Virus record (IMG/VR): IMGVR_UViG_2706794671_000006
From: a virus
Lineage: Duplodnaviria > Heunggongvirae > Uroviricota > Caudoviricetes
DNA length: 64,000 nucleotides
Strand: one strand, 5' to 3'
Shown one piece after another: positions 1 through 64,000 of the stretch. How positions within the stretch are numbered: the stretch's first letter is position 1; each line of letters opens with the position of its first letter. Position numbers and translations under genes: made by a program. The notes under the pieces are model-generated. The model was not told the origin of the DNA, did not search any database, and saw nothing but the letters and a program-made list of their open reading frames with translations.

Positions 1-56
1 AGGGACAGCTGATAGAAACAGAAGCCACTGGAGCACCTCAAAAACACCATCATACA

Positions 57-518
57 CTAAATCAGTAAGTTGGCAGCATCACCGCCACTTTCCAGTTCTT
101 CCACCCAGGCCTGCGGGACACTGAAATCGAGACGAAAAACCCCGATATCCCAGGTATAGCTCCCACCCTGAACAAGTTGCTCAAATGTTAAACATTGCTT
201 ACCGCTGGCGAAGTTATCGCTATTAATGCCTAACCGCTTGATAACTTCTCTTGATAAACATGTTTCTTGCGGGTTGTCTTTAACAATAATCTCATATTTC
301 CCGCGCCATTGCTTATTGACATAAATATCGATGTCATACTGCCCCGGTAAGGGTTGATTATCATCAAGACGAATATTTGCAACCTGCTGGTCTTTCATTC
401 CACCTATCATAAAATGGGTATCAAAGGTTTCTTCAGCTGCATAAGCTTCAATGCCGAGCAATAACGCTACGATTGCTGATGCAAGTGGGGTCATTCTCAA
501 CATAGGCAGCTCCTGCAA
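57..518 (-). CDS. yehB: fimbrial outer-membrane usher, N-terminal 153 aa only (premature TAG; probable pseudogene or frameshift)
   Basis: Starts immediately after the chaperone gene in a subunit-chaperone-usher operon next to yehE-mrp-metG; ushers are ~800 aa but this frame stops at 57-59. Symbol assigned by gene order only. Confidence 0.5.
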   Translation of the reverse strand: MQELPMLRMTPLASAIVALLLGIEAYAAEETFDTHFMIGGMKDQQVANIRLDDNQPLPGQYDIDIYVNKQWRGKYEIIVKDNPQETCLSREVIKRLGINSDNFASGKQCLTFEQLVQGGSYTWDIGVFRLDFSVPQAWVEELESGGDAANLLI

Positions 519-1193
519 TTAAATTTTGTCACTAATATAGTTGCCATGGTCATCGATAATGGTCAGATGCCAGTTATTTGCATTATTACTTTTGACATTA
601 ACACTCTGACTTTCTAAGGGGGCAATCATAATAGTTTCATAATTGACTTTGACATTATTAGCTTTGACATCCGAAATCGTCACCCAATTAGCTGAGTCAT
701 TTTTTATCACCAAACCATTGCCACTGCGATTTACCAGCAATTTTTTAAATGTCGCTTTATTTACCGGAGCAATACCCGCTGGTCGGTAAAACAACTTAAT
801 TCTGTTTTGCATCGCAAACTTCAGTGCATTCTTACCTTCTTGCTCTGGACTATTTGGTGGAATATCCAGAACATTCAGATAAAAAATGCTTTCTTTATTA
901 GTGGGCAGTTTATTCGGCATAATTTTGATTTTTACTTGCTGCCCGGAATTTGCCCCTATTTTTGCCACTGGTGGCGTTAACATGAAAGGAACCTGAATTT
1001 TTTCTGGTGGTAATGACGTATCGCCATCATCAATCCACGCCTGCAGCAGCGAAGAACGGTTTCCCTGGTTCATCAACTGCACCATCACTTCTTTATTTTC
1101 TGCCGGGTAAATAATGCGCGTCCCGTAGATAACAATTCCGGCATGTGCAGGAAGGACCATAGAAAAAATGAGTAAAGATAATAATCCTTTCAT
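519..1193 (-). CDS. yehC: fimbrial periplasmic chaperone (PapD-like)
   Basis: Signal peptide MKGLLSLLIFSMVLPAHA, chaperone-like sequence; start moved to internal ATG (1193) preceded by AAGAGG RBS. Confidence 0.8.
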   Translation of the reverse strand: MKGLLSLLIFSMVLPAHAGIVIYGTRIIYPAENKEVMVQLMNQGNRSSLLQAWIDDGDTSLPPEKIQVPFMLTPPVAKIGANSGQQVKIKIMPNKLPTNKESIFYLNVLDIPPNSPEQEGKNALKFAMQNRIKLFYRPAGIAPVNKATFKKLLVNRSGNGLVIKNDSANWVTISDVKANNVKVNYETIMIAPLESQSVNVKSNNANNWHLTIIDDHGNYISDKI

Positions 1194-1215
1194 TTTAATG
1201 CCTCTTAAATTAAAA

Positions 1216-1237
1216 GGCCGCCATGGGATAGCGGCCA
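1216..1237 (-). terminator. GC hairpin (GGCCGC...GCGGCC) between fimbrial subunit and chaperone genes, attenuator-like
   Basis: Inverted repeat followed by T-run on the minus strand, directly 3' of the major subunit gene. Confidence 0.35.
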
Positions 1238-1272
1238 TGTTTATTACCTGGAGAAACTTACAATTTTATTTA

Positions 1273-1815
1273 TTAATCCTGCGCCACACGCATAACCAGA
1301 GAAGATAACACATCACCTGATTGCACTGAGTTATCTGTCAGTTTCAGGTATTTTGCTTTAAACGGAATAGCATATTGACCTTCCGCTGTTTTATAACTCT
1401 CAATGTTAAAAGGTGCAGAAACATCCAGGACATCGCTGTTATCACCTAAATAGAGATAGTAACCCACGGTATCGTTGCTACTGGCTATCGCCTTATCGTT
1501 ACCGGTTATTTTATCGTTGGTAATCAACGAGAGTTTTACACCAGCAACTTCTTTCGGGCAGCTAATTTTTAACATGCTGCTGGTTACACCGACTGCATCA
1601 TCATAGGTAGAATATTTAGCTTTACCTTCAAAGACAGTGGTTGGTACAGTCGGCATATTAATACTTACTGAATCACCACCCGCTTCGAATTTACACGGAG
1701 ATTCTGCAATATTCCCCTTAATAGTTAATGTTCCGGTATCAACGTCTGCAGCAAATACTCCAGCGCTCATAAAAAAAGAAGAAAAGACAGCGGCAGCAAT
1801 AATTGAACGTTTCAT
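1273..1815 (-). CDS. yehD: fimbrial major subunit
   Basis: 180 aa, signal peptide, fimbrial subunit-like sequence, first gene of the operon. Confidence 0.8.
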   Translation of the reverse strand: MKRSIIAAAVFSSFFMSAGVFAADVDTGTLTIKGNIAESPCKFEAGGDSVSINMPTVPTTVFEGKAKYSTYDDAVGVTSSMLKISCPKEVAGVKLSLITNDKITGNDKAIASSNDTVGYYLYLGDNSDVLDVSAPFNIESYKTAEGQYAIPFKAKYLKLTDNSVQSGDVLSSLVMRVAQD

Positions 1816-2057
1816 AATATGTTCCTTAATAAAATTTTTTTTTGGTTGTTAAGAGTCTGTATCTCTTGGAAACAAATTTCTCACATCAAAAAAGTTACCG
1901 CAATGTAAACACATTGTTTTATTTATTTGAAACAAATTAACCATTGCAATATAAATACAACAAATATTTAAGAGTATTAACTATTTATCGCATCTATCAA
2001 TTAATGTAGATTTATGTAAATGGTATTGTTGATATCAATAAAAATCAGGTTGCCAAA

Positions 2058-2339
2058 TTAATCGTAGCGATTTAACACGATTCGACGTTTGCTATCGCTA
2101 CCTGCAACAACCACTTCTGTCGTTACACCTTTGACGGGCGAAGAAAACAGATGACGGGTGTCAACATTATACGTTAACTGACCACAATGCGGTTGAGGTT
2201 GACCATTAACCATAGCCATACTGCATGTTGGGGGACTGATCCTGCCATTAATCGCTAATGTGGCAGTCTCTGAAGAGAATGCGGGAGAAGCCAATCCATA
2301 GGCAAGAAAAATAATTCCTGACAGCCAATACTTATTCAT
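2058..2339 (-). CDS. yehE: small secreted protein, YehE-like
   Basis: 93 aa with signal peptide, located between fimbrial operon and mrp as in the yeh locus. Confidence 0.5.
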   Translation of the reverse strand: MNKYWLSGIIFLAYGLASPAFSSETATLAINGRISPPTCSMAMVNGQPQPHCGQLTYNVDTRHLFSSPVKGVTTEVVVAGSDSKRRIVLNRYD

Positions 2340-2583
2340 TGAAGGTTATGCCTGGATAGAATGAGTGCATAACAAACTATAGCTGTACATCCACTACACA
2401 GCCACGAAGGATGATAATGAAGCATTGCCTGTATGATCAATCGACTTTGTAGAGTTTCGGACGAAGGTCCGCAGAATATTCGCAGTATTAAATAAGTGTT
2501 CATTAATGCGGCAAAAACTAATACACCGCATCAATGTAACATCTCTGCGGTGTATGAAGAATAACCAGAATGGTTAATAGGCG

Positions 2584-3693
2584 TTAGACCGCGCGGAAGG
2601 AAATCTCGCCTGGAATGACTTCACCCTGCCAGTAGAGCTGAGCTGCAACGCGGTCAGCCAGCTGGCGGTAGATAGCGGTAAATTCGCTCTCCGGACGGCT
2701 GATAACCGTTGGCGTGCCTTTATCGAGATCCTCACGTAAGGAGATGTGTAACGGCATCTGCCCCAGCAGCTGTGTGTGGTATTTTTCAGCCAGTTTCTCT
2801 GCACCACCGGTACCGAAAATCGGTTCATGGTGACCACAGTTACTGCAAATATGCACACTCATGTTCTCGACAATACCAAGCACCGGAACCTCGACTTTCT
2901 CGAACATCACAATGCCTTTTTTCGCATCGATCAAAGCGATGTCCTGCGGGGTGGTGACCACGACTGCACCAGTTACTGGAATGTTTTGCGCCAGCGTCAA
3001 TTGAATGTCACCGGTGCCTGGCGGCATATCAAGCACCAGATAGTCGAGATCCGGCCACAAGGTTTCCTGCAACATCTGCATTAACGCCTTGCTCGCCATC
3101 GGTCCACGCCACACCATCGCATTGTCGTCAGTGACCAGATAACCAATTGAATTGGTTGCCAGGCCATGAGACATAATCGGTGCCATATGGGTACCGTCCG
3201 GCGAAGTTGGACGCTGATTTTCTGCGCCCAGCATGGTGGGAATTGATGGGCCGTAGATATCGGCGTCCAGAATGCCGACTTTCGCCCCTTCCGCCGCCAG
3301 TGCCAGCGCCAGGTTTACCGCCGTGGAGGATTTACCCACGCCGCCTTTACCGGAACTGACCGCAATGATGTTCTTCACACCATTAATACCCGGCTGATTC
3401 TTCACGCGTTTTAAGGTGGCGATATTGTGCGACAGTTTCCAGTCGATAGCTTTCGCCCCGGTGATACGCAGCAGTTCGGCGCTACATTGCTCTTTTAACT
3501 CTTCAAACGCGCTATGCCAGACGAATGGCATAACCAGTTCCACATGCAACGTGTCGTCCATCCAGGCGACATGGTGCAACGCGTTCAGCGTGGTGAGGTT
3601 ATGCTTCAGGGTTGGGTGCTGAAAATTGGCCAGTGTCCCGGCGACCATTGCGCGCAAGGCTTCTGGTGATTTGGCCTGGGATTGTTCGTTCAT
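2584..3693 (-). CDS. apbC: Fe-S cluster carrier ATPase Mrp/ApbC
   Basis: Walker A SSGKGGVGKSS, CxxC motif (CSNCGHH); start set at MNEQ with AAGGAG RBS. Confidence 0.9.
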   Translation of the reverse strand: MNEQSQAKSPEALRAMVAGTLANFQHPTLKHNLTTLNALHHVAWMDDTLHVELVMPFVWHSAFEELKEQCSAELLRITGAKAIDWKLSHNIATLKRVKNQPGINGVKNIIAVSSGKGGVGKSSTAVNLALALAAEGAKVGILDADIYGPSIPTMLGAENQRPTSPDGTHMAPIMSHGLATNSIGYLVTDDNAMVWRGPMASKALMQMLQETLWPDLDYLVLDMPPGTGDIQLTLAQNIPVTGAVVVTTPQDIALIDAKKGIVMFEKVEVPVLGIVENMSVHICSNCGHHEPIFGTGGAEKLAEKYHTQLLGQMPLHISLREDLDKGTPTVISRPESEFTAIYRQLADRVAAQLYWQGEVIPGEISFRAV

Positions 3694-3824
3694 CCCGACT
3701 CCTTTTTTGTATAGATAAACCATCAGCTGATAGTTTACCTGAAGAATATAGAGAAGTACTTACTTAACATTTTCCCATTTGGTACTATCTAACCCCTTTT
3801 CACTATTAAGAAGTAATGCCTACT

Positions 3825-6220
3825 ATGACTCAAGTCGCGAAGAAAATTCTGGTGACGTGCGCACTGCCGTACGCTAACGGCTCAATCCACCTCGGCCATA
3901 TGCTGGAGCACATCCAGGCTGATGTCTGGGTTCGTTACCAGCGAATGCGCGGCCACGAGGTTAATTTCATCTGTGCCGACGATGCCCACGGTACGCCAAT
4001 CATGCTGAAAGCACAGCAGCTTGGTATCACACCGGAACAGATGATTGGCGAAATGAGTCAGGAACATCAGACTGATTTCGCAGGCTTTAACATCAGCTAT
4101 GACAACTATCACTCGACGCACAGCGAAGAGAACCGTCAGTTGTCCGAGCTTATCTACTCTCGCCTGAAAGAAAACGGTTTTATTAAAAACCGCACCATCT
4201 CACAGCTGTACGATCCGGAAAAATGCATGTTCCTGCCGGACCGTTTTGTAAAAGGCACCTGCCCGAAATGTAAATCCCCGGATCAATACGGCGATAACTG
4301 CGAAGTCTGCGGCGCGACCTACAGCCCGACTGAACTGATCGAGCCGAAATCGGTGGTTTCTGGCGCTACGCCGGTAATGCGTGATTCTGAACNNNNNNNN
4401 NNNNNNNNNNNNNAATGAGTCAGGAGCATCAGACTGATTTCGCAGGCTTTAACATCAGCTATGACAACTATCACTCGACGCACAGCGAAGAGAACCGCCA
4501 GTTGTCAGAACTTATCTACTCTCGCCTGAAAGAGAACGGTTTTATTAAAAACCGCACCATCTCTCAGCTGTACGATCCGGAAAAAGGCATGTTCCTGCCG
4601 GACCGTTTTGTGAAAGGCACCTGCCCGAAATGTAAATCCCCGGATCAATACGGCGATAACTGCGAAGTCTGCGGCGCGACCTACAGCCCGACTGAATTGA
4701 TCGAGCCGAAATCGGTGGTTTCTGGCGCTACGCCGGTAATGCGTGATTCTGAACACTTCTTCTTTGATCTGCCCTCTTTCAGCGAAATGTTGCAGGCATG
4801 GACCCGCAGCGGTGCGTTGCAGGAGCAGGTGGCAAATAAAATGCAGGAGTGGTTTGAATCTGGCCTGCAACAGTGGGATATCTCCCGCGACGCCCCTTAC
4901 TTCGGTTTTGAAATTCCGAACGCGCCGGGCAAATATTTCTACGTCTGGCTGGACGCGCCGATTGGCTACATGGGTTCTTTCAAGAATCTGTGCGACAAGC
5001 GCGGCGACAGCGTAAGCTTCGACGAATACTGGAAGAAAGACTCCACCGCCGAGCTGTACCACTTCATCGGCAAAGATATCGTTTACTTCCACAGTCTGTT
5101 CTGGCCTGCCATGCTGGAAGGCAGCAACTTCCGCAAGCCGACCAACCTGTTTGTTCACGGCTATGTGACGGTGAACGGCGCGAAGATGTCCAAGTCTCGC
5201 GGCACCTTTATTAAAGCCAGCACCTGGCTGAATCATTTTGACGCTGACAGCCTGCGTTACTACTACACTGCGAAACTCTCTTCGCGCATTGATGATATCG
5301 ATCTCAACCTGGAAGATTTCGTTCAGCGCGTGAATGCCGATATCGTGAACAAAGTGGTTAACCTGGCCTCCCGTAATGCAGGCTTTATCAACAAGCGTTT
5401 TGACGGCGTGCTGACAAGCGAACTGGCTGACCCGCAACTGTACAAAACCTTTACTGATGCCGCTGAAGTGATTGGCGAAGCATGGGAAAGCCGCGAATTT
5501 GGTAAAGCTATCCGTGAAATCATGGCATTGGCTGACCTGGCTAATCGCTATGTCGATGAACAGGCTCCGTGGGTGGTGGCGAAGCAGGAAGGTCGCGATG
5601 CAGATCTGCAGGCGATTTGCTCTATGGGCATTAACCTGTTCCGCGTGCTGATGACGTACCTGAAACCGGTACTGCCGAAACTGACTGAACGTGCAGAAGC
5701 ATTCCTGAATACAGAACTGACCTGGGATGGTATCCAGCAACCGCTTCTGGGCCATAAAGTGAATCCGTTCAAGGCACTGTATAACCGTATCGATATGAAA
5801 CTGGTGGAAGCACTGGTGGAAGCATCCAAAGAAGAAGTGAAAGCCACAGCTGCACCGGTAACTGGCCCACTGGCTGACGAACCGATTCAGGAAACCATCA
5901 CCTTTGACGACTTCGCCAAAGTTGACCTGCGTGTGGCGCTGATTGAAAACGCGGAGTTTGTCGAAGGTTCTGACAAACTGCTTCGCCTGACGCTGGATCT
6001 CGGTGGTGAAAAGCGTAATGTCTTCTCAGGCATCCGTTCCGCTTATCCAGATCCACAGGCACTGATTGGTCGTCACACCATTATGGTGGCTAACCTGGCA
6101 CCACGTAAAATGCGCTTCGGTATCTCTGAAGGCATGGTGATGGCTGCCGGTCCTGGCGGGAAAGATATCTTCCTGTTAAGCCCGGATGCTGGTGCTAAAC
6201 CTGGCCACCAGGTTAAGTAA
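3825..6220 (+). CDS. metG: methionyl-tRNA synthetase, frame interrupted by scaffold gap and duplicated flank
   Basis: HLGH motif (SIHLGHM), KMSKS motif, zinc knuckle CPKC...CEVC, C-terminal tRNA-binding domain; ORF track splits it at the N run. Confidence 0.9.
4052..4754. repeat. ~340 bp of metG present on both sides of the gap (approx 4052-4392 and 4414-4754), ~97% identical
   Basis: Both flanks encode [18 protein letters not shown]...PVMRDSE; 9 nucleotide differences, 8 synonymous, 1 Cys/Gly (EKC vs EKG). Confidence 0.85.
4393..4413. other. run of 21 N (assembly/scaffold gap) inside metG
   Basis: Literal n characters in the sequence. Confidence 0.99.
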
Positions 6221-6240
6221 TTAAACAACCTCTCTTCGCA

Positions 6241-6267
6241 ATGCCCGGCAACACGCCGGGCATTTTC
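6241..6267 (+). terminator. rho-independent terminator of metG
   Basis: ATGCCCGGC-AACAC-GCCGGGCAT hairpin followed by TTTTC, 20 nt after the metG stop. Confidence 0.7.
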
Positions 6268-6353
6268 ATATAGACACAATCCCTCCTGATTTACACAATC
6301 CCTAAAACAATTTGTTTTCTACCTTTTGTTGATTGAGATAATAAGCCACATAA

Positions 6354-6369
6354 GAAAACAACTTGTTTT
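6354..6369 (+). promoter_or_regulatory. motif A palindrome GAAAACAAcTTGTTTT upstream of first element gene (second copy at ~6304-6319)
   Basis: Near-perfect inverted repeat AAACAA-N-TTGTTT, 13 nt before the ATG at 6382. Confidence 0.45.
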
Positions 6370-6381
6370 GGAGTAGTTGAA

Positions 6382-6681
6382 ATGTTGAACATTACCCAAG
6401 CCTACCAGGTGGCATTGATCAGTTCATCTCATACATCAGAGGAAGATGCTCGCCGATTCATGATCGCAAGCAATGAGCTGGATTGGGTTTCACAAATTGA
6501 GTACGGTTGCATTGTCCACGCCGGGTTACAGGACGATGACTGGAAAGATGAGTTGCGTCGATATGGTATATCCGAGGGTGCGATTGCGAACATTCAGAAA
6601 GTACTTGATGTAGGCTTTAACTCTGTACATTTTGATTGTGGCGCACCGGTCGTTGAAGGGCTTGAGTGCTGGCAATGGTAA
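6382..6681 (+). CDS. hypothetical protein (first gene of mobile element)
   Basis: 99 aa ORF with GGAG RBS; no recognisable domain. Confidence 0.55.
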   Translation: MLNITQAYQVALISSSHTSEEDARRFMIASNELDWVSQIEYGCIVHAGLQDDDWKDELRRYGISEGAIANIQKVLDVGFNSVHFDCGAPVVEGLECWQW

Positions 6682-6717
6682 TCCGGCAATCGCTTCATAC
6701 TAGATAACGGAGAATTT

Positions 6718-6903
6718 ATGCTTAAAGAAGACTCATATCTACTAAAGGCGCTTGAAATGAGTGGCGTTGAACCTACAGTGAAAAACGCTCACGATATCTA
6801 CCTTCAGTTTTCGACAGAGCTGAAACAGCTCATAAATAAATATGGAGTGAACGACTCCAGCGTCAAAGCCATGATAGATGATGAATTAGACCATCTCATC
6901 TAA
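6718..6903 (+). CDS. hypothetical small protein
   Basis: 61 aa ORF with ACGGAG RBS. Confidence 0.5.
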   Translation: MLKEDSYLLKALEMSGVEPTVKNAHDIYLQFSTELKQLINKYGVNDSSVKAMIDDELDHLI

Positions 6904-6959
6904 TCAAACCGTTGATAATGGCGGTCACAATTTGATTCTTTTCTATAAGAACCCGTTGA

Positions 6960-7800
6960 TCGCCACTACTACCCTCCCATACCAGCAATCACATCATTAA
7001 ATATCAATAGGTTATGGTTGTTTATACCAATAAGAAAACAACTAAATAACAGATCAACGAAACATCAACGCTTTCTCCCGATTTGGTCTAAAAAATTGAC
7101 GTTATCACACATCACTTCTTATACCCGTAATTCTACGCAGCAGATAGCGCCACAGCGTCCAAATTTCACCACAGACGACTCAACACACTACCAACAAAAA
7201 CACACGCTCAAAATCGCTCCCGTTGCGTTACACAACCATATAAACAACTTATTTTCAGGCATAACAAAACAACCAAATAACACATATGCCATTACCCAAA
7301 ACAACCAACCTCTTTATGGCAGGCTACCGAAAAGACCCACCTCTTCTCCCCAGGCTACCGGACAACCAACCTAACTTTCACAGGCAATCCGAAAACATTC
7401 ATACGCGCGATACCCACGACACGCCATTACCCAAACAGCGAAGAAACACCTGAACCGCTGAAACCCTAACGAAGCCTGTAACCGCAAGGTTTCTCTCAAT
7501 CCCAAAAGACACGAAACATAACAATCACGGGAAACGCCATTACCCAATACACGAATAACTACAAAAGCCTTCACACACTCCAGACAAACAACTCAAACAC
7601 AATAACGAAAGCAATCGCCCACCTGCCATTACTCCATACACGGAGAAGAACAATCACCAAAACGACGAGAACACCCCCATAGAAGAACCACCGCAAAACT
7701 AACGAAACCACATACACCGACAGAGAAAACAACACACCCAATTCACCAACAGAAATAGTCGCCGTATAGAACATTCTGGAAGGAGTGAGCATTAACGCCT
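6960..7800. other. AC-rich (G/T-poor on plus strand) non-coding tract with iterated CGCCATTACCCAA and CAGGCTACCG motifs
   Basis: Extreme strand composition skew read directly; ORFs called here have no RBS and low-complexity translations. Confidence 0.6.
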
Positions 7801-7871
7801 ATAGAGAGGTTGAGACAGATAAAACACAACATGTATAGCGAAGAAGCCAGGTATGTATAAGTGGAGAGGGA

Positions 7872-7896
7872 AGGAGGTGTGTCGCCTCCTTTTTCG
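7872..7896 (+). terminator. terminator-like hairpin after AC-rich tract
   Basis: AGGAGG-TGTGTCG-CCTCCT followed by TTTTCG. Confidence 0.45.
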
Positions 7897-8444
7897 TATT
7901 TATTCAACATCTTACCATCACCCCCCGTAACACCCCTACGGTCAGCCTTCGGTCCATACAGAGAAAAGGTTGCATACGCTACAGAAACGGCTGGGGATTT
8001 TCAGGGAAACGGTCGAGTTGCCTGTGTGGATTTCGGGAAAAGGCTCGATGCCGGTTCTGGAACGGCGGCGTACCGGTATAGCGAGAGAGTTGCAGCTACC
8101 CACCTGTAATGTGCGGGAAGAAGAGAGGCGCTCACGTGCAGGCTGACTTGCTTACCGCTGGATTCCCTCTGAATGCCAGATACAGCGTAATTGTGCCAGA
8201 CAGCCAGCGGGTCACAATCGATTTCAGTAGGTTTTCGGGGAGAGGATTATTCTACCCACCAGCCCCGCGGCGCGCGTAGAGCAGAATATCGTAAATACTG
8301 GCTCTCGTGTCGTTCCCGGATATTCACTGCCCAGCCTGGCTTTCCCGACATAAAATCCTTTTTCGCCTTTATCTTATTGCGATAATAACACCAACAAGTA
8401 AACAGCATATTTAGACGTTATAGAAACGAAGTGAGGATGAAGAG

Positions 8445-8663
8445 ATGATTAAGATGCCTGTGACGGTTGAGGTGTGGGGCGTGGATTCCCTGGCTGAGTG
8501 TCTGGATGCAGTGGGGCCGGAGTTGTACCGCAAGTTGTGGTCGTTCGTCCCGGCAGAAGGGGAATCGCCCAAAGGGAAGGATATCTGGCACCTGCTGAGT
8601 GAAGATGAAAAGCGGGAGCTGGTGGGCGCGGTACACAGCGAGTTCCCGGACGACCAAGATTAA
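8445..8663 (+). CDS. hypothetical acidic small protein
   Basis: 72 aa, GAGGA RBS 8 nt upstream, terminator follows. Confidence 0.6.
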   Translation: MIKMPVTVEVWGVDSLAECLDAVGPELYRKLWSFVPAEGESPKGKDIWHLLSEDEKRELVGAVHSEFPDDQD

Positions 8664-8669
8664 GAGTGA

Positions 8670-8693
8670 GGCCACCAGCACGGTGGCTTTTGT
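8670..8693 (+). terminator. rho-independent terminator
   Basis: GCCACC-AGCAC-GGTGGC + TTTTGT. Confidence 0.6.
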
Positions 8694-8726
8694 CGCTATT
8701 AACCTCGGGGCAGCGCAGCACCGTAA

Positions 8727-8790
8727 CGATATACTTTGTGGCCGTTTTCTTACTGGTATTGTTTACGTAATTCAGAAAACAACATGTTTA
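8727..8790 (+). promoter_or_regulatory. ~60 bp promoter-like segment, copy 1 (TTGTGGCCG...TATTGTTTACG + degenerate motif A)
   Basis: Near-identical to 9228-9285; contains -35/-10-like hexamers. Confidence 0.4.
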
Positions 8791-8801
8791 AGGATTGCTT
8801 T

Positions 8802-9131
8802 ATGTTTGCAAATATCGACATCAACCAAATTAAGAAATTGACTCAAAAAGAGTTTGACCAGTTTTATGAGCTGGAAGGTTGGTCTTCCACTCTGATTAAT
8901 TCAAGATGGGTGCTGGAGCTGATGACTCGTGATGACGCACCTGCTTTGATGATTTGCGACATGGGTGAAGATGCTGACTTTATGGATATGAGCGAATTTT
9001 GTGTGGACACATACAACCGCAGCCAGAAGTACTACTTCACATGCGATAGCGAAAATGACGTGATTTCTAAGGTCTATCTTCACCTCGTCCAGCATTGGGA
9101 CGTTCAGGACTTCCTTGCGATATTCGCGTAA
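8802..9131 (+). CDS. hypothetical protein
   Basis: Start moved to MFANIDIN with AAGGA RBS; 109 aa. Confidence 0.55.
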   Translation: MFANIDINQIKKLTQKEFDQFYELEGWSSTLINSRWVLELMTRDDAPALMICDMGEDADFMDMSEFCVDTYNRSQKYYFTCDSENDVISKVYLHLVQHWDVQDFLAIFA

Positions 9132-9227
9132 GCCCAACCAAAGCCAGCATTGCTGGCTTAACTTCATCTGTAGCCGCAGGGAAGAACCTGCATATCGCTC
9201 ATGCGCCTGATCAATATGCTTTGTAGC

Positions 9228-9285
9228 CGTTTTCTTACTGGTATTATTTACGCCATTGAGAAAACAAGTTGTTTACGGAGTTGTG
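9228..9285 (+). promoter_or_regulatory. ~60 bp promoter-like segment, copy 2, ending in motif A GAAAACAAGTTGTTTAC
   Basis: Direct repeat of 8727-8790; motif A abuts the ACGGAG RBS of the next gene. Confidence 0.4.
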
Positions 9286-9597
9286 ATGAAAAAATCATTG
9301 GTTCTTGGTCTGGACAAAGACCAGAAGAGAAAAGAGAAGCCTGCACTGGTTGCTCAATTAACTTTGCTGGACATCGTTGCCAATGGAACCTCTATTCGTC
9401 TGTTCCGTGAAACAGCGGTGTCTTTCGATAAAAACACCTTTACTCGTTATGTAATGAATGTTCGTCGCCAGCGTGGAAAAGGCTGGATGGCATTTCAAAG
9501 AATGTGGCCGGAACATCAGCTCGAACTGGCTTTGATGGAAGTTAACCGCGTGGCCCAGCAAGAGATTCAGAGAGCATCAGTGATGGCAATAGCCTGA
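9286..9597 (+). CDS. hypothetical basic protein
   Basis: Start at MKKSLVLG with ACGGAG RBS; terminator follows. Confidence 0.6.
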   Translation: MKKSLVLGLDKDQKRKEKPALVAQLTLLDIVANGTSIRLFRETAVSFDKNTFTRYVMNVRRQRGKGWMAFQRMWPEHQLELALMEVNRVAQQEIQRASVMAIA

Positions 9598-9633
9598 TAA
9601 TGTGCAAGTGGTAATTAGTCGACAGTACGACAG

Positions 9634-9659
9634 CCCCGCCATCCTTACGGGGTTTTTTT
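9634..9659 (+). terminator. rho-independent terminator
   Basis: CCCCG-CCATCCTTA-CGGGG followed by TTTTTTT. Confidence 0.7.
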
Positions 9660-9723
9660 GTATTGTAAGTACATACCTATGTCTATAAAATAGAAAAATA
9701 ACCAAGACACTATGGAGAGTGAT

Positions 9724-10119
9724 ATGAGCGTTAAACGAGAAAACCTGACAGTTGATGTCTACTATGCTTCAGAAAGCGCCGAAGGTAAGAATGTAGCTAA
9801 AATCACCGTCGTTACGTACAACACCGAAACTGGAACTGAAGTTCAGGCAAGTACTATTGTGCGTAAAGGAGATACATCAGGCGGGGAATATGAGGCGCAA
9901 TATCAGTCCATTTTTGATGCAACGGACCCGTTGTTGTTGAAAATTGAAAGTTACTTCCGTAAGGTGAATAAAGAGGTGTTTGAAACCATGATGAATATGG
10001 TTAACACCGTATTCGCTTCCAGTCTGAACACTAACACTACCTGGATTGGTCAGTATGGTCTGCGCATTACCTCCGGCATTCCTGCTGACACCTTAATCCC
10101 TGAAAGCGTATTCGCTTAA
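9724..10119 (+). CDS. hypothetical protein
   Basis: Start set at MSVKREN (GGAGAG RBS); 131 aa. Confidence 0.55.
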   Translation: MSVKRENLTVDVYYASESAEGKNVAKITVVTYNTETGTEVQASTIVRKGDTSGGEYEAQYQSIFDATDPLLLKIESYFRKVNKEVFETMMNMVNTVFASSLNTNTTWIGQYGLRITSGIPADTLIPESVFA

Positions 10120-10128
10120 TCCTCTTTG

Positions 10129-10156
10129 AATGGCGCGTAAACCGCGCCATTTTCTT
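10129..10156 (+). terminator. rho-independent terminator
   Basis: ATGGCGCG-TAAAC-CGCGCCAT followed by TTTCTT. Confidence 0.6.
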
Positions 10157-10165
10157 ATGCCCGAT

Positions 10166-10181
10166 AACAATTTGTTTTCTG
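10166..10181 (+). promoter_or_regulatory. motif A (TAACAATTTGTTTTCT)
   Basis: Palindrome family member ~58 nt upstream of the 10238 start. Confidence 0.4.
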
Positions 10182-10237
10182 CCTTATCTGATTTGTGAAA
10201 ATGCTTTCACTGAAAGCAACTTGATAAGGAAACCATC

Positions 10238-10612
10238 ATGGGACTTGATATCTACATTGAGACGCAACCAAAAAACGATCTGAATAACGATGCATCCAGA
10301 AAGAAGGTTGCTTACTTCCGTAAGTTCAATGCTCTCTTTGGGTGGATGGAACGCAACGTAGGTGAAGTCAAAAATTGTGAGCTTTTAGAATTAACGATGA
10401 ATGACATTTGTGCTCTGAAAGCTCATTTGATGCACATGAACGAAAGTAACTGCGAAGAGTACTTACCTACCTGTGAAGGTTTTTTCTTCGGCAGTCAGGA
10501 GTACGATGAAGGGTACTGGCATGACGTGGGGGAGTTGAAAAAACTTGTGGAAGAGCTGATTAAGAACCACGACTTTCACAATAACAGACTGACCTTCTGC
10601 GCCTGGTGGTAA
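10238..10612 (+). CDS. hypothetical Cys-containing protein
   Basis: 124 aa ORF. Confidence 0.55.
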   Translation: MGLDIYIETQPKNDLNNDASRKKVAYFRKFNALFGWMERNVGEVKNCELLELTMNDICALKAHLMHMNESNCEEYLPTCEGFFFGSQEYDEGYWHDVGELKKLVEELIKNHDFHNNRLTFCAWW

Positions 10613-10614
10613 AT

Positions 10615-10758
10615 ATGGGCGATTTCAAGAAACGCCTGAAGGAAAGAGCCGAGATAGTCAGAAAGCAAAACGCCTCTTCTGTCATCAGATACGCAAGGCA
10701 GTTTAGTCGCAACAACAAATCAGTTGAGGAAAAGATCCTTAGCGTAATCGGTCGATAA
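10615..10758 (+). CDS. hypothetical 47-aa basic peptide (below ORF-track cutoff)
   Basis: ATG 3 nt after upstream stop, in-frame to TAA; hairpin follows. No clear RBS. Confidence 0.3.
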   Translation: MGDFKKRLKERAEIVRKQNASSVIRYARQFSRNNKSVEEKILSVIGR

Positions 10759-10927
10759 TTATTAAGGCCACCACTGCTGGTGGCCTTAAATGACCATCCT
10801 GTTTCCCGCAGGCTAAAAACACCAACCTCTTACCTCCAGGCAACCGACAAACCCACCTGTTCCCGTCCGGCTACCGCAACTTTCCACTTTGACGCCTTAT
10901 TCGTACAACGATAATTAACGCCAACAA

Positions 10928-10943
10928 GAAAACAATTTGTTAT
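10928..10943 (+). promoter_or_regulatory. motif A (GAAAACAATTTGTTAT)
   Basis: 20 nt upstream of the 10963 start, just before AAGGAA RBS. Confidence 0.45.
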
Positions 10944-10962
10944 TTACGATAAGGAATTAATC

Positions 10963-11445
10963 ATGAATTTTATCGCTACTGTAAACGCACCCGCACATGG
11001 CAATATCGCTGTAACGTTCTCTGACATTGAAAAACGAGTACTTGGTGCATGGCGCGACAATGAGACGGTAGAACTGTCAGCACAAGAAAAATGCATTATT
11101 GCACGCGACATCATTGGCAATCGTCGTTACTCGCGGGTATTTGAGAAAGCGTATGTGGTAAATTCTGGATTCGGAACGTTCGTCTTTCCGGTGCGCTCCG
11201 GGCGATTCTGCCAGTCCAAGCTGATTGAGTTCGCTACGCAGATTTCTGTCTGGATTAAAACTCAATCGTCGTTCAAATTTTCCGACGATGAAGCAGTATC
11301 GCAGGGGATGCGGATCGCCAACAATGCAATTAAATGCAAAAACATTACGTATACCGCTGGCGTTGATACATGGAAACTGTTTTGCGCTAACTTTATGCTG
11401 AATGTATACGCAAGCAACCGCATCCACATCCTTGATGGCGTGTAA
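10963..11445 (+). CDS. hypothetical protein
   Basis: 160 aa ORF; last gene of the rightward early block. Confidence 0.55.
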   Translation: MNFIATVNAPAHGNIAVTFSDIEKRVLGAWRDNETVELSAQEKCIIARDIIGNRRYSRVFEKAYVVNSGFGTFVFPVRSGRFCQSKLIEFATQISVWIKTQSSFKFSDDEAVSQGMRIANNAIKCKNITYTAGVDTWKLFCANFMLNVYASNRIHILDGV

Positions 11446-12060
11446 CTGAGAAGAGGGCCAGTAACGGCCCTTTCTCTATAGCCACCAGATGCCGCAGGGA
11501 AATTTTCAGAAACGGCGAGGAACGTATTCATGAACCGACGGGGAACGGCCAGGATTTTTTCGGGAAACGGCTGCATTCGCCTTTATGTAGAAAAAACATC
11601 GGGAAGCTGGTGGAATCCAACCAGCGGTTGTCGGACAGGTGAGCGGGGAAAATTATGATGACTTTCGTCGCCTGAGACATCCAGATTTCTTTCGTAGCGT
11701 AATCGCATACGTGATTAAGTGGTGTGATTATGTGAAAAATCACGCGCACATAATACGCGAGCGGATACGGAACAAAACAAAATGCCGATCCGCGCCGACA
11801 AATAAACGCGGATCACATAGCAAGACTAAAAGCCAATGATTAACCATACTCTATAGCGCAATATAACGTGTTTTAAGCGCGTTAATGTGTTAAGTAATGG
11901 GTATGTACTGACAAGGATATAAAAGCGCGTCTATGGCGTTATTTTGGCGCTTATTTTTATGTTGTTGGAGTGAGTTAAAGACAATAAAAACGCGCCATCA
12001 TTGGCGCGTTATGGTAGGTGTATTGGAAACGAAAAAAGCGCCCATAGTGGGCGCTCGATT

Positions 12061-12291
12061 TTATTTGTGTAAACTGATTTTAAATCCCATTTCGACAAAC
12101 GCTTTTAACATTAAAAATATATCAGCGTCGTTCACGTCTGCTTTTTTTCGCTCCTGGTCGCTCAATAAGTCAATTTTGCGCGTCGTTTCATCTATAAGCT
12201 CGACTGCGCGCCCAGCGTAACCAGCGATCCCAGCGATGCGATTAACATAATATTCATTATGGACGTTAACGCCAGCGATAAGAACAAACAT
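12061..12291 (-). CDS. hypothetical protein
   Basis: 76 aa ORF in AT-rich minus-strand cluster; hairpin GCGCCCATAGTGGGCGC directly 3'. Confidence 0.45.
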   Translation of the reverse strand: MFVLIAGVNVHNEYYVNRIAGIAGYAGRAVELIDETTRKIDLLSDQERKKADVNDADIFLMLKAFVEMGFKISLHK

Positions 12292-12312
12292 GATTAAGCT
12301 CCTTAAAAAAAA

Positions 12313-12516
12313 TTAAATAGAATTTTGAAGTTTTCCGATTAATGCGCTTAAACGTAAGTATTCACGTTTGCGCTTGCAATCTCGCTTGCTGTTAAGCAAA
12401 TCAGAAAACGTAAAATTTAATTGGTCGCGTTGCGCGATCAAATCATCGATTAATTCTAGTTTATAAGCGCGATACTTTGCGCGATATTCCGCGCGGATCT
12501 TGTCATAGCTGACCAT
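12313..12516 (-). CDS. hypothetical basic small protein
   Basis: Start set at MVSYDK with AAGGAG RBS; 67 aa. Confidence 0.45.
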   Translation of the reverse strand: MVSYDKIRAEYRAKYRAYKLELIDDLIAQRDQLNFTFSDLLNSKRDCKRKREYLRLSALIGKLQNSI

Positions 12517-12564
12517 CTTTAAAGCTCCTTTAAAGCGCCCACTATGGGCGCTTAATTCCATTAA

Positions 12565-13215
12565 TTACGCTTTGAAAGCGTCAGCTAAATAATTGTAGAA
12601 ATCATTTTTAATGAAGCGATATTGCTGAGTACCAGCTTTTGCGATCCCAGCTCCTTTGACTTTTTCAACAAGTCCAAGACGTTCGCAAAGATTGATCAAC
12701 TGGTTGGCTTGAGTATAGCCAGCGTCCAATTTAATCTCACACGCTTTTTTAGCTTCATTCATTAAATCGAAAACAGCGCCATTGGTGAACGTGTCGATCT
12801 CGTCGTTAATCATATCGATTAAAGCAAATACACGAGATCCAGACATATCAGCGATGGAATAAACGCATTTACCAGATTTAATTGATTTAACCAGATAAAC
12901 CAGTTTTTCCAGTGAATAACTATTAGTCATTGCATCACGGAAAAATACTTCTGGCGCTTGTTTGCTTGCTTTAATCGCATAGTAGAAAACAGAGCATAAT
13001 TTTTCGTCTTCTACTGCGTTTACGACGTTGTTGATGAAGTAAGCAAGTTTAGTGGTCGCAGCTTGCATATTTGCTTTGTCTGCTTTAGTGTGCGTACCAT
13101 TTTTATAATGTTCGTTATATGTTTGAGTTGCCAGATCTGCTTTTTCGCGCAGTTCGTCGGATACAATAGATGCAGCTTCAATGATGGACTTTTTAGAAAT
13201 GATAATGTTAGCCAT
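12565..13215 (-). CDS. hypothetical protein
   Basis: 216 aa ORF, AT-rich codon usage distinct from neighbours. Confidence 0.55.
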   Translation of the reverse strand: MANIIISKKSIIEAASIVSDELREKADLATQTYNEHYKNGTHTKADKANMQAATTKLAYFINNVVNAVEDEKLCSVFYYAIKASKQAPEVFFRDAMTNSYSLEKLVYLVKSIKSGKCVYSIADMSGSRVFALIDMINDEIDTFTNGAVFDLMNEAKKACEIKLDAGYTQANQLINLCERLGLVEKVKGAGIAKAGTQQYRFIKNDFYNYLADAFKA

Positions 13216-13512
13216 GATTTTATTCCTTAGTATAAATATTAAAATTTAACTCAAGAAAGAAAGTGTTTTGCACTCGTTCCTGATGCGTTCAATTATCGAT
13301 ACGCGAAAAAAGATTGCAAGTGTTTTTTTAAGTTTTTTTGCAGGGATGAAAGTCCTAGAAATAAATGTTAGATCGTCGAGGGTGTTCCCTAAATAAATAA
13401 TCGATTCCGGCTTTAGACCTTATATATTTATACGGGGTAGAATTGAAAGAGTATAAAATGAATGGCATGTAAAATAATAACCGGACTTAGCCGGTTATTA
13501 CCCTTATAGAAA

Positions 13513-14034
13513 TTAAAACGGAAGGATTCGTTCAACCCAATCGAAGAAAATAAGTATTTTTCTACCGTCTTCCAACTTAAGTGTGACTAGACAGGCGTCA
13601 ACGCCATCTGACGTTCCCTCAATTTCGCGACCGTCTGCCATGTAGACCCTTATAGATTTGCCGTTTTGGTAAGCCTGACGACATATCTTAAAAAAGTCAC
13701 GACGTGATGGCTGATTAACCATCTGTTCATTGTTTAGCGTTAGTCGACCTGTGAATGAAGTGTCAACCTCTTCTATGCCCGACTCAATTGTGCTAATGCG
13801 CTCAAGAGGGAGCCTTATACGATTTGTGTTGCTAAGCGGATCTGGTGTGAGGTTCAGCTTATTTCTTGCGCTCAATAGCCCGTAGACATACATGCAAAAC
13901 ACTTGGCCGTCTTCGAGAGTGACTCTTACAGGAAATTTTGCACTCCGCCAGAAGAGCAAGGTACGTTCAGCATGTTCGTAGTCTCGCGGCCATACTTCAG
14001 CCGGTATGCCGTAGGTGATGTCCAATGTTCTCAT
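13513..14034 (-). CDS. hypothetical cytoplasmic protein, translationally coupled to upstream secreted-protein gene
   Basis: 173 aa; ATGA start/stop overlap with 14031-14624. Confidence 0.55.
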   Translation of the reverse strand: MRTLDITYGIPAEVWPRDYEHAERTLLFWRSAKFPVRVTLEDGQVFCMYVYGLLSARNKLNLTPDPLSNTNRIRLPLERISTIESGIEEVDTSFTGRLTLNNEQMVNQPSRRDFFKICRQAYQNGKSIRVYMADGREIEGTSDGVDACLVTLKLEDGRKILIFFDWVERILPF

Positions 14035-14624
14035 TCTGATACTCTTAGAGGTGTTTTCAGCAACCCAAATTTAAATTCTTTGTTACCAACGACAAAGAAG
14101 GGAACCTCAACATAGATTTTTTTATCGACGGATTTAGAGTTCGCTGTTTTCTGTATGTCACGAACGATACGTTTTGAGGTATTTTCATCGATAAACAATA
14201 CCTTTCCACTTGTATTCCCTTCAGCCTTGGCGTAAGTAACGATAGGCTCTTCATTGCCAACCCTAATGTTTACTTGGCAACCTGTTGTAGCCATTTCATC
14301 ACAGTAAAGTGTGCCGTCTTGAACTTCCAAAACAATTCCAGATGGCTTCATGGCTTCGTCAGAGCTTACATTAACGTTTTCTGGTACAGCGGTTCCGTTA
14401 ATTTGCAACCGTAATCTTTCTTTTCCTGCATTAAGTATTGTTTCTTCTGCGTTATCTGAGAATCTGAACCAGACTGGTTGAATCAGACCTCGTGATTCGT
14501 ATTTTAGTACGTCTTCAGAAGTATACATGCTGTACGTTTTTTGCATGTCGGAGACGATATCTGACAACGCATTGGCGGAAAATGACGAGAGGTATATACA
14601 AGCAAGAAGTAACGAACGTTTCAT
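14031..14624 (-). CDS. predicted secreted/periplasmic protein (Sec signal peptide, ANA cleavage motif)
   Basis: N-terminus MKRSLLLACIYLSSFSANA-LSD; 197 aa. Confidence 0.6.
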   Translation of the reverse strand: MKRSLLLACIYLSSFSANALSDIVSDMQKTYSMYTSEDVLKYESRGLIQPVWFRFSDNAEETILNAGKERLRLQINGTAVPENVNVSSDEAMKPSGIVLEVQDGTLYCDEMATTGCQVNIRVGNEEPIVTYAKAEGNTSGKVLFIDENTSKRIVRDIQKTANSKSVDKKIYVEVPFFVVGNKEFKFGLLKTPLRVSE

Positions 14625-14805
14625 TTTTATACAGCGATTATTGCAAAGTAGAATTATAAATATCCAATAGTCTCAAACGATAAGTTTTCAACTGTAAATA
14701 GCAGACGTGTTTTCTCTAAAAGCTGTGCGGCAAAGGCGTTGTTGCCGCACTCTGTCTATTAGCTCTTCAAGTCTGGCAATTCTGAAATTGACTAAGAATC
14801 CAATA

Positions 14806-15084
14806 TTACGGCAGTTTGCTTAGAATTTGCTCTAAATCTTCCTTTGTCATATTAGAGTTCTCATAGATGCGCATGATTTTCTCACGAGCCTTAGCAGAGA
14901 CTCCAACGGCAGATGAAACTTTGTCAAATTCAGCCATCGTCATCGTCTCCAGAATGGTATTGATAACTTCAGCCTTAGACATTTTGATGTTTTTTTCTTT
15001 TAGTTTCATTTGAAACTTTCCAAGTTTGTCATTGGCCTTATCGGACAATGCCACCTGACAATAAGTTGTTTTCTTTTCGCTCAT
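14806..15084 (-). CDS. hypothetical small protein downstream of helicase
   Basis: 92 aa ORF starting 3 nt after the helicase stop. Confidence 0.5.
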   Translation of the reverse strand: MSEKKTTYCQVALSDKANDKLGKFQMKLKEKNIKMSKAEVINTILETMTMAEFDKVSSAVGVSAKAREKIMRIYENSNMTKEDLEQILSKLP

Positions 15085-15086
15085 AA

Positions 15087-16646
15087 CTAATCTCGTTTCA
15101 GAACTCCAAAATCGAATGCGCCATCAATAGGCAATACACCTTCTGCAAAGCCAGGTGTGGTGTCGATGATGTGTTTTCGCTCATAAGAGTGAGACAACAG
15201 GTATTTGTTGCTAATGTCAATGAAATCAGTGATAAAACACACGTTTGCCTGATTCTTCTTGGCTCGTAAGCCACGACCGACACGCTGCCTCATTTCAACT
15301 TCTGCTTTCCCACCACCAGCAAGAATGACCGCACCAACGCTTGGCACATCAACACCGACATCCAGAATAGTCGAGCCTATTAAAACATCTATTTCTCCAG
15401 ACGCTAAACTGTTCAGCTTTGCTTGCCTTGTCGCCTGGTTAGATTCCCCATAGATGAAGTCAACTCTAAGGCCGGACTCTTTCATCATTTCCATCAGGAT
15501 TTGCCCGTGGCGTTTAAGGCGAACCAGAGTCATACAATTGAGAGAATGTTGCTTATAGAGCAATGCTTCGCGCACAATGGCCTCGTTACGTCCCAAATTA
15601 TACACGATCCCCAACTGATAAGCCTTTTGGTAGGCGGTGCTCATACCAACTCTAAAATTGAGGTGTTTGTTGGCAAGTTCGGCCTTGATTCTGGCCTCGT
15701 CTGGCTTGTAGGCAACTTTATGATAAAGGAAGTACGGCTTTGCCAGAATGCCTCGATCAATCAGATACTTTTCTGTGACTTTAATTTCAATTCGCCCGGC
15801 CACCGCCATCAGGCGCATGTTGGCTTCCGTCGAATCCTTCATGAACGGCGTGGCTGTAAGCGCCAGACGATAGTCTGCGTTCACACATAATCTGGCGATG
15901 TCATAGAAATTTGAGCCTGAAGACTCATGCGCCTCTTCCAGAATAAGAAGAGAGACACTTGAAAGGAAGCGTTTCACCAACTCCCGACGTTTGAGGTGGT
16001 AGCTTTTCTTATCTGGTGTTGCATCGCGTGGTGGTTCTTCGAGGAAACTTGCAAGAGTTTGAACTGTAGCGACGTTGATATGTCGTGATACCTGGAACTC
16101 ACCCGAGCCAATGACTCCAACCTTTTGGTCTTTTAACCACGGTTCGCCATTTTTGGCGCGGTAGTCGATGGATCTCTGGAAGTTTTCGGCCATTTGAAAC
16201 ATCAGAACAGAGCGGGTTGTTAAAAATAATGTCATTCGACCGATACGTGCAGCTGCTTTGCAGGCAACGTTAGATTTCCCGCCACCAGTAGCGATCTGCG
16301 CAATCATCATTCCCTCTCGAACCAGTGTTTCCACAGTCTGATCCTGATACGCATAATCAGGATTGTATGGGAATGGGTTAACCGCCGGATTTGGTTTACC
16401 AAGCGCCGGGGCTTTGTCTTTGCGGATATGAACACATTTGATGCCCGCCTTGTTCAAATTAGCCGCCACGGGCTTGGCAAAGCCAGCAGGGAACGAGTTT
16501 TTGCTCCAGTTGAACATTGTGCTTGTGCCCTTCCAGTCGCCAGCCTCGACTTCGTAGCTCAACATTTGCTGCACCAGTTGCTTTACCTTGTCATCTGCGC
16601 CAGAAATAAGCGCATTTACTGCGTTAGATACAATCCGAACAGTCAT
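15087..16646 (-). CDS. SF2 DExH-box helicase
   Basis: Motif I ATGGGKSNVA, motif II LEEAHE, motif III TATP, motif VI QRVGRGLRA. Confidence 0.8.
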   Translation of the reverse strand: MTVRIVSNAVNALISGADDKVKQLVQQMLSYEVEAGDWKGTSTMFNWSKNSFPAGFAKPVAANLNKAGIKCVHIRKDKAPALGKPNPAVNPFPYNPDYAYQDQTVETLVREGMMIAQIATGGGKSNVACKAAARIGRMTLFLTTRSVLMFQMAENFQRSIDYRAKNGEPWLKDQKVGVIGSGEFQVSRHINVATVQTLASFLEEPPRDATPDKKSYHLKRRELVKRFLSSVSLLILEEAHESSGSNFYDIARLCVNADYRLALTATPFMKDSTEANMRLMAVAGRIEIKVTEKYLIDRGILAKPYFLYHKVAYKPDEARIKAELANKHLNFRVGMSTAYQKAYQLGIVYNLGRNEAIVREALLYKQHSLNCMTLVRLKRHGQILMEMMKESGLRVDFIYGESNQATRQAKLNSLASGEIDVLIGSTILDVGVDVPSVGAVILAGGGKAEVEMRQRVGRGLRAKKNQANVCFITDFIDISNKYLLSHSYERKHIIDTTPGFAEGVLPIDGAFDFGVLKRD

Positions 16647-16692
16647 AAACCTCTTTCCTTAGTGCCTTTTGTATGTTATTTGGCTATTATAA

Positions 16693-16710
16693 TAAGTAAG
16701 TGATTACTTA
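16693..16710 (+). promoter_or_regulatory. motif B palindrome TAAGTAA-GTGA-TTACTTA in divergent promoter region
   Basis: Perfect 7-bp arms; sits between the divergently transcribed helicase and ParB-like genes. Confidence 0.45.
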
Positions 16711-17409
16711 GTGGATTGTAGCAATAAAATGGACGTAAAAATCACGATTTTGCAGGTTGATGTTGCCAACCTTCGCCCGAATACCTGGAACACCAATTCG
16801 GTTGGTGCGCAGAATTTCGAAAAACTGAAAGGTTCTATCGAAAAATTGGGCTTTTTTAAGCCAATTTTGGCTCGTGAACTTGAAGATGGATTTTTTGAAA
16901 TCCTCGGCGGCGAACATCGCTGGCGTGCCGCTATTGAGCAAGGAATTTCAACGGTTCCAGTGCTTTCTGTGGGCAAAATTAGCGATGTCGTAGCTAAACA
17001 GATGTCACTGGTGGACAACGAGCGATACGGTGAAGACGACCAAATCGCATTGCAACGCTTCATTGAAGAAATTCAGTCAGAACTTGACTATCAACTGTCT
17101 GAAATCGCCCCGTATGACGACGAAATCTCGATGGTTTTAGCAAAAGAGGCGGCAATCGACCTTGAAGCACTGGAGGCGTTGTCTCGTGGTAGTGATGAGC
17201 CTGTCGATACCGACAAACGAGAGAAAACCGAACGTGTCGGTGCGGAACATCAGACCATGCGCTTCAAAGTAACCTTCGATGCGTCAGATCGCGTTGCAGA
17301 AACCATAAAAAACATCATCAAAGACCAGGCAATTAATACTGGCAATGAAATGGAAAACGCTGGTGAGGCTCTAGTGTGGCTGGTCGACTACTACAAGGAG
17401 CGTATGTAA
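16711..17409 (+). CDS. ParB/Srx-like nuclease-domain protein
   Basis: ParB box-like LGGEHRWRAAIEQGISTVPV; acidic C-terminal half. Start (GTG 16711 or ATG 16729) uncertain. Confidence 0.7.
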   Translation: MDCSNKMDVKITILQVDVANLRPNTWNTNSVGAQNFEKLKGSIEKLGFFKPILARELEDGFFEILGGEHRWRAAIEQGISTVPVLSVGKISDVVAKQMSLVDNERYGEDDQIALQRFIEEIQSELDYQLSEIAPYDDEISMVLAKEAAIDLEALEALSRGSDEPVDTDKREKTERVGAEHQTMRFKVTFDASDRVAETIKNIIKDQAINTGNEMENAGEALVWLVDYYKERM

Positions 17410-18077
17410 TGACCAAAAAGTTTGAAATCGTATATCGCGACCCGGCAGATCTTATTCCCTATGAGATGAATGCCAAAAAGCATGATGAACAGCAGATCAG
17501 AGATCTGGCCGCAGCCATTAAAAAGCGCGGATTTGACCAGCCAATTACGGTCGATAAGAACGACGTAATTATTACTGGCCACGGCCGCCGTGAGGCTGCA
17601 ATTTTTGCTGGACTTGAGCGTGTACCGGTTATTGTTCGCGATGATCTCAGTGATGACGAGGTTCGTGCGAAGCGCCTTGAAGATAACCGACTTGCCAGCA
17701 TTGATTACGATGCAATTAAGCTACAGAAAGAGCTTGAGTCGCTTGTTCTGGACGATATCGAGGTTTTCGGCTTTGAAGAGCGTGAGTTGAATGTTCTCGT
17801 TGGCAGTATGACAGAAGAAATGGACACCGACTCGCTAGTTATCGATCTTAGCGAAGAAACTAAACGACAGAAGGATGAACACACCGAGATCAGTCGTGAA
17901 GTTGCAGCGGAAGAAGTACGTGTTGTCGACGTATTGGGCTTTAAAACTCTCCCTGCTGGCTCTGCCATTGTTGTTGGTGATTTGCTTGCCCATATGGAAG
18001 AAATGACGGGAGAAAGCGGGGTAGACGCATTTGTGGCATATGCGGAGAAGATCTCTTCCGGGGAGATGGCTGCATGA
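17409..18077 (+). CDS. second ParB/Srx-like domain protein
   Basis: ITGHGRREAAIFAGLERVPVIV motif; TAATG overlap with upstream gene. Confidence 0.65.
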   Translation: MTKKFEIVYRDPADLIPYEMNAKKHDEQQIRDLAAAIKKRGFDQPITVDKNDVIITGHGRREAAIFAGLERVPVIVRDDLSDDEVRAKRLEDNRLASIDYDAIKLQKELESLVLDDIEVFGFEERELNVLVGSMTEEMDTDSLVIDLSEETKRQKDEHTEISREVAAEEVRVVDVLGFKTLPAGSAIVVGDLLAHMEEMTGESGVDAFVAYAEKISSGEMAA

Positions 18078-18739
18078 GCAAATACAACATCAACGTATCG
18101 TTTCAGACACGCGTAAATAAAACCACGCGCACGTTGGAAATCGCTGAGTCGTTCGGGCTTGGCCTGGACGAAAAAGAGTGGACGCTTTACGACAATCTGG
18201 AGCTGGAAGTGAAGCAGGGCGATGTGGTGTACATCACCGGCCAATCCGGTTCCGGCAAATCCGTTGTGCTGCGCGAGTTGCAACGACAGATGAAGGATGA
18301 AGGGCTGTCTGTAGCCTCCATCGATGATTTTACCTTCGATAATGAGGTTAACGTCATCGATCAGTTGGGCAAAACGACCAGCGATGCGCTTGGGTTGTTA
18401 TCTATGGCTGGTCTGAACGATGCATATCTGTTTGTTCGCAAGCCTTCTGAAATGTCAGACGGCCAGAAATATCGTCTCAAGATTGCCAAACTGATTGAGT
18501 CAGGCGCTAAAGTGTGGGCTGCTGACGAGTTCGGTGCTGTTCTAGACCGTGTAACCGCTCAGGTTGTGGCATCTAACCTCCAGCGTGCCGCTCGAAAGGT
18601 TGGTGCGACGGTAATGGTGGCGACGACTCACGAAGACCTGAAGAACGCGCTGCGCCCGGATATGCAGATCACCAAGCACTACAAAGAACGCGTGAAGGTG
18701 GAATATCACAATGGTAGTCATGATGAGGTCCATTTATGA
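18074..18739 (+). CDS. small P-loop ATPase with ABC-like signature
   Basis: Walker A GQSGSGKS, signature-like SDGQKYRL, Walker B VWAADEF. Confidence 0.6.
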   Translation: MSKYNINVSFQTRVNKTTRTLEIAESFGLGLDEKEWTLYDNLELEVKQGDVVYITGQSGSGKSVVLRELQRQMKDEGLSVASIDDFTFDNEVNVIDQLGKTTSDALGLLSMAGLNDAYLFVRKPSEMSDGQKYRLKIAKLIESGAKVWAADEFGAVLDRVTAQVVASNLQRAARKVGATVMVATTHEDLKNALRPDMQITKHYKERVKVEYHNGSHDEVHL

Positions 18740-19626
18740 CGGACATCATCATTAAACGCTACCGCCCTGAAGAGTTTCCGCGTCATCTGGACTTTCTGGA
18801 GCGAATGACTGTTACAAAGGGAACTGTAGAGGACTGGCACGCTCTTAAGTCGCTTCACTACAAAACAGACGGCAAACCTTTCGCGCCAACTTACTATCGC
18901 TGCGAACTTGATGATCGTCTGGTGGGCGTCGTGGTTATGGCTTACCCGAAACTACTGTTGGCACCTCGCCACCGCATGTTTCCTAAGTTGAAACCAACCA
19001 CTAATACCACCGTGGCTAACCAGTACTGGGGTCGGTACGTGAATAACAACTTTGCGGTGATCAGTCGCTCAGTTGTGGATACTCAGTATCGTGGCGTAGG
19101 CGTCTCTTATCGAATGATTAACCTGGTTAGCAGGATGCATGACCGGCCAATCATTGAGATCCAGTCCTCGATGAGCAAATACAATCCCTTCGCCATGAAA
19201 GCAGGGTTTAAGTTCATCCGCCCTGAGCGACCGAAGAGCTATGAAAGTGCACTGCGTGTATTCCAGCGCCATTTCCGTTCCGACACGGGTGATAACGAGG
19301 CGATCGTCAAAGAGTTGTTCGCAATGAGCGAGTCTCGTCGTCGCCGTGCACTGCGTGATCTGGTGGCGGACTACCACAAGAACAGTTCCCTGGCAAAAGC
19401 TGGGCGGAATCGTGGCACGACGATTCAGGACATTGCCGACAGTCTGGTGGACGAGGCCAGCATTGTGAAGCTGCTCAAGGACATTCACAACCTGAGCTTT
19501 ACGTCTCCGTTGTATGGTGTGTATCGAAACCCTGACTTTGGTCGTCGACTGCCTGACACGCTGCCATTGCTGGCATTCGACAAACAACCTTTGGATAAAC
19601 CGTTAGAAATTGCTTTACCGGCATAA
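18736..19626 (+). CDS. GNAT-like acetyltransferase-domain protein
   Basis: Motif-A-like VVDTQYRGVGVSYRMINLV; fold not verifiable by eye. Confidence 0.4.
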   Translation: MTDIIIKRYRPEEFPRHLDFLERMTVTKGTVEDWHALKSLHYKTDGKPFAPTYYRCELDDRLVGVVVMAYPKLLLAPRHRMFPKLKPTTNTTVANQYWGRYVNNNFAVISRSVVDTQYRGVGVSYRMINLVSRMHDRPIIEIQSSMSKYNPFAMKAGFKFIRPERPKSYESALRVFQRHFRSDTGDNEAIVKELFAMSESRRRRALRDLVADYHKNSSLAKAGRNRGTTIQDIADSLVDEASIVKLLKDIHNLSFTSPLYGVYRNPDFGRRLPDTLPLLAFDKQPLDKPLEIALPA

Positions 19627-19635
19627 GGATTTGCC

Positions 19636-19902
19636 ATGACGTTAACCGATAAACAAAAGGACATCATCAAAACGCTCAATCTCGGTTATGAGCGAGGTCA
19701 TCTACTTGACCTGGACGAATTGCTTGAAGTTTTGCCGTACAAGACAACCAAGCAAAGTATCCAGTTCTCAATTCGCGCTCTGATAAAAAAGGGGCTGGTG
19801 GAGAAAGGGCATACGCGCCAACGCAGTGACAATCGCTATCACCGCCGAACTCTTGGGTTAACCACTTTAGGTCGAGCCAAAGCGAAGTTACTGGTGATGT
19901 AA
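19636..19902 (+). CDS. hypothetical small protein (possible winged-helix)
   Basis: 88 aa ORF; weak HTH-like segment. Confidence 0.4.
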   Translation: MTLTDKQKDIIKTLNLGYERGHLLDLDELLEVLPYKTTKQSIQFSIRALIKKGLVEKGHTRQRSDNRYHRRTLGLTTLGRAKAKLLVM

Positions 19903-19933
19903 TCGGTCTGGGAGCTTATTTAAAGACCTGCAT

Positions 19934-19981
19934 CTGTATATATAAATAATAAGTAACTTATTAAATATATACGGAAGCAGG
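19934..19981 (+). repeat. ~47 bp direct repeat, copy 1 (TGTATATATAAATAATAAGTAACTTATTAAATATATACGGAAGCAGG)
   Basis: Near-identical copy at ~50815-50862; contains palindrome AATAAGT-A-ACTTATT and TATAAATA. Confidence 0.75.
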
Positions 19982-20016
19982 CTTCGTAAGACATGCCAGA
20001 CCTAATTAAACACCCC

Positions 20017-20059
20017 AGAAAACAAGTTGGTTAGCAGATGCAGTAAACAAGTTGTTTTA
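20017..20059 (+). promoter_or_regulatory. two adjacent motif A copies (GAAAACAAGTTGGTT and TAAACAAGTTGTTTT) upstream of terminase operon
   Basis: Followed by hairpin AGAGCGC-ATGGAC-GCGCTCT and the AGAGGGA RBS of the 20098 gene. Confidence 0.45.
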
Positions 20060-20097
20060 GAGCGCATGGACGCGCTCTGTGTGTTTTAGAGGGATCT

Positions 20098-20730
20098 ATG
20101 ACGGTCGAAAAAGACGAGGTAAAAACTCGCCTGACACCAGCGGAGTGGGCCGAAGCTGAAGCCAAATGGACGTCAGGCGAATATACACTCTCAAAGCTGG
20201 AGGAAGAGTACGGCATTCGTCGTGAAACACTCTCCAGACATTTCAAAAAGCGAGGATTAGAGAAAGGCGCGGACTCTGTTGGGAAGATGGTTCGTGAGTC
20301 TCTTAAATCTGACGCAGAGCTTCGCGCTAAAGCCCGTGCGGAAAAGATAGAAGAACGTCGTACACGTTATGACGGCTGGGCGTATGCGTTGGGGCAGATG
20401 GTGATGGTCGAAGTCACTACGGCCAAACGTGAGGGTAAGCCTTTAGGGGCGATTGAGGATTCTCTCAAGAGCTTACAGAGAGCCAGTAATACCCTTGCAA
20501 AATGCTTTGAAGTTTCGTCCAAAGCATTGGGCATGGATCATGCGGAAAATGACGAGGAAGAAATTCCGAACCTGGTATTTGGTGAGCTTACGCCTTCCCA
20601 GGTGGCGAAATTACGTCAGGAAGACGACGAGCCTGAAATCATCGATGACGAATTGCTTGAGACGTTGGAAGAAGAAGCTCTAAGCGAATTTGATGCGACA
20701 GATGATGGAAGTGAAGGGGAGGACAAATAA
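20098..20730 (+). CDS. terminase small subunit (putative)
   Basis: 210 aa, N-terminal HTH-like segment, acidic C-terminus, immediately upstream of large terminase. Confidence 0.5.
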   Translation: MTVEKDEVKTRLTPAEWAEAEAKWTSGEYTLSKLEEEYGIRRETLSRHFKKRGLEKGADSVGKMVRESLKSDAELRAKARAEKIEERRTRYDGWAYALGQMVMVEVTTAKREGKPLGAIEDSLKSLQRASNTLAKCFEVSSKALGMDHAENDEEEIPNLVFGELTPSQVAKLRQEDDEPEIIDDELLETLEEEALSEFDATDDGSEGEDK

Positions 20731-21986
20731 TGGCAATCCCGTCCTCGCTCAGTCTTGTGCAACTGCATTCTGGACAGATGAAAGTCTTCCAGTCTCCGCA
20801 TCGATTTAAAGTTGTTTGTGCTGGTCGACGCTGGGGAAAATCCCGGTTGTCGATCTCCACTATTATTCGTGCGGCGGCAAAGGAAAAAAAGCAAAGGGTC
20901 TGGTATGTCGCTCCTACTTACCAGATGGCTCGCCAGATTTTGTGGGACGATCTACAGGAAGTTCTGCCTCGTAAGTGGGTTAGGAAAAAGAACGACACCA
21001 CGATGACAATCGTGTTGAAGAACGGTTCGGAGATCGCCCTCAAAGGTGCTGATAAGCCTGACACTCTGCGCGGCGTAGCGTTGCATTTTGTAGTGCTTGA
21101 TGAATTTCAGGATATGAAGGCTGACACCTGGTACAAGGTGTTACGACCTACTCTTTCATCGACACGCGGCGGTGCACTGATCATTGGTACGCCAAAAGGC
21201 TTCTCGGAATTTCACAAACTGTGGACTATAGGCCAGAACGTAGAGCTGCAAAGAAAGGGACAGTGGAAGAGCTGGCAGTTTGTAACTGCCGATTCTCCGT
21301 TTGTACCTACGGCGGAAATTGAAGCTGCTAAGAACGATATGGACCCCAAATCGTTCGCTCAGGAGTACCTGGCCAGCTTTGAGAACATGTCCGGGCGCGT
21401 TTACTACCCGTTCGATCGTAACGTGCATGTAAAACCGCTTCAGTTCAACCCTCGGTTGCCTATATGGGTAGGGCAGGACTTCAACATTGACCCGATGTCT
21501 TCAGTAATTTTGCAACCTCAGCCAAATGGTGAGCTATGGGCAATTGATGAATTGGTGCTCTTTTCCTCTAACACGGCAGAAGTTTGTGATGAGCTTGAGA
21601 GACGCTTCTGGCGCTGGAAATCACAGGTAACGGTATTTCCAGATCCGGCAGGTGCTTATCGCCAACATGCTCGTGGGGAGTCTGACGTAGACATATTCAA
21701 AGAGAAGGGATTCTTACGTGTCGATTATTCGAAAAAGCACCCGCCAATTGCGGATCGTGTTAATGCTGTTAACCGAATGCTGATGTCCGCATCTGGAGAT
21801 ATCCGGCTGTATATCGATCCGAAGTGCAAGCATTTGATTGATTCACTGGAAAAAGTCATCTACAAGCCTGGAACACGAGATATGGATAAGACAGGTGGCA
21901 TTGAGCATAGTGCAGACGCATTGGGCTATCCAGTACATCGTAGGTATCCAGTCAAAAACCGTGTTATTCTTGGTGGTTCTCGATAG
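20730..21986 (+). CDS. terminase large subunit
   Basis: Walker A-like CAGRRWGKS, Walker B VVLDEFQD, C-terminal nuclease-like region. Confidence 0.85.
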   Translation: MAIPSSLSLVQLHSGQMKVFQSPHRFKVVCAGRRWGKSRLSISTIIRAAAKEKKQRVWYVAPTYQMARQILWDDLQEVLPRKWVRKKNDTTMTIVLKNGSEIALKGADKPDTLRGVALHFVVLDEFQDMKADTWYKVLRPTLSSTRGGALIIGTPKGFSEFHKLWTIGQNVELQRKGQWKSWQFVTADSPFVPTAEIEAAKNDMDPKSFAQEYLASFENMSGRVYYPFDRNVHVKPLQFNPRLPIWVGQDFNIDPMSSVILQPQPNGELWAIDELVLFSSNTAEVCDELERRFWRWKSQVTVFPDPAGAYRQHARGESDVDIFKEKGFLRVDYSKKHPPIADRVNAVNRMLMSASGDIRLYIDPKCKHLIDSLEKVIYKPGTRDMDKTGGIEHSADALGYPVHRRYPVKNRVILGGSR

Positions 21987-22004
21987 GTAAGTAATTATCT
22001 AAGG
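21982..22004 (+). promoter_or_regulatory. motif B (GATAGGTAAGTAATTATCTAAGG) between terminase and portal genes
   Basis: Overlaps the terminase stop codon; 9 nt before the portal ATG. Confidence 0.4.
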
Positions 22005-22012
22005 TTATTCAA

Positions 22013-23587
22013 ATGGATTTGAACGACAAACAAATTAAGGATCTGGTGGCGCGACGCCACCCGGAATACGAAAAGAAAAAAGAACATTGGGACTTCCTCG
22101 CCAGCACTTACGCTGGCGGGCGTGGTTGGTTTACAGACAATATCTTTCGTTACTTTAAAGAGGGAGATCAGGAGTTTAAGGAGCGTGTTGAGCGTGCCTA
22201 TCGCTTCAACCACACTCGTGAGGTGGTAAACCTCATCAACAAATATCTCTTTAAAGAAGACATTCATAGAAATATCGAAGAGGCACCAGAGCAGATCCGC
22301 AATTTCTGGAAACGTGCGACTCGCCAGAATGCCTCTATTGACTCATTTATGGCCGCCATTGATTTGCAGTCGTCTATTTACGGTCGCATATGGGTTGTTG
22401 TCGATAGCACGATGAGTGGTGATGTTGAGTCAGTAGCTGACGAGAAAAAGAAAGATGCTCGCGCCTACGCCTACTGGATTTCACCTCAGCAAATGCTGGA
22501 TGTGGCATGGGACGACGACGGGAATATGTTGTGGGCGTTAATTGTGGAAGTCGCTCGTGATGACGCAGATCCTTTTACTTCTACAGGTCAGGAATACCAA
22601 CGTTATCGTCTGTGGACACAAAACGAGTGGTATCTGTTCCGTGAGGAAGTGAAGAAGGGCGCTGGTGGAGCAGGTCGCCGTCAGGCAAAAGTTATTTTAG
22701 AGGATAGCGGTGAGCATAATCTCGGCGTAGTTCCTGTGTTTCCTGTTGATTGTATTGGAGAAAGTGAATCACCGTATTTCAGCCCATCGTTGATCGATGA
22801 TATCGCTTATCTTGATCGTGCGGTTGCAAACTATCTGTCAAACCTTGATGCCATTATTCAGGATCAGACATTTAGCCAGTTGGCTATACCGGTACAGTCG
22901 CTTTTACCTGGTGATGAAAACCACACTAAAGTGCTTGAAATGGGCACAAAGCGAGTCTTCACCTACGATTCTGAAGGTGGAAACCAGCCGTTTTATCTGT
23001 CACCAGACCCGAAACAAGCTCAGATGATCATCACTACGATTAAGACGGTGATTAACGAAATCTACCATTCAGTTGGTGTAGCTGGTGAGCGAACGAAGCA
23101 GGACAACGCACAGGGAATCGATAATTCATCTGGTGCCGCAAAAATGTATGACTTCCAGCGTGTAAATAGCTTGCTTGTCACAAAAGCAGAGCGTCTGGAA
23201 AGGGCTGAACGCCAAATCATGCTACTGGTTGCGAAATGGATGGGGGTAGATCTGGACGAAGACCACTCTTTAATTGCGTATCCAGAAAGTTTCGATATTC
23301 GTGGCCTTACTGATGAATTTTCTGTTGCCGAGAAACTGTCATTACTTCAGGCACCGGACTCTGTACGTCGTCACCAGATGGAAATGCTTATTGAGAAGAT
23401 TTTCCCGAACATTACTGAGGCGATGAAAAAGGAATTTGATAAAGATCTCTTGAATTTTCCTCCAAAAAATGATCTAAATACCCTTGAAAATAAGTCAGTA
23501 CTTACTTATGATCGTGGTGCAGCCCAAGAAAGCGGGCAAGATCAACCCCGAGGGAATGGGGACTCATCTACTCAAGAGAACGAGTGA
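22013..23587 (+). CDS. portal protein (putative)
   Basis: 524 aa, directly after large terminase. Confidence 0.6.
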   Translation: MDLNDKQIKDLVARRHPEYEKKKEHWDFLASTYAGGRGWFTDNIFRYFKEGDQEFKERVERAYRFNHTREVVNLINKYLFKEDIHRNIEEAPEQIRNFWKRATRQNASIDSFMAAIDLQSSIYGRIWVVVDSTMSGDVESVADEKKKDARAYAYWISPQQMLDVAWDDDGNMLWALIVEVARDDADPFTSTGQEYQRYRLWTQNEWYLFREEVKKGAGGAGRRQAKVILEDSGEHNLGVVPVFPVDCIGESESPYFSPSLIDDIAYLDRAVANYLSNLDAIIQDQTFSQLAIPVQSLLPGDENHTKVLEMGTKRVFTYDSEGGNQPFYLSPDPKQAQMIITTIKTVINEIYHSVGVAGERTKQDNAQGIDNSSGAAKMYDFQRVNSLLVTKAERLERAERQIMLLVAKWMGVDLDEDHSLIAYPESFDIRGLTDEFSVAEKLSLLQAPDSVRRHQMEMLIEKIFPNITEAMKKEFDKDLLNFPPKNDLNTLENKSVLTYDRGAAQESGQDQPRGNGDSSTQENE

Positions 23588-23608
23588 TAAGTAACAAAAG
23601 GAATTTTT

Positions 23609-24496
23609 ATGAATCTGTGGCAAATGCTTTTGGCCCGTCGTGGTCTGATGGATGTCGCTGAAGCGCATGAGCGTGGAGGCGCTGGCGGTGTAGCTGCTGA
23701 TAATGAGCAGAGCACACAAGATCCTGACAAACAGGGTGAACAAAAAGAGCAGCCGAAGGGCGATGACGAATACGCTGGCATGACTCAGGAAGAGTTACTG
23801 GCCGAACTTCGTAAAACCAAGAAAGCTGGTGCTGAACTGCTGAAGGAGAACATGAAGCGCAAAGAGAAAGAGCGCACATTGGCCGATCAGCTTGCTCAGT
23901 ACGGTGATATCGACCCGGCGCGTGCTCGCCAGCTTTTAGAAGCTGAACAGGCCGCAGAAAATGCACGTCGTGAGGCGGAGCAAGCTGAACTGGAGCGTCG
24001 TGGTGAGTTCGATGCTGTTAAAAAACAGATGATCGAAGCACACCAGGCAGAGCTGGCACAGCGTGACGAACGTTATACAGCACTGGAAAGTGAAAACGCA
24101 TCACTGAAATCTCAATTAGTCGAGATGACCGTGGGCGCTTCCTTCAGTAACTCTCTCTTCCTACGTGACAAAGTTCTGATGACCCCGGCAAAAGCCCGCG
24201 TGATCTACGGTTCTCATTTTGAAGTGGGTGAAGACGGTAGCGTAGTGGGTTATGACAAACCGGCAGGTCATAAAGAACGAGCTGTTCTGGTTGACGGTGA
24301 AGGTAAGCCGTTGCCGTTTGAATCCGCGATTGAACGCATTGTGCGGGCAGATCCGGAAGCTGACGCATTGATGCGTAGCGAAGCCAAGCAGGGTGTAGGC
24401 TCACATTCCAAATCGACCTACACAATATCCCAACCGAAGAACAAGTCGACTATGGATAAGTTGACCTCTGGTCTTGGGAAAATTGGACTTAAGTAA
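23609..24496 (+). CDS. scaffolding protein (putative)
   Basis: Glu/Ala/Lys-rich coiled-coil protein between portal and capsid genes. Confidence 0.5.
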   Translation: MNLWQMLLARRGLMDVAEAHERGGAGGVAADNEQSTQDPDKQGEQKEQPKGDDEYAGMTQEELLAELRKTKKAGAELLKENMKRKEKERTLADQLAQYGDIDPARARQLLEAEQAAENARREAEQAELERRGEFDAVKKQMIEAHQAELAQRDERYTALESENASLKSQLVEMTVGASFSNSLFLRDKVLMTPAKARVIYGSHFEVGEDGSVVGYDKPAGHKERAVLVDGEGKPLPFESAIERIVRADPEADALMRSEAKQGVGSHSKSTYTISQPKNKSTMDKLTSGLGKIGLK

Positions 24497-24521
24497 CATC
24501 TAAATCAAAGGGAATTGATAG

Positions 24522-25442
24522 ATGCCATTACTGCGTGAAGAAGCTGAAAAGCTATCCAATAATGAACTTGAACAGGGTGTGATCGAAACTATCATCGATC
24601 GCGATGACCTGTTTGCGATTCTGCCTTTTATGAAGATTAACTCGAAGGCATATCTTTATAATCGCGAAGCAACGCTTAGTGAAGCGACCTTTATTGATGT
24701 AAACGATACTATTGCGGAAGGCGCAGCAACATTCAGCGAACATGTTGCAAAACTGCGTATTCTGGCTGGTGACGTTGACGTTGATAAATTCTTGGCAACA
24801 ACTATGTCCGATACTAACAATCAGTTGGCTGTTCAGGTTCGCCAGAAAGTGAAAGGTCTGGCTCGTGCATTCCGTCGAAATCTGATCTTGGGTAATTCTG
24901 AAACTAATACCAAAGCGTTTGATGGTATTCCGCGTCTGATGCACAAAGATCAGAAGATCGACATTGCTGGTGCATCTATGACTTTCTCTATGTTCGACGA
25001 GCTGGTCGATGCGGTGAAAGATTTGGGCGCTGACTGCATCATGATGCGTTCAGAGCACCTGCGTGCTTACCGTGCGCTGCTGCGTACAGTAAACGTAGGC
25101 CCGTCTGAAATCATGATGGAGAACTTCGGTCGTCCTATGCTGTGCCATAATGGTATTCCATTTATTGTTAACGACTTCATTCCTAAAAATGGGGTTAAAG
25201 TTACTGAAGGTTCAGAGCAGAAAACGGAAGGCCAGGAAGGTACTGCTAACATTTATTGTCTGCATTTGTCAGAAGAAAATGGTCTTACCGGTCTGTATGG
25301 CGGTGACAATGCTGGTATCGTTGTGGAGAACATTGGCACGGTACAGAATAAAGATGCAGTACGTACTCGTGTGAAATGGTACTGCTCTCTGGCGAATAAG
25401 CACGATAAGGCTATCGCTGCACTGAACAATGTAAAAATTTAA
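24522..25442 (+). CDS. major capsid protein (putative)
   Basis: 306 aa after scaffold gene, followed by strong terminator. Confidence 0.55.
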   Translation: MPLLREEAEKLSNNELEQGVIETIIDRDDLFAILPFMKINSKAYLYNREATLSEATFIDVNDTIAEGAATFSEHVAKLRILAGDVDVDKFLATTMSDTNNQLAVQVRQKVKGLARAFRRNLILGNSETNTKAFDGIPRLMHKDQKIDIAGASMTFSMFDELVDAVKDLGADCIMMRSEHLRAYRALLRTVNVGPSEIMMENFGRPMLCHNGIPFIVNDFIPKNGVKVTEGSEQKTEGQEGTANIYCLHLSEENGLTGLYGGDNAGIVVENIGTVQNKDAVRTRVKWYCSLANKHDKAIAALNNVKI

Positions 25443-25450
25443 CTAAAACA

Positions 25451-25470
25451 ATAGGTATGTAATTACCTAT
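25451..25470 (+). promoter_or_regulatory. motif B palindrome ATAGGTA-TGTAAT-TACCTAT
   Basis: Perfect 7-bp arms directly after capsid stop. Confidence 0.45.
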
Positions 25471-25476
25471 GCTTAA

Positions 25477-25502
25477 GGGTGGGCTATACGCCCACCCTTT
25501 TT
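25477..25502 (+). terminator. rho-independent terminator after capsid gene
   Basis: GGGTGGGC-TATAC-GCCCACCC followed by TTTTT. Confidence 0.75.
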
Positions 25503-25539
25503 GTAGGTTTTAAATATGCCTGTATAGCGAGAAAGCGTA

Positions 25540-25974
25540 ATGAAACCAGCAAAAATTCGTTTATTGGAACCGCAATTTTCTGATTATTCGGGAATGTTGT
25601 GTGGAGTTAAGTTTGAGAATGGGGTATCCGTTTCCGAGTTACCTTTTATCGACCAGCAGAGGATTTGTGCATCAATGCGCGCATCAACTGTTGAGGGTAA
25701 AAACGTTTCTCCATCTGCTGCATATGGCGAACGTAATGATCTGAACGTAGATCAGATTGTTGAGCCATCAGCACCTGACATTGTTCCAATGAAGCGCGGA
25801 ACGGCAGATGAACCAGCTAAACCAATTCAAACTTTCACACGGGAAGAACTGGAGTCAATTGCTGATAGTGAGGGTATTGCCGGTTTACGTTCAATTGGGA
25901 ATAAGATTGGTGTTAAGGCGAAAGGAATTGTCGAAATGATTGACGGCATCCTGAAAGCACAAGGCGGTGAGTAA
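25540..25974 (+). CDS. hypothetical head-associated protein
   Basis: 144 aa; position between capsid and connector genes. Confidence 0.45.
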   Translation: MKPAKIRLLEPQFSDYSGMLCGVKFENGVSVSELPFIDQQRICASMRASTVEGKNVSPSAAYGERNDLNVDQIVEPSAPDIVPMKRGTADEPAKPIQTFTREELESIADSEGIAGLRSIGNKIGVKAKGIVEMIDGILKAQGGE

Positions 25975-26807
25975 TGGCGCAGATCGACTCGTATCGTAGC
26001 GGTGAAGCTGTTTCTCTTTCATTTGCCTTCAACGTGCTGGATATCGAATCTGCCACCTACACAGTAAAGGACAGCACCGGGGCTATTCTCGTTGATGGCG
26101 AGCCGCTAGAAATTACCAGCGGTCAAATGTCGATTCCGGTTGTCGTGTCGGCTGAATATAACCAGCTCTCTGAGAAAGAGCGAGATCTGCGGTACGTCAT
26201 TGTGAAGGCTGTTGCATCGGGCCTGACGCATGAAGAGCGTCAAATGTATGTTCTGCTGAATACTTTTGAACTGTCGATACCAGAACAGTCGTTTGCAACT
26301 GTCGCTGATGCTCAAATGCAGGCGATCGATATGCTGAATGGGGACACTTTGCTGTCGGATGGTGAAGGCTTAATGCGCAAGCGTCTCATTGAGGCTACAA
26401 GACGTATTAAAACTTTACCGTTCTCAATCCGCAAAATTCTACGTATCGACTTTGACCGATACGATCGCCCTCAAAATATGCTGAATGTGTATGACATTCC
26501 GTGGGGAGCAGATGGAGCGTACCGGCATGATTTAGTCGATTGGGAAAAGATTACTCAGGAGAAGTTTGAAGAGTTCCCTGACTACTTCAAAGAAGCGTTA
26601 ATGCTAGCCGTTGTTAATGAAGCGTGTGAGATAGCAAATGGCAATGATATCGTCGCAGCACGAGAGGATGGCATTTTGTCAGAATCTATCGGTGAAACTA
26701 CCAACATGTATCGTACCGGTAAATCAGCAAACGTGCATGTTGCTCGCAGCACCTGGCGTTTACTGATCCGTTATATAGACAATCGTATGATTGTCCGACG
26801 TTCGTAA
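25974..26807 (+). CDS. hypothetical protein (head-tail connector region)
   Basis: 277 aa; synteny only. Confidence 0.45.
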   Translation: MAQIDSYRSGEAVSLSFAFNVLDIESATYTVKDSTGAILVDGEPLEITSGQMSIPVVVSAEYNQLSEKERDLRYVIVKAVASGLTHEERQMYVLLNTFELSIPEQSFATVADAQMQAIDMLNGDTLLSDGEGLMRKRLIEATRRIKTLPFSIRKILRIDFDRYDRPQNMLNVYDIPWGADGAYRHDLVDWEKITQEKFEEFPDYFKEALMLAVVNEACEIANGNDIVAAREDGILSESIGETTNMYRTGKSANVHVARSTWRLLIRYIDNRMIVRRS

Positions 26808-26878
26808 TGTCTTTCTCATTATTTGGTTTTGGAAGCAATAGTTTTGGCTGGCAATGAGATCGACAACAGGGAGAGAGC

Positions 26879-27223
26879 GTGAATATTTCATGGCAAACAG
26901 AAATTGCGATCTACCGCTTTGGCACAAAGAACGTCTACGGTGAAGCGCAATTGCAGTTCGTCAGGAAGACGAATGTAGGTGTAGTTAAATTCGAACAGAG
27001 TAATGAGAAATCGTCAGTTCGTGCTGATAGCTCTGGTAGTCGTGGCAAGGCGAGTCTGGAGCTGTTTGATGCTGTGTTAGTTGTTCCTTTGGAATCGGCT
27101 GTAGAACTTGATGATGTACTGATCCTTGAAGGTCAAAAATTAAAGGTGTCCAGTGTTCATCGCCGCTGGGGGCTACGAGGAAGACCTGGGCATCTTGAAG
27201 TAGGGGCGAATATATGGGTCTGA
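26879..27223 (+). CDS. hypothetical head-tail joining protein
   Basis: GTG start with GGGAGAGAG RBS; synteny only. Confidence 0.4.
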   Translation: MNISWQTEIAIYRFGTKNVYGEAQLQFVRKTNVGVVKFEQSNEKSSVRADSSGSRGKASLELFDAVLVVPLESAVELDDVLILEGQKLKVSSVHRRWGLRGRPGHLEVGANIWV

Positions 27224-27687
27224 AATACGATGCGCATCAGTTCAAACGTGCGGGGAATAGACTCAACAACAGCCAGAAAGCATTTAAGCGATATCTTATT
27301 CGGGACATGGAAAAGCTGGCGCGTTTGGTTGAGCGCCTCAGCCGTGCAATGGCCCCGCTGGAAACCGGATCTCTGGAGACAGCCATCTTTGCTAGGGTGA
27401 TTAAAGAAGGTTATTCAGGGCTGCGCATTGAGCTTTCTGTGTCTGGGGCAAAGCCACGTCAGGGGCATCCTGGCGTAGAAGTAGGTGACTATGCTAAGTA
27501 CATGGAGCTGGGCAAATACCGTCTCGGTTATCTTTCTCGAATGAAGAACGTGACAAACCCACCAATTGAAGGTGTAAAACCTCGTGTTGGTCCACACTTT
27601 CTGGAAAGAGCGGTGGAAATTAGCGAGAAGCAGTTCTCCGAAGCGATTCTTGAGGCTGCCAAAAAAGCCGGGTTTACGAGAGGTTAA
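27214..27687 (+). CDS. hypothetical neck/tail-completion protein
   Basis: Overlaps upstream gene by 10 nt; synteny only. Confidence 0.4.
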   Translation: MGLKYDAHQFKRAGNRLNNSQKAFKRYLIRDMEKLARLVERLSRAMAPLETGSLETAIFARVIKEGYSGLRIELSVSGAKPRQGHPGVEVGDYAKYMELGKYRLGYLSRMKNVTNPPIEGVKPRVGPHFLERAVEISEKQFSEAILEAAKKAGFTRG

Positions 27688-27688
27688 T

Positions 27689-28072
27689 GTGTTTATTGAA
27701 GCATTTGCAAATTTGATGCAGAAGGCAAAGATTGGCACGGTAGGGACAGACATTTTCTGTCATTACTTACCTGCCTATGTCAAATCCGGTGTCCTGCTTA
27801 TTAACCCAAATACCGGTATCAGTATCGATCATGAGTTACAGGGCTTTTATCATGAGTCGTTCACAATCATTGTGCGTGGCTCGTCAATTACAACGACTAT
27901 TGAGAAAGCGCGTAAGATCATTGATATGTTTCCCGTAGAGGAAACGGAATCTGGAGAGGTCTATTTTCGACTTGTACGGCCTATGGCTATGCCTGTCGTT
28001 TATCCGAAAAATGATGGATCGTTAATAGAAGCCGGTATTCCAGTTGAATTTGCTGGCTATTTATTGAATTAA
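27689..28072 (+). CDS. hypothetical tail-proximal protein
   Basis: Start set at GTG 27689 after GAGAGG RBS (track ORF begins earlier at 27584, overlapping upstream gene). Confidence 0.4.
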   Translation: MFIEAFANLMQKAKIGTVGTDIFCHYLPAYVKSGVLLINPNTGISIDHELQGFYHESFTIIVRGSSITTTIEKARKIIDMFPVEETESGEVYFRLVRPMAMPVVYPKNDGSLIEAGIPVEFAGYLLN

Positions 28073-28075
28073 ATA

Positions 28076-28100
28076 AATAGGTAAGTATATACTTAAATAT
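28076..28100 (+). promoter_or_regulatory. motif B (AATAGGTAAGTATATACTTAAATAT; palindrome TAAGTAT-ATACTTA)
   Basis: Intergenic, ~45 nt before the major tail protein ATG. Confidence 0.45.
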
Positions 28101-28145
28101 AGCGCAATGAATGCGTGAAATTAACGGAAAAAGGAGTTTCCATCA

Positions 28146-28883
28146 ATGTCTAATACCCATGTAAAAAACATCAAGCTTGGTGCCTGCAAGGTATCATTTG
28201 GTGGTGTGGATCTGGGTTACACCAAAGGTGGTGTTCAGGTTGAAGTAGCCACTGAAACGCTTAAAGTTACAGTCGATCAACAAGGTCAGACAGTAATCTC
28301 TGAATTGGTTCAGGGGCGTAACATTACCATTACCGCACCTCTGGCCGAGTCTGTGCTCAAAAACATGGTCGATCTTATGCCTGGTTCTACTTTGAGCGAA
28401 GATGACAACTCCGTCACCATCACATCTGCACAGGGCGTAAATCTGATCAACGTGGCGAAGGAACTCGTCCTGACACCGCAGGACACCACCGACTATGTGT
28501 TGACGCTCCCGAAAGCGGCAACCGCTGGCAACTTCACTATGTCCTACCAGTCTGATGATGTACGTGTGTTCTCTGTTCAGTTCAACGCGTACCCTGATGA
28601 TGAGGGGGTTCTTGGCAAAATGAGTGGCCCAAAACCGGTGAAAAACGTGACGATTACACCTGAATCTCCGAGTGTAAAGGTCGGGGCGACAGTTCAACTG
28701 ACTGCTAATTTCACCCCAGATGATGTAGTTGATAAAACAGGCGTATGGTCATCTGATAATAAAAAAGCCACTGTTGATCACACTGGTCTTGTGCGTGGTG
28801 TGGAACAAGGTTCTGCAAACATATCATTCACCAGCAATAGCGGTAGCAAGAAAGTAACCAAATTAGTGACGGTTAATCAATAA
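28146..28883 (+). CDS. major tail protein with C-terminal Ig-like (Big_2-type) domain
   Basis: C-terminal VTITPESPSVKVGATVQLTANFTPDDVVDKTGVWSSDNKKATVD...ANISFTS resembles Big_2; lies upstream of chaperone and tape measure genes. Confidence 0.75.
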   Translation: MSNTHVKNIKLGACKVSFGGVDLGYTKGGVQVEVATETLKVTVDQQGQTVISELVQGRNITITAPLAESVLKNMVDLMPGSTLSEDDNSVTITSAQGVNLINVAKELVLTPQDTTDYVLTLPKAATAGNFTMSYQSDDVRVFSVQFNAYPDDEGVLGKMSGPKPVKNVTITPESPSVKVGATVQLTANFTPDDVVDKTGVWSSDNKKATVDHTGLVRGVEQGSANISFTSNSGSKKVTKLVTVNQ

Positions 28884-28950
28884 TCAAGCAACTTATTAAT
28901 CTATAAATTGAGGCTCATGATGGGCCTCTCTTTTAAAAGGATTTTAACAA

Positions 28951-29268
28951 ATGACAAAATTACTCGATCTCGACTCCATCCTACCTCCTAAAAAAAGTGT
29001 CAAATTTGGCGGCCAGGAATATCCCATCGTTGAAATGACGGTAGGTCTGTTCGTTTCCATTAAGCAGATGGAAGGTAAAGATCTGACCAATATGTCTCCT
29101 GTTGAGCAAGTGACAGCTTATGCAGATCTGGTTCGCAAGGTTATCCCTTCAGTGCCCGACGAAGTTCTTGAAAAACTGACTGTTCCGCAACTTCAGCAGA
29201 TCTTCACCTTCGCTATGGAAGTGATTGATGAAGAAAACGAAAAAGCGGCTGGCGAAGGGGCAAAGTAA
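28951..29268 (+). CDS. tail assembly chaperone (lambda G-like)
   Basis: 105 aa acidic protein directly upstream of tape measure gene. Confidence 0.5.
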   Translation: MTKLLDLDSILPPKKSVKFGGQEYPIVEMTVGLFVSIKQMEGKDLTNMSPVEQVTAYADLVRKVIPSVPDEVLEKLTVPQLQQIFTFAMEVIDEENEKAAGEGAK

Positions 29269-29348
29269 TTTCCCGCGATGAATCCGGGACAAGGACCGTC
29301 TCAATAGATCTCGGATTCTATTTCAGTCGTATAGTTGCTCACTACGCC

Positions 29349-29618
29349 GTGTCGCCGTTAGAACTACTGAACATCCCTCTCACGATGTTCTGGATGCTCA
29401 GTCGCAACATCGACCGTCTACGTGCGGAAGAGGATGTCCGCAACCTGCAAGTCGCTCGCGCTGCTCAGGCAGATGGCGAGGGCGTGAAGGCGTTCATGGA
29501 GGGTTTGCAACTCAGGATTGGAAGACCAGTCGTAACAGATAAAGTCTACGATCCAAGCCAGGATAGGGCAGACCCTGACGCCAAAGAGCAACTGATGCAA
29601 ATATTTGGCAGAGGATGA
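29349..29618 (+). CDS. -1 frame ORF between chaperone and tape measure (possible GT-type frameshift extension)
   Basis: Frame is -1 relative to 28951-29268 and open from ~29232; overlaps start of tape measure gene. No canonical slippery heptamer found. Confidence 0.3.
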   Translation: MSPLELLNIPLTMFWMLSRNIDRLRAEEDVRNLQVARAAQADGEGVKAFMEGLQLRIGRPVVTDKVYDPSQDRADPDAKEQLMQIFGRG

Positions 29619-32600
29619 CAAGGGAATGTCACAAAACGTAGAGTTTATCCTGTCGCTGGAAGACAAACAGTTTACAGCGTCAATCGATCGTGCGGGAAAA
29701 CTGCTTACTCGATTTGGTGAGCAGGTAACAAAGCCTGCTCAAAAAATCCAAACCTTTGAACGCTCTTTGGGTTCGGTCGCCCGTATCATTGGCGTTCTGG
29801 AAAGCAAGCTCGATTCTACGGCAGATAAACTACAGGATGTAGCTGTCGGTTTTGAGCTTGCTTCAGATGCTACGCGTAAAATGCGTGGCAACATCACCAG
29901 CCTCAATTCTGGTCTTAAAGCTCTGATTGAGCGCGTCGATACGACAACTTCTTCAGTAGATAAACTCACCGCGTCATTACGTAAAGTGCAATCAGAGCTA
30001 AATGATTTCTCTGACTGGGCGACCTATGCAAGCAAAAGCGCAAGCCGTTTTGGTACGGAGGTCAAAGAAGCCTCTGCGTCCGTGAGTGGCATGAATACGC
30101 GCCTTAACACCACGACGAAGCGACTCAGTAATTGGGGTGTGACAACAAGCCAGGCTGCCGAGGGACTAAAAAAAGTTCGTGAGCAGATGGACGAAGTTAT
30201 CGGACGTCAGCAACTCATTAACAAGCCTGTACGCGTTCGCACATCAGGAAGCGGAAATGGTGGGGGTAGCGGTGGACGTGGTGGTTACTCTTGGCATATC
30301 GGTAAAAATAACGAAGGCAGTATGTTCTCTGGCCTTCGTGGCAACATTTTCCTGCTTGGTGAGATCGGAGATGCTGCAAGAACCGTCACCAGTATCATGT
30401 TTGGTTGGCAGAAGCCTATTATTGAAGCTGCGGCCGAAATGGAACGTATGCGGGTGATGCTTCGAGGGTTGAATAAGGAGAAGTCCAACCCGGGCCAGGC
30501 TGCCGCTGATGATATGAAGTACATCGTAGACATGGCTCAAAATGCGCCGTTCGCGATGCAGGCGTTAACAGACTCCTTCGTGAAGTTTCGTTCTGCTGGC
30601 TTAGATCCAACCGATGGTTCTCTGAAGGCGCTGGTGGACTCCGTTGCTCGTTTTGGTGGTAATAGTGAGCTGTTGAAACGTGCGGCTGTGGCCGTTCAGC
30701 AGATGTCCGGTAAGGGCGTCGTGTCAATGGAAGAGCTACGTCAGCAATTAGGTGAAGCCGTTCCTAACGCGATGCAGGCAATGGCGGACGCAGCAGGCAT
30801 CACTATGGGGGAACTGACTAAAGCCGTTGCCAGCGGTACGGTTGAGGCAAAACAGGCGTTGTCTCTGATGTTTGTTGGTCTGCGTGCGGAGAATGAGAAC
30901 GCAGCGAAAGACATGATGCAAACCTACACAGGTGCGCTGGCGCAACTTCAGACGTCATTCACGTTATTTGCTGATCGGGTTGGTCAGGCCGGATATCTGG
31001 ATTCTCTATCGAAGGGGATGAAAGAACTGGCTTCAATCATGAATAGCGCCGAAGGGATTTCGTTTGCCAATTCTTTAGGTTCGGGGTTAACGACGGCAAT
31101 CGATGGGTTGCGTCAGCTTGCTCAATGGTTAGCAAAGAACCAAGAGCTGGTAATTAATCTCGGTAAGGTCGTGGCCGCGATGGTTGCGTTCAAACTGATG
31201 CGAGCAGGGATCATGGGAGTAGTTGGCGCAGGCAGCAAGATGGTTAGCACCTTTGCCACGATGGCGACCGCCATACAGACTCCATTTAACCTCGGCGCTA
31301 CAGCAGTAACTCGATTCAATCGTGCGGCACGTATGGGGCTGGCTCCGATCCCCTCTCTTATTTTCGCCATCCGTGGGGCGATTACGGGGCTTAAAGGCGC
31401 TTTTGCTGGATTAACGGCGTTCATTGCAGCAAATCCTATAGGGGCAGCATTTACAGTTGCCACTGTAGCTGTTGCTGGCCTAATCACGTACATGACCATG
31501 CTCCGCAGCGAAACTTCAAAGGTCGTTGACGAGATTAGGAAAATACCAGAGGCGATGACGGCGGCCAAACGTGCACAAATGGCCGACCGCGCAGAAAAGC
31601 TCGAAAAGCAGATTCTTGCTGATCAACGAGCATTAAAAACTGGTGAGGGTGTTAATTACGTATCTAACTCTGCCGGTGTTATTACTCACAAAGAGTCGAA
31701 GGCTGACATCGAAGCACGCCTGAAAAAAAATCAGGAAGAGTATCAAAAGATAACCGGCACGATAGCTCTTGGTGACGGCGCTGTAGCAAAGCGTTTGGCT
31801 AAAGAGGCTGCCGAATCTCAGATTGAGAAAATTCGAGCGGAAAACCAGATTTTCGCGGCAACATTCGTGAAAGCCCGGCAGGAGGCTCTGGATAAGATCC
31901 AGAAAATCAATGATGACGGTTCACTTTCAGATGACGAAAAGAACAAGCTATTGGCACCGTTACGTGAAACGGTAAACAAAAGCTATCTGGAGCCTGCGCA
32001 AAAACTGGTTGATTCATTTTCTTCTCGTAAGAATGCTACCGAGAAGCAAATAGCGACTCTTAATGATCAGCTTGAAAAAGCCAAAAAGGATGGAAATACC
32101 GAGCAAATCCAGAAACTGCAAGGCAGTATCCGTGGTTATCAGGAGCATTTGGAAGCCGTTGCTCAGGAACTGACACAGGCAGAGTTCGAGAGAGATAACG
32201 CGGCCAAAACTGGTAAGGGCGTAATGTCAAACCAGGGGACTGTTCTTGGGTTAGGTACAACTGATAAAGCTGCTCAGAAGGCGCTGGCGCAATATATGCG
32301 AAACCAGATGGATTCTGCGACTTATCAACGTACTTTGCCTGACGGCACTCCGATGATGGACTTCGAAGGTAAGCCGATTATTGGGCCTAAACAACTCAAG
32401 ACGCAGCTTAATTTGCAGAAAGCATCCAGTGCCAGCTCTCTGGAGAAAATGAGCGATGAAGAGCGTGCCGCAGCCATTGCCGCACTGACTAAAGCTCGTG
32501 AACAGGATGCCGCAGCCGCCGAGAAAGCAGCCCAACGATCAGCTAATGCCTCGCAGCGTGCGGCCAAGAAAGAACAGACAGCGCAACAGAAACTGGCAGC

Positions 32601-34182
32601 CGGATACCAGAAGGCTCTGGATAAAGCCGATCAGCTTATGGGGCAAATGGGTGAAAGCTCTAAGGCTACGGTATCGTTTGATCAGTCTCTTCGCGATACA
32701 ACGAAATCGCTGACAGATTTGGCTAATGCGGTTCCTAACGAGTTCATCACTCAAGAGATGATCGACAAGGCGAAAAAACGTCTTGAAGACCTCAAAAATG
32801 CGACACCTGAATATCGCGAGATGTTTAATCGCCGCAATGTTGAGCAGATGATCTCCACCTGGGCACCGGAGTCGGATTCCATTATTAGTGCTGGCTATAC
32901 GCCGTCTCGTGAAGAGAAAGTTGCTGATTTCGAAGACACCTACAACCGCAATCTCAAAGCGTTGATAGAACTTCGTGATAAGGCGTCTGATCCTAAAGTT
33001 GTGGCGCTTTATACAAAGAAAATCAATCAACTGATTGCTGCTGGCAATACCGCGCTTATTAAAGAGACGGGGACTGCGACGCAGAAGTTGGCACTGGAAT
33101 ACGAAAACCTGGCAGAGCAGATCGAAAGCACCTGGACTGATTTGTTTAGTGGCTTAACTGATGTCCTGACTGATTTCGTTATTAACGGGAAGATGAGTTT
33201 CTCCAGCCTATCTCAGTCCATTTTGAAAGATATCACCAATATGGTCGTGAAGTCGCAAATCACGCTGCCTCTAATGAACATGTTGGGGATGGGAACCACC
33301 GCAGCTGGTAGTTCACAGAGTGGTAATTTGCTGACCGGGGTTGCTTCCGCCGTTGCCAATCAAGGGGTACGAATGGGCAACACTGTTAACGGCGACAAGT
33401 CGGTAGGAGAAGCCACGAAGGAGACGTCCAGTTCGGTAACTGGATTAGGGCAAACAACACAGCAGACCACCAGCGCAATTGGCACTGCAACAAATGCGAT
33501 TGGTAGCTGGGTATCAGGGCTATTTGATAGCACTGAAGCCAAAGATGCCGAGACAAAAGCCGTGAAGGACTCCATCTTCTCGATGCAGAACCTCAGCTCT
33601 GTTACCGGCGCGCTGTCTGCCGCGTTTGCAATGCTTGGAGCTAATGCTTCCGGCTCTGGTAATAAGTGGTTGAGTTTTGGAGCAACGGTTGCATCTGGTC
33701 TTGTTTCAGCTTGGGCTGGCGGTGGTTTCGACAGCTTGACATCAAGCTCTGCTAAAACCGCAACCAGCAGTGTGGCTGACGGAACTAAAGGCATTCCTGC
33801 AATCCCGAAGTTTGCAAATGGAGGAATATTCGGAAAAGACGGCGTGATCCCGCTCCGGGCATACCAGAAAGGCGGTATTGCTAACTCGCCTCAATTAGCG
33901 TTGTTTGGGGAAGGTTCTATGAATGAGGCGTATGTTCCATTGCCTGATGGCCGAACAATCCCTGTAACGCTCAGTACCGATGGTATGAGTGGAGGCGGAA
34001 ATGTTCTTTCTCCTGTATCAATTGAGATCAACGTCCATAGTGACGGTAGCACAACTGAATCCGGCGATACAGAAAGCATATGGAACAATGCCGCTCAACG
34101 GATGAAAGCAATCGCGCTTGAGACTATCGCTCAAGAGAAACGCCCTGGCGGATCACTCAACCCAAACACTCAACGTAACTAA
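29605..34182 (+). CDS. tail tape measure protein
   Basis: 1525 aa, coiled-coil rich with central hydrophobic segments, downstream of chaperone genes. Confidence 0.8.
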   Translation: MAEDDKGMSQNVEFILSLEDKQFTASIDRAGKLLTRFGEQVTKPAQKIQTFERSLGSVARIIGVLESKLDSTADKLQDVAVGFELASDATRKMRGNITSLNSGLKALIERVDTTTSSVDKLTASLRKVQSELNDFSDWATYASKSASRFGTEVKEASASVSGMNTRLNTTTKRLSNWGVTTSQAAEGLKKVREQMDEVIGRQQLINKPVRVRTSGSGNGGGSGGRGGYSWHIGKNNEGSMFSGLRGNIFLLGEIGDAARTVTSIMFGWQKPIIEAAAEMERMRVMLRGLNKEKSNPGQAAADDMKYIVDMAQNAPFAMQALTDSFVKFRSAGLDPTDGSLKALVDSVARFGGNSELLKRAAVAVQQMSGKGVVSMEELRQQLGEAVPNAMQAMADAAGITMGELTKAVASGTVEAKQALSLMFVGLRAENENAAKDMMQTYTGALAQLQTSFTLFADRVGQAGYLDSLSKGMKELASIMNSAEGISFANSLGSGLTTAIDGLRQLAQWLAKNQELVINLGKVVAAMVAFKLMRAGIMGVVGAGSKMVSTFATMATAIQTPFNLGATAVTRFNRAARMGLAPIPSLIFAIRGAITGLKGAFAGLTAFIAANPIGAAFTVATVAVAGLITYMTMLRSETSKVVDEIRKIPEAMTAAKRAQMADRAEKLEKQILADQRALKTGEGVNYVSNSAGVITHKESKADIEARLKKNQEEYQKITGTIALGDGAVAKRLAKEAAESQIEKIRAENQIFAATFVKARQEALDKIQKINDDGSLSDDEKNKLLAPLRETVNKSYLEPAQKLVDSFSSRKNATEKQIATLNDQLEKAKKDGNTEQIQKLQGSIRGYQEHLEAVAQELTQAEFERDNAAKTGKGVMSNQGTVLGLGTTDKAAQKALAQYMRNQMDSATYQRTLPDGTPMMDFEGKPIIGPKQLKTQLNLQKASSASSLEKMSDEERAAAIAALTKAREQDAAAAEKAAQRSANASQRAAKKEQTAQQKLAAGYQKALDKADQLMGQMGESSKATVSFDQSLRDTTKSLTDLANAVPNEFITQEMIDKAKKRLEDLKNATPEYREMFNRRNVEQMISTWAPESDSIISAGYTPSREEKVADFEDTYNRNLKALIELRDKASDPKVVALYTKKINQLIAAGNTALIKETGTATQKLALEYENLAEQIESTWTDLFSGLTDVLTDFVINGKMSFSSLSQSILKDITNMVVKSQITLPLMNMLGMGTTAAGSSQSGNLLTGVASAVANQGVRMGNTVNGDKSVGEATKETSSSVTGLGQTTQQTTSAIGTATNAIGSWVSGLFDSTEAKDAETKAVKDSIFSMQNLSSVTGALSAAFAMLGANASGSGNKWLSFGATVASGLVSAWAGGGFDSLTSSSAKTATSSVADGTKGIPAIPKFANGGIFGKDGVIPLRAYQKGGIANSPQLALFGEGSMNEAYVPLPDGRTIPVTLSTDGMSGGGNVLSPVSIEINVHSDGSTTESGDTESIWNNAAQRMKAIALETIAQEKRPGGSLNPNTQRN

Positions 34183-34224
34183 CTATCGACTGCCCCGGTC
34201 GGGGCAGTCTCACAAGGATGTGAG

Positions 34225-34560
34225 ATGGAAAGACAAACGTTTAATTGGTATCCAGATTACGAATCTGAAAAGAGCGTAAAACCGAATGTAACGGTACTTA
34301 ATTTTGGTGATGACTACGAGCAGCGACAGGCTCAAGGTCTTAATCGTATTAAAGAAGAATGGTCGTTAACCTTTACCAGATCATACAACGAAATTAATGC
34401 AATCGATGACTTCCTTACTGAGCGATCAGGTGTTGAATCGTTCTATTGGGTTAATCCAAGAGGCAAGCAGATTGTAGTTGTATGTGACAGTCATACGGTC
34501 AAGAGATATCAGGGGTACTGTGTCTTAACTGCTACATTCAGACAAGTATTTGAGGCTTAA
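34225..34560 (+). CDS. minor tail protein (lambda M-like)
   Basis: 111 aa, first gene after tape measure. Confidence 0.6.
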   Translation: MERQTFNWYPDYESEKSVKPNVTVLNFGDDYEQRQAQGLNRIKEEWSLTFTRSYNEINAIDDFLTERSGVESFYWVNPRGKQIVVVCDSHTVKRYQGYCVLTATFRQVFEA

Positions 34561-34597
34561 GTATCTGGATAAGTAAGTACTAATTTACTATCATTGT

Positions 34598-34620
34598 GGC
34601 GCTGACAGGATGTCAGCGCC
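34598..34620 (+). other. perfect 10-bp-stem hairpin GGCGCTGACA-GGA-TGTCAGCGCC enclosing the track ATG at 34610
   Basis: Read directly; preceded by motif B-like GGATAAGTAAGTAC at ~34567-34590. Confidence 0.6.
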
Positions 34621-34642
34621 TACTTATTTCAAGGATGAAACA

Positions 34643-35341
34643 ATGGGAATTAAAGCTGATATTCAGAGCTTATCTCCCTCTGCACTCATTGAGTTGTTCG
34701 TACTGGATATGTCGAACACAACTTCAGGGGGGAAGCTATTCTTCCACGCCGGAACAAACGAACTGATGCAACCGGTCGTCTGGCAAGGAGTGACATACGA
34801 GCCGTGGCCAATCAAAGCATCAGGCTTTGACAAAACTGGCCAGGGAACGTTGCCACGTCCAAAAATTCAGGTATCGAACTTTGCCGGAACCGTCTCTGCG
34901 GAAGTTCAGGCGAACGACGATCTTGTTGGCTGCCGCATTATTCGCAAGATGACGCTGGCTCGCTTCCTCGATGCCGTTAATTTTAAAGACGGCAACCCAA
35001 CAGCAGATCCAAACCAACATTTCCCGGATGAAATGTGGTTTATCGAACAGAAAACTCTCGAAACTCATCAGGTTGTCGAGTTTGAATTGTCCAGTGTGTT
35101 CGATTTGATGGGGGTACAACTGCCGTATCGTCAGATCATTAAAAACACCTGCCCGTGGAAATACCGAGGGCCAGAATGCGGCTATACCGGTCCATATTTC
35201 GACAAAAATAACCAGCAGACGTCTATGTCTGGTGCGGATTACTGCACAAAACGTTATGACGCCTGTAATGCGCGTCGGAATTATTTTGCCGACGGTGTGA
35301 TCCATTTTGGTGGATTTATTGGAGCTACGCGGTATGGGTAA
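34643..35341 (+). CDS. minor tail protein (lambda L-like)
   Basis: Cys-rich C-terminal half (CPWKYRGPECGYTG...); start moved to MGIKADIQ (AAGGA RBS) because the upstream ATG lies inside a hairpin. Confidence 0.65.
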   Translation: MGIKADIQSLSPSALIELFVLDMSNTTSGGKLFFHAGTNELMQPVVWQGVTYEPWPIKASGFDKTGQGTLPRPKIQVSNFAGTVSAEVQANDDLVGCRIIRKMTLARFLDAVNFKDGNPTADPNQHFPDEMWFIEQKTLETHQVVEFELSSVFDLMGVQLPYRQIIKNTCPWKYRGPECGYTGPYFDKNNQQTSMSGADYCTKRYDACNARRNYFADGVIHFGGFIGATRYG

Positions 35342-36131
35342 TAAAGCAATCCCTGAGCTTGGCTCTGACGTTATGCAGCAAATCTATCTCTGCGCCATAA
35401 ATCGCTACCCTAATGAAGCGTGTGGCTTTCTGGTTAGAACTAATGGCGACAAATATCGCTTTATGGAAGCGCGGAATGTTTCGGAGAACCCGCAGAACAC
35501 TTTTGTAATGCACGTTGACGACATTATGGCGGCTGAGGATGCGGGTGATGTTATCGCAATCTGGCATTCACATACTGATGAATCAGCAGAAGCATCTGAT
35601 GCCGATCGTGCAGGCTGCGAAGCGACGGAAGTTCCGTGGATGATTCTGGCTATTCGCAAGAATGTTGAGGGAGATGCCCCTTTCCATTTTAGCGAGATGA
35701 ATGTGATCACACCTGATGGTTTCGAAATGCCATACCTGTGCAGACCGTATGTATTTGGCGTATTCGATTGCTGGATGTTGTGTCGGGACTATTTGAAGCG
35801 TGAGTTTAACGTCGAACTAAACCCGAACGCACACCTGCATATTCCATCGTGGTACACCGGCGATAACGACATTCTCGACCAGAACTACCGAAACGAAGGA
35901 TTGGTACGGCTTGCGCCCGGAACAGAACCTCAACGTGGGGACGTCTTCTTTATCCAATACGGAAAAATGCCTGACCACTGTGCGGTTTATATCGGCGATG
36001 GAATGATTCTTCATCACCAGATCGACCGCCTTAGTTGTCGTGCTTATTACGGCGGGATGTATCAGAAACATACGACGCATCACTTGCGTCACAGAGACTT
36101 GCTCAAGGGAGATGAGACGTGTCTGAGTTAG
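35307..36131 (+). CDS. tail assembly protein (lambda K-like; JAMM/MPN + NlpC/P60 domains)
   Basis: JAMM motif IWHSHTDESAEASDAD; NlpC/P60-like Cys in FDCWMLCRDY. Start uncertain. Confidence 0.8.
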   Translation: MVDLLELRGMGNKAIPELGSDVMQQIYLCAINRYPNEACGFLVRTNGDKYRFMEARNVSENPQNTFVMHVDDIMAAEDAGDVIAIWHSHTDESAEASDADRAGCEATEVPWMILAIRKNVEGDAPFHFSEMNVITPDGFEMPYLCRPYVFGVFDCWMLCRDYLKREFNVELNPNAHLHIPSWYTGDNDILDQNYRNEGLVRLAPGTEPQRGDVFFIQYGKMPDHCAVYIGDGMILHHQIDRLSCRAYYGGMYQKHTTHHLRHRDLLKGDETCLS

Positions 36132-36712
36132 TTCATGTGCAGCTTGGCGGCCCTATGGCCAAACATTTTGGCCGCCACTGGCATCTAAAGGTGCGCAATA
36201 CAAAACAGGCTCTGGATTTAATTGAGGCCAATAAGCCTGGTTTTAAAGCATGGATGAAGCGCAATATCAAAACCTATGACAGATACCACATCCAGATCAC
36301 CAATAAACAGGGCCACAAGTGGTCTGTGGACGAGAGTGAATATCAGATGATGGGGCAGTCTGACAACATTGCCAAAATCCGCATTACCCCTGTTCCGCGA
36401 GGAAGCGGCGGATCTGCTTTTGGGTGGTTTCAGACGGTAGTAGGGGCCGCTTTGTTGGTTGTATCGGCGGTAATGATGCCCGCTCTTGCCCCTCTCGGTT
36501 TGTCACTGATGATGGGCGGTATAGCGCAAATCATATCTCCGCAAGCCACTAACGAAAGTGTGAGGCAGGCGGATAACTCGAACTCTTATTACTTTGATGG
36601 ACCTCAAAACACAACAAACCAGGGGAACCCTGTACAGCTTATCTATGGCGAGGAAATTTTAGTTGGCTCACAGGTCGTGAGTTCTTCTATCACCATCGAC
36701 CAGCTTATGTAA
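36119..36712 (+). CDS. tail assembly protein (lambda I-like)
   Basis: 197 aa with hydrophobic C-terminal half, between K-like and J-like genes. Confidence 0.65.
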   Translation: MSELVHVQLGGPMAKHFGRHWHLKVRNTKQALDLIEANKPGFKAWMKRNIKTYDRYHIQITNKQGHKWSVDESEYQMMGQSDNIAKIRITPVPRGSGGSAFGWFQTVVGAALLVVSAVMMPALAPLGLSLMMGGIAQIISPQATNESVRQADNSNSYYFDGPQNTTNQGNPVQLIYGEEILVGSQVVSSSITIDQLM

Positions 36713-36722
36713 TCAAGGATTT

Positions 36723-39700
36723 TTGGACATGGAACAGTTCAAGAAGAAAAAGTTACCTCTATTAATTGCAGGTTCTGGTGGCAAAAAAAGTAGCAAAAGC
36801 TCTAGTCGCACACCAGTTGAAGCAGACGATACCGTAAATTCTCGTGCTATGGCCTCTATTCTCGATCTTCTTGGAGAAGGCGTAATTGGCGGCTTGGTAA
36901 ATGGCGCAAGATCTATTTTTGTCGACGATTTGCCCATAGTAAATGAAGACGGCTCTTCAAACTTTAGCGGAATTTCATGGGATTTTCGAGACGGCTCGCA
37001 AGACCAGACACCAATGTCTGGCTTTGATTTCGTCGAAACACCTAAATCGATCAATATCCAACTAAAGAAATCGCATTATGTGACGGTTTCAATAGATAAC
37101 GATGAGGCCGATCGTGTTCGAGTCATCATGAAGTTCCCTTCTCTGCGAAGAATAGACCAAAAAACGGGTGATACAAACGGCACTACCGTTGAGTATAAGT
37201 TCCAGATCTCAAATGGAGATTCAACATTTGTAGATGTGGTCGCAGAAGGTGAAAAAAACGTTGGTATTAAGTTAACAGCGAAGAAAACCGGTGCTTATTA
37301 TCGTAGTTATGAGCTGAAGTTACCCAAGCCAGGTCGGGCATACAGTGTTCGAGTAGTTCGTATTACTGATGATAACAGCGGTCAGTATCTTTATAACGAT
37401 ACATGGGTGGACTCAATCGGTGAGATCGTTGATACACCGATGAACTACCCAAACTCTGCGTTGGTGGGACTGAAGGTTAATTCTGAGCAGTTTGGCGGCT
37501 CTATGCCTTCTCGTTCCTATCTGGTGCGGGGATTAAAAATTCGCGTACCATCAAACTACAACGAGGCTAGCAACACTTATGATGGCGTATGGGATGGCTC
37601 TTTTAAGCTGTTGTCATCTTCAAACCCTGCGTGGATTCTCTTCGACTTGCTTACCAATTCTCGATATGGGCTTGGTCAGTATGTGTCGGAATCTATGATT
37701 GATCTCGGCCAACTGTACCAGATCGGTCGATATTGTGACGAAGAGGTTGATGATGGCTTTGGTGGTAAAGAGAAACGCTTTGCAATCAATACGCAGATCA
37801 CCAGTAGACAGGATGCATACCGACTAATTCAGGATATTGCCGGTGCATTCCGCGGCATGGTGTTTTGGGCTGGTGGCATGGTTAACATCATGCAGGATAG
37901 CCCATCAGATCCAGTAATGATGTTTACCAACTCGAACGTCAAAGATGGATTGTTTACCTATAAAGGTTCTGCGCGTAAAGATCGCCCATCCGTTGCGCTC
38001 GTAACCTACAACAACAAGGAGGACGGTTATAAGCAAAACATTGAGTACGTTGAAGATCAGGACGCAATGCGCCGTTATGGTGAGCGTAAAACAGAAGTCG
38101 TAGCATTTGGATGTACAAGCCGAGGCCAGGCTCACCGAGTTGGTTTGTGGCTTTTGTATACCGCCAGAATGGAGTCGGATGTAATTACATTTACTGCCGG
38201 TTTAGACGCCTCATTTCTGATGCCCGGTGAAACCGTTCTGATTCAGAACAAATATCGTGCAGGTAAACGTAACTCCGGTCGAATTGTGGAGTTTACCAAA
38301 AACAGCATCACTCTCGATGCGCCTGTGTCGTTAGCTAAAAGCGGCAGCTTTATTCGGATATTGAATCAGGAAGGCAAAATCGTTGAACGCGATGTTCTTG
38401 AAACTGGCGAAAACATAACAAAGGTTACGTTTTCAAAAGCTCTGTCGTCAGCGGAAACGCCTGTTTTGAACGGTGTATGGACAATCACAGAACCAGATCT
38501 CGAACCTATGCGCGTTCGCATCGTTAACATCGCTCAGGGGGAAACGTCGGGTAGCTTTGACATCACCGCTGTTGAGAACAATCCGTCTAAATATGAGGCA
38601 ATCGACAATGGTGCAACGCTTATCCCGCAGAATACGACGGTATTGGACCCGACTTACTCCAAGCCGTCTAATTTGCAAATCACCGAAGGGACTTATCTCT
38701 CAAGCCCAGGCAACCTGTCAGTAAAACTGACTGCAACATGGGAAGGGAAATCTCCAGAGTATTGGATCAGTTGGCGACGTTCTGATGAAAACAATGTATC
38801 GAACTGGCAATCGGCACGTGTAACCGAAGAGCAATACGAAATCGTTAATGTCGCGGAGAATGGACGCTACGACTTCCAACTGTATGCGGTTTCATTCAAC
38901 GGTAAAAAAACAGAGATTATCAGTACCGTTTATCAGGTGCTGGGCACAATGACACCGCCGGATGCACCAACGTCATTAACGGCCGTTGGAGACTATCGTA
39001 ATGTGATACTGAATTGGGTTAATCCAGATTCGGTAGACCTTGATCACATTAATGTTTACGCATCCCAGACCAACAATCTGGATACGGCGAAACTGATCGC
39101 AGAGTCTGCAAGCACCACCTTTACACATTCTGGTCTTGGGGATAGTGAAACTTGGTATTACTGGGTTAGATCAGCAAATAAGCGTGGCATGTTGAGTCGC
39201 CCAAACTCAAATCTTGGTACAGAGGCCACAACGCGAGATGTTCTTTCATTTTTAGCCAATAAAATTACCTCGTCAGAACTTGGCCAGGCTTTAAATGAGG
39301 AAATTGACAGTAAGGCTTCTCAACAAGCTGTTGATGAAATCAATAATCATATCGATCAGAGCGTCGAATCTCTGGAAGGTGAAATTTCCGCATTAAATAA
39401 GGAGCTAACGAGTAGTATCGATGAGTTCAAAACATCGTTTACTGAACGCAGCGAGACACTGGAGAATGCGCAAAGCGAGCTTAGAACGGAAGTTTCTAGC
39501 ACTCGGGAAAAAGTAGATGATGCATTACGACAAGTTGAAAATTCAAATGCAGCACTTATTGAACTACGTAATACAGTATCAAAACAAGGTGATTCTGTTG
39601 CTGGTGTCGTAGAAGCAGCAAATGCGGCACTTGAAAATGCATCATCTTTAATTGCCGAAGAGCGTAAAGTTCGTGCACAAGCAGATCTAGCGAATGCTAA

Positions 39701-41435
39701 AAAGATAGAAACGATGAGATCATCGGTTGATGAAAGTGTTGCGGCTGTAGAAGAAATGCGGAGAACGGTTGCTGAGGTAGGAAGAGTAAGTTCAGAAATC
39801 ACAACTAATCTTGAAGCCATTTCTAAGACAAATATCGATCTTGCGTTGCGGCAGGACGAAGATCAGCACAGACAGCTGGTAAATAACGCGAAAATTGCCA
39901 CGACTCAAAAGATTCTTGTCGATGATGTGTCAGCAATGGCGTCTAAGGTTGAAGAGATACGAGCCGAGATTGGTGACAACATTCGAGCATCTATTCTCGA
40001 AGAAGCGACAGCCAGAACTGATGGTGATAATGCGTTAGCCAATCGTGTGACACAATTACAGAGTAAATTTGAAGGTGATATCAGTGCCGCAATAAGGACC
40101 GAACAATCTGCAAGAGCATCGGCCAATGAGACTCTTTCAAAGCAGATCACACAACTGGAGTCTAAAGTAAATACTGATATTTCAACCGCTATTAGAGAAG
40201 AGCAACAAACAAGAGCAACGCAAGATGAAGCATTATCAAGGCAAATAACTCAACTTCAAACAAAAGTTAATAACGATATATCTGCTGCTATTAAAAGTGA
40301 GCAACAAGCGCGAGTTAGCGGCGATTCAGCGTTATCCACACAAATTAATCAATTGCAGGCAAAAGTAGATGATGACATATCAGCTGCTATTAATGAGGAA
40401 AGAGAAGCCAGAGCATCAGGCGATAGTGCACTATCAAGAGAAGTTAGTAGTTTAAAAACAAAAACAGGTAAAGACATTGCAGCGGCGGTAGCAGTTGAAA
40501 CCAAAGCAAGAACTGACGCTAACGATGCATTATCCAGACAAATTTCTTCTCTTACTACGAGGGCTAATAATCTTCAGTCCTCGATAGAGCGAGAATCGAC
40601 ATCTCGTACAAGTCAGGATTCTGCCATTGCAAAAGACTTGGCAAGTTTTAAAACAAAAACTGCTAAGGATATAAGTGCAGCTGTTGCGGTTGAAACTCAA
40701 GCAAGAGCTGCCGCTGATACCGCATTGACGTCGCAGATTAACTCACTAAAGACACAAACAGGTAAAGATATAAAGGCTGCTGTAGCAGAAGAGACGAAAG
40801 CCAGAACTGATGCTGATGCAGCGCTTTCGACAAGGGTAACTAATCTCCAGTCGCAAACAACAAATTATATCAATGCAGCGATTACGTCAGAGTCAAAGGC
40901 CAGAACAAGTGCAGACAACGCTCTAGGAAAACGAATTGATACACTGAAAGCGTCTGTAGATGGAAATGTTGCCGTTATTCAGCAGCAGGCTTCTGCTATA
41001 GCTGACGCTAATAGAAAAGTATCAACCTCGTACACATTGAAGATGGAAACTTCAACGAGTGGTGGGCAGAAGTATGTAGCGGGCATTGCGCTGGGTATTG
41101 ATACAACGGGGCTTTCTCAGTTTTTGGTGCGGGCAGATCGATTTGGTTTGGTCAACAATGTTAATGGGAAGATCACAACGCCATTTGTTATCGAAAACAG
41201 CGTTGCGTATATGAACGGTGCTTATATCAAAGATGGCACTATCACAAACGCAAAGGTAGGTGACTTACAATCAACAAACTTCGTAAGAGGACGAGCCGGA
41301 TGGAGATTTGGCAAAAACGGAACGCTTGAGATTAACGGTAACAGTGGAGGAAATGGGAGATTAGTTATCAATGGGCAGAGAATCGACGTTTACGACGACA
41401 ATAATGTACTCAGGGTAAGAATTGGTCGACTTTGA
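36723..41435 (+). CDS. tail tip / host-specificity protein (lambda J-like) with long C-terminal coiled-coil repeat region
   Basis: 1570 aa; position after I-like gene; TTG start per track. Confidence 0.75.
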   Translation: MDMEQFKKKKLPLLIAGSGGKKSSKSSSRTPVEADDTVNSRAMASILDLLGEGVIGGLVNGARSIFVDDLPIVNEDGSSNFSGISWDFRDGSQDQTPMSGFDFVETPKSINIQLKKSHYVTVSIDNDEADRVRVIMKFPSLRRIDQKTGDTNGTTVEYKFQISNGDSTFVDVVAEGEKNVGIKLTAKKTGAYYRSYELKLPKPGRAYSVRVVRITDDNSGQYLYNDTWVDSIGEIVDTPMNYPNSALVGLKVNSEQFGGSMPSRSYLVRGLKIRVPSNYNEASNTYDGVWDGSFKLLSSSNPAWILFDLLTNSRYGLGQYVSESMIDLGQLYQIGRYCDEEVDDGFGGKEKRFAINTQITSRQDAYRLIQDIAGAFRGMVFWAGGMVNIMQDSPSDPVMMFTNSNVKDGLFTYKGSARKDRPSVALVTYNNKEDGYKQNIEYVEDQDAMRRYGERKTEVVAFGCTSRGQAHRVGLWLLYTARMESDVITFTAGLDASFLMPGETVLIQNKYRAGKRNSGRIVEFTKNSITLDAPVSLAKSGSFIRILNQEGKIVERDVLETGENITKVTFSKALSSAETPVLNGVWTITEPDLEPMRVRIVNIAQGETSGSFDITAVENNPSKYEAIDNGATLIPQNTTVLDPTYSKPSNLQITEGTYLSSPGNLSVKLTATWEGKSPEYWISWRRSDENNVSNWQSARVTEEQYEIVNVAENGRYDFQLYAVSFNGKKTEIISTVYQVLGTMTPPDAPTSLTAVGDYRNVILNWVNPDSVDLDHINVYASQTNNLDTAKLIAESASTTFTHSGLGDSETWYYWVRSANKRGMLSRPNSNLGTEATTRDVLSFLANKITSSELGQALNEEIDSKASQQAVDEINNHIDQSVESLEGEISALNKELTSSIDEFKTSFTERSETLENAQSELRTEVSSTREKVDDALRQVENSNAALIELRNTVSKQGDSVAGVVEAANAALENASSLIAEERKVRAQADLANAKKIETMRSSVDESVAAVEEMRRTVAEVGRVSSEITTNLEAISKTNIDLALRQDEDQHRQLVNNAKIATTQKILVDDVSAMASKVEEIRAEIGDNIRASILEEATARTDGDNALANRVTQLQSKFEGDISAAIRTEQSARASANETLSKQITQLESKVNTDISTAIREEQQTRATQDEALSRQITQLQTKVNNDISAAIKSEQQARVSGDSALSTQINQLQAKVDDDISAAINEEREARASGDSALSREVSSLKTKTGKDIAAAVAVETKARTDANDALSRQISSLTTRANNLQSSIERESTSRTSQDSAIAKDLASFKTKTAKDISAAVAVETQARAAADTALTSQINSLKTQTGKDIKAAVAEETKARTDADAALSTRVTNLQSQTTNYINAAITSESKARTSADNALGKRIDTLKASVDGNVAVIQQQASAIADANRKVSTSYTLKMETSTSGGQKYVAGIALGIDTTGLSQFLVRADRFGLVNNVNGKITTPFVIENSVAYMNGAYIKDGTITNAKVGDLQSTNFVRGRAGWRFGKNGTLEINGNSGGNGRLVINGQRIDVYDDNNVLRVRIGRL
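39900..40950 (+). repeat. tandem ~99-nt (33-codon) repeats inside the J-like gene
   Basis: Protein repeats of the form DISAAI..EQ.ARA..D.ALS.QI..L..KV recur ~9 times. Confidence 0.6.
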
Positions 41436-41464
41436 TTATGGAAAAAAATATTTTTATCGATAAT

Positions 41465-41507
41465 AATAGGTAGTTACATACTTAATGGTGGGCAAGGATA
41501 GCCCACC
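41465..41507 (+). promoter_or_regulatory. motif B (AATAGGTAGTTACATACTTA) followed by GC hairpin GGTGGGC-AAGGATA-GCCCACC upstream of tail fibre gene
   Basis: Same composite arrangement as after the capsid gene; AAGGAG RBS follows. Confidence 0.45.
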
Positions 41508-41529
41508 TGATTAAAGGAGCAGATTCAAC

Positions 41530-44500
41530 ATGTGGTACAGGGAAGGTACTATCACATTTACACAAGGCAGCAATACTCTGGTTGGTGCTGGGACAGCATG
41601 GAACGTTACGGCCAATGGTGTGTTGCCTGGCATGATTGTCGTCGCACCTGATAATAAATTGTATGAAATTAAAAGCGTAACAAATGACACAACCTTAACG
41701 TTGGTTGAAAACTATACTGGTGAAACGCAAAGTGATATACCATGTAGGATCATCACTACCTACGAAGGAGATTTGACACAGTTTAGTGCGAGATTTACGG
41801 CTCTTTTATCACGAATGTCTGGTGATGCAAAAACAGTTCGAAATTGGTTAACTGCCGTAGATGAAGTTACTCTTGAGCGAGAAGATGGCACTAATGTTAA
41901 TGTAAAACCTCTTTCTAAGATTATCGCGGAGCATAATAAGCACGTAGAATGGTATGAAAATAATACTAACGCAATTAATTCCGCAGGAGATAAAGCAAAA
42001 CAGGCTGCGGCCAGTGCGTCGGCTGCGGCGAAGAGTGCGAATCTAGCAAGCAGTAAGGCTACTCAGGCATCTAATAGTGCGTTGGATGCTACAGCGTCTA
42101 AAAATGCAGCAAATAAAAGTGCATCAAGTGCTAAAGCATCAGAAACAAGTGCTTTAGAGGCGAAGAACGCAGCTGCAATTTCTGCATCAACAGCTTCCAC
42201 TAAGGCAACAGAAGCCACAAGTTCGGCTAATGCTGCGTTGGTCTCTAAAGAGGCTGCAAAATTATCTGAAATGAATGCTGCTTCTGGTGCTGGCAGTGCA
42301 TCAACTTCTGCAAATCAGGCTAGAGAGTCGGCAAGGTCTGCGAAGACATCCGCTAATCAGGCTTCAACTTATGCGTCTGCTGCTAGAGCTTCGAAGGATG
42401 AAGCTAGCCGAAAGTCTGCTGAAGCCTCAACTAGTGCTAGTAACGCATCATCGAAATCAGCTGAATCTGCGGCTAAAGCAGAAGAAGCAAAGCAAAGCCA
42501 AACATCAGCACTTGCATCGGCAGAGCGTGCAGAGATAGCTGCTACTAGAGCAGAAAGAGCTTTGTCAGCGATATCATTACATGATGCCAGTTTGACTATG
42601 AAGGGTATTGTCAAATTAAGCAGTGAGACGAGCAGTTCGTCAGAAGAATTTGCAGCAACACCAAAAGCAGTAAAGGCTGCGTTTGATCTTGCTAAATCAA
42701 AATATACTGCAAATGACGCGACAACTTCACAAAAAGGGCTGGTTCAATTAAGTAGCGATACAAATAACGCCTCTGAATCATTGGCCGCAACAACAAAAGC
42801 GGTTAAAAGTGTAAAGGATCTTGCTGATAGAAAAGCAGCAATCAACAGCCCAGCATTTACTGGCACACCAACGGCACCAACGGCGACTCAAGGCACTAAT
42901 AATACGCAAATTGCCACAACTGCTTATGTAAGAGAAGCGATCTCAGGTCTTGTAGGATCATCACCTGAAGCGCTTGATACTCTTAATGAGTTGGCAAGGG
43001 CTTTGGGTGATGATCCCGATTTTGCCACAACAATGACGAACAAGTTGGCCACAAAACAACCTCTTGATGCTACGCTGACTGCACTGGCTGGACTAACAAC
43101 AGCCGCTAATAAACTTCCTTATTTTACAGGGAATGATACAGCTGGATTAGCAACAATAACTTCTGTTGGTCGAGATATTCTTTCTAAAGCAAGTGTACAG
43201 GCGATTATTCAGTATCTTGGATTGAAGGAAAATGGAACAAGTGGCGATAAAATACCTTTATTGAGTACAGCCAATACATGGAGTGCAAAGCAAACATTTA
43301 GTAATGGTCTTGCAGGCTCACTTAACGGAAATTCCGATACCGCAACAAAATTAAAAGCAGCACGAAAAATTGGCGGAGTACCGTTTGATGGTTCATCAGA
43401 TATAAATCTACCAGGTGTAAACTCAACAGGAACTCAGAGTACTAGTGGAAACGCTGCCTCTGCCACTAAGTTAGCAACACCTCGTTCAATTGGTGGAATG
43501 TTATTTGACGGCACTGCAAATATTGACTTACCAGGCGTTAACAAGGTTGGAAATCAGAGTACAACAGGTAATGCAGGGAGCGCAACGAGACTGCAAACGG
43601 CAAGAACAATAGGTGGGGTATCGTTTAATGGCACTGCAAATATTGACTTACCTGGTGTCAATAAAGCTGGAAATCAGAACACGTCAGGTAATGCTGCAAC
43701 GGCGACAAAACTTGCAACGGCACGAAAAATAAATGGGGTCAGTTTTGATGGCTCAAAGAATATAAGCATCACGCCAAAACAACTAGGTGCAGCAAAATAT
43801 GTTGCTAATCTTGCTACGGGGAATACTCAAGAGTGGACAACTGCACAATTTGTCGCATGGTTAAATTCACAAGGGGCATTTGATGCAACTCAGTGGAGCA
43901 CACGTTGTAGCTGGTCTTATGGTAGTAACTGTTATATAGGAAATGCATCAACGGGATGTGGAGTTATACCTCTTGCTGGTTCTGTTATTGAGGTGTTTTC
44001 AACCGGTACAAGTAATTACACTATACGCATTACAACACCTTCAACATCTGGAGGTGCATCTGGTGCTGTTCTTAATAGTGAGTTTATTTATACATACAAC
44101 GGCGATAACTATAGCCCAACATGGCGTCGTAATTACAGTTCTCAAAATAAACCAACGGCTTCAGAGATAGGCGCCCTTGCCTCAAATGGAAATGCAGTTT
44201 CGGCTACGAAACTGAAAACAGCGAGAAATATAGGGGGGGTATCGTTTGATGGTACAGCGAATATAGATTTACCAGGCGTTAACAAAGCTGGAAATCAGAA
44301 CACATCAGGTAATGCTGCAACAGCTACTAAATTAAAAACATCAAGAACAATAGGTGGAGTATCATTTGATGGTAGCGCAAACATTAATCTTCCAGGTGTG
44401 AATACGTCAGGAAATCAGAATACATCTGGTAACGCAGCATCAGCAACTAAGCTACAAACAGCACGTACTATAAATGGAGTAAGTTTCGACGGAACAAAAA

Positions 44501-44901
44501 ATATTAGTATAAGTGCCGCTCAAATTGGTGCTTTGCCTATCGGTGGGGGTACGATAACAGGTAATTTGACTGTAAATGGAAATGGCTCATTTAATGATGT
44601 TCAGATCCGCTCAGATAAGCGTAACAAGCGTAATCTGGTAAAGCTAGATAATGCGTTAGATCGTTTGGAGGCACTTACTGGTTATCTTTATGAAATCCAA
44701 CTCTCTGATGATAGTTGGAAAACGTCAGTTGGTTTAATTGCTCAGGATGCACAAAAAGCATTGTCTGAACTGGTAACTGAAGACACAGACGTTATATCTG
44801 GTGAAAAACGTCTGTGTCTTAACTACAACGGCATAATTGCATTGTTAGTCGAGGGCTTTAAAACACTTCGTCATGAGATTAAAGAACTTCGGGAGAAGTA
44901 A
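41530..44901 (+). CDS. tail fibre protein with C-terminal intramolecular chaperone (peptidase S74-like) domain
   Basis: Ala/Ser-rich region, six to seven ~38-aa repeats (ATKL.TAR.IGGVSFDG..NI.LPGVN..GNQ.TSGNAA), C-terminal RSDKRNKRNLVKLDNALDRLEALTGYLYEIQ. Confidence 0.75.
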   Translation: MWYREGTITFTQGSNTLVGAGTAWNVTANGVLPGMIVVAPDNKLYEIKSVTNDTTLTLVENYTGETQSDIPCRIITTYEGDLTQFSARFTALLSRMSGDAKTVRNWLTAVDEVTLEREDGTNVNVKPLSKIIAEHNKHVEWYENNTNAINSAGDKAKQAAASASAAAKSANLASSKATQASNSALDATASKNAANKSASSAKASETSALEAKNAAAISASTASTKATEATSSANAALVSKEAAKLSEMNAASGAGSASTSANQARESARSAKTSANQASTYASAARASKDEASRKSAEASTSASNASSKSAESAAKAEEAKQSQTSALASAERAEIAATRAERALSAISLHDASLTMKGIVKLSSETSSSSEEFAATPKAVKAAFDLAKSKYTANDATTSQKGLVQLSSDTNNASESLAATTKAVKSVKDLADRKAAINSPAFTGTPTAPTATQGTNNTQIATTAYVREAISGLVGSSPEALDTLNELARALGDDPDFATTMTNKLATKQPLDATLTALAGLTTAANKLPYFTGNDTAGLATITSVGRDILSKASVQAIIQYLGLKENGTSGDKIPLLSTANTWSAKQTFSNGLAGSLNGNSDTATKLKAARKIGGVPFDGSSDINLPGVNSTGTQSTSGNAASATKLATPRSIGGMLFDGTANIDLPGVNKVGNQSTTGNAGSATRLQTARTIGGVSFNGTANIDLPGVNKAGNQNTSGNAATATKLATARKINGVSFDGSKNISITPKQLGAAKYVANLATGNTQEWTTAQFVAWLNSQGAFDATQWSTRCSWSYGSNCYIGNASTGCGVIPLAGSVIEVFSTGTSNYTIRITTPSTSGGASGAVLNSEFIYTYNGDNYSPTWRRNYSSQNKPTASEIGALASNGNAVSATKLKTARNIGGVSFDGTANIDLPGVNKAGNQNTSGNAATATKLKTSRTIGGVSFDGSANINLPGVNTSGNQNTSGNAASATKLQTARTINGVSFDGTKNISISAAQIGALPIGGGTITGNLTVNGNGSFNDVQIRSDKRNKRNLVKLDNALDRLEALTGYLYEIQLSDDSWKTSVGLIAQDAQKALSELVTEDTDVISGEKRLCLNYNGIIALLVEGFKTLRHEIKELREK

Positions 44902-44986
44902 ACGACAGCTGTTGGAGTTTCTGGTTTCTACTGAATTTAAATTGTGGGGGTGATACTCACCCCACGCATTCAAAAGGAGGGGTAAA

Positions 44987-45499
44987 ATGGGGGTAGCGTC
45001 GGGATGGGTCGGTTCTTCGGCTAAGAGCGAAACGGGCGAACAATGGATGAGCGCTGCGGGTACTAAGTTAGGATTGGGTAAACCTTTTATGATGAGTCAA
45101 ATGGTGGGACGATCTATGGGCTGTAAAATTGCAACCGCTTACTATAAAGGGAATCCTCCTGATAAAGTCGAAAACTGGGGGGCTGTAGGTTCAGATTGGC
45201 CATTGGCTGAAAAGAACCAAGGTACAATTGCTGGTGCTTCGAGCTGTGGTTTAGGTCGTTTAGTGGGGATCGTGCTTACGCAAGCTCACTACGTTCCAGG
45301 TTTACCGCCCACTGGGGGTTTATACATCGCAGGGGGAAGGGCAAGCAATATTACAGTAACAGTTGGTGGAGTCTCACAAGTTTTTACTTACAATAGTGTT
45401 ATTAACGGTTTTCACTATTACTGGCAAGGAACACCTAGTTCGGCCTTTATAACGGCAATGAAAAGGACGGGGGTTACACAAGATTTGAAAATTAGTTAA
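44987..45499 (+). CDS. hypothetical Gly-rich protein downstream of tail fibre
   Basis: 170 aa ORF; no recognisable motif. Confidence 0.5.
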   Translation: MGVASGWVGSSAKSETGEQWMSAAGTKLGLGKPFMMSQMVGRSMGCKIATAYYKGNPPDKVENWGAVGSDWPLAEKNQGTIAGASSCGLGRLVGIVLTQAHYVPGLPPTGGLYIAGGRASNITVTVGGVSQVFTYNSVINGFHYYWQGTPSSAFITAMKRTGVTQDLKIS

Positions 45500-45596
45500 A
45501 ATATAAAAGGTTATATATTATTTAAATTTCAGTTGATATTTAAATTACATAAAATTATGTAAGGGGATATTAAAATAGATTGCTCATGGAGGAAGC

Positions 45597-45920
45597 ATGG
45601 CTAATGACGTAGGAGGCGTCACTCATGATCAGGTTGAGAGAATAGCTAAAATTGTCGCCAGAGAAGTTGTTGGTAAATTAGGAAAAGAAATCAGAGAGGA
45701 GATAGTTCATGAGGTTCATGAGCAGTTGAAAAACTATTTTGGTGACATGACTCCGGCTCAACACAGTATTCAACATTCCAATCTGGATAAACTACTTAAT
45801 AGGTTAGATTCGATCTCAAGCGGCTTCTTTGGAGGCATTATTTCTAAAGTGACGTCGTTTATTATAACCGCACTAATTTTAGGATTAGCCGCATATGGCG
45901 TAAAAAATGGACTGCAATAA
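45597..45920 (+). CDS. hypothetical membrane protein (holin candidate)
   Basis: 107 aa with single C-terminal TM segment; sits before lysis genes after an AT-rich spacer. Confidence 0.4.
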   Translation: MANDVGGVTHDQVERIAKIVAREVVGKLGKEIREEIVHEVHEQLKNYFGDMTPAQHSIQHSNLDKLLNRLDSISSGFFGGIISKVTSFIITALILGLAAYGVKNGLQ

Positions 45921-45933
45921 CAGGAGAACAAGG

Positions 45934-46626
45934 ATGAAGACTCCGAGAGGCATTCGTAATAATAACCCCGGTAATCTTGATAAAGGATCACCGTGGCAAG
46001 GTCTGGTTGCGAATCCAGACGAACCTCGCTTTTGCACGTTTAAAGACCCTGTTTGGGGTATTCGTGCTCTGGCAGTGACTCTAATTACCTACCACGATAA
46101 ACGTCGCGCCAAAGACGGCTCAAGTATTGATACCATTCGCGAAGTTATTGAACGTTGGGCACCGCCGAATGAAAACAACACTGACACCTACATTAATGAG
46201 GTGTCTAAAGCTGTTGGTGTAACCGCAGACATGATCATCGATCTGCATGATTACGACATCCTTCGACCTTTGGTTGAGGCAATCATTCGCCATGAGAATG
46301 GGCGAGGTCCGCTAAAAACGCTGAACACCTGGTATGCGGCAGAAGTTATTGAGGAAGGTCTGCGTCGAGCTGGAGTCGTTAAGCCGGTGAAAACCGTGAA
46401 GGCTGTTCCTGTAACTAAAGAAACAGCAGGCGCAACTGTTACAGCAGGTATTGGTCTGGCGCAGCTGGCCGATGTTATGCCGCAGGTTTCCGCTGCTATG
46501 GATAAAGCACAAGGTCATATCTCTAGTGGGGATACAGTACGCATCATCTTCGGTATTGCCACTATTGTTGTGGCAGGATTCATTGCCTGGTCGCAGGTAA
46601 GAAAACACCAGAAAGGGATGGCCTAA
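45934..46626 (+). CDS. putative lysis protein / endolysin-like with C-terminal membrane anchor
   Basis: Start set at MKTPRG (AGGAG RBS); C-terminal TM IIFGIATIVVAGFIAW; directly upstream of spanins. Catalytic class not identified. Confidence 0.4.
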   Translation: MKTPRGIRNNNPGNLDKGSPWQGLVANPDEPRFCTFKDPVWGIRALAVTLITYHDKRRAKDGSSIDTIREVIERWAPPNENNTDTYINEVSKAVGVTADMIIDLHDYDILRPLVEAIIRHENGRGPLKTLNTWYAAEVIEEGLRRAGVVKPVKTVKAVPVTKETAGATVTAGIGLAQLADVMPQVSAAMDKAQGHISSGDTVRIIFGIATIVVAGFIAWSQVRKHQKGMA

Positions 46627-46627
46627 T

Positions 46628-46879
46628 ATGCTAGGTAGCCTGATGATAAAGCTAAAAGTTGCTTTGATTACTCTGGCTGCCGTTCTTTTCGTTCTGGTCG
46701 GCGCTTACACGATGGGCGGAAATGCGGCGCGACGAGCAATGGAAGAGAAGGCAAAACAGGAAGACAGGAAACGACTTCAAAGCACAGTGGATGTCAAAAA
46801 TGAAACACTTGATGAGTTACGGCGCAAAGATGCTTCTACTGTTCATCATGAGTTGCACAATAAGTGGTTGCGTGATTAA
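46628..46879 (+). CDS. i-spanin (Rz-like)
   Basis: 83 aa, N-terminal TM then charged coiled-coil. Confidence 0.55.
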   Translation: MLGSLMIKLKVALITLAAVLFVLVGAYTMGGNAARRAMEEKAKQEDRKRLQSTVDVKNETLDELRRKDASTVHHELHNKWLRD

Positions 46880-47030
46880 GCCTCAATCCTCTGGTGTGCT
46901 TTTCTGCGATGCGGCTACACCGCTATACATCAGCCGTGATGATCTCATGACCGAAGAGACTGAAAGGGAAGTACTTTTTCACAATATGATAGGGGAGCGA
47001 TTGTGTGGATGGGGCAGAAAAGTGCCATAA
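46800..47030 (+). CDS. o-spanin lipoprotein (Rz1-like), overlapping the i-spanin gene in another frame
   Basis: MKHLMSYGAKMLLLFIMSCTISGC with lipobox-like ISGC; start within track ORF 46722-47030 uncertain. Confidence 0.5.
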   Translation: MKHLMSYGAKMLLLFIMSCTISGCVIKPQSSGVLFCDAATPLYISRDDLMTEETEREVLFHNMIGERLCGWGRKVP

Positions 47031-47204
47031 TAAAAGCGGAATTTTCTAACATAAAATTTGCATATTATTAGAGCACAAGGTAGATTTGAAGCATGGATGT
47101 CAAGTAAATCATACCTTGTTTTAATAAATCGACGCATACTCGTAGCCTCTAAACCGACAAGGTCGCCGCTATGACATAAAGTTATTACCGGCTAAGGTGG
47201 AAAC

Positions 47205-47603
47205 ATGCATACTGCGCTTAACGCATCTCGTTCTATTCAGACGATAAGAGACTGTACCAAGATGATCGCATCGGTTCCGTTGCGGCATTGGAATGACTCG
47301 CTCCAAATTCGTGAAATGAACAAACCGGGTATGCTTAAGGATCAGCGTTTCATCGTTAACCTTAAAAGTGACGTTGAAGAAGGCAAGTTTACCATCAAAT
47401 TGTTTGCAGAAATGATGGTGCTCAACAATCGGTTACGTTTTCTTGTTAAGCCAGAAAAACAGTTTCCCGATGTTGTGCGTTGTGAACAGGATGCTTTCTA
47501 TGAGATTGAAAGCAAAATAGCTAAATTTATCAAAGATAAATACCGCGTAGATGTTAAAATAGCGAAACTGGATTCATCTACGGATATGCGGCTTGCTAAC
47601 TAA
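47205..47603 (+). CDS. hypothetical protein (first gene of two-gene operon)
   Basis: 132 aa; stop TAA immediately followed by next ATG. Confidence 0.55.
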   Translation: MHTALNASRSIQTIRDCTKMIASVPLRHWNDSLQIREMNKPGMLKDQRFIVNLKSDVEEGKFTIKLFAEMMVLNNRLRFLVKPEKQFPDVVRCEQDAFYEIESKIAKFIKDKYRVDVKIAKLDSSTDMRLAN

Positions 47604-48380
47604 ATGTCACCATCATTCATAGCAGAGTATTCAAAAGTACTGTCTGATTTCCCTGAATGTGAAGCAAGAGAGAAAATCAGAGTTGGCTACATGGTTAACT
47701 CTGATTTTTCTGTTTTACGGCTCACAGAGTGGTCCTTGATCGGGTCTAATTATGATTACTGTTTGACAGTGTCATTTGTAGGCGACCCTGATGCAGATTG
47801 GCTTCAAGAACATGCAATGGATCTTGACGAGCAGGGGCATTCAGAAGAAGAGATAGTTCATAGTGTTCGTGAATTAGTTGGTGATGAGCAAGAAGATGAT
47901 GACGGCATTCAGATCGCCAGGTTCGTCTACAAACGATTCCAGTTTCGCTCACAAAAAGGCTCTCACCTTGGGGTCCAGATTAAAGGGGCATTTGTAACCC
48001 CTTCAAAGGAACAAAAGGGACTTGCTAGAAGAGTTTACAATTTTCTTCTCAATTGGCATGACCATGTAGTATGTGATGACCATCAGACGGTTTACGGTGC
48101 CAGAATTTGGGCTGTAGGTATGCTTTTGGTCGGTCGTGTCCAAATCTATGACAATTTAAATAAAGAATTTATAGATGTCCTTGTTGAAGGTGGTATTGGG
48201 CAGAATGGCGTCAAACCGTGGGATGCGCTGCTATTGAACAGCGAGGCTCAGTTACGTCACTGGAACCCTATGGCTGTCAGCATAGACCCATCTAGTCAGA
48301 TTCTCACCATCATCTCCAAAGAAGACCGCCACATTGAAGTGGGCGTTACAACATTTGATGCCAGGTCTACCAACCACTAA
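47604..48380 (+). CDS. hypothetical protein
   Basis: 258 aa; acidic central region; terminator follows. Confidence 0.55.
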   Translation: MSPSFIAEYSKVLSDFPECEAREKIRVGYMVNSDFSVLRLTEWSLIGSNYDYCLTVSFVGDPDADWLQEHAMDLDEQGHSEEEIVHSVRELVGDEQEDDDGIQIARFVYKRFQFRSQKGSHLGVQIKGAFVTPSKEQKGLARRVYNFLLNWHDHVVCDDHQTVYGARIWAVGMLLVGRVQIYDNLNKEFIDVLVEGGIGQNGVKPWDALLLNSEAQLRHWNPMAVSIDPSSQILTIISKEDRHIEVGVTTFDARSTNH

Positions 48381-48388
48381 TTCCTAAA

Positions 48389-48410
48389 CCCGCTACGGCG
48401 GGTTTTTTGT
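48389..48410 (+). terminator. rho-independent terminator
   Basis: CCCGC-TACG-GCGGG followed by TTTTTTG. Confidence 0.75.
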
Positions 48411-48491
48411 TATTAAGTCCTTACCAAATCTATGTACCTATCATTAAACCTTTACACAGCAGCCGTAGGCATTTAGGCTATATCACATATA

Positions 48492-48509
48492 AGAAAACAA
48501 GTTGTTTCA
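48492..48509 (+). promoter_or_regulatory. motif A (AGAAAACAAGTTGTTTCA, perfect AAACAA-G-TTGTTT) upstream of parA
   Basis: ~34 nt before parA ATG. Confidence 0.5.
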
Positions 48510-48542
48510 GACAATAATAATAGACGCAAAGGAAACTCTCCA

Positions 48543-49211
48543 ATGACCAAGATCTTTGTGGTTGGCGGCACAAAGGGCGGGCCTGGCAAATCCACCGTTG
48601 CCCAGCAAATTGCCGTTTGCCTGAAAGTCAAAAAGAAGAAGAAGGTTTATATTACCGATATAGATATTCAGCGCACGACAACGAGCTGGTGTGAAGACCG
48701 TCGACAGAACGAAGACCTTGAGCTGATTCCTTTTGCATACGTTCAGGATGACATCATTAAGCACCTAAAATCGCTTCAGGGTAGAGCTGAGTTTGTAGTG
48801 GTAGATGCTGGTGGCTTCGACTCCGAAATTCAGCGACAAGCGATGCTGATGGCTGACGTTATCATTATCCCGCTGCGTCCTAAGCGTCGTGATTTGAAAT
48901 CTTTACGTGACATCGATCCTATTATCGACAATGTTCGCAATGTAAACGATAAAGTGAAGGTCCGCGCGGTAATGAACCAGTGCCCGGCTTTGCCATCACA
49001 AGTGTCTCGCATTCTGGCGGCTAAAGAGATTGTTGAGACGTTTGGCATCGAGTCTGCGCCAGTCAATCTATATAACCGCAACGTCTATGATGATGCGGAA
49101 GAGTCTGGTCGTTCTATCTTTGAAATGACCGGTAGCGAGCGCGACAAAAAGGCGGAAGCCGAGTTTGAAGAATTTGTAGATTATCTGTTGAGTCTGGAGG
49201 AAGAAGAATAA
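48543..49211 (+). CDS. parA: ParA-family partition ATPase
   Basis: Deviant Walker A GGTKGGPGKST, ParA/MinD-like layout, 222 aa. Confidence 0.85.
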   Translation: MTKIFVVGGTKGGPGKSTVAQQIAVCLKVKKKKKVYITDIDIQRTTTSWCEDRRQNEDLELIPFAYVQDDIIKHLKSLQGRAEFVVVDAGGFDSEIQRQAMLMADVIIIPLRPKRRDLKSLRDIDPIIDNVRNVNDKVKVRAVMNQCPALPSQVSRILAAKEIVETFGIESAPVNLYNRNVYDDAEESGRSIFEMTGSERDKKAEAEFEEFVDYLLSLEEEE

Positions 49212-49570
49212 TGTCCATGAAAATGGGTGACCTAGCAAAGCGCAAAGAGTCTGATGCACCGGCTAAGAACACAACTCCTTTGCGCCAACCAGTCAGACCA
49301 CAGGGACGCCCGACTCGTGGCAAAGAGAAAATTAAAAGCCGCACAATGTCACTGGAGGACGAATACTTCGAACTGCTGGAGATGATGAAGTTCATCCCTC
49401 GCTTCGAGAAATTCACCCGCTCTGATGTGATTCGTGCTGCTATTTTCCATCTGGCAGAGAAGTCACCGCAGGAAATCGAGGACATCGTGAAGCTTAACGA
49501 GGCGATCACTGCTGCCGATGTCACGATGCGTACCGATGAAATTAAACGCGAGTTAATGAAGAAAGGTTGA
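49211..49570 (+). CDS. small partition adaptor protein (ParG/ParB-like, putative)
   Basis: 119 aa basic N-terminus, TAATG overlap with parA. Confidence 0.45.
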   Translation: MSMKMGDLAKRKESDAPAKNTTPLRQPVRPQGRPTRGKEKIKSRTMSLEDEYFELLEMMKFIPRFEKFTRSDVIRAAIFHLAEKSPQEIEDIVKLNEAITAADVTMRTDEIKRELMKKG

Positions 49571-49630
49571 TATAAATCTCTAAGGCTGGTCTGCATTGGA
49601 CAGCCTTAGAAATATTTCGTTCTATGAAAG

Positions 49631-50704
49631 CTATTCGTAGTTAAGCTCACCGAACAGACTGAACATCAAGTCACCATCCAAAATTTCAAAGGGCAACTCA
49701 ACATACTCATCCTTATGTCTCGGAATTGCATTGCCGTCGTTAGGGGCATTCTTGGTATAACCTTTTACATGTTTACCGTTTTCTTTTGTATACGGCAGCA
49801 CGACAATTCGACCGTGATTTTTTGAAATGATAGTTCCTTCTTTCCAGAGCGTATTGCCTCTTGAGGTGGTTTCGCTTTCGCTAGCAACTTTAACACTCCA
49901 ACCTACCTGATTTTTGTCCTCAAACCAGAAAACAAAGTTGCCAACAACCAGTACCTTTTGCCCATTCCTGAGAGCTTCATCCAGCATTCTTTTTACGCTG
50001 GCGAGTTGCAGTAACCGGTTAGCACGCGGCAGAAGCATTGAGCGAATAGTCGCTTTTGTTTTTCCCCAATGTGCAGCACCTGATAAACCAAAACCTCTGG
50101 CTATGCGTTCTTGGTAGCAGATCTTCGCTGTCTTAGCTTTGTTGTTATATGAACATTCCCAAGTGTTAGGAGCAACGAGTTGAAGTGAAACTTGGAATTT
50201 GGGAAGAAAAACAAAATGTAAGTAAGGCATCTCGCTTAGCACGTCAAAAAGGGGTTGACGCAAAGTTTCGTAATCTGGGTTAATTATTAACTCATTTAAT
50301 GTCACTCGCGGATCGTTGGCGTGTGCCTTAATTGCTTCGTTGAGCATTATATACTCTTCATCCATGAGACGTGATTTGGCTTTGAGTGCTTTGTCAACTT
50401 TCAAACGCAATGACTTCTTTTGAAACATAGATAGAGGAAGTTTTTCAATGTCAAAGCTCACGTTTTTATTCAGCTCTAATGCCGCTTTTCTTGCTTCAGG
50501 ATAGTTATCGTAGTCGTCATCAACAGCGTGGTTTGGCATACCACGATCAACATATCGCCGATACCAAGCAAGGGTTCCATCATTACGGAGTTTCAGACAG
50601 AACATCGACCATTTATTCCGTTCATATTTAGGCTGAGGCCAAAAAGCCAGTTCGGGAAGGCCATATCCTGGAAGTCTATTCATGCGCATGGTGACAATAT
50701 CCAC
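49631..50704 (-). CDS. hypothetical 357-aa protein (orphan minus-strand gene)
   Basis: Long ORF, no recognisable motif; only minus-strand gene in the late/replication half. Confidence 0.55.
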   Translation of the reverse strand: MDIVTMRMNRLPGYGLPELAFWPQPKYERNKWSMFCLKLRNDGTLAWYRRYVDRGMPNHAVDDDYDNYPEARKAALELNKNVSFDIEKLPLSMFQKKSLRLKVDKALKAKSRLMDEEYIMLNEAIKAHANDPRVTLNELIINPDYETLRQPLFDVLSEMPYLHFVFLPKFQVSLQLVAPNTWECSYNNKAKTAKICYQERIARGFGLSGAAHWGKTKATIRSMLLPRANRLLQLASVKRMLDEALRNGQKVLVVGNFVFWFEDKNQVGWSVKVASESETTSRGNTLWKEGTIISKNHGRIVVLPYTKENGKHVKGYTKNAPNDGNAIPRHKDEYVELPFEILDGDLMFSLFGELNYE

Positions 50705-50814
50705 GAGGCTAAAACACTAATTCTAACATGATCTCCCTTGATAAATCTGTCAATGACATAGCATCTGGAGTTGGAGTCAAATTATGTTGTTCTTGGTATC
50801 CATTAGGAGCCTGT

Positions 50815-50862
50815 TTCTGTATATAAATAATAAGTAACTTATTAAATATATACGGAAGCAGG
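50815..50862 (+). repeat. ~47 bp direct repeat, copy 2
   Basis: Matches 19934-19981 except a 2-nt TA difference; followed by palindrome GTCTTTT-AAAAGAC. Confidence 0.75.
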
Positions 50863-50945
50863 TCTTTTAAAAGACACCACCAGAACAACTCCCTTCCGTT
50901 TTCACTTCCAAAAACTGACACCAGTCGCTATCATCCGTCCATTGT

Positions 50946-50959
50946 GATAAGTAAGTAAC
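50946..50959 (+). promoter_or_regulatory. motif B (GATAAGTAAGTAAC) upstream of 50970 gene
   Basis: Family B half-site ~10 nt before GTG start. Confidence 0.35.
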
Positions 50960-50969
50960 TACCTACCAG

Positions 50970-51719
50970 GTGAGCCACATGAGCCAAATCTTTTTCGATA
51001 CCATCGACAACGACCAGTACGACTTCATGACAGAGTGGAATACCGCTGTTATGGACAAGTGGGTCGCTGAAAACATTGGTTTGTCGCGCTGTAAAGACGA
51101 GGCTGAACTCTTCGAGACGAAGTGGTTTGATTACCGAGACATGCATCCTCTTATGGCCACCTGTCTGTTTACGGAGGCATACAAACGTCAGTACTCAAAT
51201 ATCATGCTGACGCACGGTCGCGAACACTTTGAAACAGCTCCGTTCACCACCGGGTTAAAACGCCTGCCTTATCAGGAGTTGTCGACTGCCAATAAAACGT
51301 CTCTATGGAAAGCACGCCAGTTTGCTGACCGCTATTGCTGCTCATACGACTACTTTATCTCCACCGTTCTTTCCGCAGCTGCACGACGGCTGTGGGACAA
51401 GCTGCCGCGCCCACAGCATTTGTGGCAGCCAGAGCTGGTTGAGATATTCGAAGAGAAATTAGCCAGACGCGCAACAACCCGTCTGGATGACTCTCTTGTT
51501 AGCTTTAAGCATATGGGAGACATGCAGTTCAACCCGATTCAGGAAAGCTATTTTGAGTGGATTCTGGAGTGTTTGCGCACCATCCCTCGCAGCAAGCGCA
51601 TACGCGCAATTTTCTCCGCTATCTGGCTAATGGAAATCGTTCCAGAGCGCCTTATTTCCGCCCACTTTCCAGAAGAACTGGAAGAAGCACGGCGGTTTAT
51701 TGATCCCCTATCTAATTAA
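50970..51719 (+). CDS. hypothetical protein upstream of helicase (possible loader/initiator)
   Basis: 249 aa, GTG start per track; context only. Confidence 0.45.
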   Translation: MSHMSQIFFDTIDNDQYDFMTEWNTAVMDKWVAENIGLSRCKDEAELFETKWFDYRDMHPLMATCLFTEAYKRQYSNIMLTHGREHFETAPFTTGLKRLPYQELSTANKTSLWKARQFADRYCCSYDYFISTVLSAAARRLWDKLPRPQHLWQPELVEIFEEKLARRATTRLDDSLVSFKHMGDMQFNPIQESYFEWILECLRTIPRSKRIRAIFSAIWLMEIVPERLISAHFPEELEEARRFIDPLSN

Positions 51720-51728
51720 CTAATACTA

Positions 51729-51746
51729 GAAAACAATTTGTTTAAA
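51729..51746 (+). promoter_or_regulatory. motif A (AGAAAACAATTTGTTTAA) upstream of helicase gene
   Basis: 18 nt before ATG, directly before AAGGAAAG RBS. Confidence 0.5.
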
Positions 51747-51762
51747 AAACAAAGGAAAGCAC

Positions 51763-53103
51763 ATGACAGAACTTTGCCATACAGGACGCGGGCTGTCCGA
51801 AGAGTTTGATGAAGATTTCCAGAACAGACTGACGGCATATTTTTGTCGTGATCACGAGTTTCTTACTCGTGCGGGAGATCTGGTTGTGCCTAGCCAATTT
51901 GCCAATGCGGCCAATGCCATATTGGTTAATATGGTTTCGGGCTATTACCGTATGTACAAGAGCGCGCCCTCTTCATCTGCAATTCTGGATATGCTTAAGC
52001 GTGCGAAACGCGATAAGACTATCCGTGAGGAACTATTCGCCGATGTTGTTGCTGCGTTTAAGCGCATTCTTGCAGAAAAATTGTCCGATACCTCGTACAT
52101 GGTTGACCAGGTATCAACCTTCGCAAAAAGTGTAGCGTTTGATGATGCTCTGATTAAGGCTGCTGAACTGAAAGAGAAAGGCGACTTTCAGGGAGCGATG
52201 GCAATCATGGCTAAGGTTCAGCAGATTGGATCGAACGAAGCGACCGGAATCTATGACTACTACACCTCCGCAAGTGAGCGATTGAAAGCGCGTGAATATG
52301 AGGCTTCAGAGGAGTATGTGCCAAACAGCATTACAACTGGACTCCCTCTGCTCGATAGGTTGCTGTACCAAAAAGGCTGGGCGAAGCGTGAAATGGTGCT
52401 CTTCATGGGGTTCGCTAAATCCGGTAAATCGACCGCAATGGGTGAGTTTTCCATAAACGCAACGCTTGCTGGCTACAATGTTCTGTATCTCTCGCTGGAG
52501 GTTCACACCACCATTTTATCCGACCGTTTTGATGCAAGATTGTCGGAGACAGAAATGTCCAAGCTGGTGGAACGGCGCGATGAGGTTCATCGTAAGTTGG
52601 CAGAGTTGGGAGCCACGAAGGGGATTGGTAGTTTGTGGGTGGTTGAGCGTCCGTCAGGAAGTATGTCACCGGCAGATCTGGACCGTATGCTTAACAGCAT
52701 GAAAGCCAACGGCATGGTGCCTGACATGGTTGTTGTCGACTACGCAGATTTGATGCGTGCCAGTTATGACCTTCGTGATGATCGCGCCAACATTCGTAGT
52801 ATCTACACCGATTTACGTGCTCTTTATGACAAGCATAACGTTGCTGGGATCACGGCATCGCAGACAAACCGTGAAGGTGGCGCGTCAGAAGTTGCCACAA
52901 TGATGCACGCTGCCGACAACATCGAAAAAGTACGTATTGCTGACCTGGTAATAACGATCAACAAAACCGAAGAAGAAGAAGCGAAAGGAGAGGCTCGTCT
53001 CTACTTTGCTGGTTCACGTAACCAGCAGGGAGGGATCAGCATTCGCGTTAAACAAAACCTCGAACAAATGCGCTTCATTGAGCGAATCTTAGACGTTACC
53101 TAA
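51763..53103 (+). CDS. DnaB-family replicative helicase
   Basis: C-terminal RecA-like domain with Walker A GFAKSGKST and Walker B VVVDYADLM; 446 aa. Confidence 0.8.
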   Translation: MTELCHTGRGLSEEFDEDFQNRLTAYFCRDHEFLTRAGDLVVPSQFANAANAILVNMVSGYYRMYKSAPSSSAILDMLKRAKRDKTIREELFADVVAAFKRILAEKLSDTSYMVDQVSTFAKSVAFDDALIKAAELKEKGDFQGAMAIMAKVQQIGSNEATGIYDYYTSASERLKAREYEASEEYVPNSITTGLPLLDRLLYQKGWAKREMVLFMGFAKSGKSTAMGEFSINATLAGYNVLYLSLEVHTTILSDRFDARLSETEMSKLVERRDEVHRKLAELGATKGIGSLWVVERPSGSMSPADLDRMLNSMKANGMVPDMVVVDYADLMRASYDLRDDRANIRSIYTDLRALYDKHNVAGITASQTNREGGASEVATMMHAADNIEKVRIADLVITINKTEEEEAKGEARLYFAGSRNQQGGISIRVKQNLEQMRFIERILDVT

Positions 53104-53107
53104 AAAA

Positions 53108-53132
53108 TAAGCGTGGAGAACACCTCCACGCT
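53108..53132 (+). other. hairpin GCGTGGAG-AACAC-CTCCACGC directly after helicase stop, overlapping the track start of primase ORF
   Basis: Perfect 8-bp stem read directly; suggests the primase start is further downstream. Confidence 0.5.
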
Positions 53133-53184
53133 TGATTCATTGGTGAAACAACTTTTCTTTTGCCAAACCACAAAAGAAAAACAC

Positions 53185-54366
53185 ATGAGCCTTTATGTTA
53201 TATCAACATTTAGATTGGTCACAATATTGCCTGTTAAAAGTGGAATTATCGTGAGCGAGCTGAAAGAGCTAATTGCCGAATTAGATTTTGAACAATGGTT
53301 GGATACTGAAGGTATCGTTTATCGACGTGGAGGCGTGAGTACTCGCGGTCGTGAAGTGAATATCAAGGAGTGTCCGGTATGCGGCAGCTCCAACTGGAAG
53401 GTATATTTCAATCTGACCAGTGGCGTCGGCAAATGCTTCGCTGGTGATCATCCCGAAGAGATTCAGTTCAATAAGCTGGTCTTCCTCAAGCACTACAGCG
53501 GTAAATCACGACGACAGTTCGAGGAATATGTGCAGAACGCTCTTCTTTCCCAGGGGTGGGCACCAAAGAAAGAAGAGCTAGTGCTTGCAAGCACAGTCGA
53601 GTTAGAGGGGCCAGTTGCACTCCCTCGTCATTACGAGCTTCCTATAGATGGCCGTCTTCCAGATTATCTGGTTGAACGAAACATATCACCTGAAATGGCA
53701 AAGTATTTTGACCTACGATACTGCGTCGAAGGCAAGCACGCTTATGTAGATCCGTATACAGATCAGGTAAAAGGGCAGATATTCGATATGCGAATACTGA
53801 TACCGGTTTACGATCTGGATGGGGTAATGAAGACATTTCAGGGACGAGACATTACCGGTACAGCAGAACGCCGCTACCTCTTTCCTATGCAGCTTCCAGC
53901 TTCAGGTAAATTTCTCTACAACGGCCATAATGCAGTCGGCAAACAGACTGTAGTTGTCTGTGAGGGTGCGTTCGATGTTATGGGGGTCAAACGAGCTATT
54001 TTCGACGAAGAAACATTACGTGATTACGTGGAGCCAATAGGAACGTTCGGGATGCATCTATCTGGCAACACCACTCAGGATGCAGAAGATCAGTTGGGCG
54101 CGTTCCTGACGCTCAAGGCGCGTGGATTACGTAATGTGATCATGATGTGGGATAGTGAAAAGCAAGCTATACGCAACACGATGGCCGCAGCCAGGCGACT
54201 GACCAGTATCGGTCTTAATGTCAAAGTTGCGTGTTTGGGTGAGGAAGGACTCGACCCGGGCGGTGCAACGCCAGAACAAATTATCAAAGCCTATTATCGG
54301 GCAAAACCGTATACCAAACAGTTGGAGTTGCAAAGCAAGGTTTTGGGCATTAAGGCTCTATCATAA
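53185..54366 (+). CDS. DNA primase (zinc-ribbon + TOPRIM)
   Basis: CPVCGSSNWKVYFNLTSGVGKCFAGDH zinc-binding motif; TOPRIM-like VVVCEGAFDVMG. Start uncertain (ATG 53185 or GTG ~53251). Confidence 0.7.
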   Translation: MSLYVISTFRLVTILPVKSGIIVSELKELIAELDFEQWLDTEGIVYRRGGVSTRGREVNIKECPVCGSSNWKVYFNLTSGVGKCFAGDHPEEIQFNKLVFLKHYSGKSRRQFEEYVQNALLSQGWAPKKEELVLASTVELEGPVALPRHYELPIDGRLPDYLVERNISPEMAKYFDLRYCVEGKHAYVDPYTDQVKGQIFDMRILIPVYDLDGVMKTFQGRDITGTAERRYLFPMQLPASGKFLYNGHNAVGKQTVVVCEGAFDVMGVKRAIFDEETLRDYVEPIGTFGMHLSGNTTQDAEDQLGAFLTLKARGLRNVIMMWDSEKQAIRNTMAAARRLTSIGLNVKVACLGEEGLDPGGATPEQIIKAYYRAKPYTKQLELQSKVLGIKALS

Positions 54367-54380
54367 CAATCACCTTTAAA

Positions 54381-54400
54381 ATAAGTAGATGATTACTTAT
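54381..54400 (+). promoter_or_regulatory. motif B palindrome ATAAGTA-GATGAT-TACTTAT
   Basis: Perfect 7-bp arms ~40 nt before the 54442 ATG. Confidence 0.45.
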
Positions 54401-54441
54401 CTTTCTGTGAGAATACTTTCATCTGTTAGCTAGGAGTTGGT

Positions 54442-55218
54442 ATGAAAGACGAAATTCAGAAATTAGCCTGCGACATCATTGATAAAACTGGTTTAGAAAT
54501 CAGCGAGAGCAATCGACTAGACATCATTGAAAAAGCGGTAAAAACAGCAATGGATCATATCGCCACTCGTTTGGTCGAGATCCCGCTACCGGGGCTACCT
54601 TATCTGAAGGTTAAGTTACACGTATGGGGTGAACCTTCTTGTGCACGACGTTCTGCATTAGTTGTTTTTATTAGCAAAGAAAACCCGCTCAGTCTTAAAG
54701 TGCAGGTTGGAGCATGGCTTGATGGCAGAGTGATCTACACAAATACCGTTTTTTGTCTTTCAAACGACGAAACTATTGAAGCGGCCATTCAAGAAGCAGT
54801 TCTAGCAATGCGCAGCAGCGGTTTGATGAAGAATAACTACGAAGAGTACTTGCGTTCGATAAGTGGTGAAAAGACATTATCTCTGAAAGCAGATTTCGTT
54901 ACCCCGAAAAATCTGTTGGAAGTCTTGCTTAATAAAGGGGCTAATGATGCCGTAAATGTAATCAGAGAGAGTGAGTATGCGTCTCTTTGCGACATGTGCA
55001 AAAGCCAGTTGGATCTGGTGCATATCGTTATTGATGCTGGGAAGGCATGTGATGGCGTAATGGCGGAATTTGCTTGGAAGGTGGTCAGGATTGCTAACGA
55101 ATTACCGATGATAGAGCAAGAGGCTAAATCATACGCCACCAATCATGTCACAGAGCTTCTTGCCCCCTATCGCTTAGAAAGCAATCAGCGCAAGATGATT
55201 AGCTGGGGAAGTTGGTAA
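54442..55218 (+). CDS. hypothetical protein
   Basis: 258 aa ORF with GGAG RBS. Confidence 0.55.
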   Translation: MKDEIQKLACDIIDKTGLEISESNRLDIIEKAVKTAMDHIATRLVEIPLPGLPYLKVKLHVWGEPSCARRSALVVFISKENPLSLKVQVGAWLDGRVIYTNTVFCLSNDETIEAAIQEAVLAMRSSGLMKNNYEEYLRSISGEKTLSLKADFVTPKNLLEVLLNKGANDAVNVIRESEYASLCDMCKSQLDLVHIVIDAGKACDGVMAEFAWKVVRIANELPMIEQEAKSYATNHVTELLAPYRLESNQRKMISWGSW

Positions 55219-55250
55219 TCTCTCCGCGCGTCGTTTTTTACGCAAATAAC

Positions 55251-55273
55251 GATAGGTAAGTACAAGATTATTT
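55251..55273 (+). promoter_or_regulatory. motif B (GATAGGTAAGTACAAGATTATTT)
   Basis: Immediately upstream of the 55274 ATG. Confidence 0.4.
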
Positions 55274-55756
55274 ATGGCGGTAGTTGTGAAAGCTGATTTG
55301 TCAAAAATCCCCTCTATTTCAGGAAATAATGGTTATTCACTTCGTTGTGAGGAAGTAAAGATAAACGGTGAGTCGGCATATTGCAGCTACTCCGTTTGCC
55401 AGCACACCATTCTTGCCTTCAAAGAAAACCGTCTTCCTCGAACTTCATTCCAGTCGTGCGCAACCGCTATCAAAGCAGGCAAATGCAAGGCGTTAAAAAT
55501 GATGGTTGAAGAGATTCGTAAAGGAGAATCTCTGTATTTCGAAGATATGACCGCGCTCATTAAGGAGGTTGAAGAACGGAATAAACAAGCCAGAACTTTA
55601 AAACGAAAACGTGACAGTGTAACGATTAATAGCATGGTTAAGAAGAGCACCACATCACAAACAGCGATCACTGACGTGTATGCGGCGTTGCTTGAAGAAA
55701 CAACAAAAGAAACACATGAGCAAATCGATCAACATATGGAGGTAAAACAACAATGA
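55274..55756 (+). CDS. hypothetical Cys-rich protein
   Basis: 160 aa, five Cys in N-terminal 70 residues. Confidence 0.5.
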   Translation: MAVVVKADLSKIPSISGNNGYSLRCEEVKINGESAYCSYSVCQHTILAFKENRLPRTSFQSCATAIKAGKCKALKMMVEEIRKGESLYFEDMTALIKEVEERNKQARTLKRKRDSVTINSMVKKSTTSQTAITDVYAALLEETTKETHEQIDQHMEVKQQ

Positions 55757-57075
55757 AAAAGTTGATCGCACTTAAGCATAAGCTGGACGAAATGAAAGCT
55801 ATGGGAACCAATGCAAAAAAAGAGGCATTGGCCAACATGGATGACTTCGAGCAAAGCATGGTTTCATTGATGCTCAACCCTTTCATCCGTTTTGGGGTAA
55901 AGAAATACAAAGTGGCAGAGCCGCTTAGTGAGTCCATCCCAAGTGACGAAAAAGCCATTGATGTACTGAATAAGCTGGCCTCTCGCGAGCTAACGGGGAA
56001 CGCAGCAATAGCAGCTGTTGAGTCTATCGTGGCGTCAATGTGCGCCGATGGGCAGGACGTGTTCCGTCGTTTCCTCTTAAAAGACCCGAAAGCAGGTGTT
56101 GGGATTAGCCTATGCAACAAGGTTTTTGAAAATCCCATTCCGAAATTCGAGGTGCAGCTGGCGTCACCGTATAAAGAAAAAGGCGACAAATACCCCTTCA
56201 AGCCAAATCCTAAAGCAAAATGGCCGATGATTGGCAGTCTTAAGCTCGATGGTTTGCGAGTAATTTGCGAGGTTATTGTTGACGAGGAAGAGGTTAACTT
56301 CCTTTCTCGTACTGGTAATCCAATCACGTCTCTCGATCACCTAAAGCCAGCAATGCTAGAATTAGGCAAACTTTCAGGCCACAAACACATCTTCTTCGAT
56401 GGTGAAGGAACTGCCGGTTCATTTAACCAGTCCGTATCTGCATTGCGCAAAAAGAACGTGCAGGCAATTGGCGCTATTTATCATGTTTTCGACTTCTTCC
56501 TACCGGAATGGCGAGCACAGGCTAAATCCAAAGAGTATGCAAAGACAGGTATGAAGCTGAAAGAGCGCCTGGCTATGCTGGTGGCGTTGTTTAAAAACGA
56601 TCGCAGTGAAGGCTACACACAAGACATTCACCTGCATCCGTTCTATATCATCCATAGCCACGAAGACTTCATCGAACGCTTCATGAAACGCCTGGACGAT
56701 AACGAAGAAGGGGAGATGGGCAAAGATCCGAACTCTGTTTACGAGTTTAAACGTACCCGCAGCTGGTGGAAGTTAAAAGACGAAGATTCAGAAGATGGTG
56801 AAATTATCGATTTTGAGCCGGGCGACCCGGACTCTGGTTTTGCCAACACGCTTGGAAAAATAGTTATTCGTCTTGAAAACGGCGTCATCGTTCGTGCGAG
56901 CGGCATTAAGCATAAATATCTGGACGAGATCTGGAACAACAAAGAGAAGTACCGTGGTCGTATTGTCGAGGTTCATTGTCACGAGAAAACACCTGATGGC
57001 AGCTTACGCCACCCACGACTGAAATGGCCGCGTTGCTTACGCGATACCGAAGATCGAATCGGAGATAAAGAATGA
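55753..57075 (+). CDS. ATP-dependent DNA ligase
   Basis: Adenylation motif I SLKLDGLRV (KxDG), FDGE motif; 440 aa. Confidence 0.8.
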   Translation: MKKLIALKHKLDEMKAMGTNAKKEALANMDDFEQSMVSLMLNPFIRFGVKKYKVAEPLSESIPSDEKAIDVLNKLASRELTGNAAIAAVESIVASMCADGQDVFRRFLLKDPKAGVGISLCNKVFENPIPKFEVQLASPYKEKGDKYPFKPNPKAKWPMIGSLKLDGLRVICEVIVDEEEVNFLSRTGNPITSLDHLKPAMLELGKLSGHKHIFFDGEGTAGSFNQSVSALRKKNVQAIGAIYHVFDFFLPEWRAQAKSKEYAKTGMKLKERLAMLVALFKNDRSEGYTQDIHLHPFYIIHSHEDFIERFMKRLDDNEEGEMGKDPNSVYEFKRTRSWWKLKDEDSEDGEIIDFEPGDPDSGFANTLGKIVIRLENGVIVRASGIKHKYLDEIWNNKEKYRGRIVEVHCHEKTPDGSLRHPRLKWPRCLRDTEDRIGDKE

Positions 57076-57287
57076 TCGTATTAAGTAAACGGGAGAAAGA
57101 AACGCTTCATGAAATAAGTAAGTGGCCGGAGTTCCCTCAGTACTGGAAGCCTAAAACGCGAGCTAATTTAGAGCGTTTAGGGTTGGTTGCAAACATTTCG
57201 GAAACGTGGTGCTCAGCCAACTACCAGTTAACTGATAAAGGGAAAGTATTGCTACAGCAATTAGTAGAATCAGGAGTGTTAAAATGA
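57072..57287 (+). CDS. hypothetical small protein
   Basis: 71 aa, ATGA overlap with ligase stop. Confidence 0.45.
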   Translation: MIVLSKREKETLHEISKWPEFPQYWKPKTRANLERLGLVANISETWCSANYQLTDKGKVLLQQLVESGVLK

Positions 57288-57436
57288 TTCCATACATCTC
57301 ATTAGCTTTTATTGGTGGCTTCCTTATCGGCTTCGGCATCTGTCGTGATTTAATTAAGCAGGAACTTAAAACCAAAACACTGTGCATCGGAAAGCGTGTG
57401 TATCGGGTAGTTCATGAAACAAAGGTTAGAAAATGA
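57284..57436 (+). CDS. 50-aa membrane peptide (below ORF-track cutoff)
   Basis: MIPYISLAFIGGFLIGFGIC...; ATGA overlaps at both ends link it to flanking genes. Confidence 0.35.
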   Translation: MIPYISLAFIGGFLIGFGICRDLIKQELKTKTLCIGKRVYRVVHETKVRK

Positions 57437-57723
57437 GCAATTTAACTTCTTGGGACTGGTGGTTGGCCACCTATTTCTTAGCGGTCGGAGTCGCATTCGC
57501 CTTTTACGTAGGTCAGTTAGTCGTAAAACTGTTGCTGATTAAATTTGCTAGTCATAAACGTATCGATGATGGTCTGTGGCGTCTTGGCACCCTGGTGGAA
57601 ACTCGCTACGGGCAACTTAAGGAGAACGAAACCATTACTATCCAAGCGAAACGATTCACTGCCACCATCACAAGAACACCTAGTCGTAGAGTGGCCTTGA
57701 TCAAAAAAGTCACAACCGAATAA
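57433..57723 (+). CDS. small membrane protein
   Basis: 96 aa with N-terminal TM segment WWLATYFLAVGVAFAFYVG. Confidence 0.45.
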   Translation: MSNLTSWDWWLATYFLAVGVAFAFYVGQLVVKLLLIKFASHKRIDDGLWRLGTLVETRYGQLKENETITIQAKRFTATITRTPSRRVALIKKVTTE

Positions 57724-57732
57724 AAACATATC

Positions 57733-57754
57733 GATAAGTATTTACTTACTTATC
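57733..57754 (+). promoter_or_regulatory. motif B palindrome GATAAGTA-TTTACT-TACTTATC
   Basis: Perfect 8-bp arms directly after the last CDS before the tRNA region. Confidence 0.45.
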
Positions 57755-57759
57755 CTTTG

Positions 57760-58480
57760 TGTATAAGATGACTTTGTTTTCGTTGAGATGCGACTGTTTG
57801 AACTTAAATACAAGTGCAAACGAAGAAGTCTATCTGGCAGTAGCCTAATAAGCCAAACACCAGCGAGGTCAGTTTCCAGCCTCGTTACCGAAATGGGACA
57901 CACTGAGCGAGTGTGATTGCAGAACGCAGGAGGGAACACTCATGTTCCCTCCGATGAAGTAACAGAATGGGCGGTCGGTATATTTTCAACTCCATATGAC
58001 TCCCGGATTCTTAGCCACTGACCGCCCATTCTGTTACGTCATTTTGTTCAATTATGTCGTTTATACTGGGTTAAAAAGCGGCGACGTAGCCCGGCTGGTA
58101 TGGTTAGCCAGCACACAACGTTGAGGCCATTACATTTTTATCAATTCTAAGGTTCTATTCACAGAGATACCGGCGAGCGTTGATATGTAACATGTTGGGC
58201 AAACATTCAATCGGAGTAGTGGCCTCAACGTTGTGAAGACAGGATTGTTGTGTAGGTTTAACCACTTTTCCACAACAAATGATTCCATACATCACATTGT
58301 ATAAATTACAAAGTAGGTGCTGTCCTCAGAAACATCATCTACTTAAAGATTTTGCCTTCTATTGAGAGAAGTCGAAAGCGTCTGACACTAACGAAAAGTG
58401 CAAGTAGCGGTGCGTTTCCTGGCAGAAACTAACACCGCCGCGATTGGCACTGTTGAGTAATAAATACTGGCAGTGCCGAA
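57760..58480 (+). other. non-coding region with multiple long-range inverted repeats upstream of tRNA cluster
   Basis: Stems GGAGGGAACA/TGTTCCCTCC, CAGAATGGGCGGTC...GACCGCCCATTCTG (~44-nt loop), AACGTTGAGGCCA...TGGCCTCAACGTT (~80-nt loop), GGCACTG...CAGTGCC. Confidence 0.5.
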
Positions 58481-58482
58481 TT

Positions 58483-58557
58483 GATGGTGTAGCTCAGCGG
58501 TAGAGCAGTTGGCTGTTAACCAATTGGTCGGTGGTTCGAATCCACCCACCATCGCCA
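58483..58557 (+). tRNA. tRNA-Asn (anticodon GTT)
   Basis: Manual fold: acceptor GATGGTG/CACCATC, anticodon loop CTGTTAA, T-arm GGTGG-TTCGAAT-CCACC, 3' GCCA. Confidence 0.8.
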
Positions 58558-58562
58558 ATTTA

Positions 58563-58649
58563 GGGGAGTTAGTCCGTAGAGGTAGCGGGGTAGACTGTAA
58601 ATCTACTGTCATTGCGACTCGGGTGGTTCGACTCTATCACTCCCCACCA
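58563..58649 (+). tRNA. tRNA-Tyr (anticodon GTA), type II with long variable arm
   Basis: Acceptor GGGGAGT/ACTCCCC, anticodon stem GTAGA/TCTAC with loop CTGTAAA, T-loop TTCGACT, 3' ACCA. Confidence 0.75.
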
Positions 58650-58653
58650 AATT

Positions 58654-58729
58654 GCCGATTTAGCTCAGTTGGTAGAGCAGTCGCTTTGTAAGCGAATGGT
58701 CATCGGTTCGATCCCGTTAATCGGCACCA
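58654..58729 (+). tRNA. tRNA-Thr (anticodon TGT)
   Basis: Acceptor GCCGATT/AATCGGC, D-arm GCTCAGTTGGTAGAGC, anticodon loop TTTGTAA, T-loop TTCGATC, 3' ACCA. Confidence 0.75.
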
Positions 58730-58734
58730 ACATA

Positions 58735-59215
58735 ATATTGAGAACATTGGCGTAACGGGGTCATATCCCAATCTATGAATAAATGTTGCGTTGCCGCGTG
58801 ACAACCAGTGTTCTCAACATTGTGGTGAATGCACAGGCTGATGTGCCGCAACTACAGTAGTGCGCGCTTTGCGGGGCTTGCTACAACCCTGTGTCGGAGA
58901 TCAGCGCCGACCATCACAATTTGGCTCTCTTGCAACAGCATAACGCTGAAATATGTCCAACCTGGTGCGGCCTGTTCACCCGCCGTTAGCTCCACGAAAC
59001 GGAGCGCACAACAGGTAAGAACATTTTCAGAGTTCGACTCTCTGAGTTGCCATTCGTGGTGGCACGCGAGACGTGAATGCTCTTTCCGTTGTGGTTGATG
59101 CGCAGACTGATGCGCGGAAAGAAATGCCCCAGCGACACACGAGGCGAGTTCACACACTGCAATGCAGTCAGTAGCCGGGGTCGCTAAGCCGGAGATCAGT
59201 ACCGGTAACCACAAC
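58735..59215 (+). other. ~480 nt highly structured non-coding spacer between tRNA-Thr and tRNA-Ser
   Basis: Multiple hairpins (GCACAGGCTGATGTGCC, GCGCAGACTGATGCGCG, GCTCC-ACGAAAC-GGAGC) and a T-loop-like CAGAG-TTCGACT-CTCTG without acceptor stem. Confidence 0.4.
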
Positions 59216-59219
59216 GACT

Positions 59220-59306
59220 GGAGAGTAGGGAGCATGGTGCTCAAGCGGTCTTGAAAACCGTCCCATTGCGCAAGCGATGATGGTTCGATTCCATTACTCT
59301 CCGCCA
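59220..59306 (+). tRNA. tRNA-Ser (anticodon TGA), type II; unusual D-arm
   Basis: Acceptor GGAGAGT/ACTCTCC, anticodon loop CTTGAAA, T-loop TTCGATT, 3' GCCA; D-arm GAGC-ATGGT-GCTC is non-canonical. Confidence 0.6.
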
Positions 59307-59308
59307 GA

Positions 59309-59386
59309 CACAGCGTTGAGCGGTTTGGCCTTTTAATCAACTCGATTAAGACTCCGCTAACATAAACCAGACCGCTCAACGCTGTG
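59309..59386 (+). repeat. perfect 16-17 bp inverted repeat (CACAGCGTTGAGCGGT / ACCGCTCAACGCTGTG) with ~46-nt spacer immediately 3' of tRNA-Ser
   Basis: Read directly; spacer contains GGCCTTTT. Confidence 0.7.
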
Positions 59387-59531
59387 TGTGAAATTCCACA
59401 TATTTTACACATATCCATTTACGCAATTTTTATTGTTCTTTCATACATTACTCTTATATTTTATTGTCGTTTTTTAACTGCTAAAATCGATACGATTTTA
59501 GCTAAAGTTTATCGTTAAAGGAGTAACGATT

Positions 59532-61445
59532 ATGTCATTCATTGACTATGATATTTTGTCAGCATCATCAAGCAAAGAGCTTAGAGAAAAACTTGCGGAG
59601 AAAATCGCAGAGGGTTGGCAACCTTTCGAGTCACCAAACATTGTTGAACCAAGTAAGGGCGGACCAAATGCGTACAATCAAGCAATTGTGCGATCTGGTG
59701 ATTTATCACAATTGCCCACACCGGTATCAAATGAAGATGAAGAGCCTGACTATTATTATGTAGTTACTATCGCAGGTCAATCCAACTCAATGTCATACGG
59801 CGAAGGACTGCCTATGCCAAAAACTTTTGATCGGCCACATCCTCGCGTAAAACAGTTAGCTCGACGCAGCAATATTAAACCAGGTGGTTTTGCCTGTAAG
59901 TACAATGAAATAATTCCCGCTGATCACTGTCTTCATGATGTACAAGACATGACTAAATTCAAGCATCCAAAAGCAAACGACTCTGAATATGGATGTGTTG
60001 GTCAGGGACTACACATTGGCAAAAAACTATTACCATTCATTCCAGCAAACGCAGGTATTTTGCTCGTTCCTTGCGGAAGAGGTGGTTCTGGTTTCACTGT
60101 TACAGGCTCTGAAGGCCAATATTATGAAGAGTCAGGTGCAATCGAATCATCTTTAAAATGGGGATTAAATACTCCTTTGTATAAGGATATTGTAGCCAGA
60201 ACAAAAGCGGCCTTAAGTAAAAACAAAAAGAATGTATTTCTTGGTGTTGTCTGGATGCAAGGCGAAGCTGATTTGGCAACTGGCAAGTACTCGCAGCATA
60301 ACGAACTGTTCCTCAAGATGGTCGAAGGTTTCAGAAAAGAGCTATCTCAATACGACGCACAATGTGTTTTCGGAAGTGCTGCAAATGTACCCTGGATTTG
60401 TGGCGATACGACCCACTGGTGGAAAAACAAATATCCAAAACAGTACGAAATTGTTTATGGTGGTTATAAGGGAAAAACCTCACAAGCAATTTATTTCGTT
60501 CCATTCATGAAAGATGAGAATGATAATAACGTATTAACCAATAGCCCTACAGATGATCCAGACATCACATCTATTGGCTATTATGGTTCCGGTCATCGCA
60601 AGGATAATAAAACATGGACTTCCGAGAGTAGAGAGAGTCATTTTGGTTCATGGCAGCGACGCGGAATAATATCTGATCGTCTCGCAACTGCGCTGCTTGC
60701 ACATTCAGCGAAATCATCTGCTTTTGTGAATGGCGTTACAGGTGAGATTATTAAACAAGAACAACCTACTCAACCTAAAAATGACAACATTGTCACAACT
60801 CCAACCCCGCGAACGGTTATTTCCTTAACTGGAGCTGGTGGTGATGTCGCTACTGAACAAGGATGGACTGTAACTGGTGCAAATATTCAGTCAGTTGAAA
60901 ACGGAAAAGCAATTGCTTTAACTAAAGCGGTTTCCAACGAAACTTGGACGATCAGTAAAGCTACTGACATAGCACAGGCTCTTCTTGAGAATGGAGGTAA
61001 ATTACTTTGTAAGTTTAAATTATCTGGAAACCCTGATCCAAAAAAAGCTAAGTTTGGCTTTGGTATATATTACAAAACCAGTAAACCTGTTGCTGACGAT
61101 ATATCATTCGACGGTACTGGGAGCCTGTTTCTGGCTAACTTCTTCCTTCAAACAATTGGAGGCAAGTTGAACATTATGATGCACAGGACAGGCAATAATC
61201 GAAATGTTCAGATAGACTCATATGGTGACTACGACAACAATTGGCACACTCTTGAGTTGCAATATGAGAAAGGCACAGGAACTGTAATTCCCGTTCTCGA
61301 TGGCAAGGCGGGGAGTAAATTCAAGCTGGTTAAAGACAATATTGCTCTTGGTGATGAGGCTTTTGTTTTAACAGATATAACAAACAACCAAACTCATGAT
61401 CTTGCTATCGAAACACTTACCATTAGCATCAACAACCCAACCTAA
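59532..61445 (+). CDS. SGNH/GDSL-type carbohydrate esterase with C-terminal lectin-like domain (putative)
   Basis: Block I VVTIAGQSNSMSYG; VVWMQGEAD block; beta-rich C-terminal ~230 aa. Confidence 0.5.
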   Translation: MSFIDYDILSASSSKELREKLAEKIAEGWQPFESPNIVEPSKGGPNAYNQAIVRSGDLSQLPTPVSNEDEEPDYYYVVTIAGQSNSMSYGEGLPMPKTFDRPHPRVKQLARRSNIKPGGFACKYNEIIPADHCLHDVQDMTKFKHPKANDSEYGCVGQGLHIGKKLLPFIPANAGILLVPCGRGGSGFTVTGSEGQYYEESGAIESSLKWGLNTPLYKDIVARTKAALSKNKKNVFLGVVWMQGEADLATGKYSQHNELFLKMVEGFRKELSQYDAQCVFGSAANVPWICGDTTHWWKNKYPKQYEIVYGGYKGKTSQAIYFVPFMKDENDNNVLTNSPTDDPDITSIGYYGSGHRKDNKTWTSESRESHFGSWQRRGIISDRLATALLAHSAKSSAFVNGVTGEIIKQEQPTQPKNDNIVTTPTPRTVISLTGAGGDVATEQGWTVTGANIQSVENGKAIALTKAVSNETWTISKATDIAQALLENGGKLLCKFKLSGNPDPKKAKFGFGIYYKTSKPVADDISFDGTGSLFLANFFLQTIGGKLNIMMHRTGNNRNVQIDSYGDYDNNWHTLELQYEKGTGTVIPVLDGKAGSKFKLVKDNIALGDEAFVLTDITNNQTHDLAIETLTISINNPT

Positions 61446-61522
61446 CACAAAGTAACAGCCAGGCATGAAATTGCCTGGCTTCATATCGAATCAAATATTT
61501 AAAACTAGCTCTACAGAAAAAA

Positions 61523-61553
61523 ATGATTCCATACTCTTTAGGTATGGAATCAT
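61523..61553 (+). other. 12-bp perfect inverted repeat ATGATTCCATAC / GTATGGAATCAT upstream of recombinase gene
   Basis: Read directly; followed by TTTCC. Confidence 0.5.
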
Positions 61554-61652
61554 TTTCCGCATGAAAGATTTTAGCTTGATTCCAAAAGAATCAATGCCTA
61601 ATATACTGGTTACTTATACAGGTGATCAGCGTAACTAGGTGAATGCCAATAA

Positions 61653-62756
61653 ATGAAAAATAGCTTTGACAGAGCACGCGCAGCAGAAAACACCTCAAAA
61701 GAGGCAATTGAGTATCTCGAAAGAGCATCTCAAATGCAGGCCATTATGATCTCACAGATCAACAATAACATGATATTCTCGGACGCATTCATGTTATTCA
61801 CTCGCTTATCTCTGCTGATAACCAGACGTCGGCCAGAGATCGCTGTTCATTGTATTTTGATACATGTTTTGCCGCACATTGCTGATGTAAAAGTAAGTGA
61901 CATTAATAGGTTCATGGTTAACCAACTGGTCAACCCTCTAATATTGGATGGCAAAATTGTTATGGGCCGCCGCGTTTTCTCTCTGATGAAGCAGTTCCTT
62001 AGCTGGTGCGCCTTCCAGGGGATGATAGACGTGTCACCGTTAAACGATATGTCACTAAACAAAGTTGCCGGTGGCGCAAAGCCCACACCTCGCGAGCGGA
62101 AGCTGACCGACGCAGAGGTATGGGTGTTCTGGAATATATGGGACTACTTCAATGTGTGCGCTGGTACAAAATGGGCGGCCAGGCTATGTCTTGTATCAGC
62201 AAGACGACCTGACGAAGTACTGAGGGCTAAAAAAAGTGAGTTCAATCTTAAGCGTGGAGTTTGGAATCAAGGCAAGAGAAACAAGTCAGCACGTGAGCAT
62301 TCGCTACCTTTAAGCACATTAATGCGCACATGCATTGAAGAGTTGTTCGAATACGGTAAAGACAGCCAGTGGCTCGTGCCTTCGAATAAAAAAATCGGGA
62401 AAGACCTTCCTATGTCTAAAGTGGCAATAGCCCAGGCATTACGTCGTATTCTGGAACGACCAGAACTGATGGAGCTTGCGCCATTTACACCCCGAGATTT
62501 GCGCCGTACTGCGCGTAGTTACTTCCCAGCATTAGGCATAAGCCAGGAGGTATCACGCAAAATAATGAACCACAGTCTTGAGGGGATAGATCGGGTCTAC
62601 GACCGGCACGATTATATGGACGAGATGCGAGACGCCTTAGAAAGTTTCTCAACGTACATCGCATCAATCGTAGAGCAACCGGATTTAGACGAAATTGACC
62701 ACAAATTCAAGGGAGATCGTCTATCAACAGAGCTTATTCGTCTAAATTTTTCATAG
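61653..62756 (+). CDS. int: tyrosine recombinase / integrase
   Basis: C-terminal catalytic signature PRDLRRTARSYF...MNHSLEGIDRVYDRHDY; start uncertain. Confidence 0.75.
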   Translation: MKNSFDRARAAENTSKEAIEYLERASQMQAIMISQINNNMIFSDAFMLFTRLSLLITRRRPEIAVHCILIHVLPHIADVKVSDINRFMVNQLVNPLILDGKIVMGRRVFSLMKQFLSWCAFQGMIDVSPLNDMSLNKVAGGAKPTPRERKLTDAEVWVFWNIWDYFNVCAGTKWAARLCLVSARRPDEVLRAKKSEFNLKRGVWNQGKRNKSAREHSLPLSTLMRTCIEELFEYGKDSQWLVPSNKKIGKDLPMSKVAIAQALRRILERPELMELAPFTPRDLRRTARSYFPALGISQEVSRKIMNHSLEGIDRVYDRHDYMDEMRDALESFSTYIASIVEQPDLDEIDHKFKGDRLSTELIRLNFS

Positions 62757-63137
62757 AGACTTTATGGCCTCAACAACCTTTTGTGATGCGCCTTTCTCTT
62801 TACCGAATCGCTCGTTATATGCAGCAAGAACCTGTTTTTCGTCCTCGTTAAGAGGAGCGGTACCTTCTTTGTATAAAAATGCTGCGAGTTCAGGTTGGCG
62901 TTCTTCCAGCACCATCATCATAAGACGACTTGGCTCAATACCCAGCGCCAACGCCAGCGGACGAACCTTATCGATAGGCAAAGGAATTTTACCACTTTTA
63001 ATTAAAGAAAGGTTGTTGGCATTTTTATAACCAATAAGTCTGGCTATTTGGGCCTGACTCATAGGTGAGGATTCAATCAGCCCTGCGATAAAAGCAGCAT
63101 AGCGACTTTCTATAAATTCAATGTTTTTGTCAGACAT
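62751..63137 (-). CDS. XRE-family helix-turn-helix regulator (repressor candidate)
   Basis: HTH-like segment SQAQIARLIGYKNANNLSLIKSG; convergent with int, divergent from downstream AT-rich region. Confidence 0.6.
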   Translation of the reverse strand: MSDKNIEFIESRYAAFIAGLIESSPMSQAQIARLIGYKNANNLSLIKSGKIPLPIDKVRPLALALGIEPSRLMMMVLEERQPELAAFLYKEGTAPLNEDEKQVLAAYNERFGKEKGASQKVVEAIKSL

Positions 63138-63384
63138 TATTGCGACCTTTGCGCGTTAAACTCTCTGGTAAGTGCTTACCGATATTACATCAAAGGTTAG
63201 GGTTGTAAAGATATAATCATTTTTTCTACAGGCACAAATATTAACCAATCAGCATTCATTAATGGAGAAAAACGACTAATAACATGTAACAAAACTAACT
63301 CAGATATGATATAGATAAGTTCAATTATGATATAAGATTTAATAGTACTCCCTACCATATTTTAAGTTAGAATGGATTGATTGA

Positions 63385-63597
63385 ATGAAAACAACTATTT
63401 CCAGCCTAATCACTCTTGAGATCGGACACGTTGAAAAATTAGCTGATGAATGTGTAGCTGACATTCTCACCGAATTACCAAATGAGCAGATTCAGGTTGG
63501 TATGCATGACGCAACAGCCTTTATATTCCTACTTAATAACAAACGCTTCACGCTTATCAATACCGGCTCTGGCTCTTTAGCCGTCAGAACCTGTTAA
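63385..63597 (+). CDS. hypothetical small protein
   Basis: 70 aa ORF after AT-rich divergent region. Confidence 0.4.
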   Translation: MKTTISSLITLEIGHVEKLADECVADILTELPNEQIQVGMHDATAFIFLLNNKRFTLINTGSGSLAVRTC

Positions 63598-63664
63598 CCC
63601 CTCTGCTACCTGCGCGAATGGCTTAGTTCCCTGTTCGCGCAGTGCTACATTAAACACACTAGTA

Positions 63665-63680
63665 AATAATTTGTTTTCAT
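63665..63680 (+). promoter_or_regulatory. motif A (AATAATTTGTTTTCAT)
   Basis: 16 nt before the 63696 ATG, followed by AAAGGA RBS. Confidence 0.4.
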
Positions 63681-63695
63681 AACAAAGGATTAGCC

Positions 63696-64000
63696 ATGTC
63701 TAAAAAACGTTCCATCAAAGAGGTTCAGGACTTCCGTGACAGTGTAAAACGAGTAGTCGCTCTCCTTTCAGGTAAAAACATCCCTGTTGCAGAACGAGGA
63801 GACGACGCTTATGTACGCTATAACGATGATGGAGAGCCAATTCTCGTAAACATCCCATCAATTCCGGATAACGCAACACCGGCATTGATGAATGCTGTGC
63901 GCGGATTTCTCGATCATGAGGTTGCTCTCATTTTGTTTACCGATATTCGTGTCTCCAACAAAATGAGAGAAAAAGGACGCGTTCCTTCCCGGTCACTATG
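63696..64000 (+). CDS. hypothetical protein, 3' end beyond window
   Basis: ATG with AAAGGA RBS; frame open to window end. Confidence 0.5.
   Translation, partial: MSKKRSIKEVQDFRDSVKRVVALLSGKNIPVAERGDDAYVRYNDDGEPILVNIPSIPDNATPALMNAVRGFLDHEVALILFTDIRVSNKMREKGRVPSRSL

Follow-up and report, generated by a model that had tools for sequence, protein, structure and literature searches.

A FljA-family gene of SSU5-type phage-plasmids and the accessory gene for a predicted exported protein that overlaps it

The FljA proteins characterised so far are flagellin mRNA repressors that stop the translation of fliC mRNA, and a plasmid bearing fljA(z66) turned motile E. coli non-motile (PMC2652032). Members of the family are also annotated on phage-plasmids, the pHCM2 copy (P0052) as 'flagellar synthesis: repressor of fliC' and SSU5_121 as 'putative repressor of phase 1 flagellin'. 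In the literature that we searched, we found nothing that ties FljA to SSU5, phage-plasmids, pMT1 or the Sm fold, nor any characterisation of the SSU5_121-type orthologues; where pHCM2 is mentioned alongside fljA, it serves as a size marker only. Phage-plasmids of the SSU5/pHCM2/pMT1 type are widespread among pathogenic Enterobacteriaceae (S. Typhi, Y. pestis, Klebsiella, E. coli and Shigella), and the control of their lysogeny and maintenance is poorly understood.

Here we analyse a stretch of 64,000 nucleotides (the window; IMG/VR record IMGVR_UViG_2706794671_000006), which is a phage-plasmid of this type, and within it the region 12061-14624, which ~108-kb Shigella sonnei plasmids match at 100% identity. 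This region encodes a FljA-like protein that is universal in the loci surveyed, allelically hypervariable and predicted to bind RNA, and that is a concrete candidate regulator. Our observations concern its family membership, distribution and synteny, its coupling to an upstream gene, the hypervariability of its alleles, and the conservation of a neighbouring leader and its hairpin.

The FljA-like gene and its genetic context

The FljA-like protein (173 aa; 13513..14034, minus strand) belongs to the phage-plasmid clade of PF03614 (Flag1_repress). Its residues 5-170 align with profile positions 1-170 of 170 at 230.5 bits (E 1.4e-68), the curated cut-off being 24 bits, and it matches phrog_1444 with an E value of 1.1e-89. 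Aligned over 168 aa with the FljA encoded directly 3' of the flagellin gene on Salmonella plasmid CP022660.1, it shows 36% identity (E 1e-36), and the motifs DI(T/S)YG..AE(V/I)WPRDY, PSRRD(F/Y)F.IC and DWV.RI are common to both proteins. The family falls into two clades with no intermediate member, a phage-plasmid clade whose members are 48-100% identical to the window protein, and a clade of flagellin repressors, at 34-41%. Over its aligned residues 5-173 the window allele is identical to XSB42489.1 of PhiR41_1, a phage that grows on E. coli K-12. The original prediction named homologues with a demonstrated housekeeping phage function as what would count against an exclusion role. Kin of demonstrated function do exist, but the function, repression of flagellin mRNA (PMC2652032), is directed at the host and is not a phage housekeeping one.

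The FljA-like protein has no helix-turn-helix motif. A medium-confidence structural model predicts two tandem Sm/Hfq-like modules, in which a strongly bent sheet of five beta-strands comes after an N-terminal helix, the arrangement that defines the Sm/Hfq fold. At the sequence level, the Pfam LSM (E 0.081) and Hfq (E 0.087) matches lie far under their gathering scores, and a PDB sequence search with the FljA-like profile gave no match. The two halves of the protein show no significant similarity to one another by BLASTP or hhalign, so the tandem repeat is a structural prediction only. On the basis of family and model, the protein is predicted to bind RNA, and the predicted Sm-like fold would offer a structural rationale for mRNA binding by FljA that is not stated in the literature searched.

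By tblastn, the FljA-like gene is found in 831 plasmids and is full length in 821 of them; in the plasmid records, nearly all carriers are ~100-115 kb in size and non-mobilizable, and 341 of the records are from Klebsiella, 62 from Yersinia and 6 from Shigella. The gene order is invariant across the 90 surveyed loci (helicase, 92-aa gene, a variable slot, FljA-like gene, 216-aa gene) and is kept in SSU5 and in the Y. pestis pMT1-type and S. Typhi pHCM2-type elements. The 216-aa gene lies directly 3' of the FljA-like gene in 86 of the 86 loci with available flank, and no flagellin gene lies beside the FljA-like gene in any of the 90. As both genes are universal in the surveyed loci, they do not show the presence/absence pattern of a phage moron.

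All five leftward ORFs that had been described for the region are there (12061-12291, 12313-12561, 12565-13215, 13513-14034 and 14031-14624), and the region is indeed AT-rich, with a GC content of 0.395 against 0.453 for the window, which places it in the lowest 1.1% among windows of the same size across the 64 kb. The FljA-like gene itself, however, has a GC content of 0.458, and the AT-richness is a property of the backbone. The idea that the genes are acquired morons holds for the gene at 14031-14624, which comes and goes among relatives; the other four are not recent acquisitions, the order of the backbone being shared with SSU5, pMT1-type and pHCM2-type elements. Judged by sequence comparison, the region is thus mostly conserved phage-plasmid backbone and not a five-gene moron island.

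Nor is the cluster organised as a single block. It comprises at least three transcription units, since a hairpin follows the FljA-like stop codon and the 216-aa gene has its own promoter-like site. That hairpin (13476..13499, minus strand), which lies directly past the stop codon and reads AATAACCGGCTAAGTCCGGTTATT followed by ATTTTACA, is likely the terminator of the operon formed by the FljA-like gene and the gene upstream of it; the scanner did not call this hairpin, which has just 4 T and is kept in locus L022. The convergent terminator proposed for the right-hand side did not hold up: the hairpin in question (14725..14750, minus strand) sits 3' of the helicase and 92-aa genes, which are co-directional with the cluster, and is a possible terminator of that upstream operon. 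An Rfam scan of 11400-15200 at E values up to 1 returned nothing but three sub-threshold chance matches, and an NCBIfam search gave no significant match.

At its left end the cluster carries two small genes, for a 76-aa protein (phrog_1585; 12061..12291, minus strand), which has its own AAGGAG ribosome-binding site, and for a 67-aa protein (phrog_6145; 12313..12516, minus strand). The label of the latter family, 'MIT family metal ion transporter', is a misnomer. Its true start is the ATG at 12516 and not position 12561: the 82-aa ORF is over-extended, because the PHROG match begins at residue 16 and the ATG at 12516 has an AAGGAG 8 nt upstream, in agreement with the 204 bp annotated for this gene in relatives. 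Exactly two copies of GCGCCCATAGTGGGCGC are present in the 64 kb, at 12038-12054 (plus strand) and 12535-12551 (minus strand), where chance would give 0.01 copies. A hairpin repeated in both orientations had been thought to flank the whole cluster; the two copies are real, but they bracket only the two small genes (12061-12516).

The terminal hairpin (12036..12056, minus strand; GCGCCCA-CTA-TGGGCGC in the minus-strand reading, then TTTTTTCGTTTC) closes the small-gene array in all lineages, together with its TTTTTTCGTTTC. With its 9-bp stem followed by TTTTTTCG it has the form of an intrinsic terminator and, by this sequence evidence, it is the terminator of the cassette array, being terminator-like on the plus strand too. 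The internal copy (12535..12551, minus strand), 17 nt after the 216-aa gene, has the flipped loop TAG; after it come TTTAAAGGAG and the next ATG, and as it lacks a U-tract it does not have the form of an intrinsic terminator. Given the start at 12516, this copy is intergenic, and it lies at the boundary of a cassette. The 67-aa and 76-aa genes, which some relatives have and others lack, are cassettes inserted at the invariant hairpin.

Candidate targets of the FljA-like protein

The neighbour downstream of the FljA-like gene encodes a 216-aa backbone protein (phrog_1513; 12565..13215, minus strand) with no match in Pfam or PDB sequence searches. It is preceded by a sigma-70-like promoter (TTGCAA, 16 nt, GATAAT; 13292..13319, minus strand), whose -35 and -10 elements are kept across lineages, and the 5' end of its leader is predicted to fold into a two-stem hairpin (13249..13286, minus strand). 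The hairpin of the window is its own sequence variant of an element kept in all relatives. The two stems are conserved with compensatory changes, 92% of the cells being paired against 13-42% with slid partners; the covariation is modest, being seen in 3 of 8 pairs, and 10 of 21 sequences leave the innermost pair unpaired. The 64-kb window does not contain the consensus leader motif of other lineages. A second copy of the window's own motif, at 42136-42152, lies inside an Ala/Ser-rich 1123-aa ORF and was judged to be a chance occurrence.

Five classes of FljA-like alleles (100, 93, 84, 75-77 and 67% identity) are found in E. coli elements whose helicases are at least 98% identical. For the FljA-like gene dS is 0.38-1.3 and dN 0.13-0.25, compared with a dS of 0.05-0.2 in the flanks, and omega values of 0.1-0.34 indicate purifying selection. 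The divergent patch runs from about position +50 of the FljA-like ORF up to the ATG of the 216-aa gene. In the E. coli elements, allele classes and leader types correspond one to one, and the 216-aa coding sequence is common to different allele classes.

The reading that we prefer, and to which we give somewhat less than an even chance, is that this backbone carries a FljA-like RNA-binding repressor, most likely targeting mRNA of the element, together with an accessory gene for an exported 197-aa protein. The repressor would bind the 5' leader of an mRNA and stop its translation, as characterised FljA proteins do. Its target would most likely be an mRNA of the element itself, with the structured leader of the adjacent 216-aa gene as the candidate, and each allele would form a specificity pair with its leader; in flagellate hosts, fliC mRNA of the host could be targeted instead or as well. 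The 197-aa protein, a Sec-exported periplasmic beta-sandwich by prediction, is encoded in a hypervariable slot just upstream, and the ATGA overlap would couple its translation to that of the regulator. Several points weigh against a target within the element. The co-divergence of FljA-like gene and leader is explicable by linkage in one ~800-bp recombination tract, and the precedent of the family points to fliC (PMC2652032). Moreover, several FljA-like clusters with less than 90% identity to one another have a nearly identical leader hairpin, which speaks against a strict lock-and-key pairing. Alternatively, the hairpin may serve as an operator in the DNA or as a 5' stem that stabilises the mRNA, with no relation to the FljA-like protein. 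If mRNA of the element is the target, this would be a new role for the FljA family and would offer a plausible account of its evolutionary origin.

It is also possible, though we consider it unlikely, that the FljA-like protein shuts off flagellin in the host by binding the 5' UTR of fliC, the 197-aa protein being an unrelated passenger. Membership of PF03614 and the conserved FljA motifs speak for this explanation, as do the wording of the pHCM2 and SSU5_121 annotations and the fact that all characterised family members repress fliC translation, the fljA(z66) plasmid having abolished the motility of E. coli (PMC2652032). The gains proposed for such a shut-off are that energy is saved, that the TLR5/NAIP ligand is hidden or that flagellotropic phages are blocked. 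However, the gene is full length and under purifying selection in non-flagellate hosts (Klebsiella, 341; Y. pestis, 62; Shigella, 6), its clade is apart from all flagellin-linked FljA proteins and it has no linked flagellin gene. In addition, the five deeply diverged alleles in near-identical E. coli backbones are hard to explain with one conserved host leader as the target. When the 216-aa leader was compared with the E. coli fliC 5' UTR and with the fljB-type leader, only the Shine-Dalgarno/ATG context was alike. Should host fliC be the target after all, these phage-plasmids would silence host flagella, with a bearing on motility, serotyping and innate-immune detection.

A further extension of our preferred reading is improbable in our judgement. 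Here the tandem-Sm FljA-like protein would be a translational repressor that makes up an RNA-level specificity module with the 216-aa leader, its deeply diverged alleles setting apart groups akin to those of immunity or incompatibility. FljA, the flagellar phase-variation repressor of Salmonella and E. coli, would have been domesticated from this regulator of mobile elements, and the slot and the hairpin-bounded cassettes would be cargo sites around the module.

The slot upstream of the FljA-like gene

In the window, the slot is occupied by the gene for the 197-aa protein (phrog_18942; 14031..14624, minus strand). The signal peptide that had been proposed for this protein is well supported: the sequence begins MKRSLLLACIYLSSFSANA|LSD, with the peptide at residues 1-19 (14568-14624, minus strand), and the hydrophobic core and an A-x-A|(L/V/I)SD site are kept in homologues down to 46% identity. 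Cys9 is not conserved, which marks this as a Sec signal peptide and not a lipoprotein signal; a lipoprotein reading (LLAC, residues 6-9) was rejected on that ground and for a cysteine too near the N-terminus. The mature protein is predicted to be a beta-sandwich and has two invariant cysteines, C108 and C116. It has no named family in Pfam or PHROG, and elsewhere only weak, generic beta-sandwich matches; since the family profile has just 8 matches among 1.84 billion representatives, the family is an orphan.

The gene is found in 65 plasmid records, compared with 831 for the FljA-like gene (about 8%), and in 20 of the 90 surveyed loci. Among syntenic relatives it is polymorphic for presence, as phage morons are, and by this comparison it is an accessory, moron-like gene. 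Its stop overlaps the FljA-like start at ATGA, as described (plus-strand positions 14031-14034 read tcat). There is no terminator between the two genes, because they overlap. Upstream of the pair, a promoter-like site (TGGATA, 18 nt, TG-AATAAT; 14637..14666, minus strand) was identified by consensus match only; this site would leave the 197-aa gene a very short leader.

The original prediction took the 197-aa and FljA-like proteins for an envelope system of superinfection exclusion or receptor masking, which we now regard as very unlikely. Small exported proteins and lipoproteins of temperate phages often include exclusion factors such as Cor, Llp and SieA, and the export signal fits that pattern. 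So does the slot as a whole, which holds a gene for an exported protein or lipoprotein, from four unrelated families, in 83 of the 90 loci. The view of the two proteins as coupled partners was half right. In each of the 20 loci that have both, their genes are joined tail to head, overlapping by 1 or 4 nt, across 46-100% identity, but more than 90% of the elements without the secreted 197-aa gene still have the FljA-like gene, which combines freely with different upstream genes and alleles. Furthermore, no PADLOC, Pfam or informative PHROG match ties the pair to exclusion: PADLOC returned no match for any of six proteins, and no similarity to named exclusion proteins was seen.

Equally doubtful is a surface-protein substitution like that of fljBA, in which the exported protein is switched on while the FljA-like protein represses the translation of a host or element mRNA for a competing envelope protein or, in a variant, autoregulates its own operon; in fljBA and on CP022660.1 the repressor gene directly follows that of an exported surface protein, the FljA-like gene follows or faces a variable exported-protein gene in those same 83 of 90 loci, and in lineage L073-L078 the ORF of the upstream secreted protein contains the leader motif again, in a 15-nt copy, but this extra copy is not statistically compelling, FljA-like alleles and upstream families assort independently in the surveyed loci, the seven loci with an empty slot still keep the regulator, and no candidate competing host gene was found.

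Comparison with known systems

The closest known proteins are FljA of Salmonella enterica (fljBA), FljA(z66) of the linear plasmid pBSSB1 and the repressors of E. coli flagellin islands, all of the PF03614 family, which the window protein matches over its full length. The window protein, at 173 aa, is of similar size to the known FljA proteins (174-179 aa), with which it has N-terminal, central and C-terminal motifs in common. As with FljA of fljBA, its gene is the second of a two-gene operon, after a gene for an exported protein. In contrast to known FljA proteins, to which it is 34-41% identical, it belongs to a separate clade, has no linkage to a flagellin gene or invertase, and is encoded by a phage-plasmid backbone gene that is also found in non-flagellate hosts.

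Its orthologues, namely SSU5_121, those of pHCM2 and pMT1, CYRAN_114 and XSB42489.1 of PhiR41_1, occupy the same syntenic position with 66-100% identity and are publicly annotated as 'putative repressor of phase 1 flagellin' or 'transcriptional regulator'. In place of the 197-aa gene, the slot in those elements is taken by a gene for a lipoprotein, in some cases divergently transcribed, or by other genes.

Unlike Hfq/Sm-like (LSm) and WYL domains, to which it has no significant sequence similarity, the FljA-like protein is predicted to combine two modules in one chain, whereas the single module of Hfq forms a homo-hexamer. Finally, the 197-aa protein resembles morons of the Cor, Llp and SieA type in being small and exported, with a gene that occupies a variable slot of a temperate element. 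It differs from them in having neither sequence nor convincing fold similarity, and it is predicted to be a soluble, Sec-secreted protein and not a lipoprotein or membrane protein.

An FljA-family protein in phage-plasmids

The 173-aa protein encoded at 13513-14034 (-), originally predicted to be the cytoplasmic partner of a secreted protein, has a full-length match to Pfam PF03614 (Flag1_repress, repressor of phase-1 flagellin; 230.5 bits, E 1.4e-68) and also matches phrog_1444. Over 168 residues it shares 36% identity with an FljA whose gene directly follows a flagellin gene on Salmonella plasmid CP022660.1, and the two share the motifs DI(T/S)YG..AE(V/I)WPRDY, PSRRD(F/Y)F.IC and DWV.RI. A profile search splits the FljA family into two clades. 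Flagellin-linked FljA proteins of Salmonella, E. coli, Citrobacter and Atlantibacter make up one and share 34-41% identity with the window protein; the other consists of phage-plasmid proteins named 'transcriptional regulator', for which the figure is 48-100%. The family assignment already exists in public annotation (SSU5_121; 'repressor of fliC' in pHCM2), so the gene as such is known. Characterised FljA proteins block translation of fliC mRNA, and motile E. coli was made non-motile by a plasmid carrying fljA(z66) (PMC2652032).

A tandem Sm fold is predicted for the FljA-like protein, and such a small RNA-binding barrel would be consistent with the post-transcriptional action of the family. 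Sequence comparisons give this fold no support: the matches to Pfam LSM and Hfq reach just E about 0.08, and no PDB sequence match or detectable internal repeat was found. A helix-turn-helix motif is absent from the protein. With its family established and its fold predicted, the protein would act as an RNA-binding translational repressor.

Gene order and transcription units

Among phage records, megablast of window 11500-15100 recovered the SSU5-like Escherichia phages CMS-2020a, PhiR41_1 and Cyrano and Salmonella phage SSU5. Shigella sonnei plasmids of ~108 kb are 100% identical over 13300-14800, an interval with matches in 441 plasmid records, of which nearly all are non-mobilizable and ~100-120 kb long. 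On the basis of these phage and plasmid matches, the region is assigned to an SSU5/pHCM2/pMT1-type phage-plasmid. The FljA-like gene itself occurs in 831 plasmid records (tblastn; 821 full length) from Klebsiella (341), Escherichia (229), Enterobacter (92), Yersinia (62), Salmonella (60), Citrobacter (27) and Shigella (6). Two Firmicutes-labelled records, JAEWTL010000044.1 (L011, 'MAG: Bacillota bacterium') and P0094 ('Gemella morbillorum'), carry a typical enterobacterial SSU5-like backbone with a helicase 93% identical to the window's, and their labels probably reflect mis-binning or contamination.

In 90 loci drawn from annotated relatives, IMG/VR contigs and GTDB genomes, the order is constant: helicase, 92-aa gene, a variable slot, FljA-like gene, 216-aa gene, and the 67-aa and/or 76-aa genes. 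The five minus-strand ORFs predicted in 12061-14624 are present, as is the AT-richness that had suggested horizontally acquired morons (GC 0.395 against 0.453 for the window, in the lowest 1.1% among same-size windows; FljA-like gene by itself, 0.458). Because gene order is constant, the FljA-like, 216-aa and small genes are not recent morons, AT content notwithstanding; the 197-aa gene, present at 20 of the 90 loci, differs and behaves as a moron-like accessory gene.

The cluster holds at least three transcription units, with a hairpin after the FljA-like stop codon (13476-13499, -) and a conserved promoter-like site upstream of the 216-aa gene (13319-13292, -). Convergent terminators had been proposed on both sides, but the hairpin at 14725-14750 lies 3' of the co-directional helicase and 92-aa genes and is not a convergent terminator. 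Terminator-like sites number 11 in 11400-15200, against 4.0 expected. To the left of the cluster, the convergent intergenic region (11780-12010) has a stack of several such hairpins, and a sub-threshold Rfam match to the Hrs1 sRNA lies at 11982-12048.

Exported proteins, small genes and an invariant hairpin

The 197-aa protein (14031-14624, -) begins with MKRSLLLACIYLSSFSANA, followed after the cleavage junction by LSD. Its hydrophobic core and junction (A-x-A, then (L/V/I)SD) are retained in homologues down to 46% identity, which bears out the Sec signal peptide of the original prediction. Cys9 is not retained, so a lipobox reading is discarded in favour of a Sec (signal peptidase I) signal. 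The structural model is a beta-sandwich with two invariant cysteines (pLDDT 68; residues 70-190 well predicted). The gene is found in only 65 plasmids, against 831 with the FljA-like gene; its family forms 15 clusters in a collection of 5.8 billion proteins, and its profile has just 8 matches among 1.84 billion representatives. The overlap of its stop with the FljA-like start, correctly read as ATGA at 14031-14034, recurs as 4 or 1 nt wherever the family occurs, in a survey spanning 46-100% identity and elements of E. coli, Klebsiella and Salmonella.

In the window, the slot between the 92-aa and FljA-like genes comprises 14625-14805 plus the 197-aa gene; across the surveyed loci (L001-L091) it measures 100-2900 bp and holds at least seven gene families. 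At 83 of 90 loci the FljA-like gene adjoins a gene for an exported protein, and these neighbours belong to four unrelated families. Slot families include ~140-aa lipoproteins 4-7 nt upstream of the FljA-like gene (SSU5, Y. pestis, Kluyvera; weak similarity to DUF2846), 118-119-aa Sec-secreted proteins 50-55 nt upstream, and lipoproteins of 145 or 259-266 aa that are transcribed divergently. The slot is empty (100-132 bp) at seven loci, and at one locus (L021) it holds a gene for a 377-aa protein with a C-terminus that, by eye, appears HNH-like.

A single hairpin had been predicted to flank the whole cluster in both orientations. Two copies of the 17-mer GCGCCCATAGTGGGCGC are present in the 64 kb (12038-12054, +; 12535-12551, -; 0.01 expected), but they bracket just the 76-aa (12061-12291, -) and 67-aa (12313-12516, -) genes, and the two orientations are a loop flip of one element, GCGCCCA-NNN-TGGGCGC (12036-12056 and 12535-12551). 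Its stems are unchanged in ~160 occurrences in all lineages, even where the 216-aa protein is only ~62% identical to the window's, and its 3-nt loop is CTA (n=132) or the exact flip TAG (n=18), sporadic among close relatives. Throughout L001-L091, one copy always lies 15-25 nt 3' of the 216-aa gene (12565-13215, -), and every small-ORF cassette, single or paired, is followed by a further copy, at spacings of 247, 271-274, 307 or ~497 nt. Downstream of an internal copy come a ribosome-binding site and the next ATG; the final copy precedes the U-tract TTTTTTCGTTTC, which the first hairpin directly adjoins at loci without a small gene. Since a hairpin copy bounds each small ORF and cassette-free loci pass from hairpin to U-tract, the 67-aa and 76-aa genes are, by sequence comparison, cassettes inserted at the hairpin. 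That the 14 stem nucleotides stay identical between lineages in which dS is saturated may be due to concerted evolution or to a protein or RNA site.

The 67-aa gene, first called as 82 aa, starts at the ATG at 12516: an AAGGAG sits 8 nt 5' of this codon, residue 16 of the longer ORF is where the PHROG match begins, and relatives carry annotated genes of 204 bp. Its soluble product (SSU5_119; phrog_6145) is called 'MIT family metal ion transporter CorA' in the SSU5 annotation, a name carried into the phrog_6145 description and almost certainly a misannotation.

Allelic diversity and candidate targets of the regulator

In E. coli elements with helicases at least 98% identical, five FljA-like classes occur (100, 93, 84, 75-77 and 67% identity), and the 216-aa gene is 94-100% identical among them. 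For this allelic hot spot (13513-14034; loci L001-L063), FljA-like pairwise dS is 0.38-1.3, dN 0.13-0.25 and omega 0.1-0.34; dS in the flanks (helicase, 216-aa gene) is 0.05-0.2. Another lineage, represented by two elements, repeats the pattern (helicase dS 0.008; FljA-like dN 0.21). The divergent tract begins at ~+50 of the FljA-like ORF and ends at the ATG that starts the 216-aa gene. The FljA-like alleles are old, evolve under purifying selection and have been swapped into young backbones.

Upstream of the 216-aa gene lies a conserved promoter (CTTGCA or CTTGAT, then CGATAAT), followed at ~+1 by a conserved element, CAUCG-AA-AGCG-AACA-CGCU-AA-CGAUA, for which folding predicts a 4-bp outer stem and a 3-4-bp inner stem separated by a 2x2 internal loop. 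Promoter and leader hairpin (13249-13319, -) keep the same position in 86 loci (consensus CAUCGAAAGCGAACACGCUAACGAUA). Compensatory changes occur at three pairs, and 92% of cells are paired, against 13-42% with partners slid; this covariation support is modest because the innermost pair is frequently open. The window-class leader (13249-13286, -) differs in sequence and is predicted to form two stems in the same arrangement. Each FljA-like class in E. coli elements corresponds one-to-one with a leader type, the 216-aa coding sequence being common to several classes; this pattern fits a regulator/operator pair and also plain linkage. Several distinct FljA-like clusters have almost one and the same leader.

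In L073-L078, the leader motif recurs as a 15-nt copy (ACATCGAAAGCGAA) ~256 nt upstream of the FljA-like match, within the ORF of the 118-aa secreted protein; it is statistically not compelling and may be coincidence. A near copy of the window motif at 42136-42152 (2 mismatches) was judged chance; it falls in the repetitive, Ala/Ser-rich part of an ORF of 1123 aa (41530-44901) that probably encodes a tail fibre.

Our leading, though tentative, reading is that the FljA-like RNA-binding repressor would act on the element's own mRNA, the leader of the 216-aa gene being the best candidate target. That it instead represses host fliC, the sole demonstrated activity of the family, is a serious rival but rather unlikely: the protein is under purifying selection in non-flagellate hosts and its alleles diversify within one host species, both of which make an element-intrinsic target more likely. 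In the literature searched, no paper was found that brings FljA and an Sm-like fold together, and several features are apparently unreported: a distinct phage-plasmid FljA-like clade in non-flagellate hosts, its predicted tandem Sm fold, allele hypervariability with a co-diverging structured leader, an exported-protein slot upstream of the gene, and small-gene cassettes bounded by a hairpin.

Two-component exclusion by the secreted and cytoplasmic proteins, as first envisaged, is improbable and found no specific support. Across the 90 loci, the family found upstream is independent of the FljA-like allele, an identical 197-aa allele lying beside both 100% and 75% FljA-like alleles, so the regulator has no obligate partner in the secreted protein. 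We give similarly little credence to an fljBA-like 'substitution' model, again for want of specific support. The likeness of these elements to fljB-fljA lies in a variable exported-protein gene that recurs beside an FljA-family gene.

Follow-up and report, generated by a model that had tools for sequence, protein, structure and literature searches.

A conserved ParB–ABC–GNAT gene block upstream of phage terminase genes: a candidate enzyme system acting on phage DNA

The window (the whole 64,000-nucleotide stretch analysed) is part of an SSU5-like E. coli phage-plasmid, at 98.9% to phage PhiR41_1. The locus under study contains the following features:

14806..15084, minus strand: 92-aa protein, downstream of the helicase gene
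15087..16646, minus strand: SF2 DNA helicase (XPB/UvsW-like), 519 aa, divergently transcribed
16647..16728: divergent intergenic region; a -10-like TATAAT (16688-16693) overlaps a perfect palindrome
16729..17409, plus strand: ParB1; ParB/Srx N-terminal NTP-binding domain (residues ~1-100), acidic linker, small conserved C-terminal region
17409..18077, plus strand: ParB2; ParB/Srx fold again, here of the 'GHGR' type, with an acidic C-terminal half
18074..18739, plus strand: ABC ATPase; 221 aa, soluble, nucleotide-binding domain only, catalytic motifs all intact
18736..19626, plus strand: GNAT-fold acyltransferase; GNAT at residues ~20-165, then a ~130-residue helical C-terminal extension
19636..19902, plus strand: basic protein of 88 aa with a possible winged-helix fold; follows the GNAT gene in most lineage members
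19934..19982: palindromic AT-rich element of about 50 bp between the module and terS; second copy at 50815-50863
20098-20730, plus strand: TerS-like gene, the downstream partner of the module
20730-21986, plus strand: TerL gene, conserved downstream of the module
22013-23587, plus strand: portal gene, next after TerL

The open reading frames, motifs, stop/start overlaps and palindrome described in an earlier note lie where it placed them, with small corrections. Its four genes are indeed translationally coupled: ParB1 and ParB2 share one nucleotide (TAATG; first ParB2 codon at 17409), and ATGA overlaps join ParB2 to the ABC gene and the ABC gene to the GNAT gene. A 9-nt gap separates the GNAT gene from the 88-aa gene. 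Homologue alignment and the GenBank annotation place the ParB1 start at ATG 16729, not GTG 16711; the divergent region is therefore 82 bp rather than the ~65 bp first given. The palindrome within it, TAAGTAAGTGATTACTTA (16693-16710), consists of the half-sites TAAGTAA and TTACTTA around GTGA. Allowing up to two mismatches, the window holds 12 copies of the pattern where 0.24 would be expected, and most of them immediately precede tail and replication operons. The region is probably a promoter/operator common to other operons.

Both ParB-like proteins are acidic (pI 4.5), and in both the predicted nucleotide-binding pocket is retained. ParB1 carries GGEHRWRAA and matches Pfam ParB_N (3.4e-13), phrog_723 (2.7e-79) and, over the N-terminal domain only, the PDB structures of Spo0J, ParB and Noc (1e-9 to 1e-5). 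Its conserved residues are N21, N23, G60, G61, H63, R64, D96, N97 and R99, together with a C-terminal group (H174, R178, F179, and NAGDAL at 210-215); the AF2 model is confident for residues ~1-100 only. ParB2 carries GHGRREAA and matches ParB_N (1.4e-8) and phrog_930 (4e-112). Its N-terminal domain alone matches phrog_498, a ParB-methyltransferase family (5e-32), and its N-terminal part alone PADLOC MTase_II (2e-17); the 'GHGR' type also occurs fused to phage DNA methylases. No DNA-binding domain or helix-turn-helix (HTH) was confidently recognised in either protein by sequence and PDB comparison or in the AF2 model. GenBank and RefSeq label both genes ParB/RepB/Spo0J partition proteins.

The ABC protein has a Walker A (GQSGSGKS), signature (MSDGQ), Walker B (VWAADEF) and H186; it matches Pfam ABC_tran (5.6e-13), and its PDB matches are exclusively ABC nucleotide-binding domains. 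Conservation across the lineage reaches 90% or more at 70 positions, those of Walker A, signature, Walker B, D-loop and H186 among them. The GNAT protein is basic (pI 9.8), and the invariance of its acyl-CoA loop and about 60 positions favours catalysis. Its fold match does not discriminate, since protein and small-molecule N-acetyltransferases score equal to Mom. A profile of the 296-aa family retrieved 881 representatives, many of them proteins of 450-500 aa with an N-terminal ABC_tran and a C-terminal GNAT domain. These fused homologues (a Rosetta stone argument) show, at the level of sequence, that the ABC and GNAT proteins correspond to the N- and C-terminal halves of one widespread phage protein, here split. 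IMG labels both genes in the window 'ABC-type ATPase with predicted acetyltransferase domain'.

The 88-aa protein (pI 10.2) matches phrog_900 (2e-45). The small possible winged-helix protein of the earlier note is present as an ORF, with only weak matches to Sta1/Lrs14/LexA-type and CARF-wHTH domains. As a subunit it may have a regulatory role or supply DNA-binding specificity.

The module belongs to the core of a large phage and phage-plasmid family with genomes of about 110 kb. Thirty-three lineage loci were fetched; 30 span the block, and three end at a contig end. All 30 have the identical order: helicase on one strand; ParB1, ParB2, ABC, GNAT, small wHTH protein, TerS, TerL and portal on the other. 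The three shorter loci show the same order in the portion covered. This arrangement is far beyond chance. The loci include lytic Pseudomonas, Rhizobium and Stenotrophomonas phages, and the module is also found in virulent Nickievirus, in other phages with no known plasmid state, and in integrated prophages. Constancy of order in all 30, lytic phages included, argues that the block is neither a plasmid partition system nor a mobile island. The defence or anti-defence context proposed earlier gives way to a vertically conserved core block, as opposed to an accessory island; PADLOC yields generic P-loop, helicase and ParB-methylase matches only, in keeping with the earlier remark that no named defence architecture applies.

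Membership of the module is narrower than first drawn. The helicase matches Pfam ResIII (1e-14), DEAD (2e-14) and Helicase_C (5e-13), and in the PDB XPBII (2e-12), Rad25, RecG and UvsW (5e-8). Its SF2 assignment stands, but it is not a strict DExH protein: motif II, LILEEAHE, reads EEAH. The gene is kept in 32 of the 33 loci and is probably the first gene of a leftward replication/recombination operon. The 92-aa protein (phrog_1466, 7e-46) is confined to enterobacterial members (among the 33 loci, detected in L090-L097 only). Both accompany the module within this lineage only, and are absent beside ParB–ABC(–GNAT) genes of Gordonia, Streptococcus and Leptospira phages; the helicase is therefore a lineage-specific neighbour rather than a component. 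The functional unit is taken to be ParB1-ParB2-ABC-GNAT, probably with the 88-aa protein, which phmmer detects in 19 of the 33 loci.

The terminase genes, earlier mentioned as merely adjacent, are the key feature of the locus. Matches for TerS and TerL are phrog_867 (4e-100), Terminase_6N (3e-9), phrog_2 and phrog_10250, and the two genes overlap (ATGG). Upstream of them, a terminator-like hairpin (20058-20079) follows the AT-rich element. The terminase link recurs in independent arrangements: ParB, then ABC(-GNAT), then terminase is the order in the unrelated phages Gordonia Axumite, Streptococcus 315.4 and Leptospira LE4, and the ParB adjoining the ABC gene of prophage 315.4 matches the ParB2 profile (2e-39). 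The TerL stop overlaps the start of a fused ABC-GNAT gene in 25 of 80 IMG/VR loci, which are probably interrelated and so are not independent events. In phage genomes generally, the slot immediately before terminase is a hot spot, so the linkage could be partly positional.

Within the genus Sourvirus, gene order points to cassette exchange in this slot. Axumite has ParB, ABC-GNAT, formyltransferase and terminase; MossRose has ParB, oxidoreductase, a hypothetical gene, adenylate kinase, a second hypothetical gene and terminase. Judging by its matching gene list, CaiB is probably closely related to MossRose; the CaiB announcement describes the slot genes as a TET/JBP oxidoreductase and other nucleotide-modification enzymes (PMC9302106). 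Elsewhere the neighbours, too, have DNA or modified bases as their substrates. The fused gene overlaps, or is fused with, family B and family A DNA polymerase genes, and it lies beside DNA polymerase genes also far from any terminase. Other neighbours encode an N6-methylase and an ASCH protein. A formyltransferase is paired with it in two unrelated phages, and in one of them, the Mu-like phage phiE255, the pair occupies a mom-like position. The ABC–GNAT protein thus repeatedly adjoins terminase, DNA polymerase, ParB-like, formyltransferase, ASCH and methylase genes. No ParB was detectable within 8 kb of the fused gene in the 80 IMG/VR loci, so ParB is not obligatory for the ABC-GNAT enzyme.

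The module is most likely an uncharacterised enzyme machine that acts on phage DNA around packaging, rather than a partition or defence system. The earlier idea of an undescribed functional module holds in part. Its architecture class is published as the 'ParB-Terminase large subunit locus', with modification of phage DNA in the course of packaging as the predicted role (PMC4738411, citing Iyer et al. 2013). The ABC–GNAT cargo is undescribed in the literature found; Iyer et al. 2013, known here through PMC4738411 only, could list it. ParB-like domains do indicate DNA modification, as earlier proposed: ParB-dependent phage DNA-modifying enzymes are experimentally demonstrated, and phage T-dioxygenases require ParB-like proteins that lack a DNA-binding domain (PMC13229309); dPreQ0 insertion depends on DpdB, a ParB-like ATPase (PMC12839542); and ParB-acetyltransferase fusions exist (PMC12704722). 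The GNAT fold, in Mom, is able to modify DNA bases.

More specifically, the cargo may be a new ATP-dependent acyltransferase that modifies phage DNA, a reading with somewhat less than an even chance. The ABC domains would dimerise around ATP, engage DNA, and offer a base or other DNA-linked amine to the GNAT active site; the GNAT would move an acyl group from acyl-CoA onto it. The ParB1/ParB2 pair would be an NTP-dependent activator or loader, like the ParB-like proteins of phage thymine dioxygenases and DpdA. Expression just upstream of terS/terL would mark replicated DNA before or during packaging, and the marked DNA might be protected against host restriction. Against DNA modification, we know of no report of a modified base in SSU5-like, Nickievirus or RHEph10-like phages, and no base-flipping or DNA-binding domain was recognised. 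Moreover, anti-restriction modification genes are usually variable, and the strict lineage conservation seen here would be explained at least equally well by an essential role in packaging or replication.

Such a role is the basis of one rather unlikely alternative, a packaging accessory that modifies nothing. ParB-like proteins and the ABC ATPase would assemble near the packaging start or DNA ends, where they would assist TerS/TerL with initiation, condensation or DNA hand-over, or else shield the ends; the GNAT domain would serve a structural purpose or have a packaging or virion protein as its acetylation substrate. The block is strictly conserved beside TerS, TerL and portal, TerL is translationally coupled to ABC-GNAT in other phages, and organising DNA is an established function of both DNA-clamping ABC ATPases and ParB clamps. 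The linear GenBank records of SSU5 and Cyrano have their cut point within the AT-rich palindromic element (about 19964/19965), although its choice may be arbitrary. The polymerase-linked fused genes lie far from terminase, however; an oxidoreductase cassette (compare TET/JBP of CaiB) fills the same slot in a congeneric phage; the invariant GNAT positions favour catalysis; and we know of no packaging system that needs such proteins.

It is also unlikely that the acyltransferase acts on RNA (tRNA, as does TmcA), a host protein, or a small molecule such as a polyamine or nucleotide signal, for host takeover or anti-defence, with the ParBs as NTP-dependent regulators. Most characterised GNATs use proteins or small molecules, tRNA cytidine acetyltransferase TmcA combines an ATPase with a GNAT, and the ASCH and formyltransferase neighbours fit RNA or aminoacyl-tRNA chemistry too. 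ParB-fold proteins bind various NTPs in many functions (PMC12704722). Against this, DNA is the common denominator of the neighbours TerL, PolA, PolB, ParB and DNA methylase; no domain for RNA binding was recognised; none of the PADLOC matches was specific; and a counter-defence gene directed at a particular host would not normally be kept as core in lytic as well as temperate members.

ParB1 and ParB2 could instead be KorB/VirB-like regulators, on the model of KorB, a global regulator from the ParB family that has about 12 palindromic operators. They would bind TAAGTAA-N4-TTACTTA palindromes and control late and replication genes, with ABC and GNAT as unrelated passengers. In favour, the palindrome is far commoner than expected and sits where operons begin, the promoter region of the module among them. 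This reading is nonetheless very unlikely: the ParBs are acidic, with no recognisable HTH; conservation of ABC and GNAT exceeds that of the ParBs, and the association of the two sets holds across phyla; and the equivalent intergenic region in relatives holds no common palindrome. ParABS-type partition of a plasmid prophage, suggested by the database annotation, is already contradicted and has next to no probability, because ParA is not adjacent, no HTH was recognised, both ParBs score under the curated TIGR00180 cut-off (ParB1, 43 bits; cut-off, 58), and the block occurs in lytic, non-plasmid and integrated relatives; the earlier view that this is not a canonical partition cassette was sound.

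Among known systems, canonical ParABS and KorB (the latter mentioned in PMC13229309) share the ParB/Srx N-terminal nucleotide-binding domain; the module differs in lacking ParA and a recognised HTH or centromere-binding domain, in its acidic ParBs, and in its presence in lytic phages. TmcA/NAT10, ATP-dependent RNA cytidine N4-acetyltransferases, likewise join an NTPase module to a GNAT that acetylates a nucleic-acid base, but the TmcA ATPase is helicase-like, not ABC; TmcA has a tRNA-binding domain; and homology beyond the GNAT fold was not detected. Phage Mu Mom (a GNAT-fold DNA adenine methylcarbamoylase, PDB 8bv8) shows no sequence-level family match, and has neither an ABC ATPase or ParB partner nor the 130-residue helical extension. 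DpdA-DpdB (PMC12839542) pairs a ParB-like NTPase with a DNA-modifying enzyme, nucleotide hydrolysis powering modification; its enzyme is a transglycosylase rather than a GNAT, and Dpd is a host restriction-modification-like system whereas the module is a terminase-linked phage operon. In 5mYOX-ParB thymine dioxygenases (PMC13229309), a phage ParB-like protein with a nucleotide-binding domain, apparently without a DNA-binding domain, has its gene beside that of a DNA-modifying enzyme and near terminase; here the candidate partner is ABC-GNAT instead of a TET/JBP enzyme, and a fused ABC-GNAT clade occurs without ParB. ParB-Terminase large subunit loci, in the account given by PMC4738411, have a ParB-fold gene ahead of the terminase genes on the same strand, with an enzyme gene in between, and predicted modification of phage DNA in step with packaging. 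The exchangeable cargo of Sourvirus, an oxidoreductase cassette or ABC-GNAT, is a further likeness. The cargoes confirmed as published are methylases and TET/JBP-based pathways, whereas the module described here combines a split ABC ATPase and GNAT with a pair of ParB paralogues and an additional small basic protein.

The open reading frames described in the earlier note were all found, and the module and its divergent helicase are arranged as reported there:

14806-15084, minus strand: 92-aa ORF downstream of the helicase
15087-16646, minus strand: 519-aa SF2 helicase
16729-17409, plus strand: ParB1
17409-18077, plus strand: ParB2
18074-18739, plus strand: ABC, the 221-aa ATPase
18736-19626, plus strand: GNAT, the 296-aa protein
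19636-19902, plus strand: p88, an 88-aa protein, possibly winged-helix
20098-20730, plus strand: TerS-like protein
20730-21986, plus strand: TerL, followed by the portal gene

Stop/start overlaps bear out the translational coupling claimed for the module genes, ParB1 through GNAT. Both ParBs are acidic (pI 4.5); basic pI values characterize the GNAT protein (9.8) and the 88-aa protein (10.2). The helicase matches ResIII, DEAD, and Helicase_C in Pfam as well as phrog_16, and its nearest solved structures are archaeal XPB, Rad25, RecG, and T4 UvsW. It had been counted as a module component, but is conserved beside the module only within this lineage and is therefore dropped.

The ABC-like ATPase proposed for the 221-aa protein proves to be a complete nucleotide-binding domain: Walker A, signature, Walker B, and H-loop are all present. 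The 296-aa protein has a GNAT fold, an assignment made at the level of the fold. Its pyrophosphate-binding loop (R/Q-x-x-G-x-G/A after strand 4) reads R119-G-V-G122-V-S124, with R119 and G122 unchanged across 32 sequences and conserved at 90% or more across 33 from the lineage. The best Pfam match, Acetyltransf_10, falls below threshold (E 0.036; 14.5 bits versus a cut-off of 23.6), and an NCBIfam scan of the protein gave no match. It is a divergent family within the superfamily.

A profile of the 296-aa family found 881 proteins among 1.8 billion representatives. Many of these are 450-500 residues long, with the matching part at about residues 200-480; in these long proteins, Pfam places ABC_tran ahead of the matching region and weak GNAT models inside it. 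Each motif of the window proteins, R-x-x-G-x-G included, has its counterpart in the consensus of 30 fused proteins (F-R-G-I-G-L-G for that motif), and fused homologues align with both window proteins. Moreover, phrog_11143 matches both the ABC and GNAT proteins, and IMG names both "ABC-type ATPase with predicted acetyltransferase domain". On sequence comparison, the two window proteins are the split form of a fused ABC-ATPase/acetyltransferase family (COG2401-type, "MK0520"). The module operon encodes no membrane-spanning partner, and the fused homologues carry GNAT and no permease; "ABC transporter" is therefore a misannotation. (Unusual fused forms were seen in P0283, P0296, P0323, and P0274 from the profile search and at loci L164 and L188: a LAGLIDADG-containing intein inside the ABC domain; a family B DNA polymerase fused at the N-terminus; and a TFIIB repeat at the C-terminus, in what is probably an archaeal protein.)

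The two ParB/Srx-domain proteins were also correctly recognized. The ParB N-terminal domain is matched in Pfam (3e-13 for ParB1; 1e-8 for ParB2), and the PDB matches are Spo0J, ParB, and Noc, with alignment confident over the N-terminal domain only. Scores against TIGR00180 are 43.2 and 43.3 bits (cut-off 58.45). Conserved positions correspond to nucleotide-pocket boxes: three in ParB1 (N21/N23; G60-G61-x-H63-R64; and D96-N97-x-R99), and N21-x-K23-x-H25, G57-H58-G59-R60, and N93 in ParB2. Past about residue 105, alignment of ParB1 reveals an acidic linker of variable sequence, followed by a C-terminal block of about 50 residues that is conserved. The ParB1 AF2 model (mean pLDDT 56) is confident for residues ~1-100 and below pLDDT 50 beyond, so that absence of a DNA-binding domain from ParB1 and ParB2 is suggested rather than established.

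The fused ABC–GNAT gene has more than 600 matches in IMG/VR. Among the best 80 loci, which probably are related to one another and so do not count as independent events, 25 have a same-strand TerL homologue directly upstream, and 33 have one no more than 1.6 kb away. Loci L149 and L179 have the order small DNA-binding protein, TerL, ABC–GNAT; the TerL/ABC–GNAT junction is a 6-nt gap in L149 and a stop/start overlap in L179, where a DNA N6-methylase gene follows. At other loci, the fused gene overlaps or is fused with a family B DNA polymerase, overlaps a family A polymerase, or precedes phosphoribosyltransferase-like or methyltransferase/HerA-like genes. ParB profiles that do pick up the ParBs of Gram-positive and spirochaete phages detected none in these best 80 loci. 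Many IMG/VR records stop exactly at the stop codon of the fused gene, which we interpret as the result of trimming proviruses at gene boundaries and not as a physical genome end.

In the window lineage, TerL is preceded by a ParB-fold gene in the same orientation, and this also holds for Gordonia, Streptococcus, and Leptospira phages. Relevant gene orders are:

Gordonia phage Axumite (L197): gene 1, ParB-like; gene 2, ABC–GNAT (401 aa); gene 3, Formyl_trans_N; gene 4, terminase
Gordonia phage MossRose (genus Sourvirus), same slot as the Axumite cassette: ParB-like, oxidoreductase, hypothetical, adenylate kinase, hypothetical, terminase
Streptococcus prophage 315.4: ParB, ABC ATPase, small ORF, ASCH-domain protein, TerS-like, TerL, portal
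Leptospira phage LE4: ParB-like, ABC–GNAT (366 aa), three small genes, TerL, portal
Mu-like Burkholderia phage phiE255 (L196), end of the tail-fibre operon: ABC–GNAT gp29 overlapping formyltransferase gp30 (5044-5658)

The 315.4 ParB matches the ParB2 profile at 2e-39. The position of ABC–GNAT in phiE255 recalls Mu's placement of mom. In two unrelated phages, Axumite and phiE255, a Formyl_trans_N gene overlaps the end of the fused gene, and the two look like a conserved pair. (The Axumite gene, L197 1805-2452, is annotated "tRNA-methyltransferase", yet matches Formyl_trans_N.) Genes 1-5 of phage CaiB, which we infer from its matching gene list to be a close relative of MossRose, are described as nucleotide-modification enzymes, including a TET/JBP oxidoreductase (PMC9302106). 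Given this inferred kinship, the Sourvirus slot comparison and the CaiB gene names together make ABC–GNAT an alternative cargo of a slot otherwise holding DNA-hypermodification enzymes.

Identity over 14806-19902 amounts to 98.9% with Escherichia phage PhiR41_1, 98% with phage Cyrano, 83% with Salmonella phage SSU5, and about 80% with Klebsiella phage-plasmids, which marks the window as an SSU5-like phage-plasmid. Of 5,426 complete E. coli genomes, 247 have the module (16647-19902), in every case on a plasmid of about 110 kb. Homologues of the GNAT protein (40-55% identity) lie on ~100-120-kb contigs of many Gamma- and Alphaproteobacteria, plus a few chromosomes. Searches with the ABC protein and the ParB1 profile returned chiefly near-identical Klebsiella and E. 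coli sequences. Thirty-three loci were fetched. All 30 that span the block keep the order of helicase (minus strand) and ParB1, ParB2, ABC, GNAT, the 88-aa protein (not always present), TerS-like, TerL, and portal (plus strand); the other three end at a contig edge, with the covered part in the same order. Some members have small variable genes inserted at the ParB1/ParB2, ParB2/ABC, and ABC/GNAT junctions. Virulent Pseudomonas phage nickie (Nickievirus), Rhizobium RHEph10-like and Stenotrophomonas phages, and chromosomal prophages also carry the block. (In the Halomonas sulfidaeris chromosome, L115, the helicase, GNAT, TerS, TerL, and portal genes are fragmented into several short ORFs; this looks like an integrated member of the lineage in decay.)

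Within the lineage, ABC (about 1e-75) and GNAT (about 1e-65) are better conserved than TerS. The block is lineage core, not an island, and its conserved order speaks against a defence or anti-defence cassette shuffled by horizontal transfer. The view that it fits no named defence system was borne out by PADLOC, whose matches were generic and partial (PbeA and DpdF helicase cores, the ParB part of MTase_II, and the mad3/mad8 P-loop), with none for the GNAT protein. A GNAT-toxin/antitoxin pair with the 88-aa gene likewise was rejected: the 296-aa protein is fused or coupled to ABC across phyla, and is a lineage core gene. The terminase, treated in the earlier note as a mere neighbour, is indeed adjacent; the link to it is the key feature of the locus, not an incidental one.

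The genes between the ParBs and the terminase encode a GNAT fold with an intact acyl-CoA loop and an ABC ATPase, and context favours DNA as their substrate. Our preferred reading, held tentatively, is DNA acylation by ABC–GNAT with a ParB activator, timed to packaging. Other soluble ABC ATPases dimerize on ATP and engage DNA; the ABC domains would undergo ATP-dependent dimerization and do the same. The GNAT domain, attached or co-translated, would transfer acyl from acyl-CoA to a DNA base or DNA-linked amine. ParB1 and ParB2 would act as an NTP-dependent activator or loader, DNA contact may come from the small basic p88, and expression immediately upstream of terS/terL would time the reaction to packaging. 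A more specific version, possible but doubtful, casts ABC–GNAT as an ATP-dependent DNA N-acyltransferase of a new class. Once ParB1/ParB2 had loaded or activated it, the enzyme would add acyl groups (e.g., N4-acetyl-cytosine or N6-acyl-adenine) to phage DNA shortly before packaging or in the course of it. Some phages would also employ a formyltransferase to elaborate this mark and ASCH-type domains as its readers.

Two points weigh most against DNA modification: the block is strictly conserved, and, to our knowledge, no modified base has been reported for these phages. With that conservation and the terminase link on one side and the intact acyl-CoA loop on the other, a packaging accessory that modifies nothing seems unlikely; in that role, the module would be a new terminase accessory. 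An acyltransferase with a non-DNA substrate is rated just as improbable in a context that favours DNA.

Should ABC–GNAT acylate DNA, it would represent new chemistry among phage DNA modifications, and a second enzyme class dependent on ParB-fold proteins; it would account for a conserved terminase-region feature in phages of Proteobacteria, Actinobacteria, Firmicutes, and Spirochaetes; and it would be relevant to restriction evasion, phage-therapy host range, and DNA-labelling tools. Through SSU5-like phage-plasmids, about 5% of complete E. coli genomes would then harbour a hitherto unknown phage DNA modification, as would phages from at least four bacterial phyla. These phage-plasmids are frequent in Enterobacterales, and some carry antibiotic resistance. 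Current annotations of the four genes as "partition proteins" and "ABC transporters" are misleading.

The region shared by the helicase and ParB1 was put at ~65 bp and said to hold a palindrome. The palindrome, TAAGTAAGTGATTACTTA, is present at 16693-16710, immediately after a TATAAT hexamer; the region is 82 bp, since ParB1 starts at ATG 16729 (homologue alignment and GenBank annotation). The palindrome family TAAGTAA-N4-TTACTTA occurs 12 times in the window (0.24 expected), including 18-bp sites at 16693, 23491, 28078, 34570, 50948, 54382, 55257, and 57735. Sites lie just upstream of tail genes and of the ParB, DnaB-like helicase, primase, and ligase operons, making the palindrome a candidate general phage promoter/operator motif, not specific to the module. 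Helicase/ParB1 intergenic regions of distant relatives share only loose TATAAG/TAAGT-like strings. That ParB1 and ParB2 are KorB-like regulators binding the palindromes, one of which precedes their own operon, is accordingly given little weight.

A second, ~50-bp AT-rich palindromic element, ctgtatataTAAATAATAAGTAACTTAttaaatatatacggaagcagg, has nearly identical copies at 19934-19982, between the module and terS, and 50815-50863, in the divergent region ahead of the replication operon. The first copy contains the point (about 19964/19965) at which the linear GenBank records of SSU5 and Cyrano are cut.

Window positions 1-6221 are colinear with the E. coli chromosome (yehD, yehC, apbC, metG; 97.8%), and PhiR41_1, Cyrano, and CMS-2020a, which carry their own apbC ("MinD") and metG copies, match only from 2588 on. 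The left end therefore looks like a chromosome/phage-plasmid junction: either homologous-recombination integration at apbC-metG, or a variant with a longer captured host segment. Beside this chromosome-like end stands the exclusively plasmid location of the module in complete E. coli genomes. The metG gene is split (3816-4418, profile positions 1-182; 4415-6220, positions 71-390 with the anticodon and tRNA-binding domains); about 110 codons are duplicated internally, which may be a scar of recombination. Elsewhere, 13513-14034 (minus strand) encodes a 173-aa protein matching "Repressor of phase-1 flagellin" (FljA-like, PF03614; E 1e-68), odd on a phage-plasmid, which could bear on flagellum-dependent superinfection or host motility. 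At 59532-61445 lies a gene for a possible tail-spike or receptor-modifying enzyme that combines DUF1737, a SASA sialate O-acetylesterase domain, and DUF6645. The next gene (61653-62756) encodes a tyrosine integrase, noteworthy in an element whose usual state is a plasmid.

Comparison with known systems places the module outside ParABS, which would call for a ParA gene in the operon, a ParB with an HTH centromere-binding domain, and restriction to replicons that need segregation. The module operon lacks a ParA-type ATPase, and across the window the host-type apbC copy (2584-3723) is alone in being ParA/Mrp-like. As the earlier note judged, canonical partition does not fit: with ParB scores below the TIGR00180 cut-off and the block kept in virulent and other lineage phages, plasmid partition is excluded for practical purposes. 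Likeness to Mom is confined to the fold of the GNAT protein, for which Pfam, PHROG, and NCBIfam scans returned no Mom-type family match.

Systems in which ParB-fold proteins serve DNA modification come closer. One subclass of phage thymine dioxygenases (5mYOX) needs a co-encoded ParB-like protein with nucleotide-binding and C-terminal domains and no obvious DNA-binding domain, and ParBs (27%) and terminases (19%) are among the commonest neighbours in that 2026 PNAS study (PMC13229309). The C-terminal domain of that ParB is for dimerization; here, the nucleotide-binding domain is the confident part, and Pfam found no TET/JBP dioxygenase in the module operon. DpdB is a ParB-like ATPase supporting dPreQ0 insertion into DNA (PMC12839542), and ParB-fold fusions with acetyltransferase, methylase, and ASCH domains exist, the fold binding CTP, ATP, or GTP (PMC12704722). 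Closest is the ParB-Tls (ParB-Terminase large subunit) locus, which, like the window, has a ParB-fold gene ahead of TerL on the same strand, and whose role in DNA modification is an existing prediction (Iyer et al. 2013, as cited in PMC4738411 and PMC13229309). No description of the ABC–GNAT pair itself was found in the literature, in which the 2013 paper is represented through these later accounts. The earlier proposal of an undescribed module thus stands in part: the genes are uncharacterized and probably linked to DNA modification, whereas the locus type is a known prediction. What appears to be new here is the unstudied ABC–GNAT cargo, the pair of ParBs, and the split architecture.

What the first reader, a model, noticed from the sequence alone, without database searches (positions are those of the whole stretch)
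16693..57754. Second recurrent intergenic motif B ((G)ATAGGTAAGTA ... TACTTA palindromes), always on the same strand, often paired with a GC-rich hairpin
At least twelve intergenic sites share the core (A/G)ATA(G/A)GTAAGTA, frequently as one arm of a 7-8 bp perfect palindrome with a 1-6 nt spacer: ~16693, 19948, 21982, 25451, 28076, 34567, 41465, 50830, 50946, 54381, 55251 and 57733. All are on the plus strand upstream of plus-strand genes, in both the late and replication modules. Three (after capsid, after the M-like gene, before the tail fibre) are followed within ~10 nt by a strong GC hairpin and then the RBS. This looks like an element-specific promoter or transcription-factor site (late activator or alternative polymerase specificity), or a processing signal, rather than a host sigma70 promoter.
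Basis: seen in the sequence. Interest (0 to 1): 0.65.

Follow-up and report, generated by a model that had tools for sequence, protein, structure and literature searches.

The report
Dispersed palindromic operator of a phage-plasmid
The repeated motif is a real 20-26 bp palindrome, present about 25-35 times in SSU5-like phage-plasmids, and is most likely the DNA site where the element's own repressor binds to keep its many lytic promoters silent while it lives as a plasmid.

Summary
The window is an E. coli SSU5-like phage-plasmid (99% to phage CMS-2020a, 94% to Cyrano/pLF82).

**What motif B is.** It is a near-perfect 20-bp palindrome, ATA(A/G)GTAAGT|ACTTAC(Y)TAT. The window holds 12 strong copies and a whole genome holds 25-31, against fewer than 1 expected by chance. 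Eleven of the 12 strong window copies are intergenic.

**DNA site, not RNA hairpin.**
- The two arms vary independently, with no excess of G·U over A·C mismatches.
- The predicted RNA hairpins are weak.

**Link to promoters.** Copies overlap forward-facing sigma70-like promoters far more often than chance. The best promoter match in 16-36 kb, TTGAAA-17-TATGAT, encloses a copy.

**Link to the repressor.** A core copy lies immediately downstream of the -10 hexamer, about where transcription would start, in front of the XRE-family repressor gene (62751-63137).

**Lineage variants.** Related Acinetobacter and Cupriavidus elements carry differently spelled versions of the palindrome (AGTCAGTACTGACT; AGTAAGCGCTTACT) at the same kinds of positions. 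The XRE homologue is among the most diverged shared proteins.

**Best reading.** A genome-wide operator set for the immunity repressor, functionally like the phage P1 C1 operators or the mycobacteriophage L5 stoperators.

- An activator box is not excluded.
- A special RNA polymerase and a processing signal are not supported.
- The "same strand" claim is largely an artefact of the palindrome.
- Two of the twelve listed sites belong to a different 50-nt hairpin repeat.

The parts
3748..3767 (.). Motif B copy ATAGAGAAGTACTTACTTAA, between the MinD/Mrp-like gene (minus strand) and the MetRS gene
   Evidence: PWM 22.3 bits
16692..16711 (.). Motif B copy ATAAGTAAGTGATTACTTAG in the divergent region between the helicase operon (minus) and the ParB_N-to-terminase operon (plus). 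On the minus strand it abuts a perfect TATAAT.
   Evidence: PWM 21.3; sequence read; copies at the same place in Klebsiella and Acinetobacter elements
21983..22002 (.). Motif B copy overlapping the terL stop codon, 10 nt before the portal start codon
   Evidence: PWM 21.1; same position in SSU5 (2031), Klebsiella (40580) and Acinetobacter (22167, with the lineage's own spelling)
23484..23512 (+). Internal sigma70-like promoter TTGAAA-17-TATGAT inside the 3' end of the portal gene. Its spacer is motif B copy 23490-23509 (ATAAGTCAGTACTTACTTAT).
   Evidence: Best promoter match (10 of 12) in 16-36 kb; PWM 28.2; TTGAAA plus the site are nearly invariant in four genomes while the coding flanks vary
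25451..25470 (.). Perfect 7-N6-7 copy ATAGGTATGTAATTACCTAT, 8 nt after the stop codon of the Ig-domain head gene (24522-25442) and followed by a terminator-like hairpin at 25477-25493
   Evidence: in SSU5, Klebsiella and Acinetobacter a copy follows the annotated major capsid gene
28077..28096 (.). Copy before the Ig-domain tail gene, overlapping TTGAAT-18-TATACT
   Evidence: PWM 26.6; promoter match 28064-28093
34569..34588 (.). Copy with a good left half only, after the tail gene M homologue. It overlaps TGGATA-17-TATCAT and is followed by a GC hairpin at 34598-34620.
   Evidence: PWM 22.6
41466..41485 (.). Copy before the tail-fibre gene. The -10-like AATAAT ends at 41467, and a GC hairpin and the ribosome-binding site follow.
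   Evidence: PWM 22.9; promoter match 41439-41467; sequence
50947..50966 (.). Copy 12 nt before the unknown 249-aa gene that heads the dnaB/primase cluster
   Evidence: PWM 21.1; orthologous copies at SSU5 33600 and Klebsiella 74983
54381..54400 (.). Perfect 7-N6-7 copy after the primase gene, in the register TTTAAA-17-TATCTT
   Evidence: PWM 26.8; register found at the orthologous PhiR41_1 copy
55252..55271 (.). Weak copy, left half only, before the 160-aa gene
   Evidence: PWM 18.0
57734..57753 (.). Perfect copy ATAAGTATTTACTTACTTAT, followed by TTTGTGTATAAGAT
   Evidence: PWM 27.5; sequence
63164..63183 (.). Core-only copy (GGTAAGTGCTTACC, 63167-63180) starting 2 nt downstream of the -10 hexamer of the repressor-gene promoter TTTACA-16-TAATAT (63209-63182, minus strand), about where transcription would start
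   Evidence: conserved in homologues of 56-70% protein identity, several of which have a second copy over the -35
62751..63137 (-). XRE-family helix-turn-helix protein of 128 aa, by position the homologue of Cyrano CYRAN_45 'putative repressor'. It is the proposed binder of motif B.
   Evidence: Pfam HTH_19/HTH_37, weak; AlphaFold model resembles 434 repressor, controller (C) proteins and HigA; homologues confined to SSU5-like plasmids
63385..63597 (+). Small 70-aa gene divergent from the repressor gene, in the Cro-like position. It is the first gene of the rightward lytic operon and a possible second binder.
   Evidence: Synteny in five lineages; no family match

Best explanation
Motif B is a double-stranded DNA operator: a 20-bp palindrome (14-bp core GGTAAGTACTTACC, with AT-rich flanks extending it to about 26 bp) bound by a dimeric regulator encoded by the element.

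**Proposed mechanism.** The most likely binder is the XRE-family immunity repressor at 62751-63137. In the plasmid-prophage state the repressor would occupy about 25-30 copies spread over the early (replication, nucleotide metabolism) and late (head, tail, lysis) genes.
- Many copies sit in the -35/spacer region, or abut the -10, of forward-facing promoters, so binding would block RNA polymerase there.
- Copies squeezed into short gaps inside operons may act as roadblocks.
- A weaker core copy just downstream of the -10 of the repressor's own promoter would give negative autoregulation. It could also be bound by the small Cro-position protein.
- Loss of the repressor would fire all the promoters at once.

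**Shown here.**
- The palindrome and its enrichment.
- Its intergenic placement.
- Its overlap with promoter-like sequences.
- Its positional conservation.
- The lineage-specific respelling.

**Inferred.**
- That a protein binds it.
- That the protein is the XRE repressor.
- That the effect is repression.
For: **1. Enrichment and specificity.** Searches show the excess over chance. The exact degenerate 20-mer occurs in only 39 stretches of the viral collection.

**2. DNA rather than RNA.** Mismatched arm pairs on the transcribed strand, G·U against A·C:
- 8/5 in the window, 11/14 in PhiR41_1 and 9/14 in SSU5;
- 5/11 in Acinetobacter.

RNA hairpins fold at only -0.2 to -8.2 kcal/mol. Rfam finds nothing at these sites.

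**3. Promoter overlap.**
- Sigma70-like matches are depleted in the window (15 found against 24 expected, 14 against 35, 5 against 24). Even so, the best match in 16-36 kb encloses a copy.
- Matches of at least 9 of 12 overlap 20 of 65 copies in the forward direction, 5 of 65 in reverse (Fisher p=0.0015), and 55 of 3000 random positions.
- Acinetobacter copies lie inside TTGAAA-18-TATACT, TTGATC-17-TATAAT and TTGAAA-17-TACAAT.

**4. Link to the repressor gene.** A core copy lies right after the -10 of the repressor-gene promoter, conserved across homologues of 56-70% identity, often with a second copy over the -35. Variant copies cluster around the XRE homologue in the Acinetobacter and Cupriavidus elements.

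**5. Concerted change across lineages.**
- Spellings: AGTCAGTACTGACT in Acinetobacter lineage 1 (27-30 copies against 6 expected) and in Cupriavidus; AGTAAGCGCTTACT in Acinetobacter lineage 2 (34 against 1.8).
- Positions are the same kinds in each: terL|portal, after the major capsid gene, helicase|ParB_N, before nrd, thy and the holin gene.
- Between the two Acinetobacter lineages the XRE protein is 30% identical. Backbone proteins are 45-80% identical and the adjacent integrase 98%.

**6. Candidate binders.** Of the candidates in the window, only XRE128, two ParB_N proteins, p249, terS, p88 and p296 have homologues in the Acinetobacter element. The FljA-like protein and the others do not. 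The ParB_N proteins have no detectable helix-turn-helix.

**7. Published and related data.**
- In E. coli LF82, CYRAN_45 is listed as the putative repressor of Cyrano, at 10-fold above local background in lysogeny. Cyrano is induced by ciprofloxacin (PMC9928086).
- SSU5 lacks the integrase-XRE-orf70 block that a plasmid 99.3% identical in the flanking DNA still carries.
- pMT1 of Yersinia pestis keeps both the XRE gene and 16 canonical copies above 12 bits (a seventeenth hit is the centre of the long-hairpin repeat).
Against: - No binding or transcription data exist, so binder and direction of effect are both inferred.
- The promoter of the small divergent gene, the presumed main early lytic promoter, carries only half-sites of motif B together with other conserved repeats (TGATAYA). 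This is not what a classical immunity switch predicts.
- About two-thirds of copies overlap no recognisable sigma70 promoter. Some sit directly upstream of a terminator-like hairpin (25451).
- In Acinetobacter lineage 2 most copies have a -10-like flank but no -35, which would also suit an activator box.
- Recognition-helix residues do not map simply onto the base changes. Acinetobacter lineage 1 and Cupriavidus share the motif but differ in the helix.
- Every protein diverges between lineages, so covariation alone is weak. ParA, a small ParB-like protein and the sigma-like protein are as diverged as the XRE protein.
Confidence: 0.55

Rival explanations
1. **Activator box.** The palindrome is the binding site of an element-encoded activator, or of a dual regulator such as the small Cro-position protein. 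This factor would stand in for -35 recognition at lytic promoters and would repress the repressor gene by binding at its start site. This is closest to the first reader's reading.
For: - The 3' edge of the palindrome runs into a -10-like hexamer (TATCAT, TATTAT, TATACT, TATAAT) in several lineages.
- Many copies, especially in Acinetobacter lineage 2, lack a -35.
- Promoter-like matches are biased to the forward direction.
- From my own knowledge, precedents exist: phage P1 late promoters have a -10 plus an inverted repeat near -22 bound by Lpa, and T4 middle promoters have a MotA box.
Against: - The -10-like flank is as good on the reverse side in Acinetobacter lineage 2 (at least 5 of 6 matches in 14 forward against 20 reverse copies). 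It therefore looks like part of an extended AT-rich palindrome.
- The distance to candidate -10 elements is not fixed: two or three registers occur.
- Several copies lie in the spacer of promoters matching 10 of 12 consensus positions, which should not need activation.
- The motif precedes both early and late genes, so it would give no temporal order.
- Some copies are only 1-16 nt from the next start codon, leaving no room for a leader.
Confidence: 0.2
2. **Dispersed centromere or silencing sites.** The copies would be bound by a ParB-family protein, as with KorB operators on IncP plasmids or the scattered SopB sites of phage-plasmid N15. They would serve partition and/or long-range silencing.
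For: - Two ParB_N-domain genes (16729-17409 and 17376-18077) are conserved in all lineages, and a copy lies just upstream of the first one in three lineages.
- The sites are palindromic and dispersed, as parS and KorB operators are (my own knowledge).
Against: - Both proteins have the GxxRxxA box but an acidic C-terminal half with no detectable helix-turn-helix.
- Between the two Acinetobacter lineages, whose motifs differ, they are 56-65% identical, which is backbone-like.
- They are not among the genes reported as expressed in the LF82 lysogen (PMC9928086).
- Copies avoid the plasmid-maintenance and cargo regions.
- The real partition locus is a small ParA plus a 119-aa partner, which has no homologue in the Acinetobacter element.
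Confidence: 0.07
3. **RNA hairpin.** The motif would act in the polycistronic mRNA as a processing site, a stabiliser or a translational operator, for example for the FljA-like protein at 13513-14034.
For: - Copies lie between cistrons, often right before the ribosome-binding site.
- The element encodes a full-length member of the phase-1 flagellin repressor family (Pfam PF03614, E 1.4e-68). Members of this family are reported to block fliC mRNA translation (PMC2652032).
Against: - There is no excess of G·U over A·C mismatches on the transcribed strand, and non-compensated changes are common.
- Folding energies are mostly -2.7 to -4.6 kcal/mol with z-scores around -1 to -2.7, and one copy does not fold at all.
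- The FljA-like gene is absent from the Acinetobacter element, which has the analogous palindrome.
- Sequence rather than structure is what is conserved.
- Rfam gives no match.
Confidence: 0.05

Closest known systems
Phage-plasmid P1 C1 repressor and its dispersed operators (from my own knowledge of the P1 literature)
   Same: One immunity repressor would directly control many promoters scattered over a ~100-kb phage-plasmid, using more than a dozen copies of one operator sequence, including copies at regulatory genes.
   Different: P1 operators are asymmetric 17-mers, and C1 is not an XRE/Cro-type protein. Here the site is a 20-26 bp palindrome, copies are roughly twice as numerous, and they also lie inside the contiguous late operon. 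There is no sequence or protein homology.
Stoperators of mycobacteriophage L5 and Cluster A phages (repressor gp71; my own knowledge)
   Same: About 25-30 copies of the repressor site lie in short intergenic gaps throughout early and late operons. This placement suggests silencing by blocking transcription, not only control at one switch region.
   Different: Stoperators are asymmetric 13-mers with strict orientation relative to transcription. Motif B is symmetric with only mild polarity. Here about one-third of copies coincide with promoter-like sequences.
Lambdoid CI/Cro-type switches with 434/P22-like XRE repressors
   Same: The candidate binder has the 434-repressor, controller-protein and HigA type of fold. 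It is encoded divergently from a small first lytic gene and has palindromic operators at its own promoter.
   Different: Classical switches have 3-6 operators at one or two loci, whereas here the same palindrome is spread over the whole genome. The divergent lytic promoter carries only half-sites.
KorB operators (OB) of IncP plasmids and the dispersed SopB sites of N15 (my own knowledge)
   Same: Dispersed palindromic sites on a plasmid or phage-plasmid that would couple global gene silencing to a plasmid-encoded DNA-binding protein.
   Different: Those sites are bound by ParB-family proteins that have a helix-turn-helix. The ParB_N proteins here lack one, and their divergence does not track the motif.

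Membership tests
Dispersed immunity-repressor operator network (P1 C1 type) | Many copies of one conserved sequence spread over the phage genome | tested here: met
   12 strong copies in the window; 31, 30 and 31 matrix hits in PhiR41_1, SSU5 and Klebsiella pJN2-26 (a few weak or belonging to the long-hairpin repeat). Shuffles give fewer than 1.
Dispersed immunity-repressor operator network (P1 C1 type) | Copies overlap promoters of lytic functions | tested here: inconclusive
   Promoter-like matches of at least 9 of 12 overlap 20 of 65 copies in the forward direction, against 5 of 65 in reverse and 1.8% of random positions. About two-thirds of copies have no recognisable promoter, and no transcription-start data exist.
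Dispersed immunity-repressor operator network (P1 C1 type) | A copy at the repressor's own gene | tested here: met
   A core copy lies right after the -10 of TTTACA-16-TAATAT in front of 62751-63137, conserved in diverged homologues. Analogous variants occur in three other lineages.
Dispersed immunity-repressor operator network (P1 C1 type) | Bound by the prophage repressor | not testable with these tools
   Needs gel-shift, footprinting or ChIP experiments.
Stoperators (L5 gp71) | Asymmetric site with orientation tied to the direction of transcription | tested here: not met
   The site is palindromic. Only mild polarity remains: left-half against right-half mismatches are 0.83/2.08 in the window and 1.30/1.43 in SSU5.
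Stoperators (L5 gp71) | Located in short intergenic gaps inside early and late operons | tested here: met
   Examples are terL|portal (10 nt to the start codon), after the head gene, before the tail-fibre gene, and before nrd, thy and ssb.
Phage RNA-polymerase promoters (T7-like, N4-like) | The element encodes its own RNA polymerase | tested here: not met
   None is annotated in PhiR41_1, SSU5, pJN2-26 or the Acinetobacter plasmid. Caveat: many genes are annotated only as hypothetical.
Phage RNA-polymerase promoters (T7-like, N4-like) | Asymmetric conserved block that includes the transcription start | tested here: not met
   The information profile is symmetric and the site is a palindrome.
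Activator-dependent late promoters (P1 Lpa type) | A -10 hexamer at a fixed distance from an inverted repeat, with no -35, restricted to late genes | tested here: inconclusive
   The -10-like TAT(C/T)AT lies at the 3' edge in about half of the copies. However, it is equally good on the reverse side in Acinetobacter lineage 2, some copies have near-consensus -35 elements, and copies also precede early genes.
parS / KorB OB centromere-like sites | A cognate ParB-family protein with a helix-turn-helix DNA-binding domain | tested here: not met
   Only the ParB_N domain is detected and the C-terminal halves are acidic. The real ParA partner (119 aa) has no family assignment.
Structured RNA element (terminator, processing hairpin, Rfam family) | A stable stem kept by compensatory or wobble changes, or a match to a curated family | tested here: not met
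   Folding energy is -0.2 to -8.2 kcal/mol. G·U does not exceed A·C. Rfam finds only three tRNAs in the window.

The most novel reading that the evidence does not exclude
An XRE-type immunity repressor silences a ~110-kb phage-plasmid through about 30 symmetric operators.
- These act both as promoter operators and as intra-operon roadblocks.
- The whole operator set has been respelled several times in step with the repressor, producing heteroimmune lineages within one host species (the two Acinetobacter baumannii lineages).
- The half-sites are tandem tetranucleotides, (TAAG)2 or (TCAG)2. Slippage between them could give the variants 4 bp shorter or longer seen in the Klebsiella lineage-2 and Cupriavidus elements.

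This would be a tractable natural system for studying how a repressor and dozens of dispersed sites co-evolve. It operates in a family that includes pMT1 of Yersinia pestis and many clinical plasmids.
Probability: 0.3. Interest if true: 0.7.

Novelty: new member of a known kind. Interest (0 to 1): 0.55.

Why it matters
SSU5-like phage-plasmids are very common. About 1000 plasmid records from Klebsiella, Escherichia, Acinetobacter, Enterobacter, Yersinia and Salmonella matched. Their lysis-lysogeny control is essentially undescribed. I found no paper containing the core sequences and none on their promoters.

If the reading is right:
- The motif defines the complete direct regulon of the immunity repressor.
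- It predicts which relatives are homo-immune or hetero-immune from sequence alone.
- It fits SSU5 behaving as a lytic phage (as I recall it is used): the repressor block has been deleted while the operators are intact.
- It gives simple handles, an operator and a repressor, for curing, inducing or engineering these elements.

The concerted respelling of about 30 sites across lineages is also a clean case for studying co-evolution of a regulator and its sites.

Tried and rejected
- **FljA-like protein (13513-14034) as the binder, acting on RNA.** Rejected. No copy lies upstream of its gene and its gene context varies. It has no homologue in the Acinetobacter element, which has the analogous palindrome. 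There is no RNA signature. The two papers on the FljA binding site could not be read.
- **Host transcription factor.** I recalled no known E. coli site of this form, and the motif is confined to SSU5-like contigs.
- **Similarity to the E. coli fliC leader.** Nothing convincing for motif B.
- **Distant XRE homologues by word search, for a covariation test.** Only SSU5-like plasmids were returned. A tblastn search of plasmids then gave the diverged lineages.
- **A recognition code from the helix alignment.** No simple residue-to-base rule emerged.
- **PHROGs and Pfam on ten neighbouring small proteins.** All came back as unknown function.
- **LexA box in the long palindrome or the switch region.** The spacing does not fit, judged by eye.

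Full report
**What the window is.** Region 20-40 kb is 99.3% identical to Escherichia phage CMS-2020a, 98% to PhiR41_1, 94% to Cyrano (pLF82) and 80% to Salmonella phage SSU5. The window is therefore about 60% of an SSU5-like phage-plasmid of roughly 108 kb. Almost all lytic genes are on the plus strand.

**Checking the observation.**
- Reading the twelve listed sites shows that the unit is a palindrome, ATARGTA-N6-TACYTAT.
- Allowing up to 2 mismatches, this form occurs 14 times in the window, 21 times in PhiR41_1 and 23 times in SSU5. Shuffles give 1-2.
- A symmetrised weight matrix gives the consensus ATA(A/G)GTAAGT|ACTTAC(T/C)TAT, with weakly conserved flanks (aTG...CAt) that extend the symmetry to about 26 bp.
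- Local maxima above 9 bits number 16 in the window, 31 in PhiR41_1, 30 in SSU5 and 31 in Klebsiella phage pJN2-26.
- Of the 12 strong canonical copies in the window, 11 are intergenic although the sequence is about 91% coding. The exception, 23490, lies in the 3' end of the portal gene.
- Two listed sites (19948, 50830) are the centres of a different repeat of about 50 nt, which folds at -24.6 and -28 kcal/mol.
- Because the motif is palindromic it matches both strands, so 'always on the same strand' carries little meaning. A mild polarity does exist: the upstream half is better kept.
- The exact degenerate 20-mer is found in only 39 stretches of the 2.9-million-contig viral collection. Most are long contigs (about 37-111 kb), and several are contigs that also carry the SSU5-type FljA-like or XRE genes. 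It is not a generic AT-rich word.

**DNA or RNA.** If the palindrome worked as an RNA hairpin, mismatched arm positions on the transcribed strand should favour G·U over A·C. They do not.

| Genome | G·U | A·C |
|---|---|---|
| Window | 8 | 5 |
| PhiR41_1 | 11 | 14 |
| SSU5 | 9 | 14 |
| Acinetobacter lineage 1 | 5 | 11 |

- Deviations in one arm are usually not compensated in the other.
- The hairpins are weak, mostly -2.7 to -4.6 kcal/mol, and one copy does not fold.
- Rfam finds only tRNAs in the window.
- What is conserved at about 30 unrelated places is the sequence of two independent half-sites at fixed spacing. This is the signature of a dimeric DNA-binding protein.

**Relation to promoters.**
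- Sigma70-like matches are depleted in this DNA: 15 found against 24 expected, 14 against 35, and 5 against 24.
- Even so, the best match in 16-36 kb, TTGAAA-17-TATGAT at 23484-23512, has motif copy 23490-23509 as its spacer.
- That copy and the TTGAAA are almost invariant in four genomes, while the surrounding coding sequence varies.
- Other matches overlap the copies at 28077, 34569, 41466 and 21983 (the last on the minus strand).
- Over three genomes, matches of at least 9 of 12 overlap 20 of 65 copies in the direction of transcription and 5 of 65 in the opposite direction (Fisher p=0.0015). At random positions the figure is 55 of 3000.
- Promoters with near-consensus -35 and -10 and a 17-bp spacer should not need an activator. 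A protein bound in their spacer should repress them.

**The repressor gene.**
- Gene 62751-63137 (minus strand) encodes a 128-aa XRE-type helix-turn-helix protein.
- By position it is the homologue of Cyrano CYRAN_45.
- The LF82 study lists CYRAN_45 as the putative repressor, expressed 10-fold above local background in lysogeny. It also shows that Cyrano is induced by ciprofloxacin (PMC9928086).
- The gene's promoter TTTACA-16-TAATAT (63209-63182) is followed immediately by the 14-bp core GGTAAGTGCTTACC.
- This arrangement is conserved in homologues of only 56-70% protein identity. Most of them have a second copy over the -35.
- The helix-turn-helix segment GYKNxNxLSLIKxG is nearly invariant across those homologues.
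- The AlphaFold model (pLDDT 78.5) resembles 434 repressor, controller (C) proteins, HigA and other XRE repressors, with weak E-values.
- SSU5 lacks the integrase-XRE-orf70 block, but a plasmid 99.3% identical in the flanking DNA has it. The operators that SSU5 retains are therefore uninformative about the binder. The deletion fits SSU5's use as a lytic phage.
- pMT1 of Yersinia pestis keeps the XRE gene and 16 canonical copies above 12 bits; a seventeenth hit is the centre of the long-hairpin repeat.

**Other lineages.** Each diverged relative carries its own spelling of the palindrome.

| Element | Core spelling | Copies found / expected |
|---|---|---|
| Enterobacterial elements (this window) | GGTAAGTACTTACC | 12 strong in the window / <1 |
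| Acinetobacter baumannii plasmid NZ_CP131951 (lineage 1) | AGTCAGTACTGACT, full form ATCAGTCAGTACTGACTGAT | 27-30 / 6 |
| Cupriavidus plasmid | same GTCAGT half-sites, some spaced 4 bp further apart | 7 (GTCAG-N6-CTGAC) in 40 kb; no shuffle control |
| Acinetobacter plasmid NZ_CP096770 (lineage 2) | AGTAAGCGCTTACT | 34 / 1.8 |
| Second Klebsiella lineage | 16-bp and 20-bp ATAAGT...ACTTAT forms | 6 (ATAAG-N6-CTTAT) in 40 kb; no shuffle control |

- In lineage 1 the copies lie at the same kinds of places as in the window. These are the terL|portal gap, after the major capsid gene, the helicase|ParB_N divergent region, before thyX, nrd and the holin gene, and three around the XRE homologue.
- In every lineage a variant copy lies in or next to the promoter of the XRE homologue.

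**Narrowing the binder.**
- Of the candidate regulators in the window, only XRE128, the two ParB_N proteins, p249, terS, p88 and p296 have homologues in the Acinetobacter element. The FljA-like protein, orf70 and the others do not.
- Between the two Acinetobacter lineages, whose motifs differ, backbone proteins are 45-80% identical and the adjacent integrase 98%. The XRE protein is 30% identical, and the small Cro-position protein is undetectable.
- The ParB_N proteins are 56-65% identical between those lineages and have no detectable helix-turn-helix.
- This points to the XRE protein, possibly together with the small divergent protein, as the binder. It is not proof, because ParA, a small ParB-like protein and a weak sigma-like protein are equally diverged.

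**Weak points.**
- The presumed early lytic promoter facing away from the repressor gene has only half-sites of motif B plus other conserved repeats.
- About two-thirds of copies overlap no recognisable promoter.
- In Acinetobacter lineage 2 the flanks look like -10 hexamers without a -35, although this is equally true on both sides.
- An activator or dual-regulator reading therefore stays open.

**Comparison with known systems.** These comparisons rest on my own knowledge.
- Functionally this resembles the C1 operator network of phage-plasmid P1 and the stoperators of mycobacteriophage L5.
- Those sites are asymmetric and their repressors are unrelated to the XRE protein.
- The protein and the local switch layout are lambdoid/434-like, but the operators are genome-wide.
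- The accessible literature contains neither the core sequences nor any description of promoters or operators in this family.

**Verdict.** The motif is real and is a DNA operator (high confidence). It most likely mediates genome-wide repression by the XRE immunity repressor (moderate confidence). I classify it as a new member of a known kind of system. It is of fair interest because the element family is widespread and its control is unstudied.

Noticed in passing
There are 6 copies in the window and 9-11 per enterobacterial genome. Each lies just upstream of a ribosome-binding site and is preceded by gATAAT. It shares the 8-mer CAAGTTGT with the Salmonella fliC leader AACATCAAGTTGTAATTGATAAGGAAAAGATCATG. 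The element encodes an FljA-like protein. Both that gene and this motif are absent from the Acinetobacter element. The motif may therefore be the target of the FljA-like protein.
   Followed up: partly
window 13513-14034 (minus strand): A full-length member of the phase-1 flagellin repressor family (Pfam PF03614, E 1.4e-68) is carried by the phage-plasmid. Besides any role on the element, it could repress host flagellin.
   Followed up: partly
window 19927-19981 and 50807-50866: Two copies of a ~50-nt near-perfect palindrome, CTGYTTCTGTATATATAAATAATAAGTAACTTATTAAATATATACGGAAGCAGG. As RNA it folds at -24.6 and -28 kcal/mol (z about -8). There are three copies per genome, about 120-140 nt upstream of the small-terminase gene and of the replication cluster. 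It could be an RNase III-type processing hairpin or another regulatory site.
   Followed up: partly
L004 (SSU5) about 42.6 kb, compared with L173 (NZ_CP134668): Phage SSU5 lacks about 6 kb that a plasmid 99.3% identical in the flanking DNA carries. The missing block holds phoH, grxA, a toxin gene, the integrase, the XRE repressor and the small divergent gene. SSU5 therefore looks like a recent repressor-less derivative.
   Followed up: yes
window 16000-64000: Sigma70-like promoter matches are markedly depleted relative to shuffles: 15 against 24.2, 14 against 34.7 and 5 against 24.3.
   Followed up: no
motif B half-sites; L197 and L199: Each half-site is a tandem tetranucleotide: A-TAAG-TAAG-T in the enterobacterial elements and A-TCAG-TCAG-T in Acinetobacter. 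A second Klebsiella lineage has versions 4 bp shorter (ATAAGT-N4-ACTTAT), and Cupriavidus has some versions 4 bp longer. The binding geometry this implies is unexplained.
   Followed up: partly
L198 1004-1669 (Acinetobacter lineage 2); L171 29382-30065 (Acinetobacter lineage 1); L199 15041-15778 (Cupriavidus): A gene annotated as a sigma-70 family factor follows the MoxR/CobS-like gene in Acinetobacter lineage 2. Its Pfam Sigma70_r2 match is weak (E 0.0026), and it is 27% identical to its lineage-1 counterpart. A same-position gene in Cupriavidus has no family match and was not compared. No counterpart was detected in the enterobacterial elements.
   Followed up: partly
window 16729-19902: A conserved block lies upstream of the small-terminase gene in all lineages. 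It holds two ParB_N-domain proteins without a helix-turn-helix, an ABC-type ATPase, a 296-aa protein and an 88-aa protein. Its function is unknown.
   Followed up: no
window 58483-59306: A cluster of four tRNA genes: Asn, Tyr, Thr and Ser.
   Followed up: no
window 3816-6220: The methionyl-tRNA synthetase reading frame appears split into two overlapping ORFs (3816-4418 and 4415-6220). PhiR41_1 has one 2034-bp gene. This could be a frameshift or an insertion.
   Followed up: no
window 519-1815 (minus strand): Fimbrial cargo at the left end of the window: a PapD-type chaperone and a fimbrial subunit.
   Followed up: no
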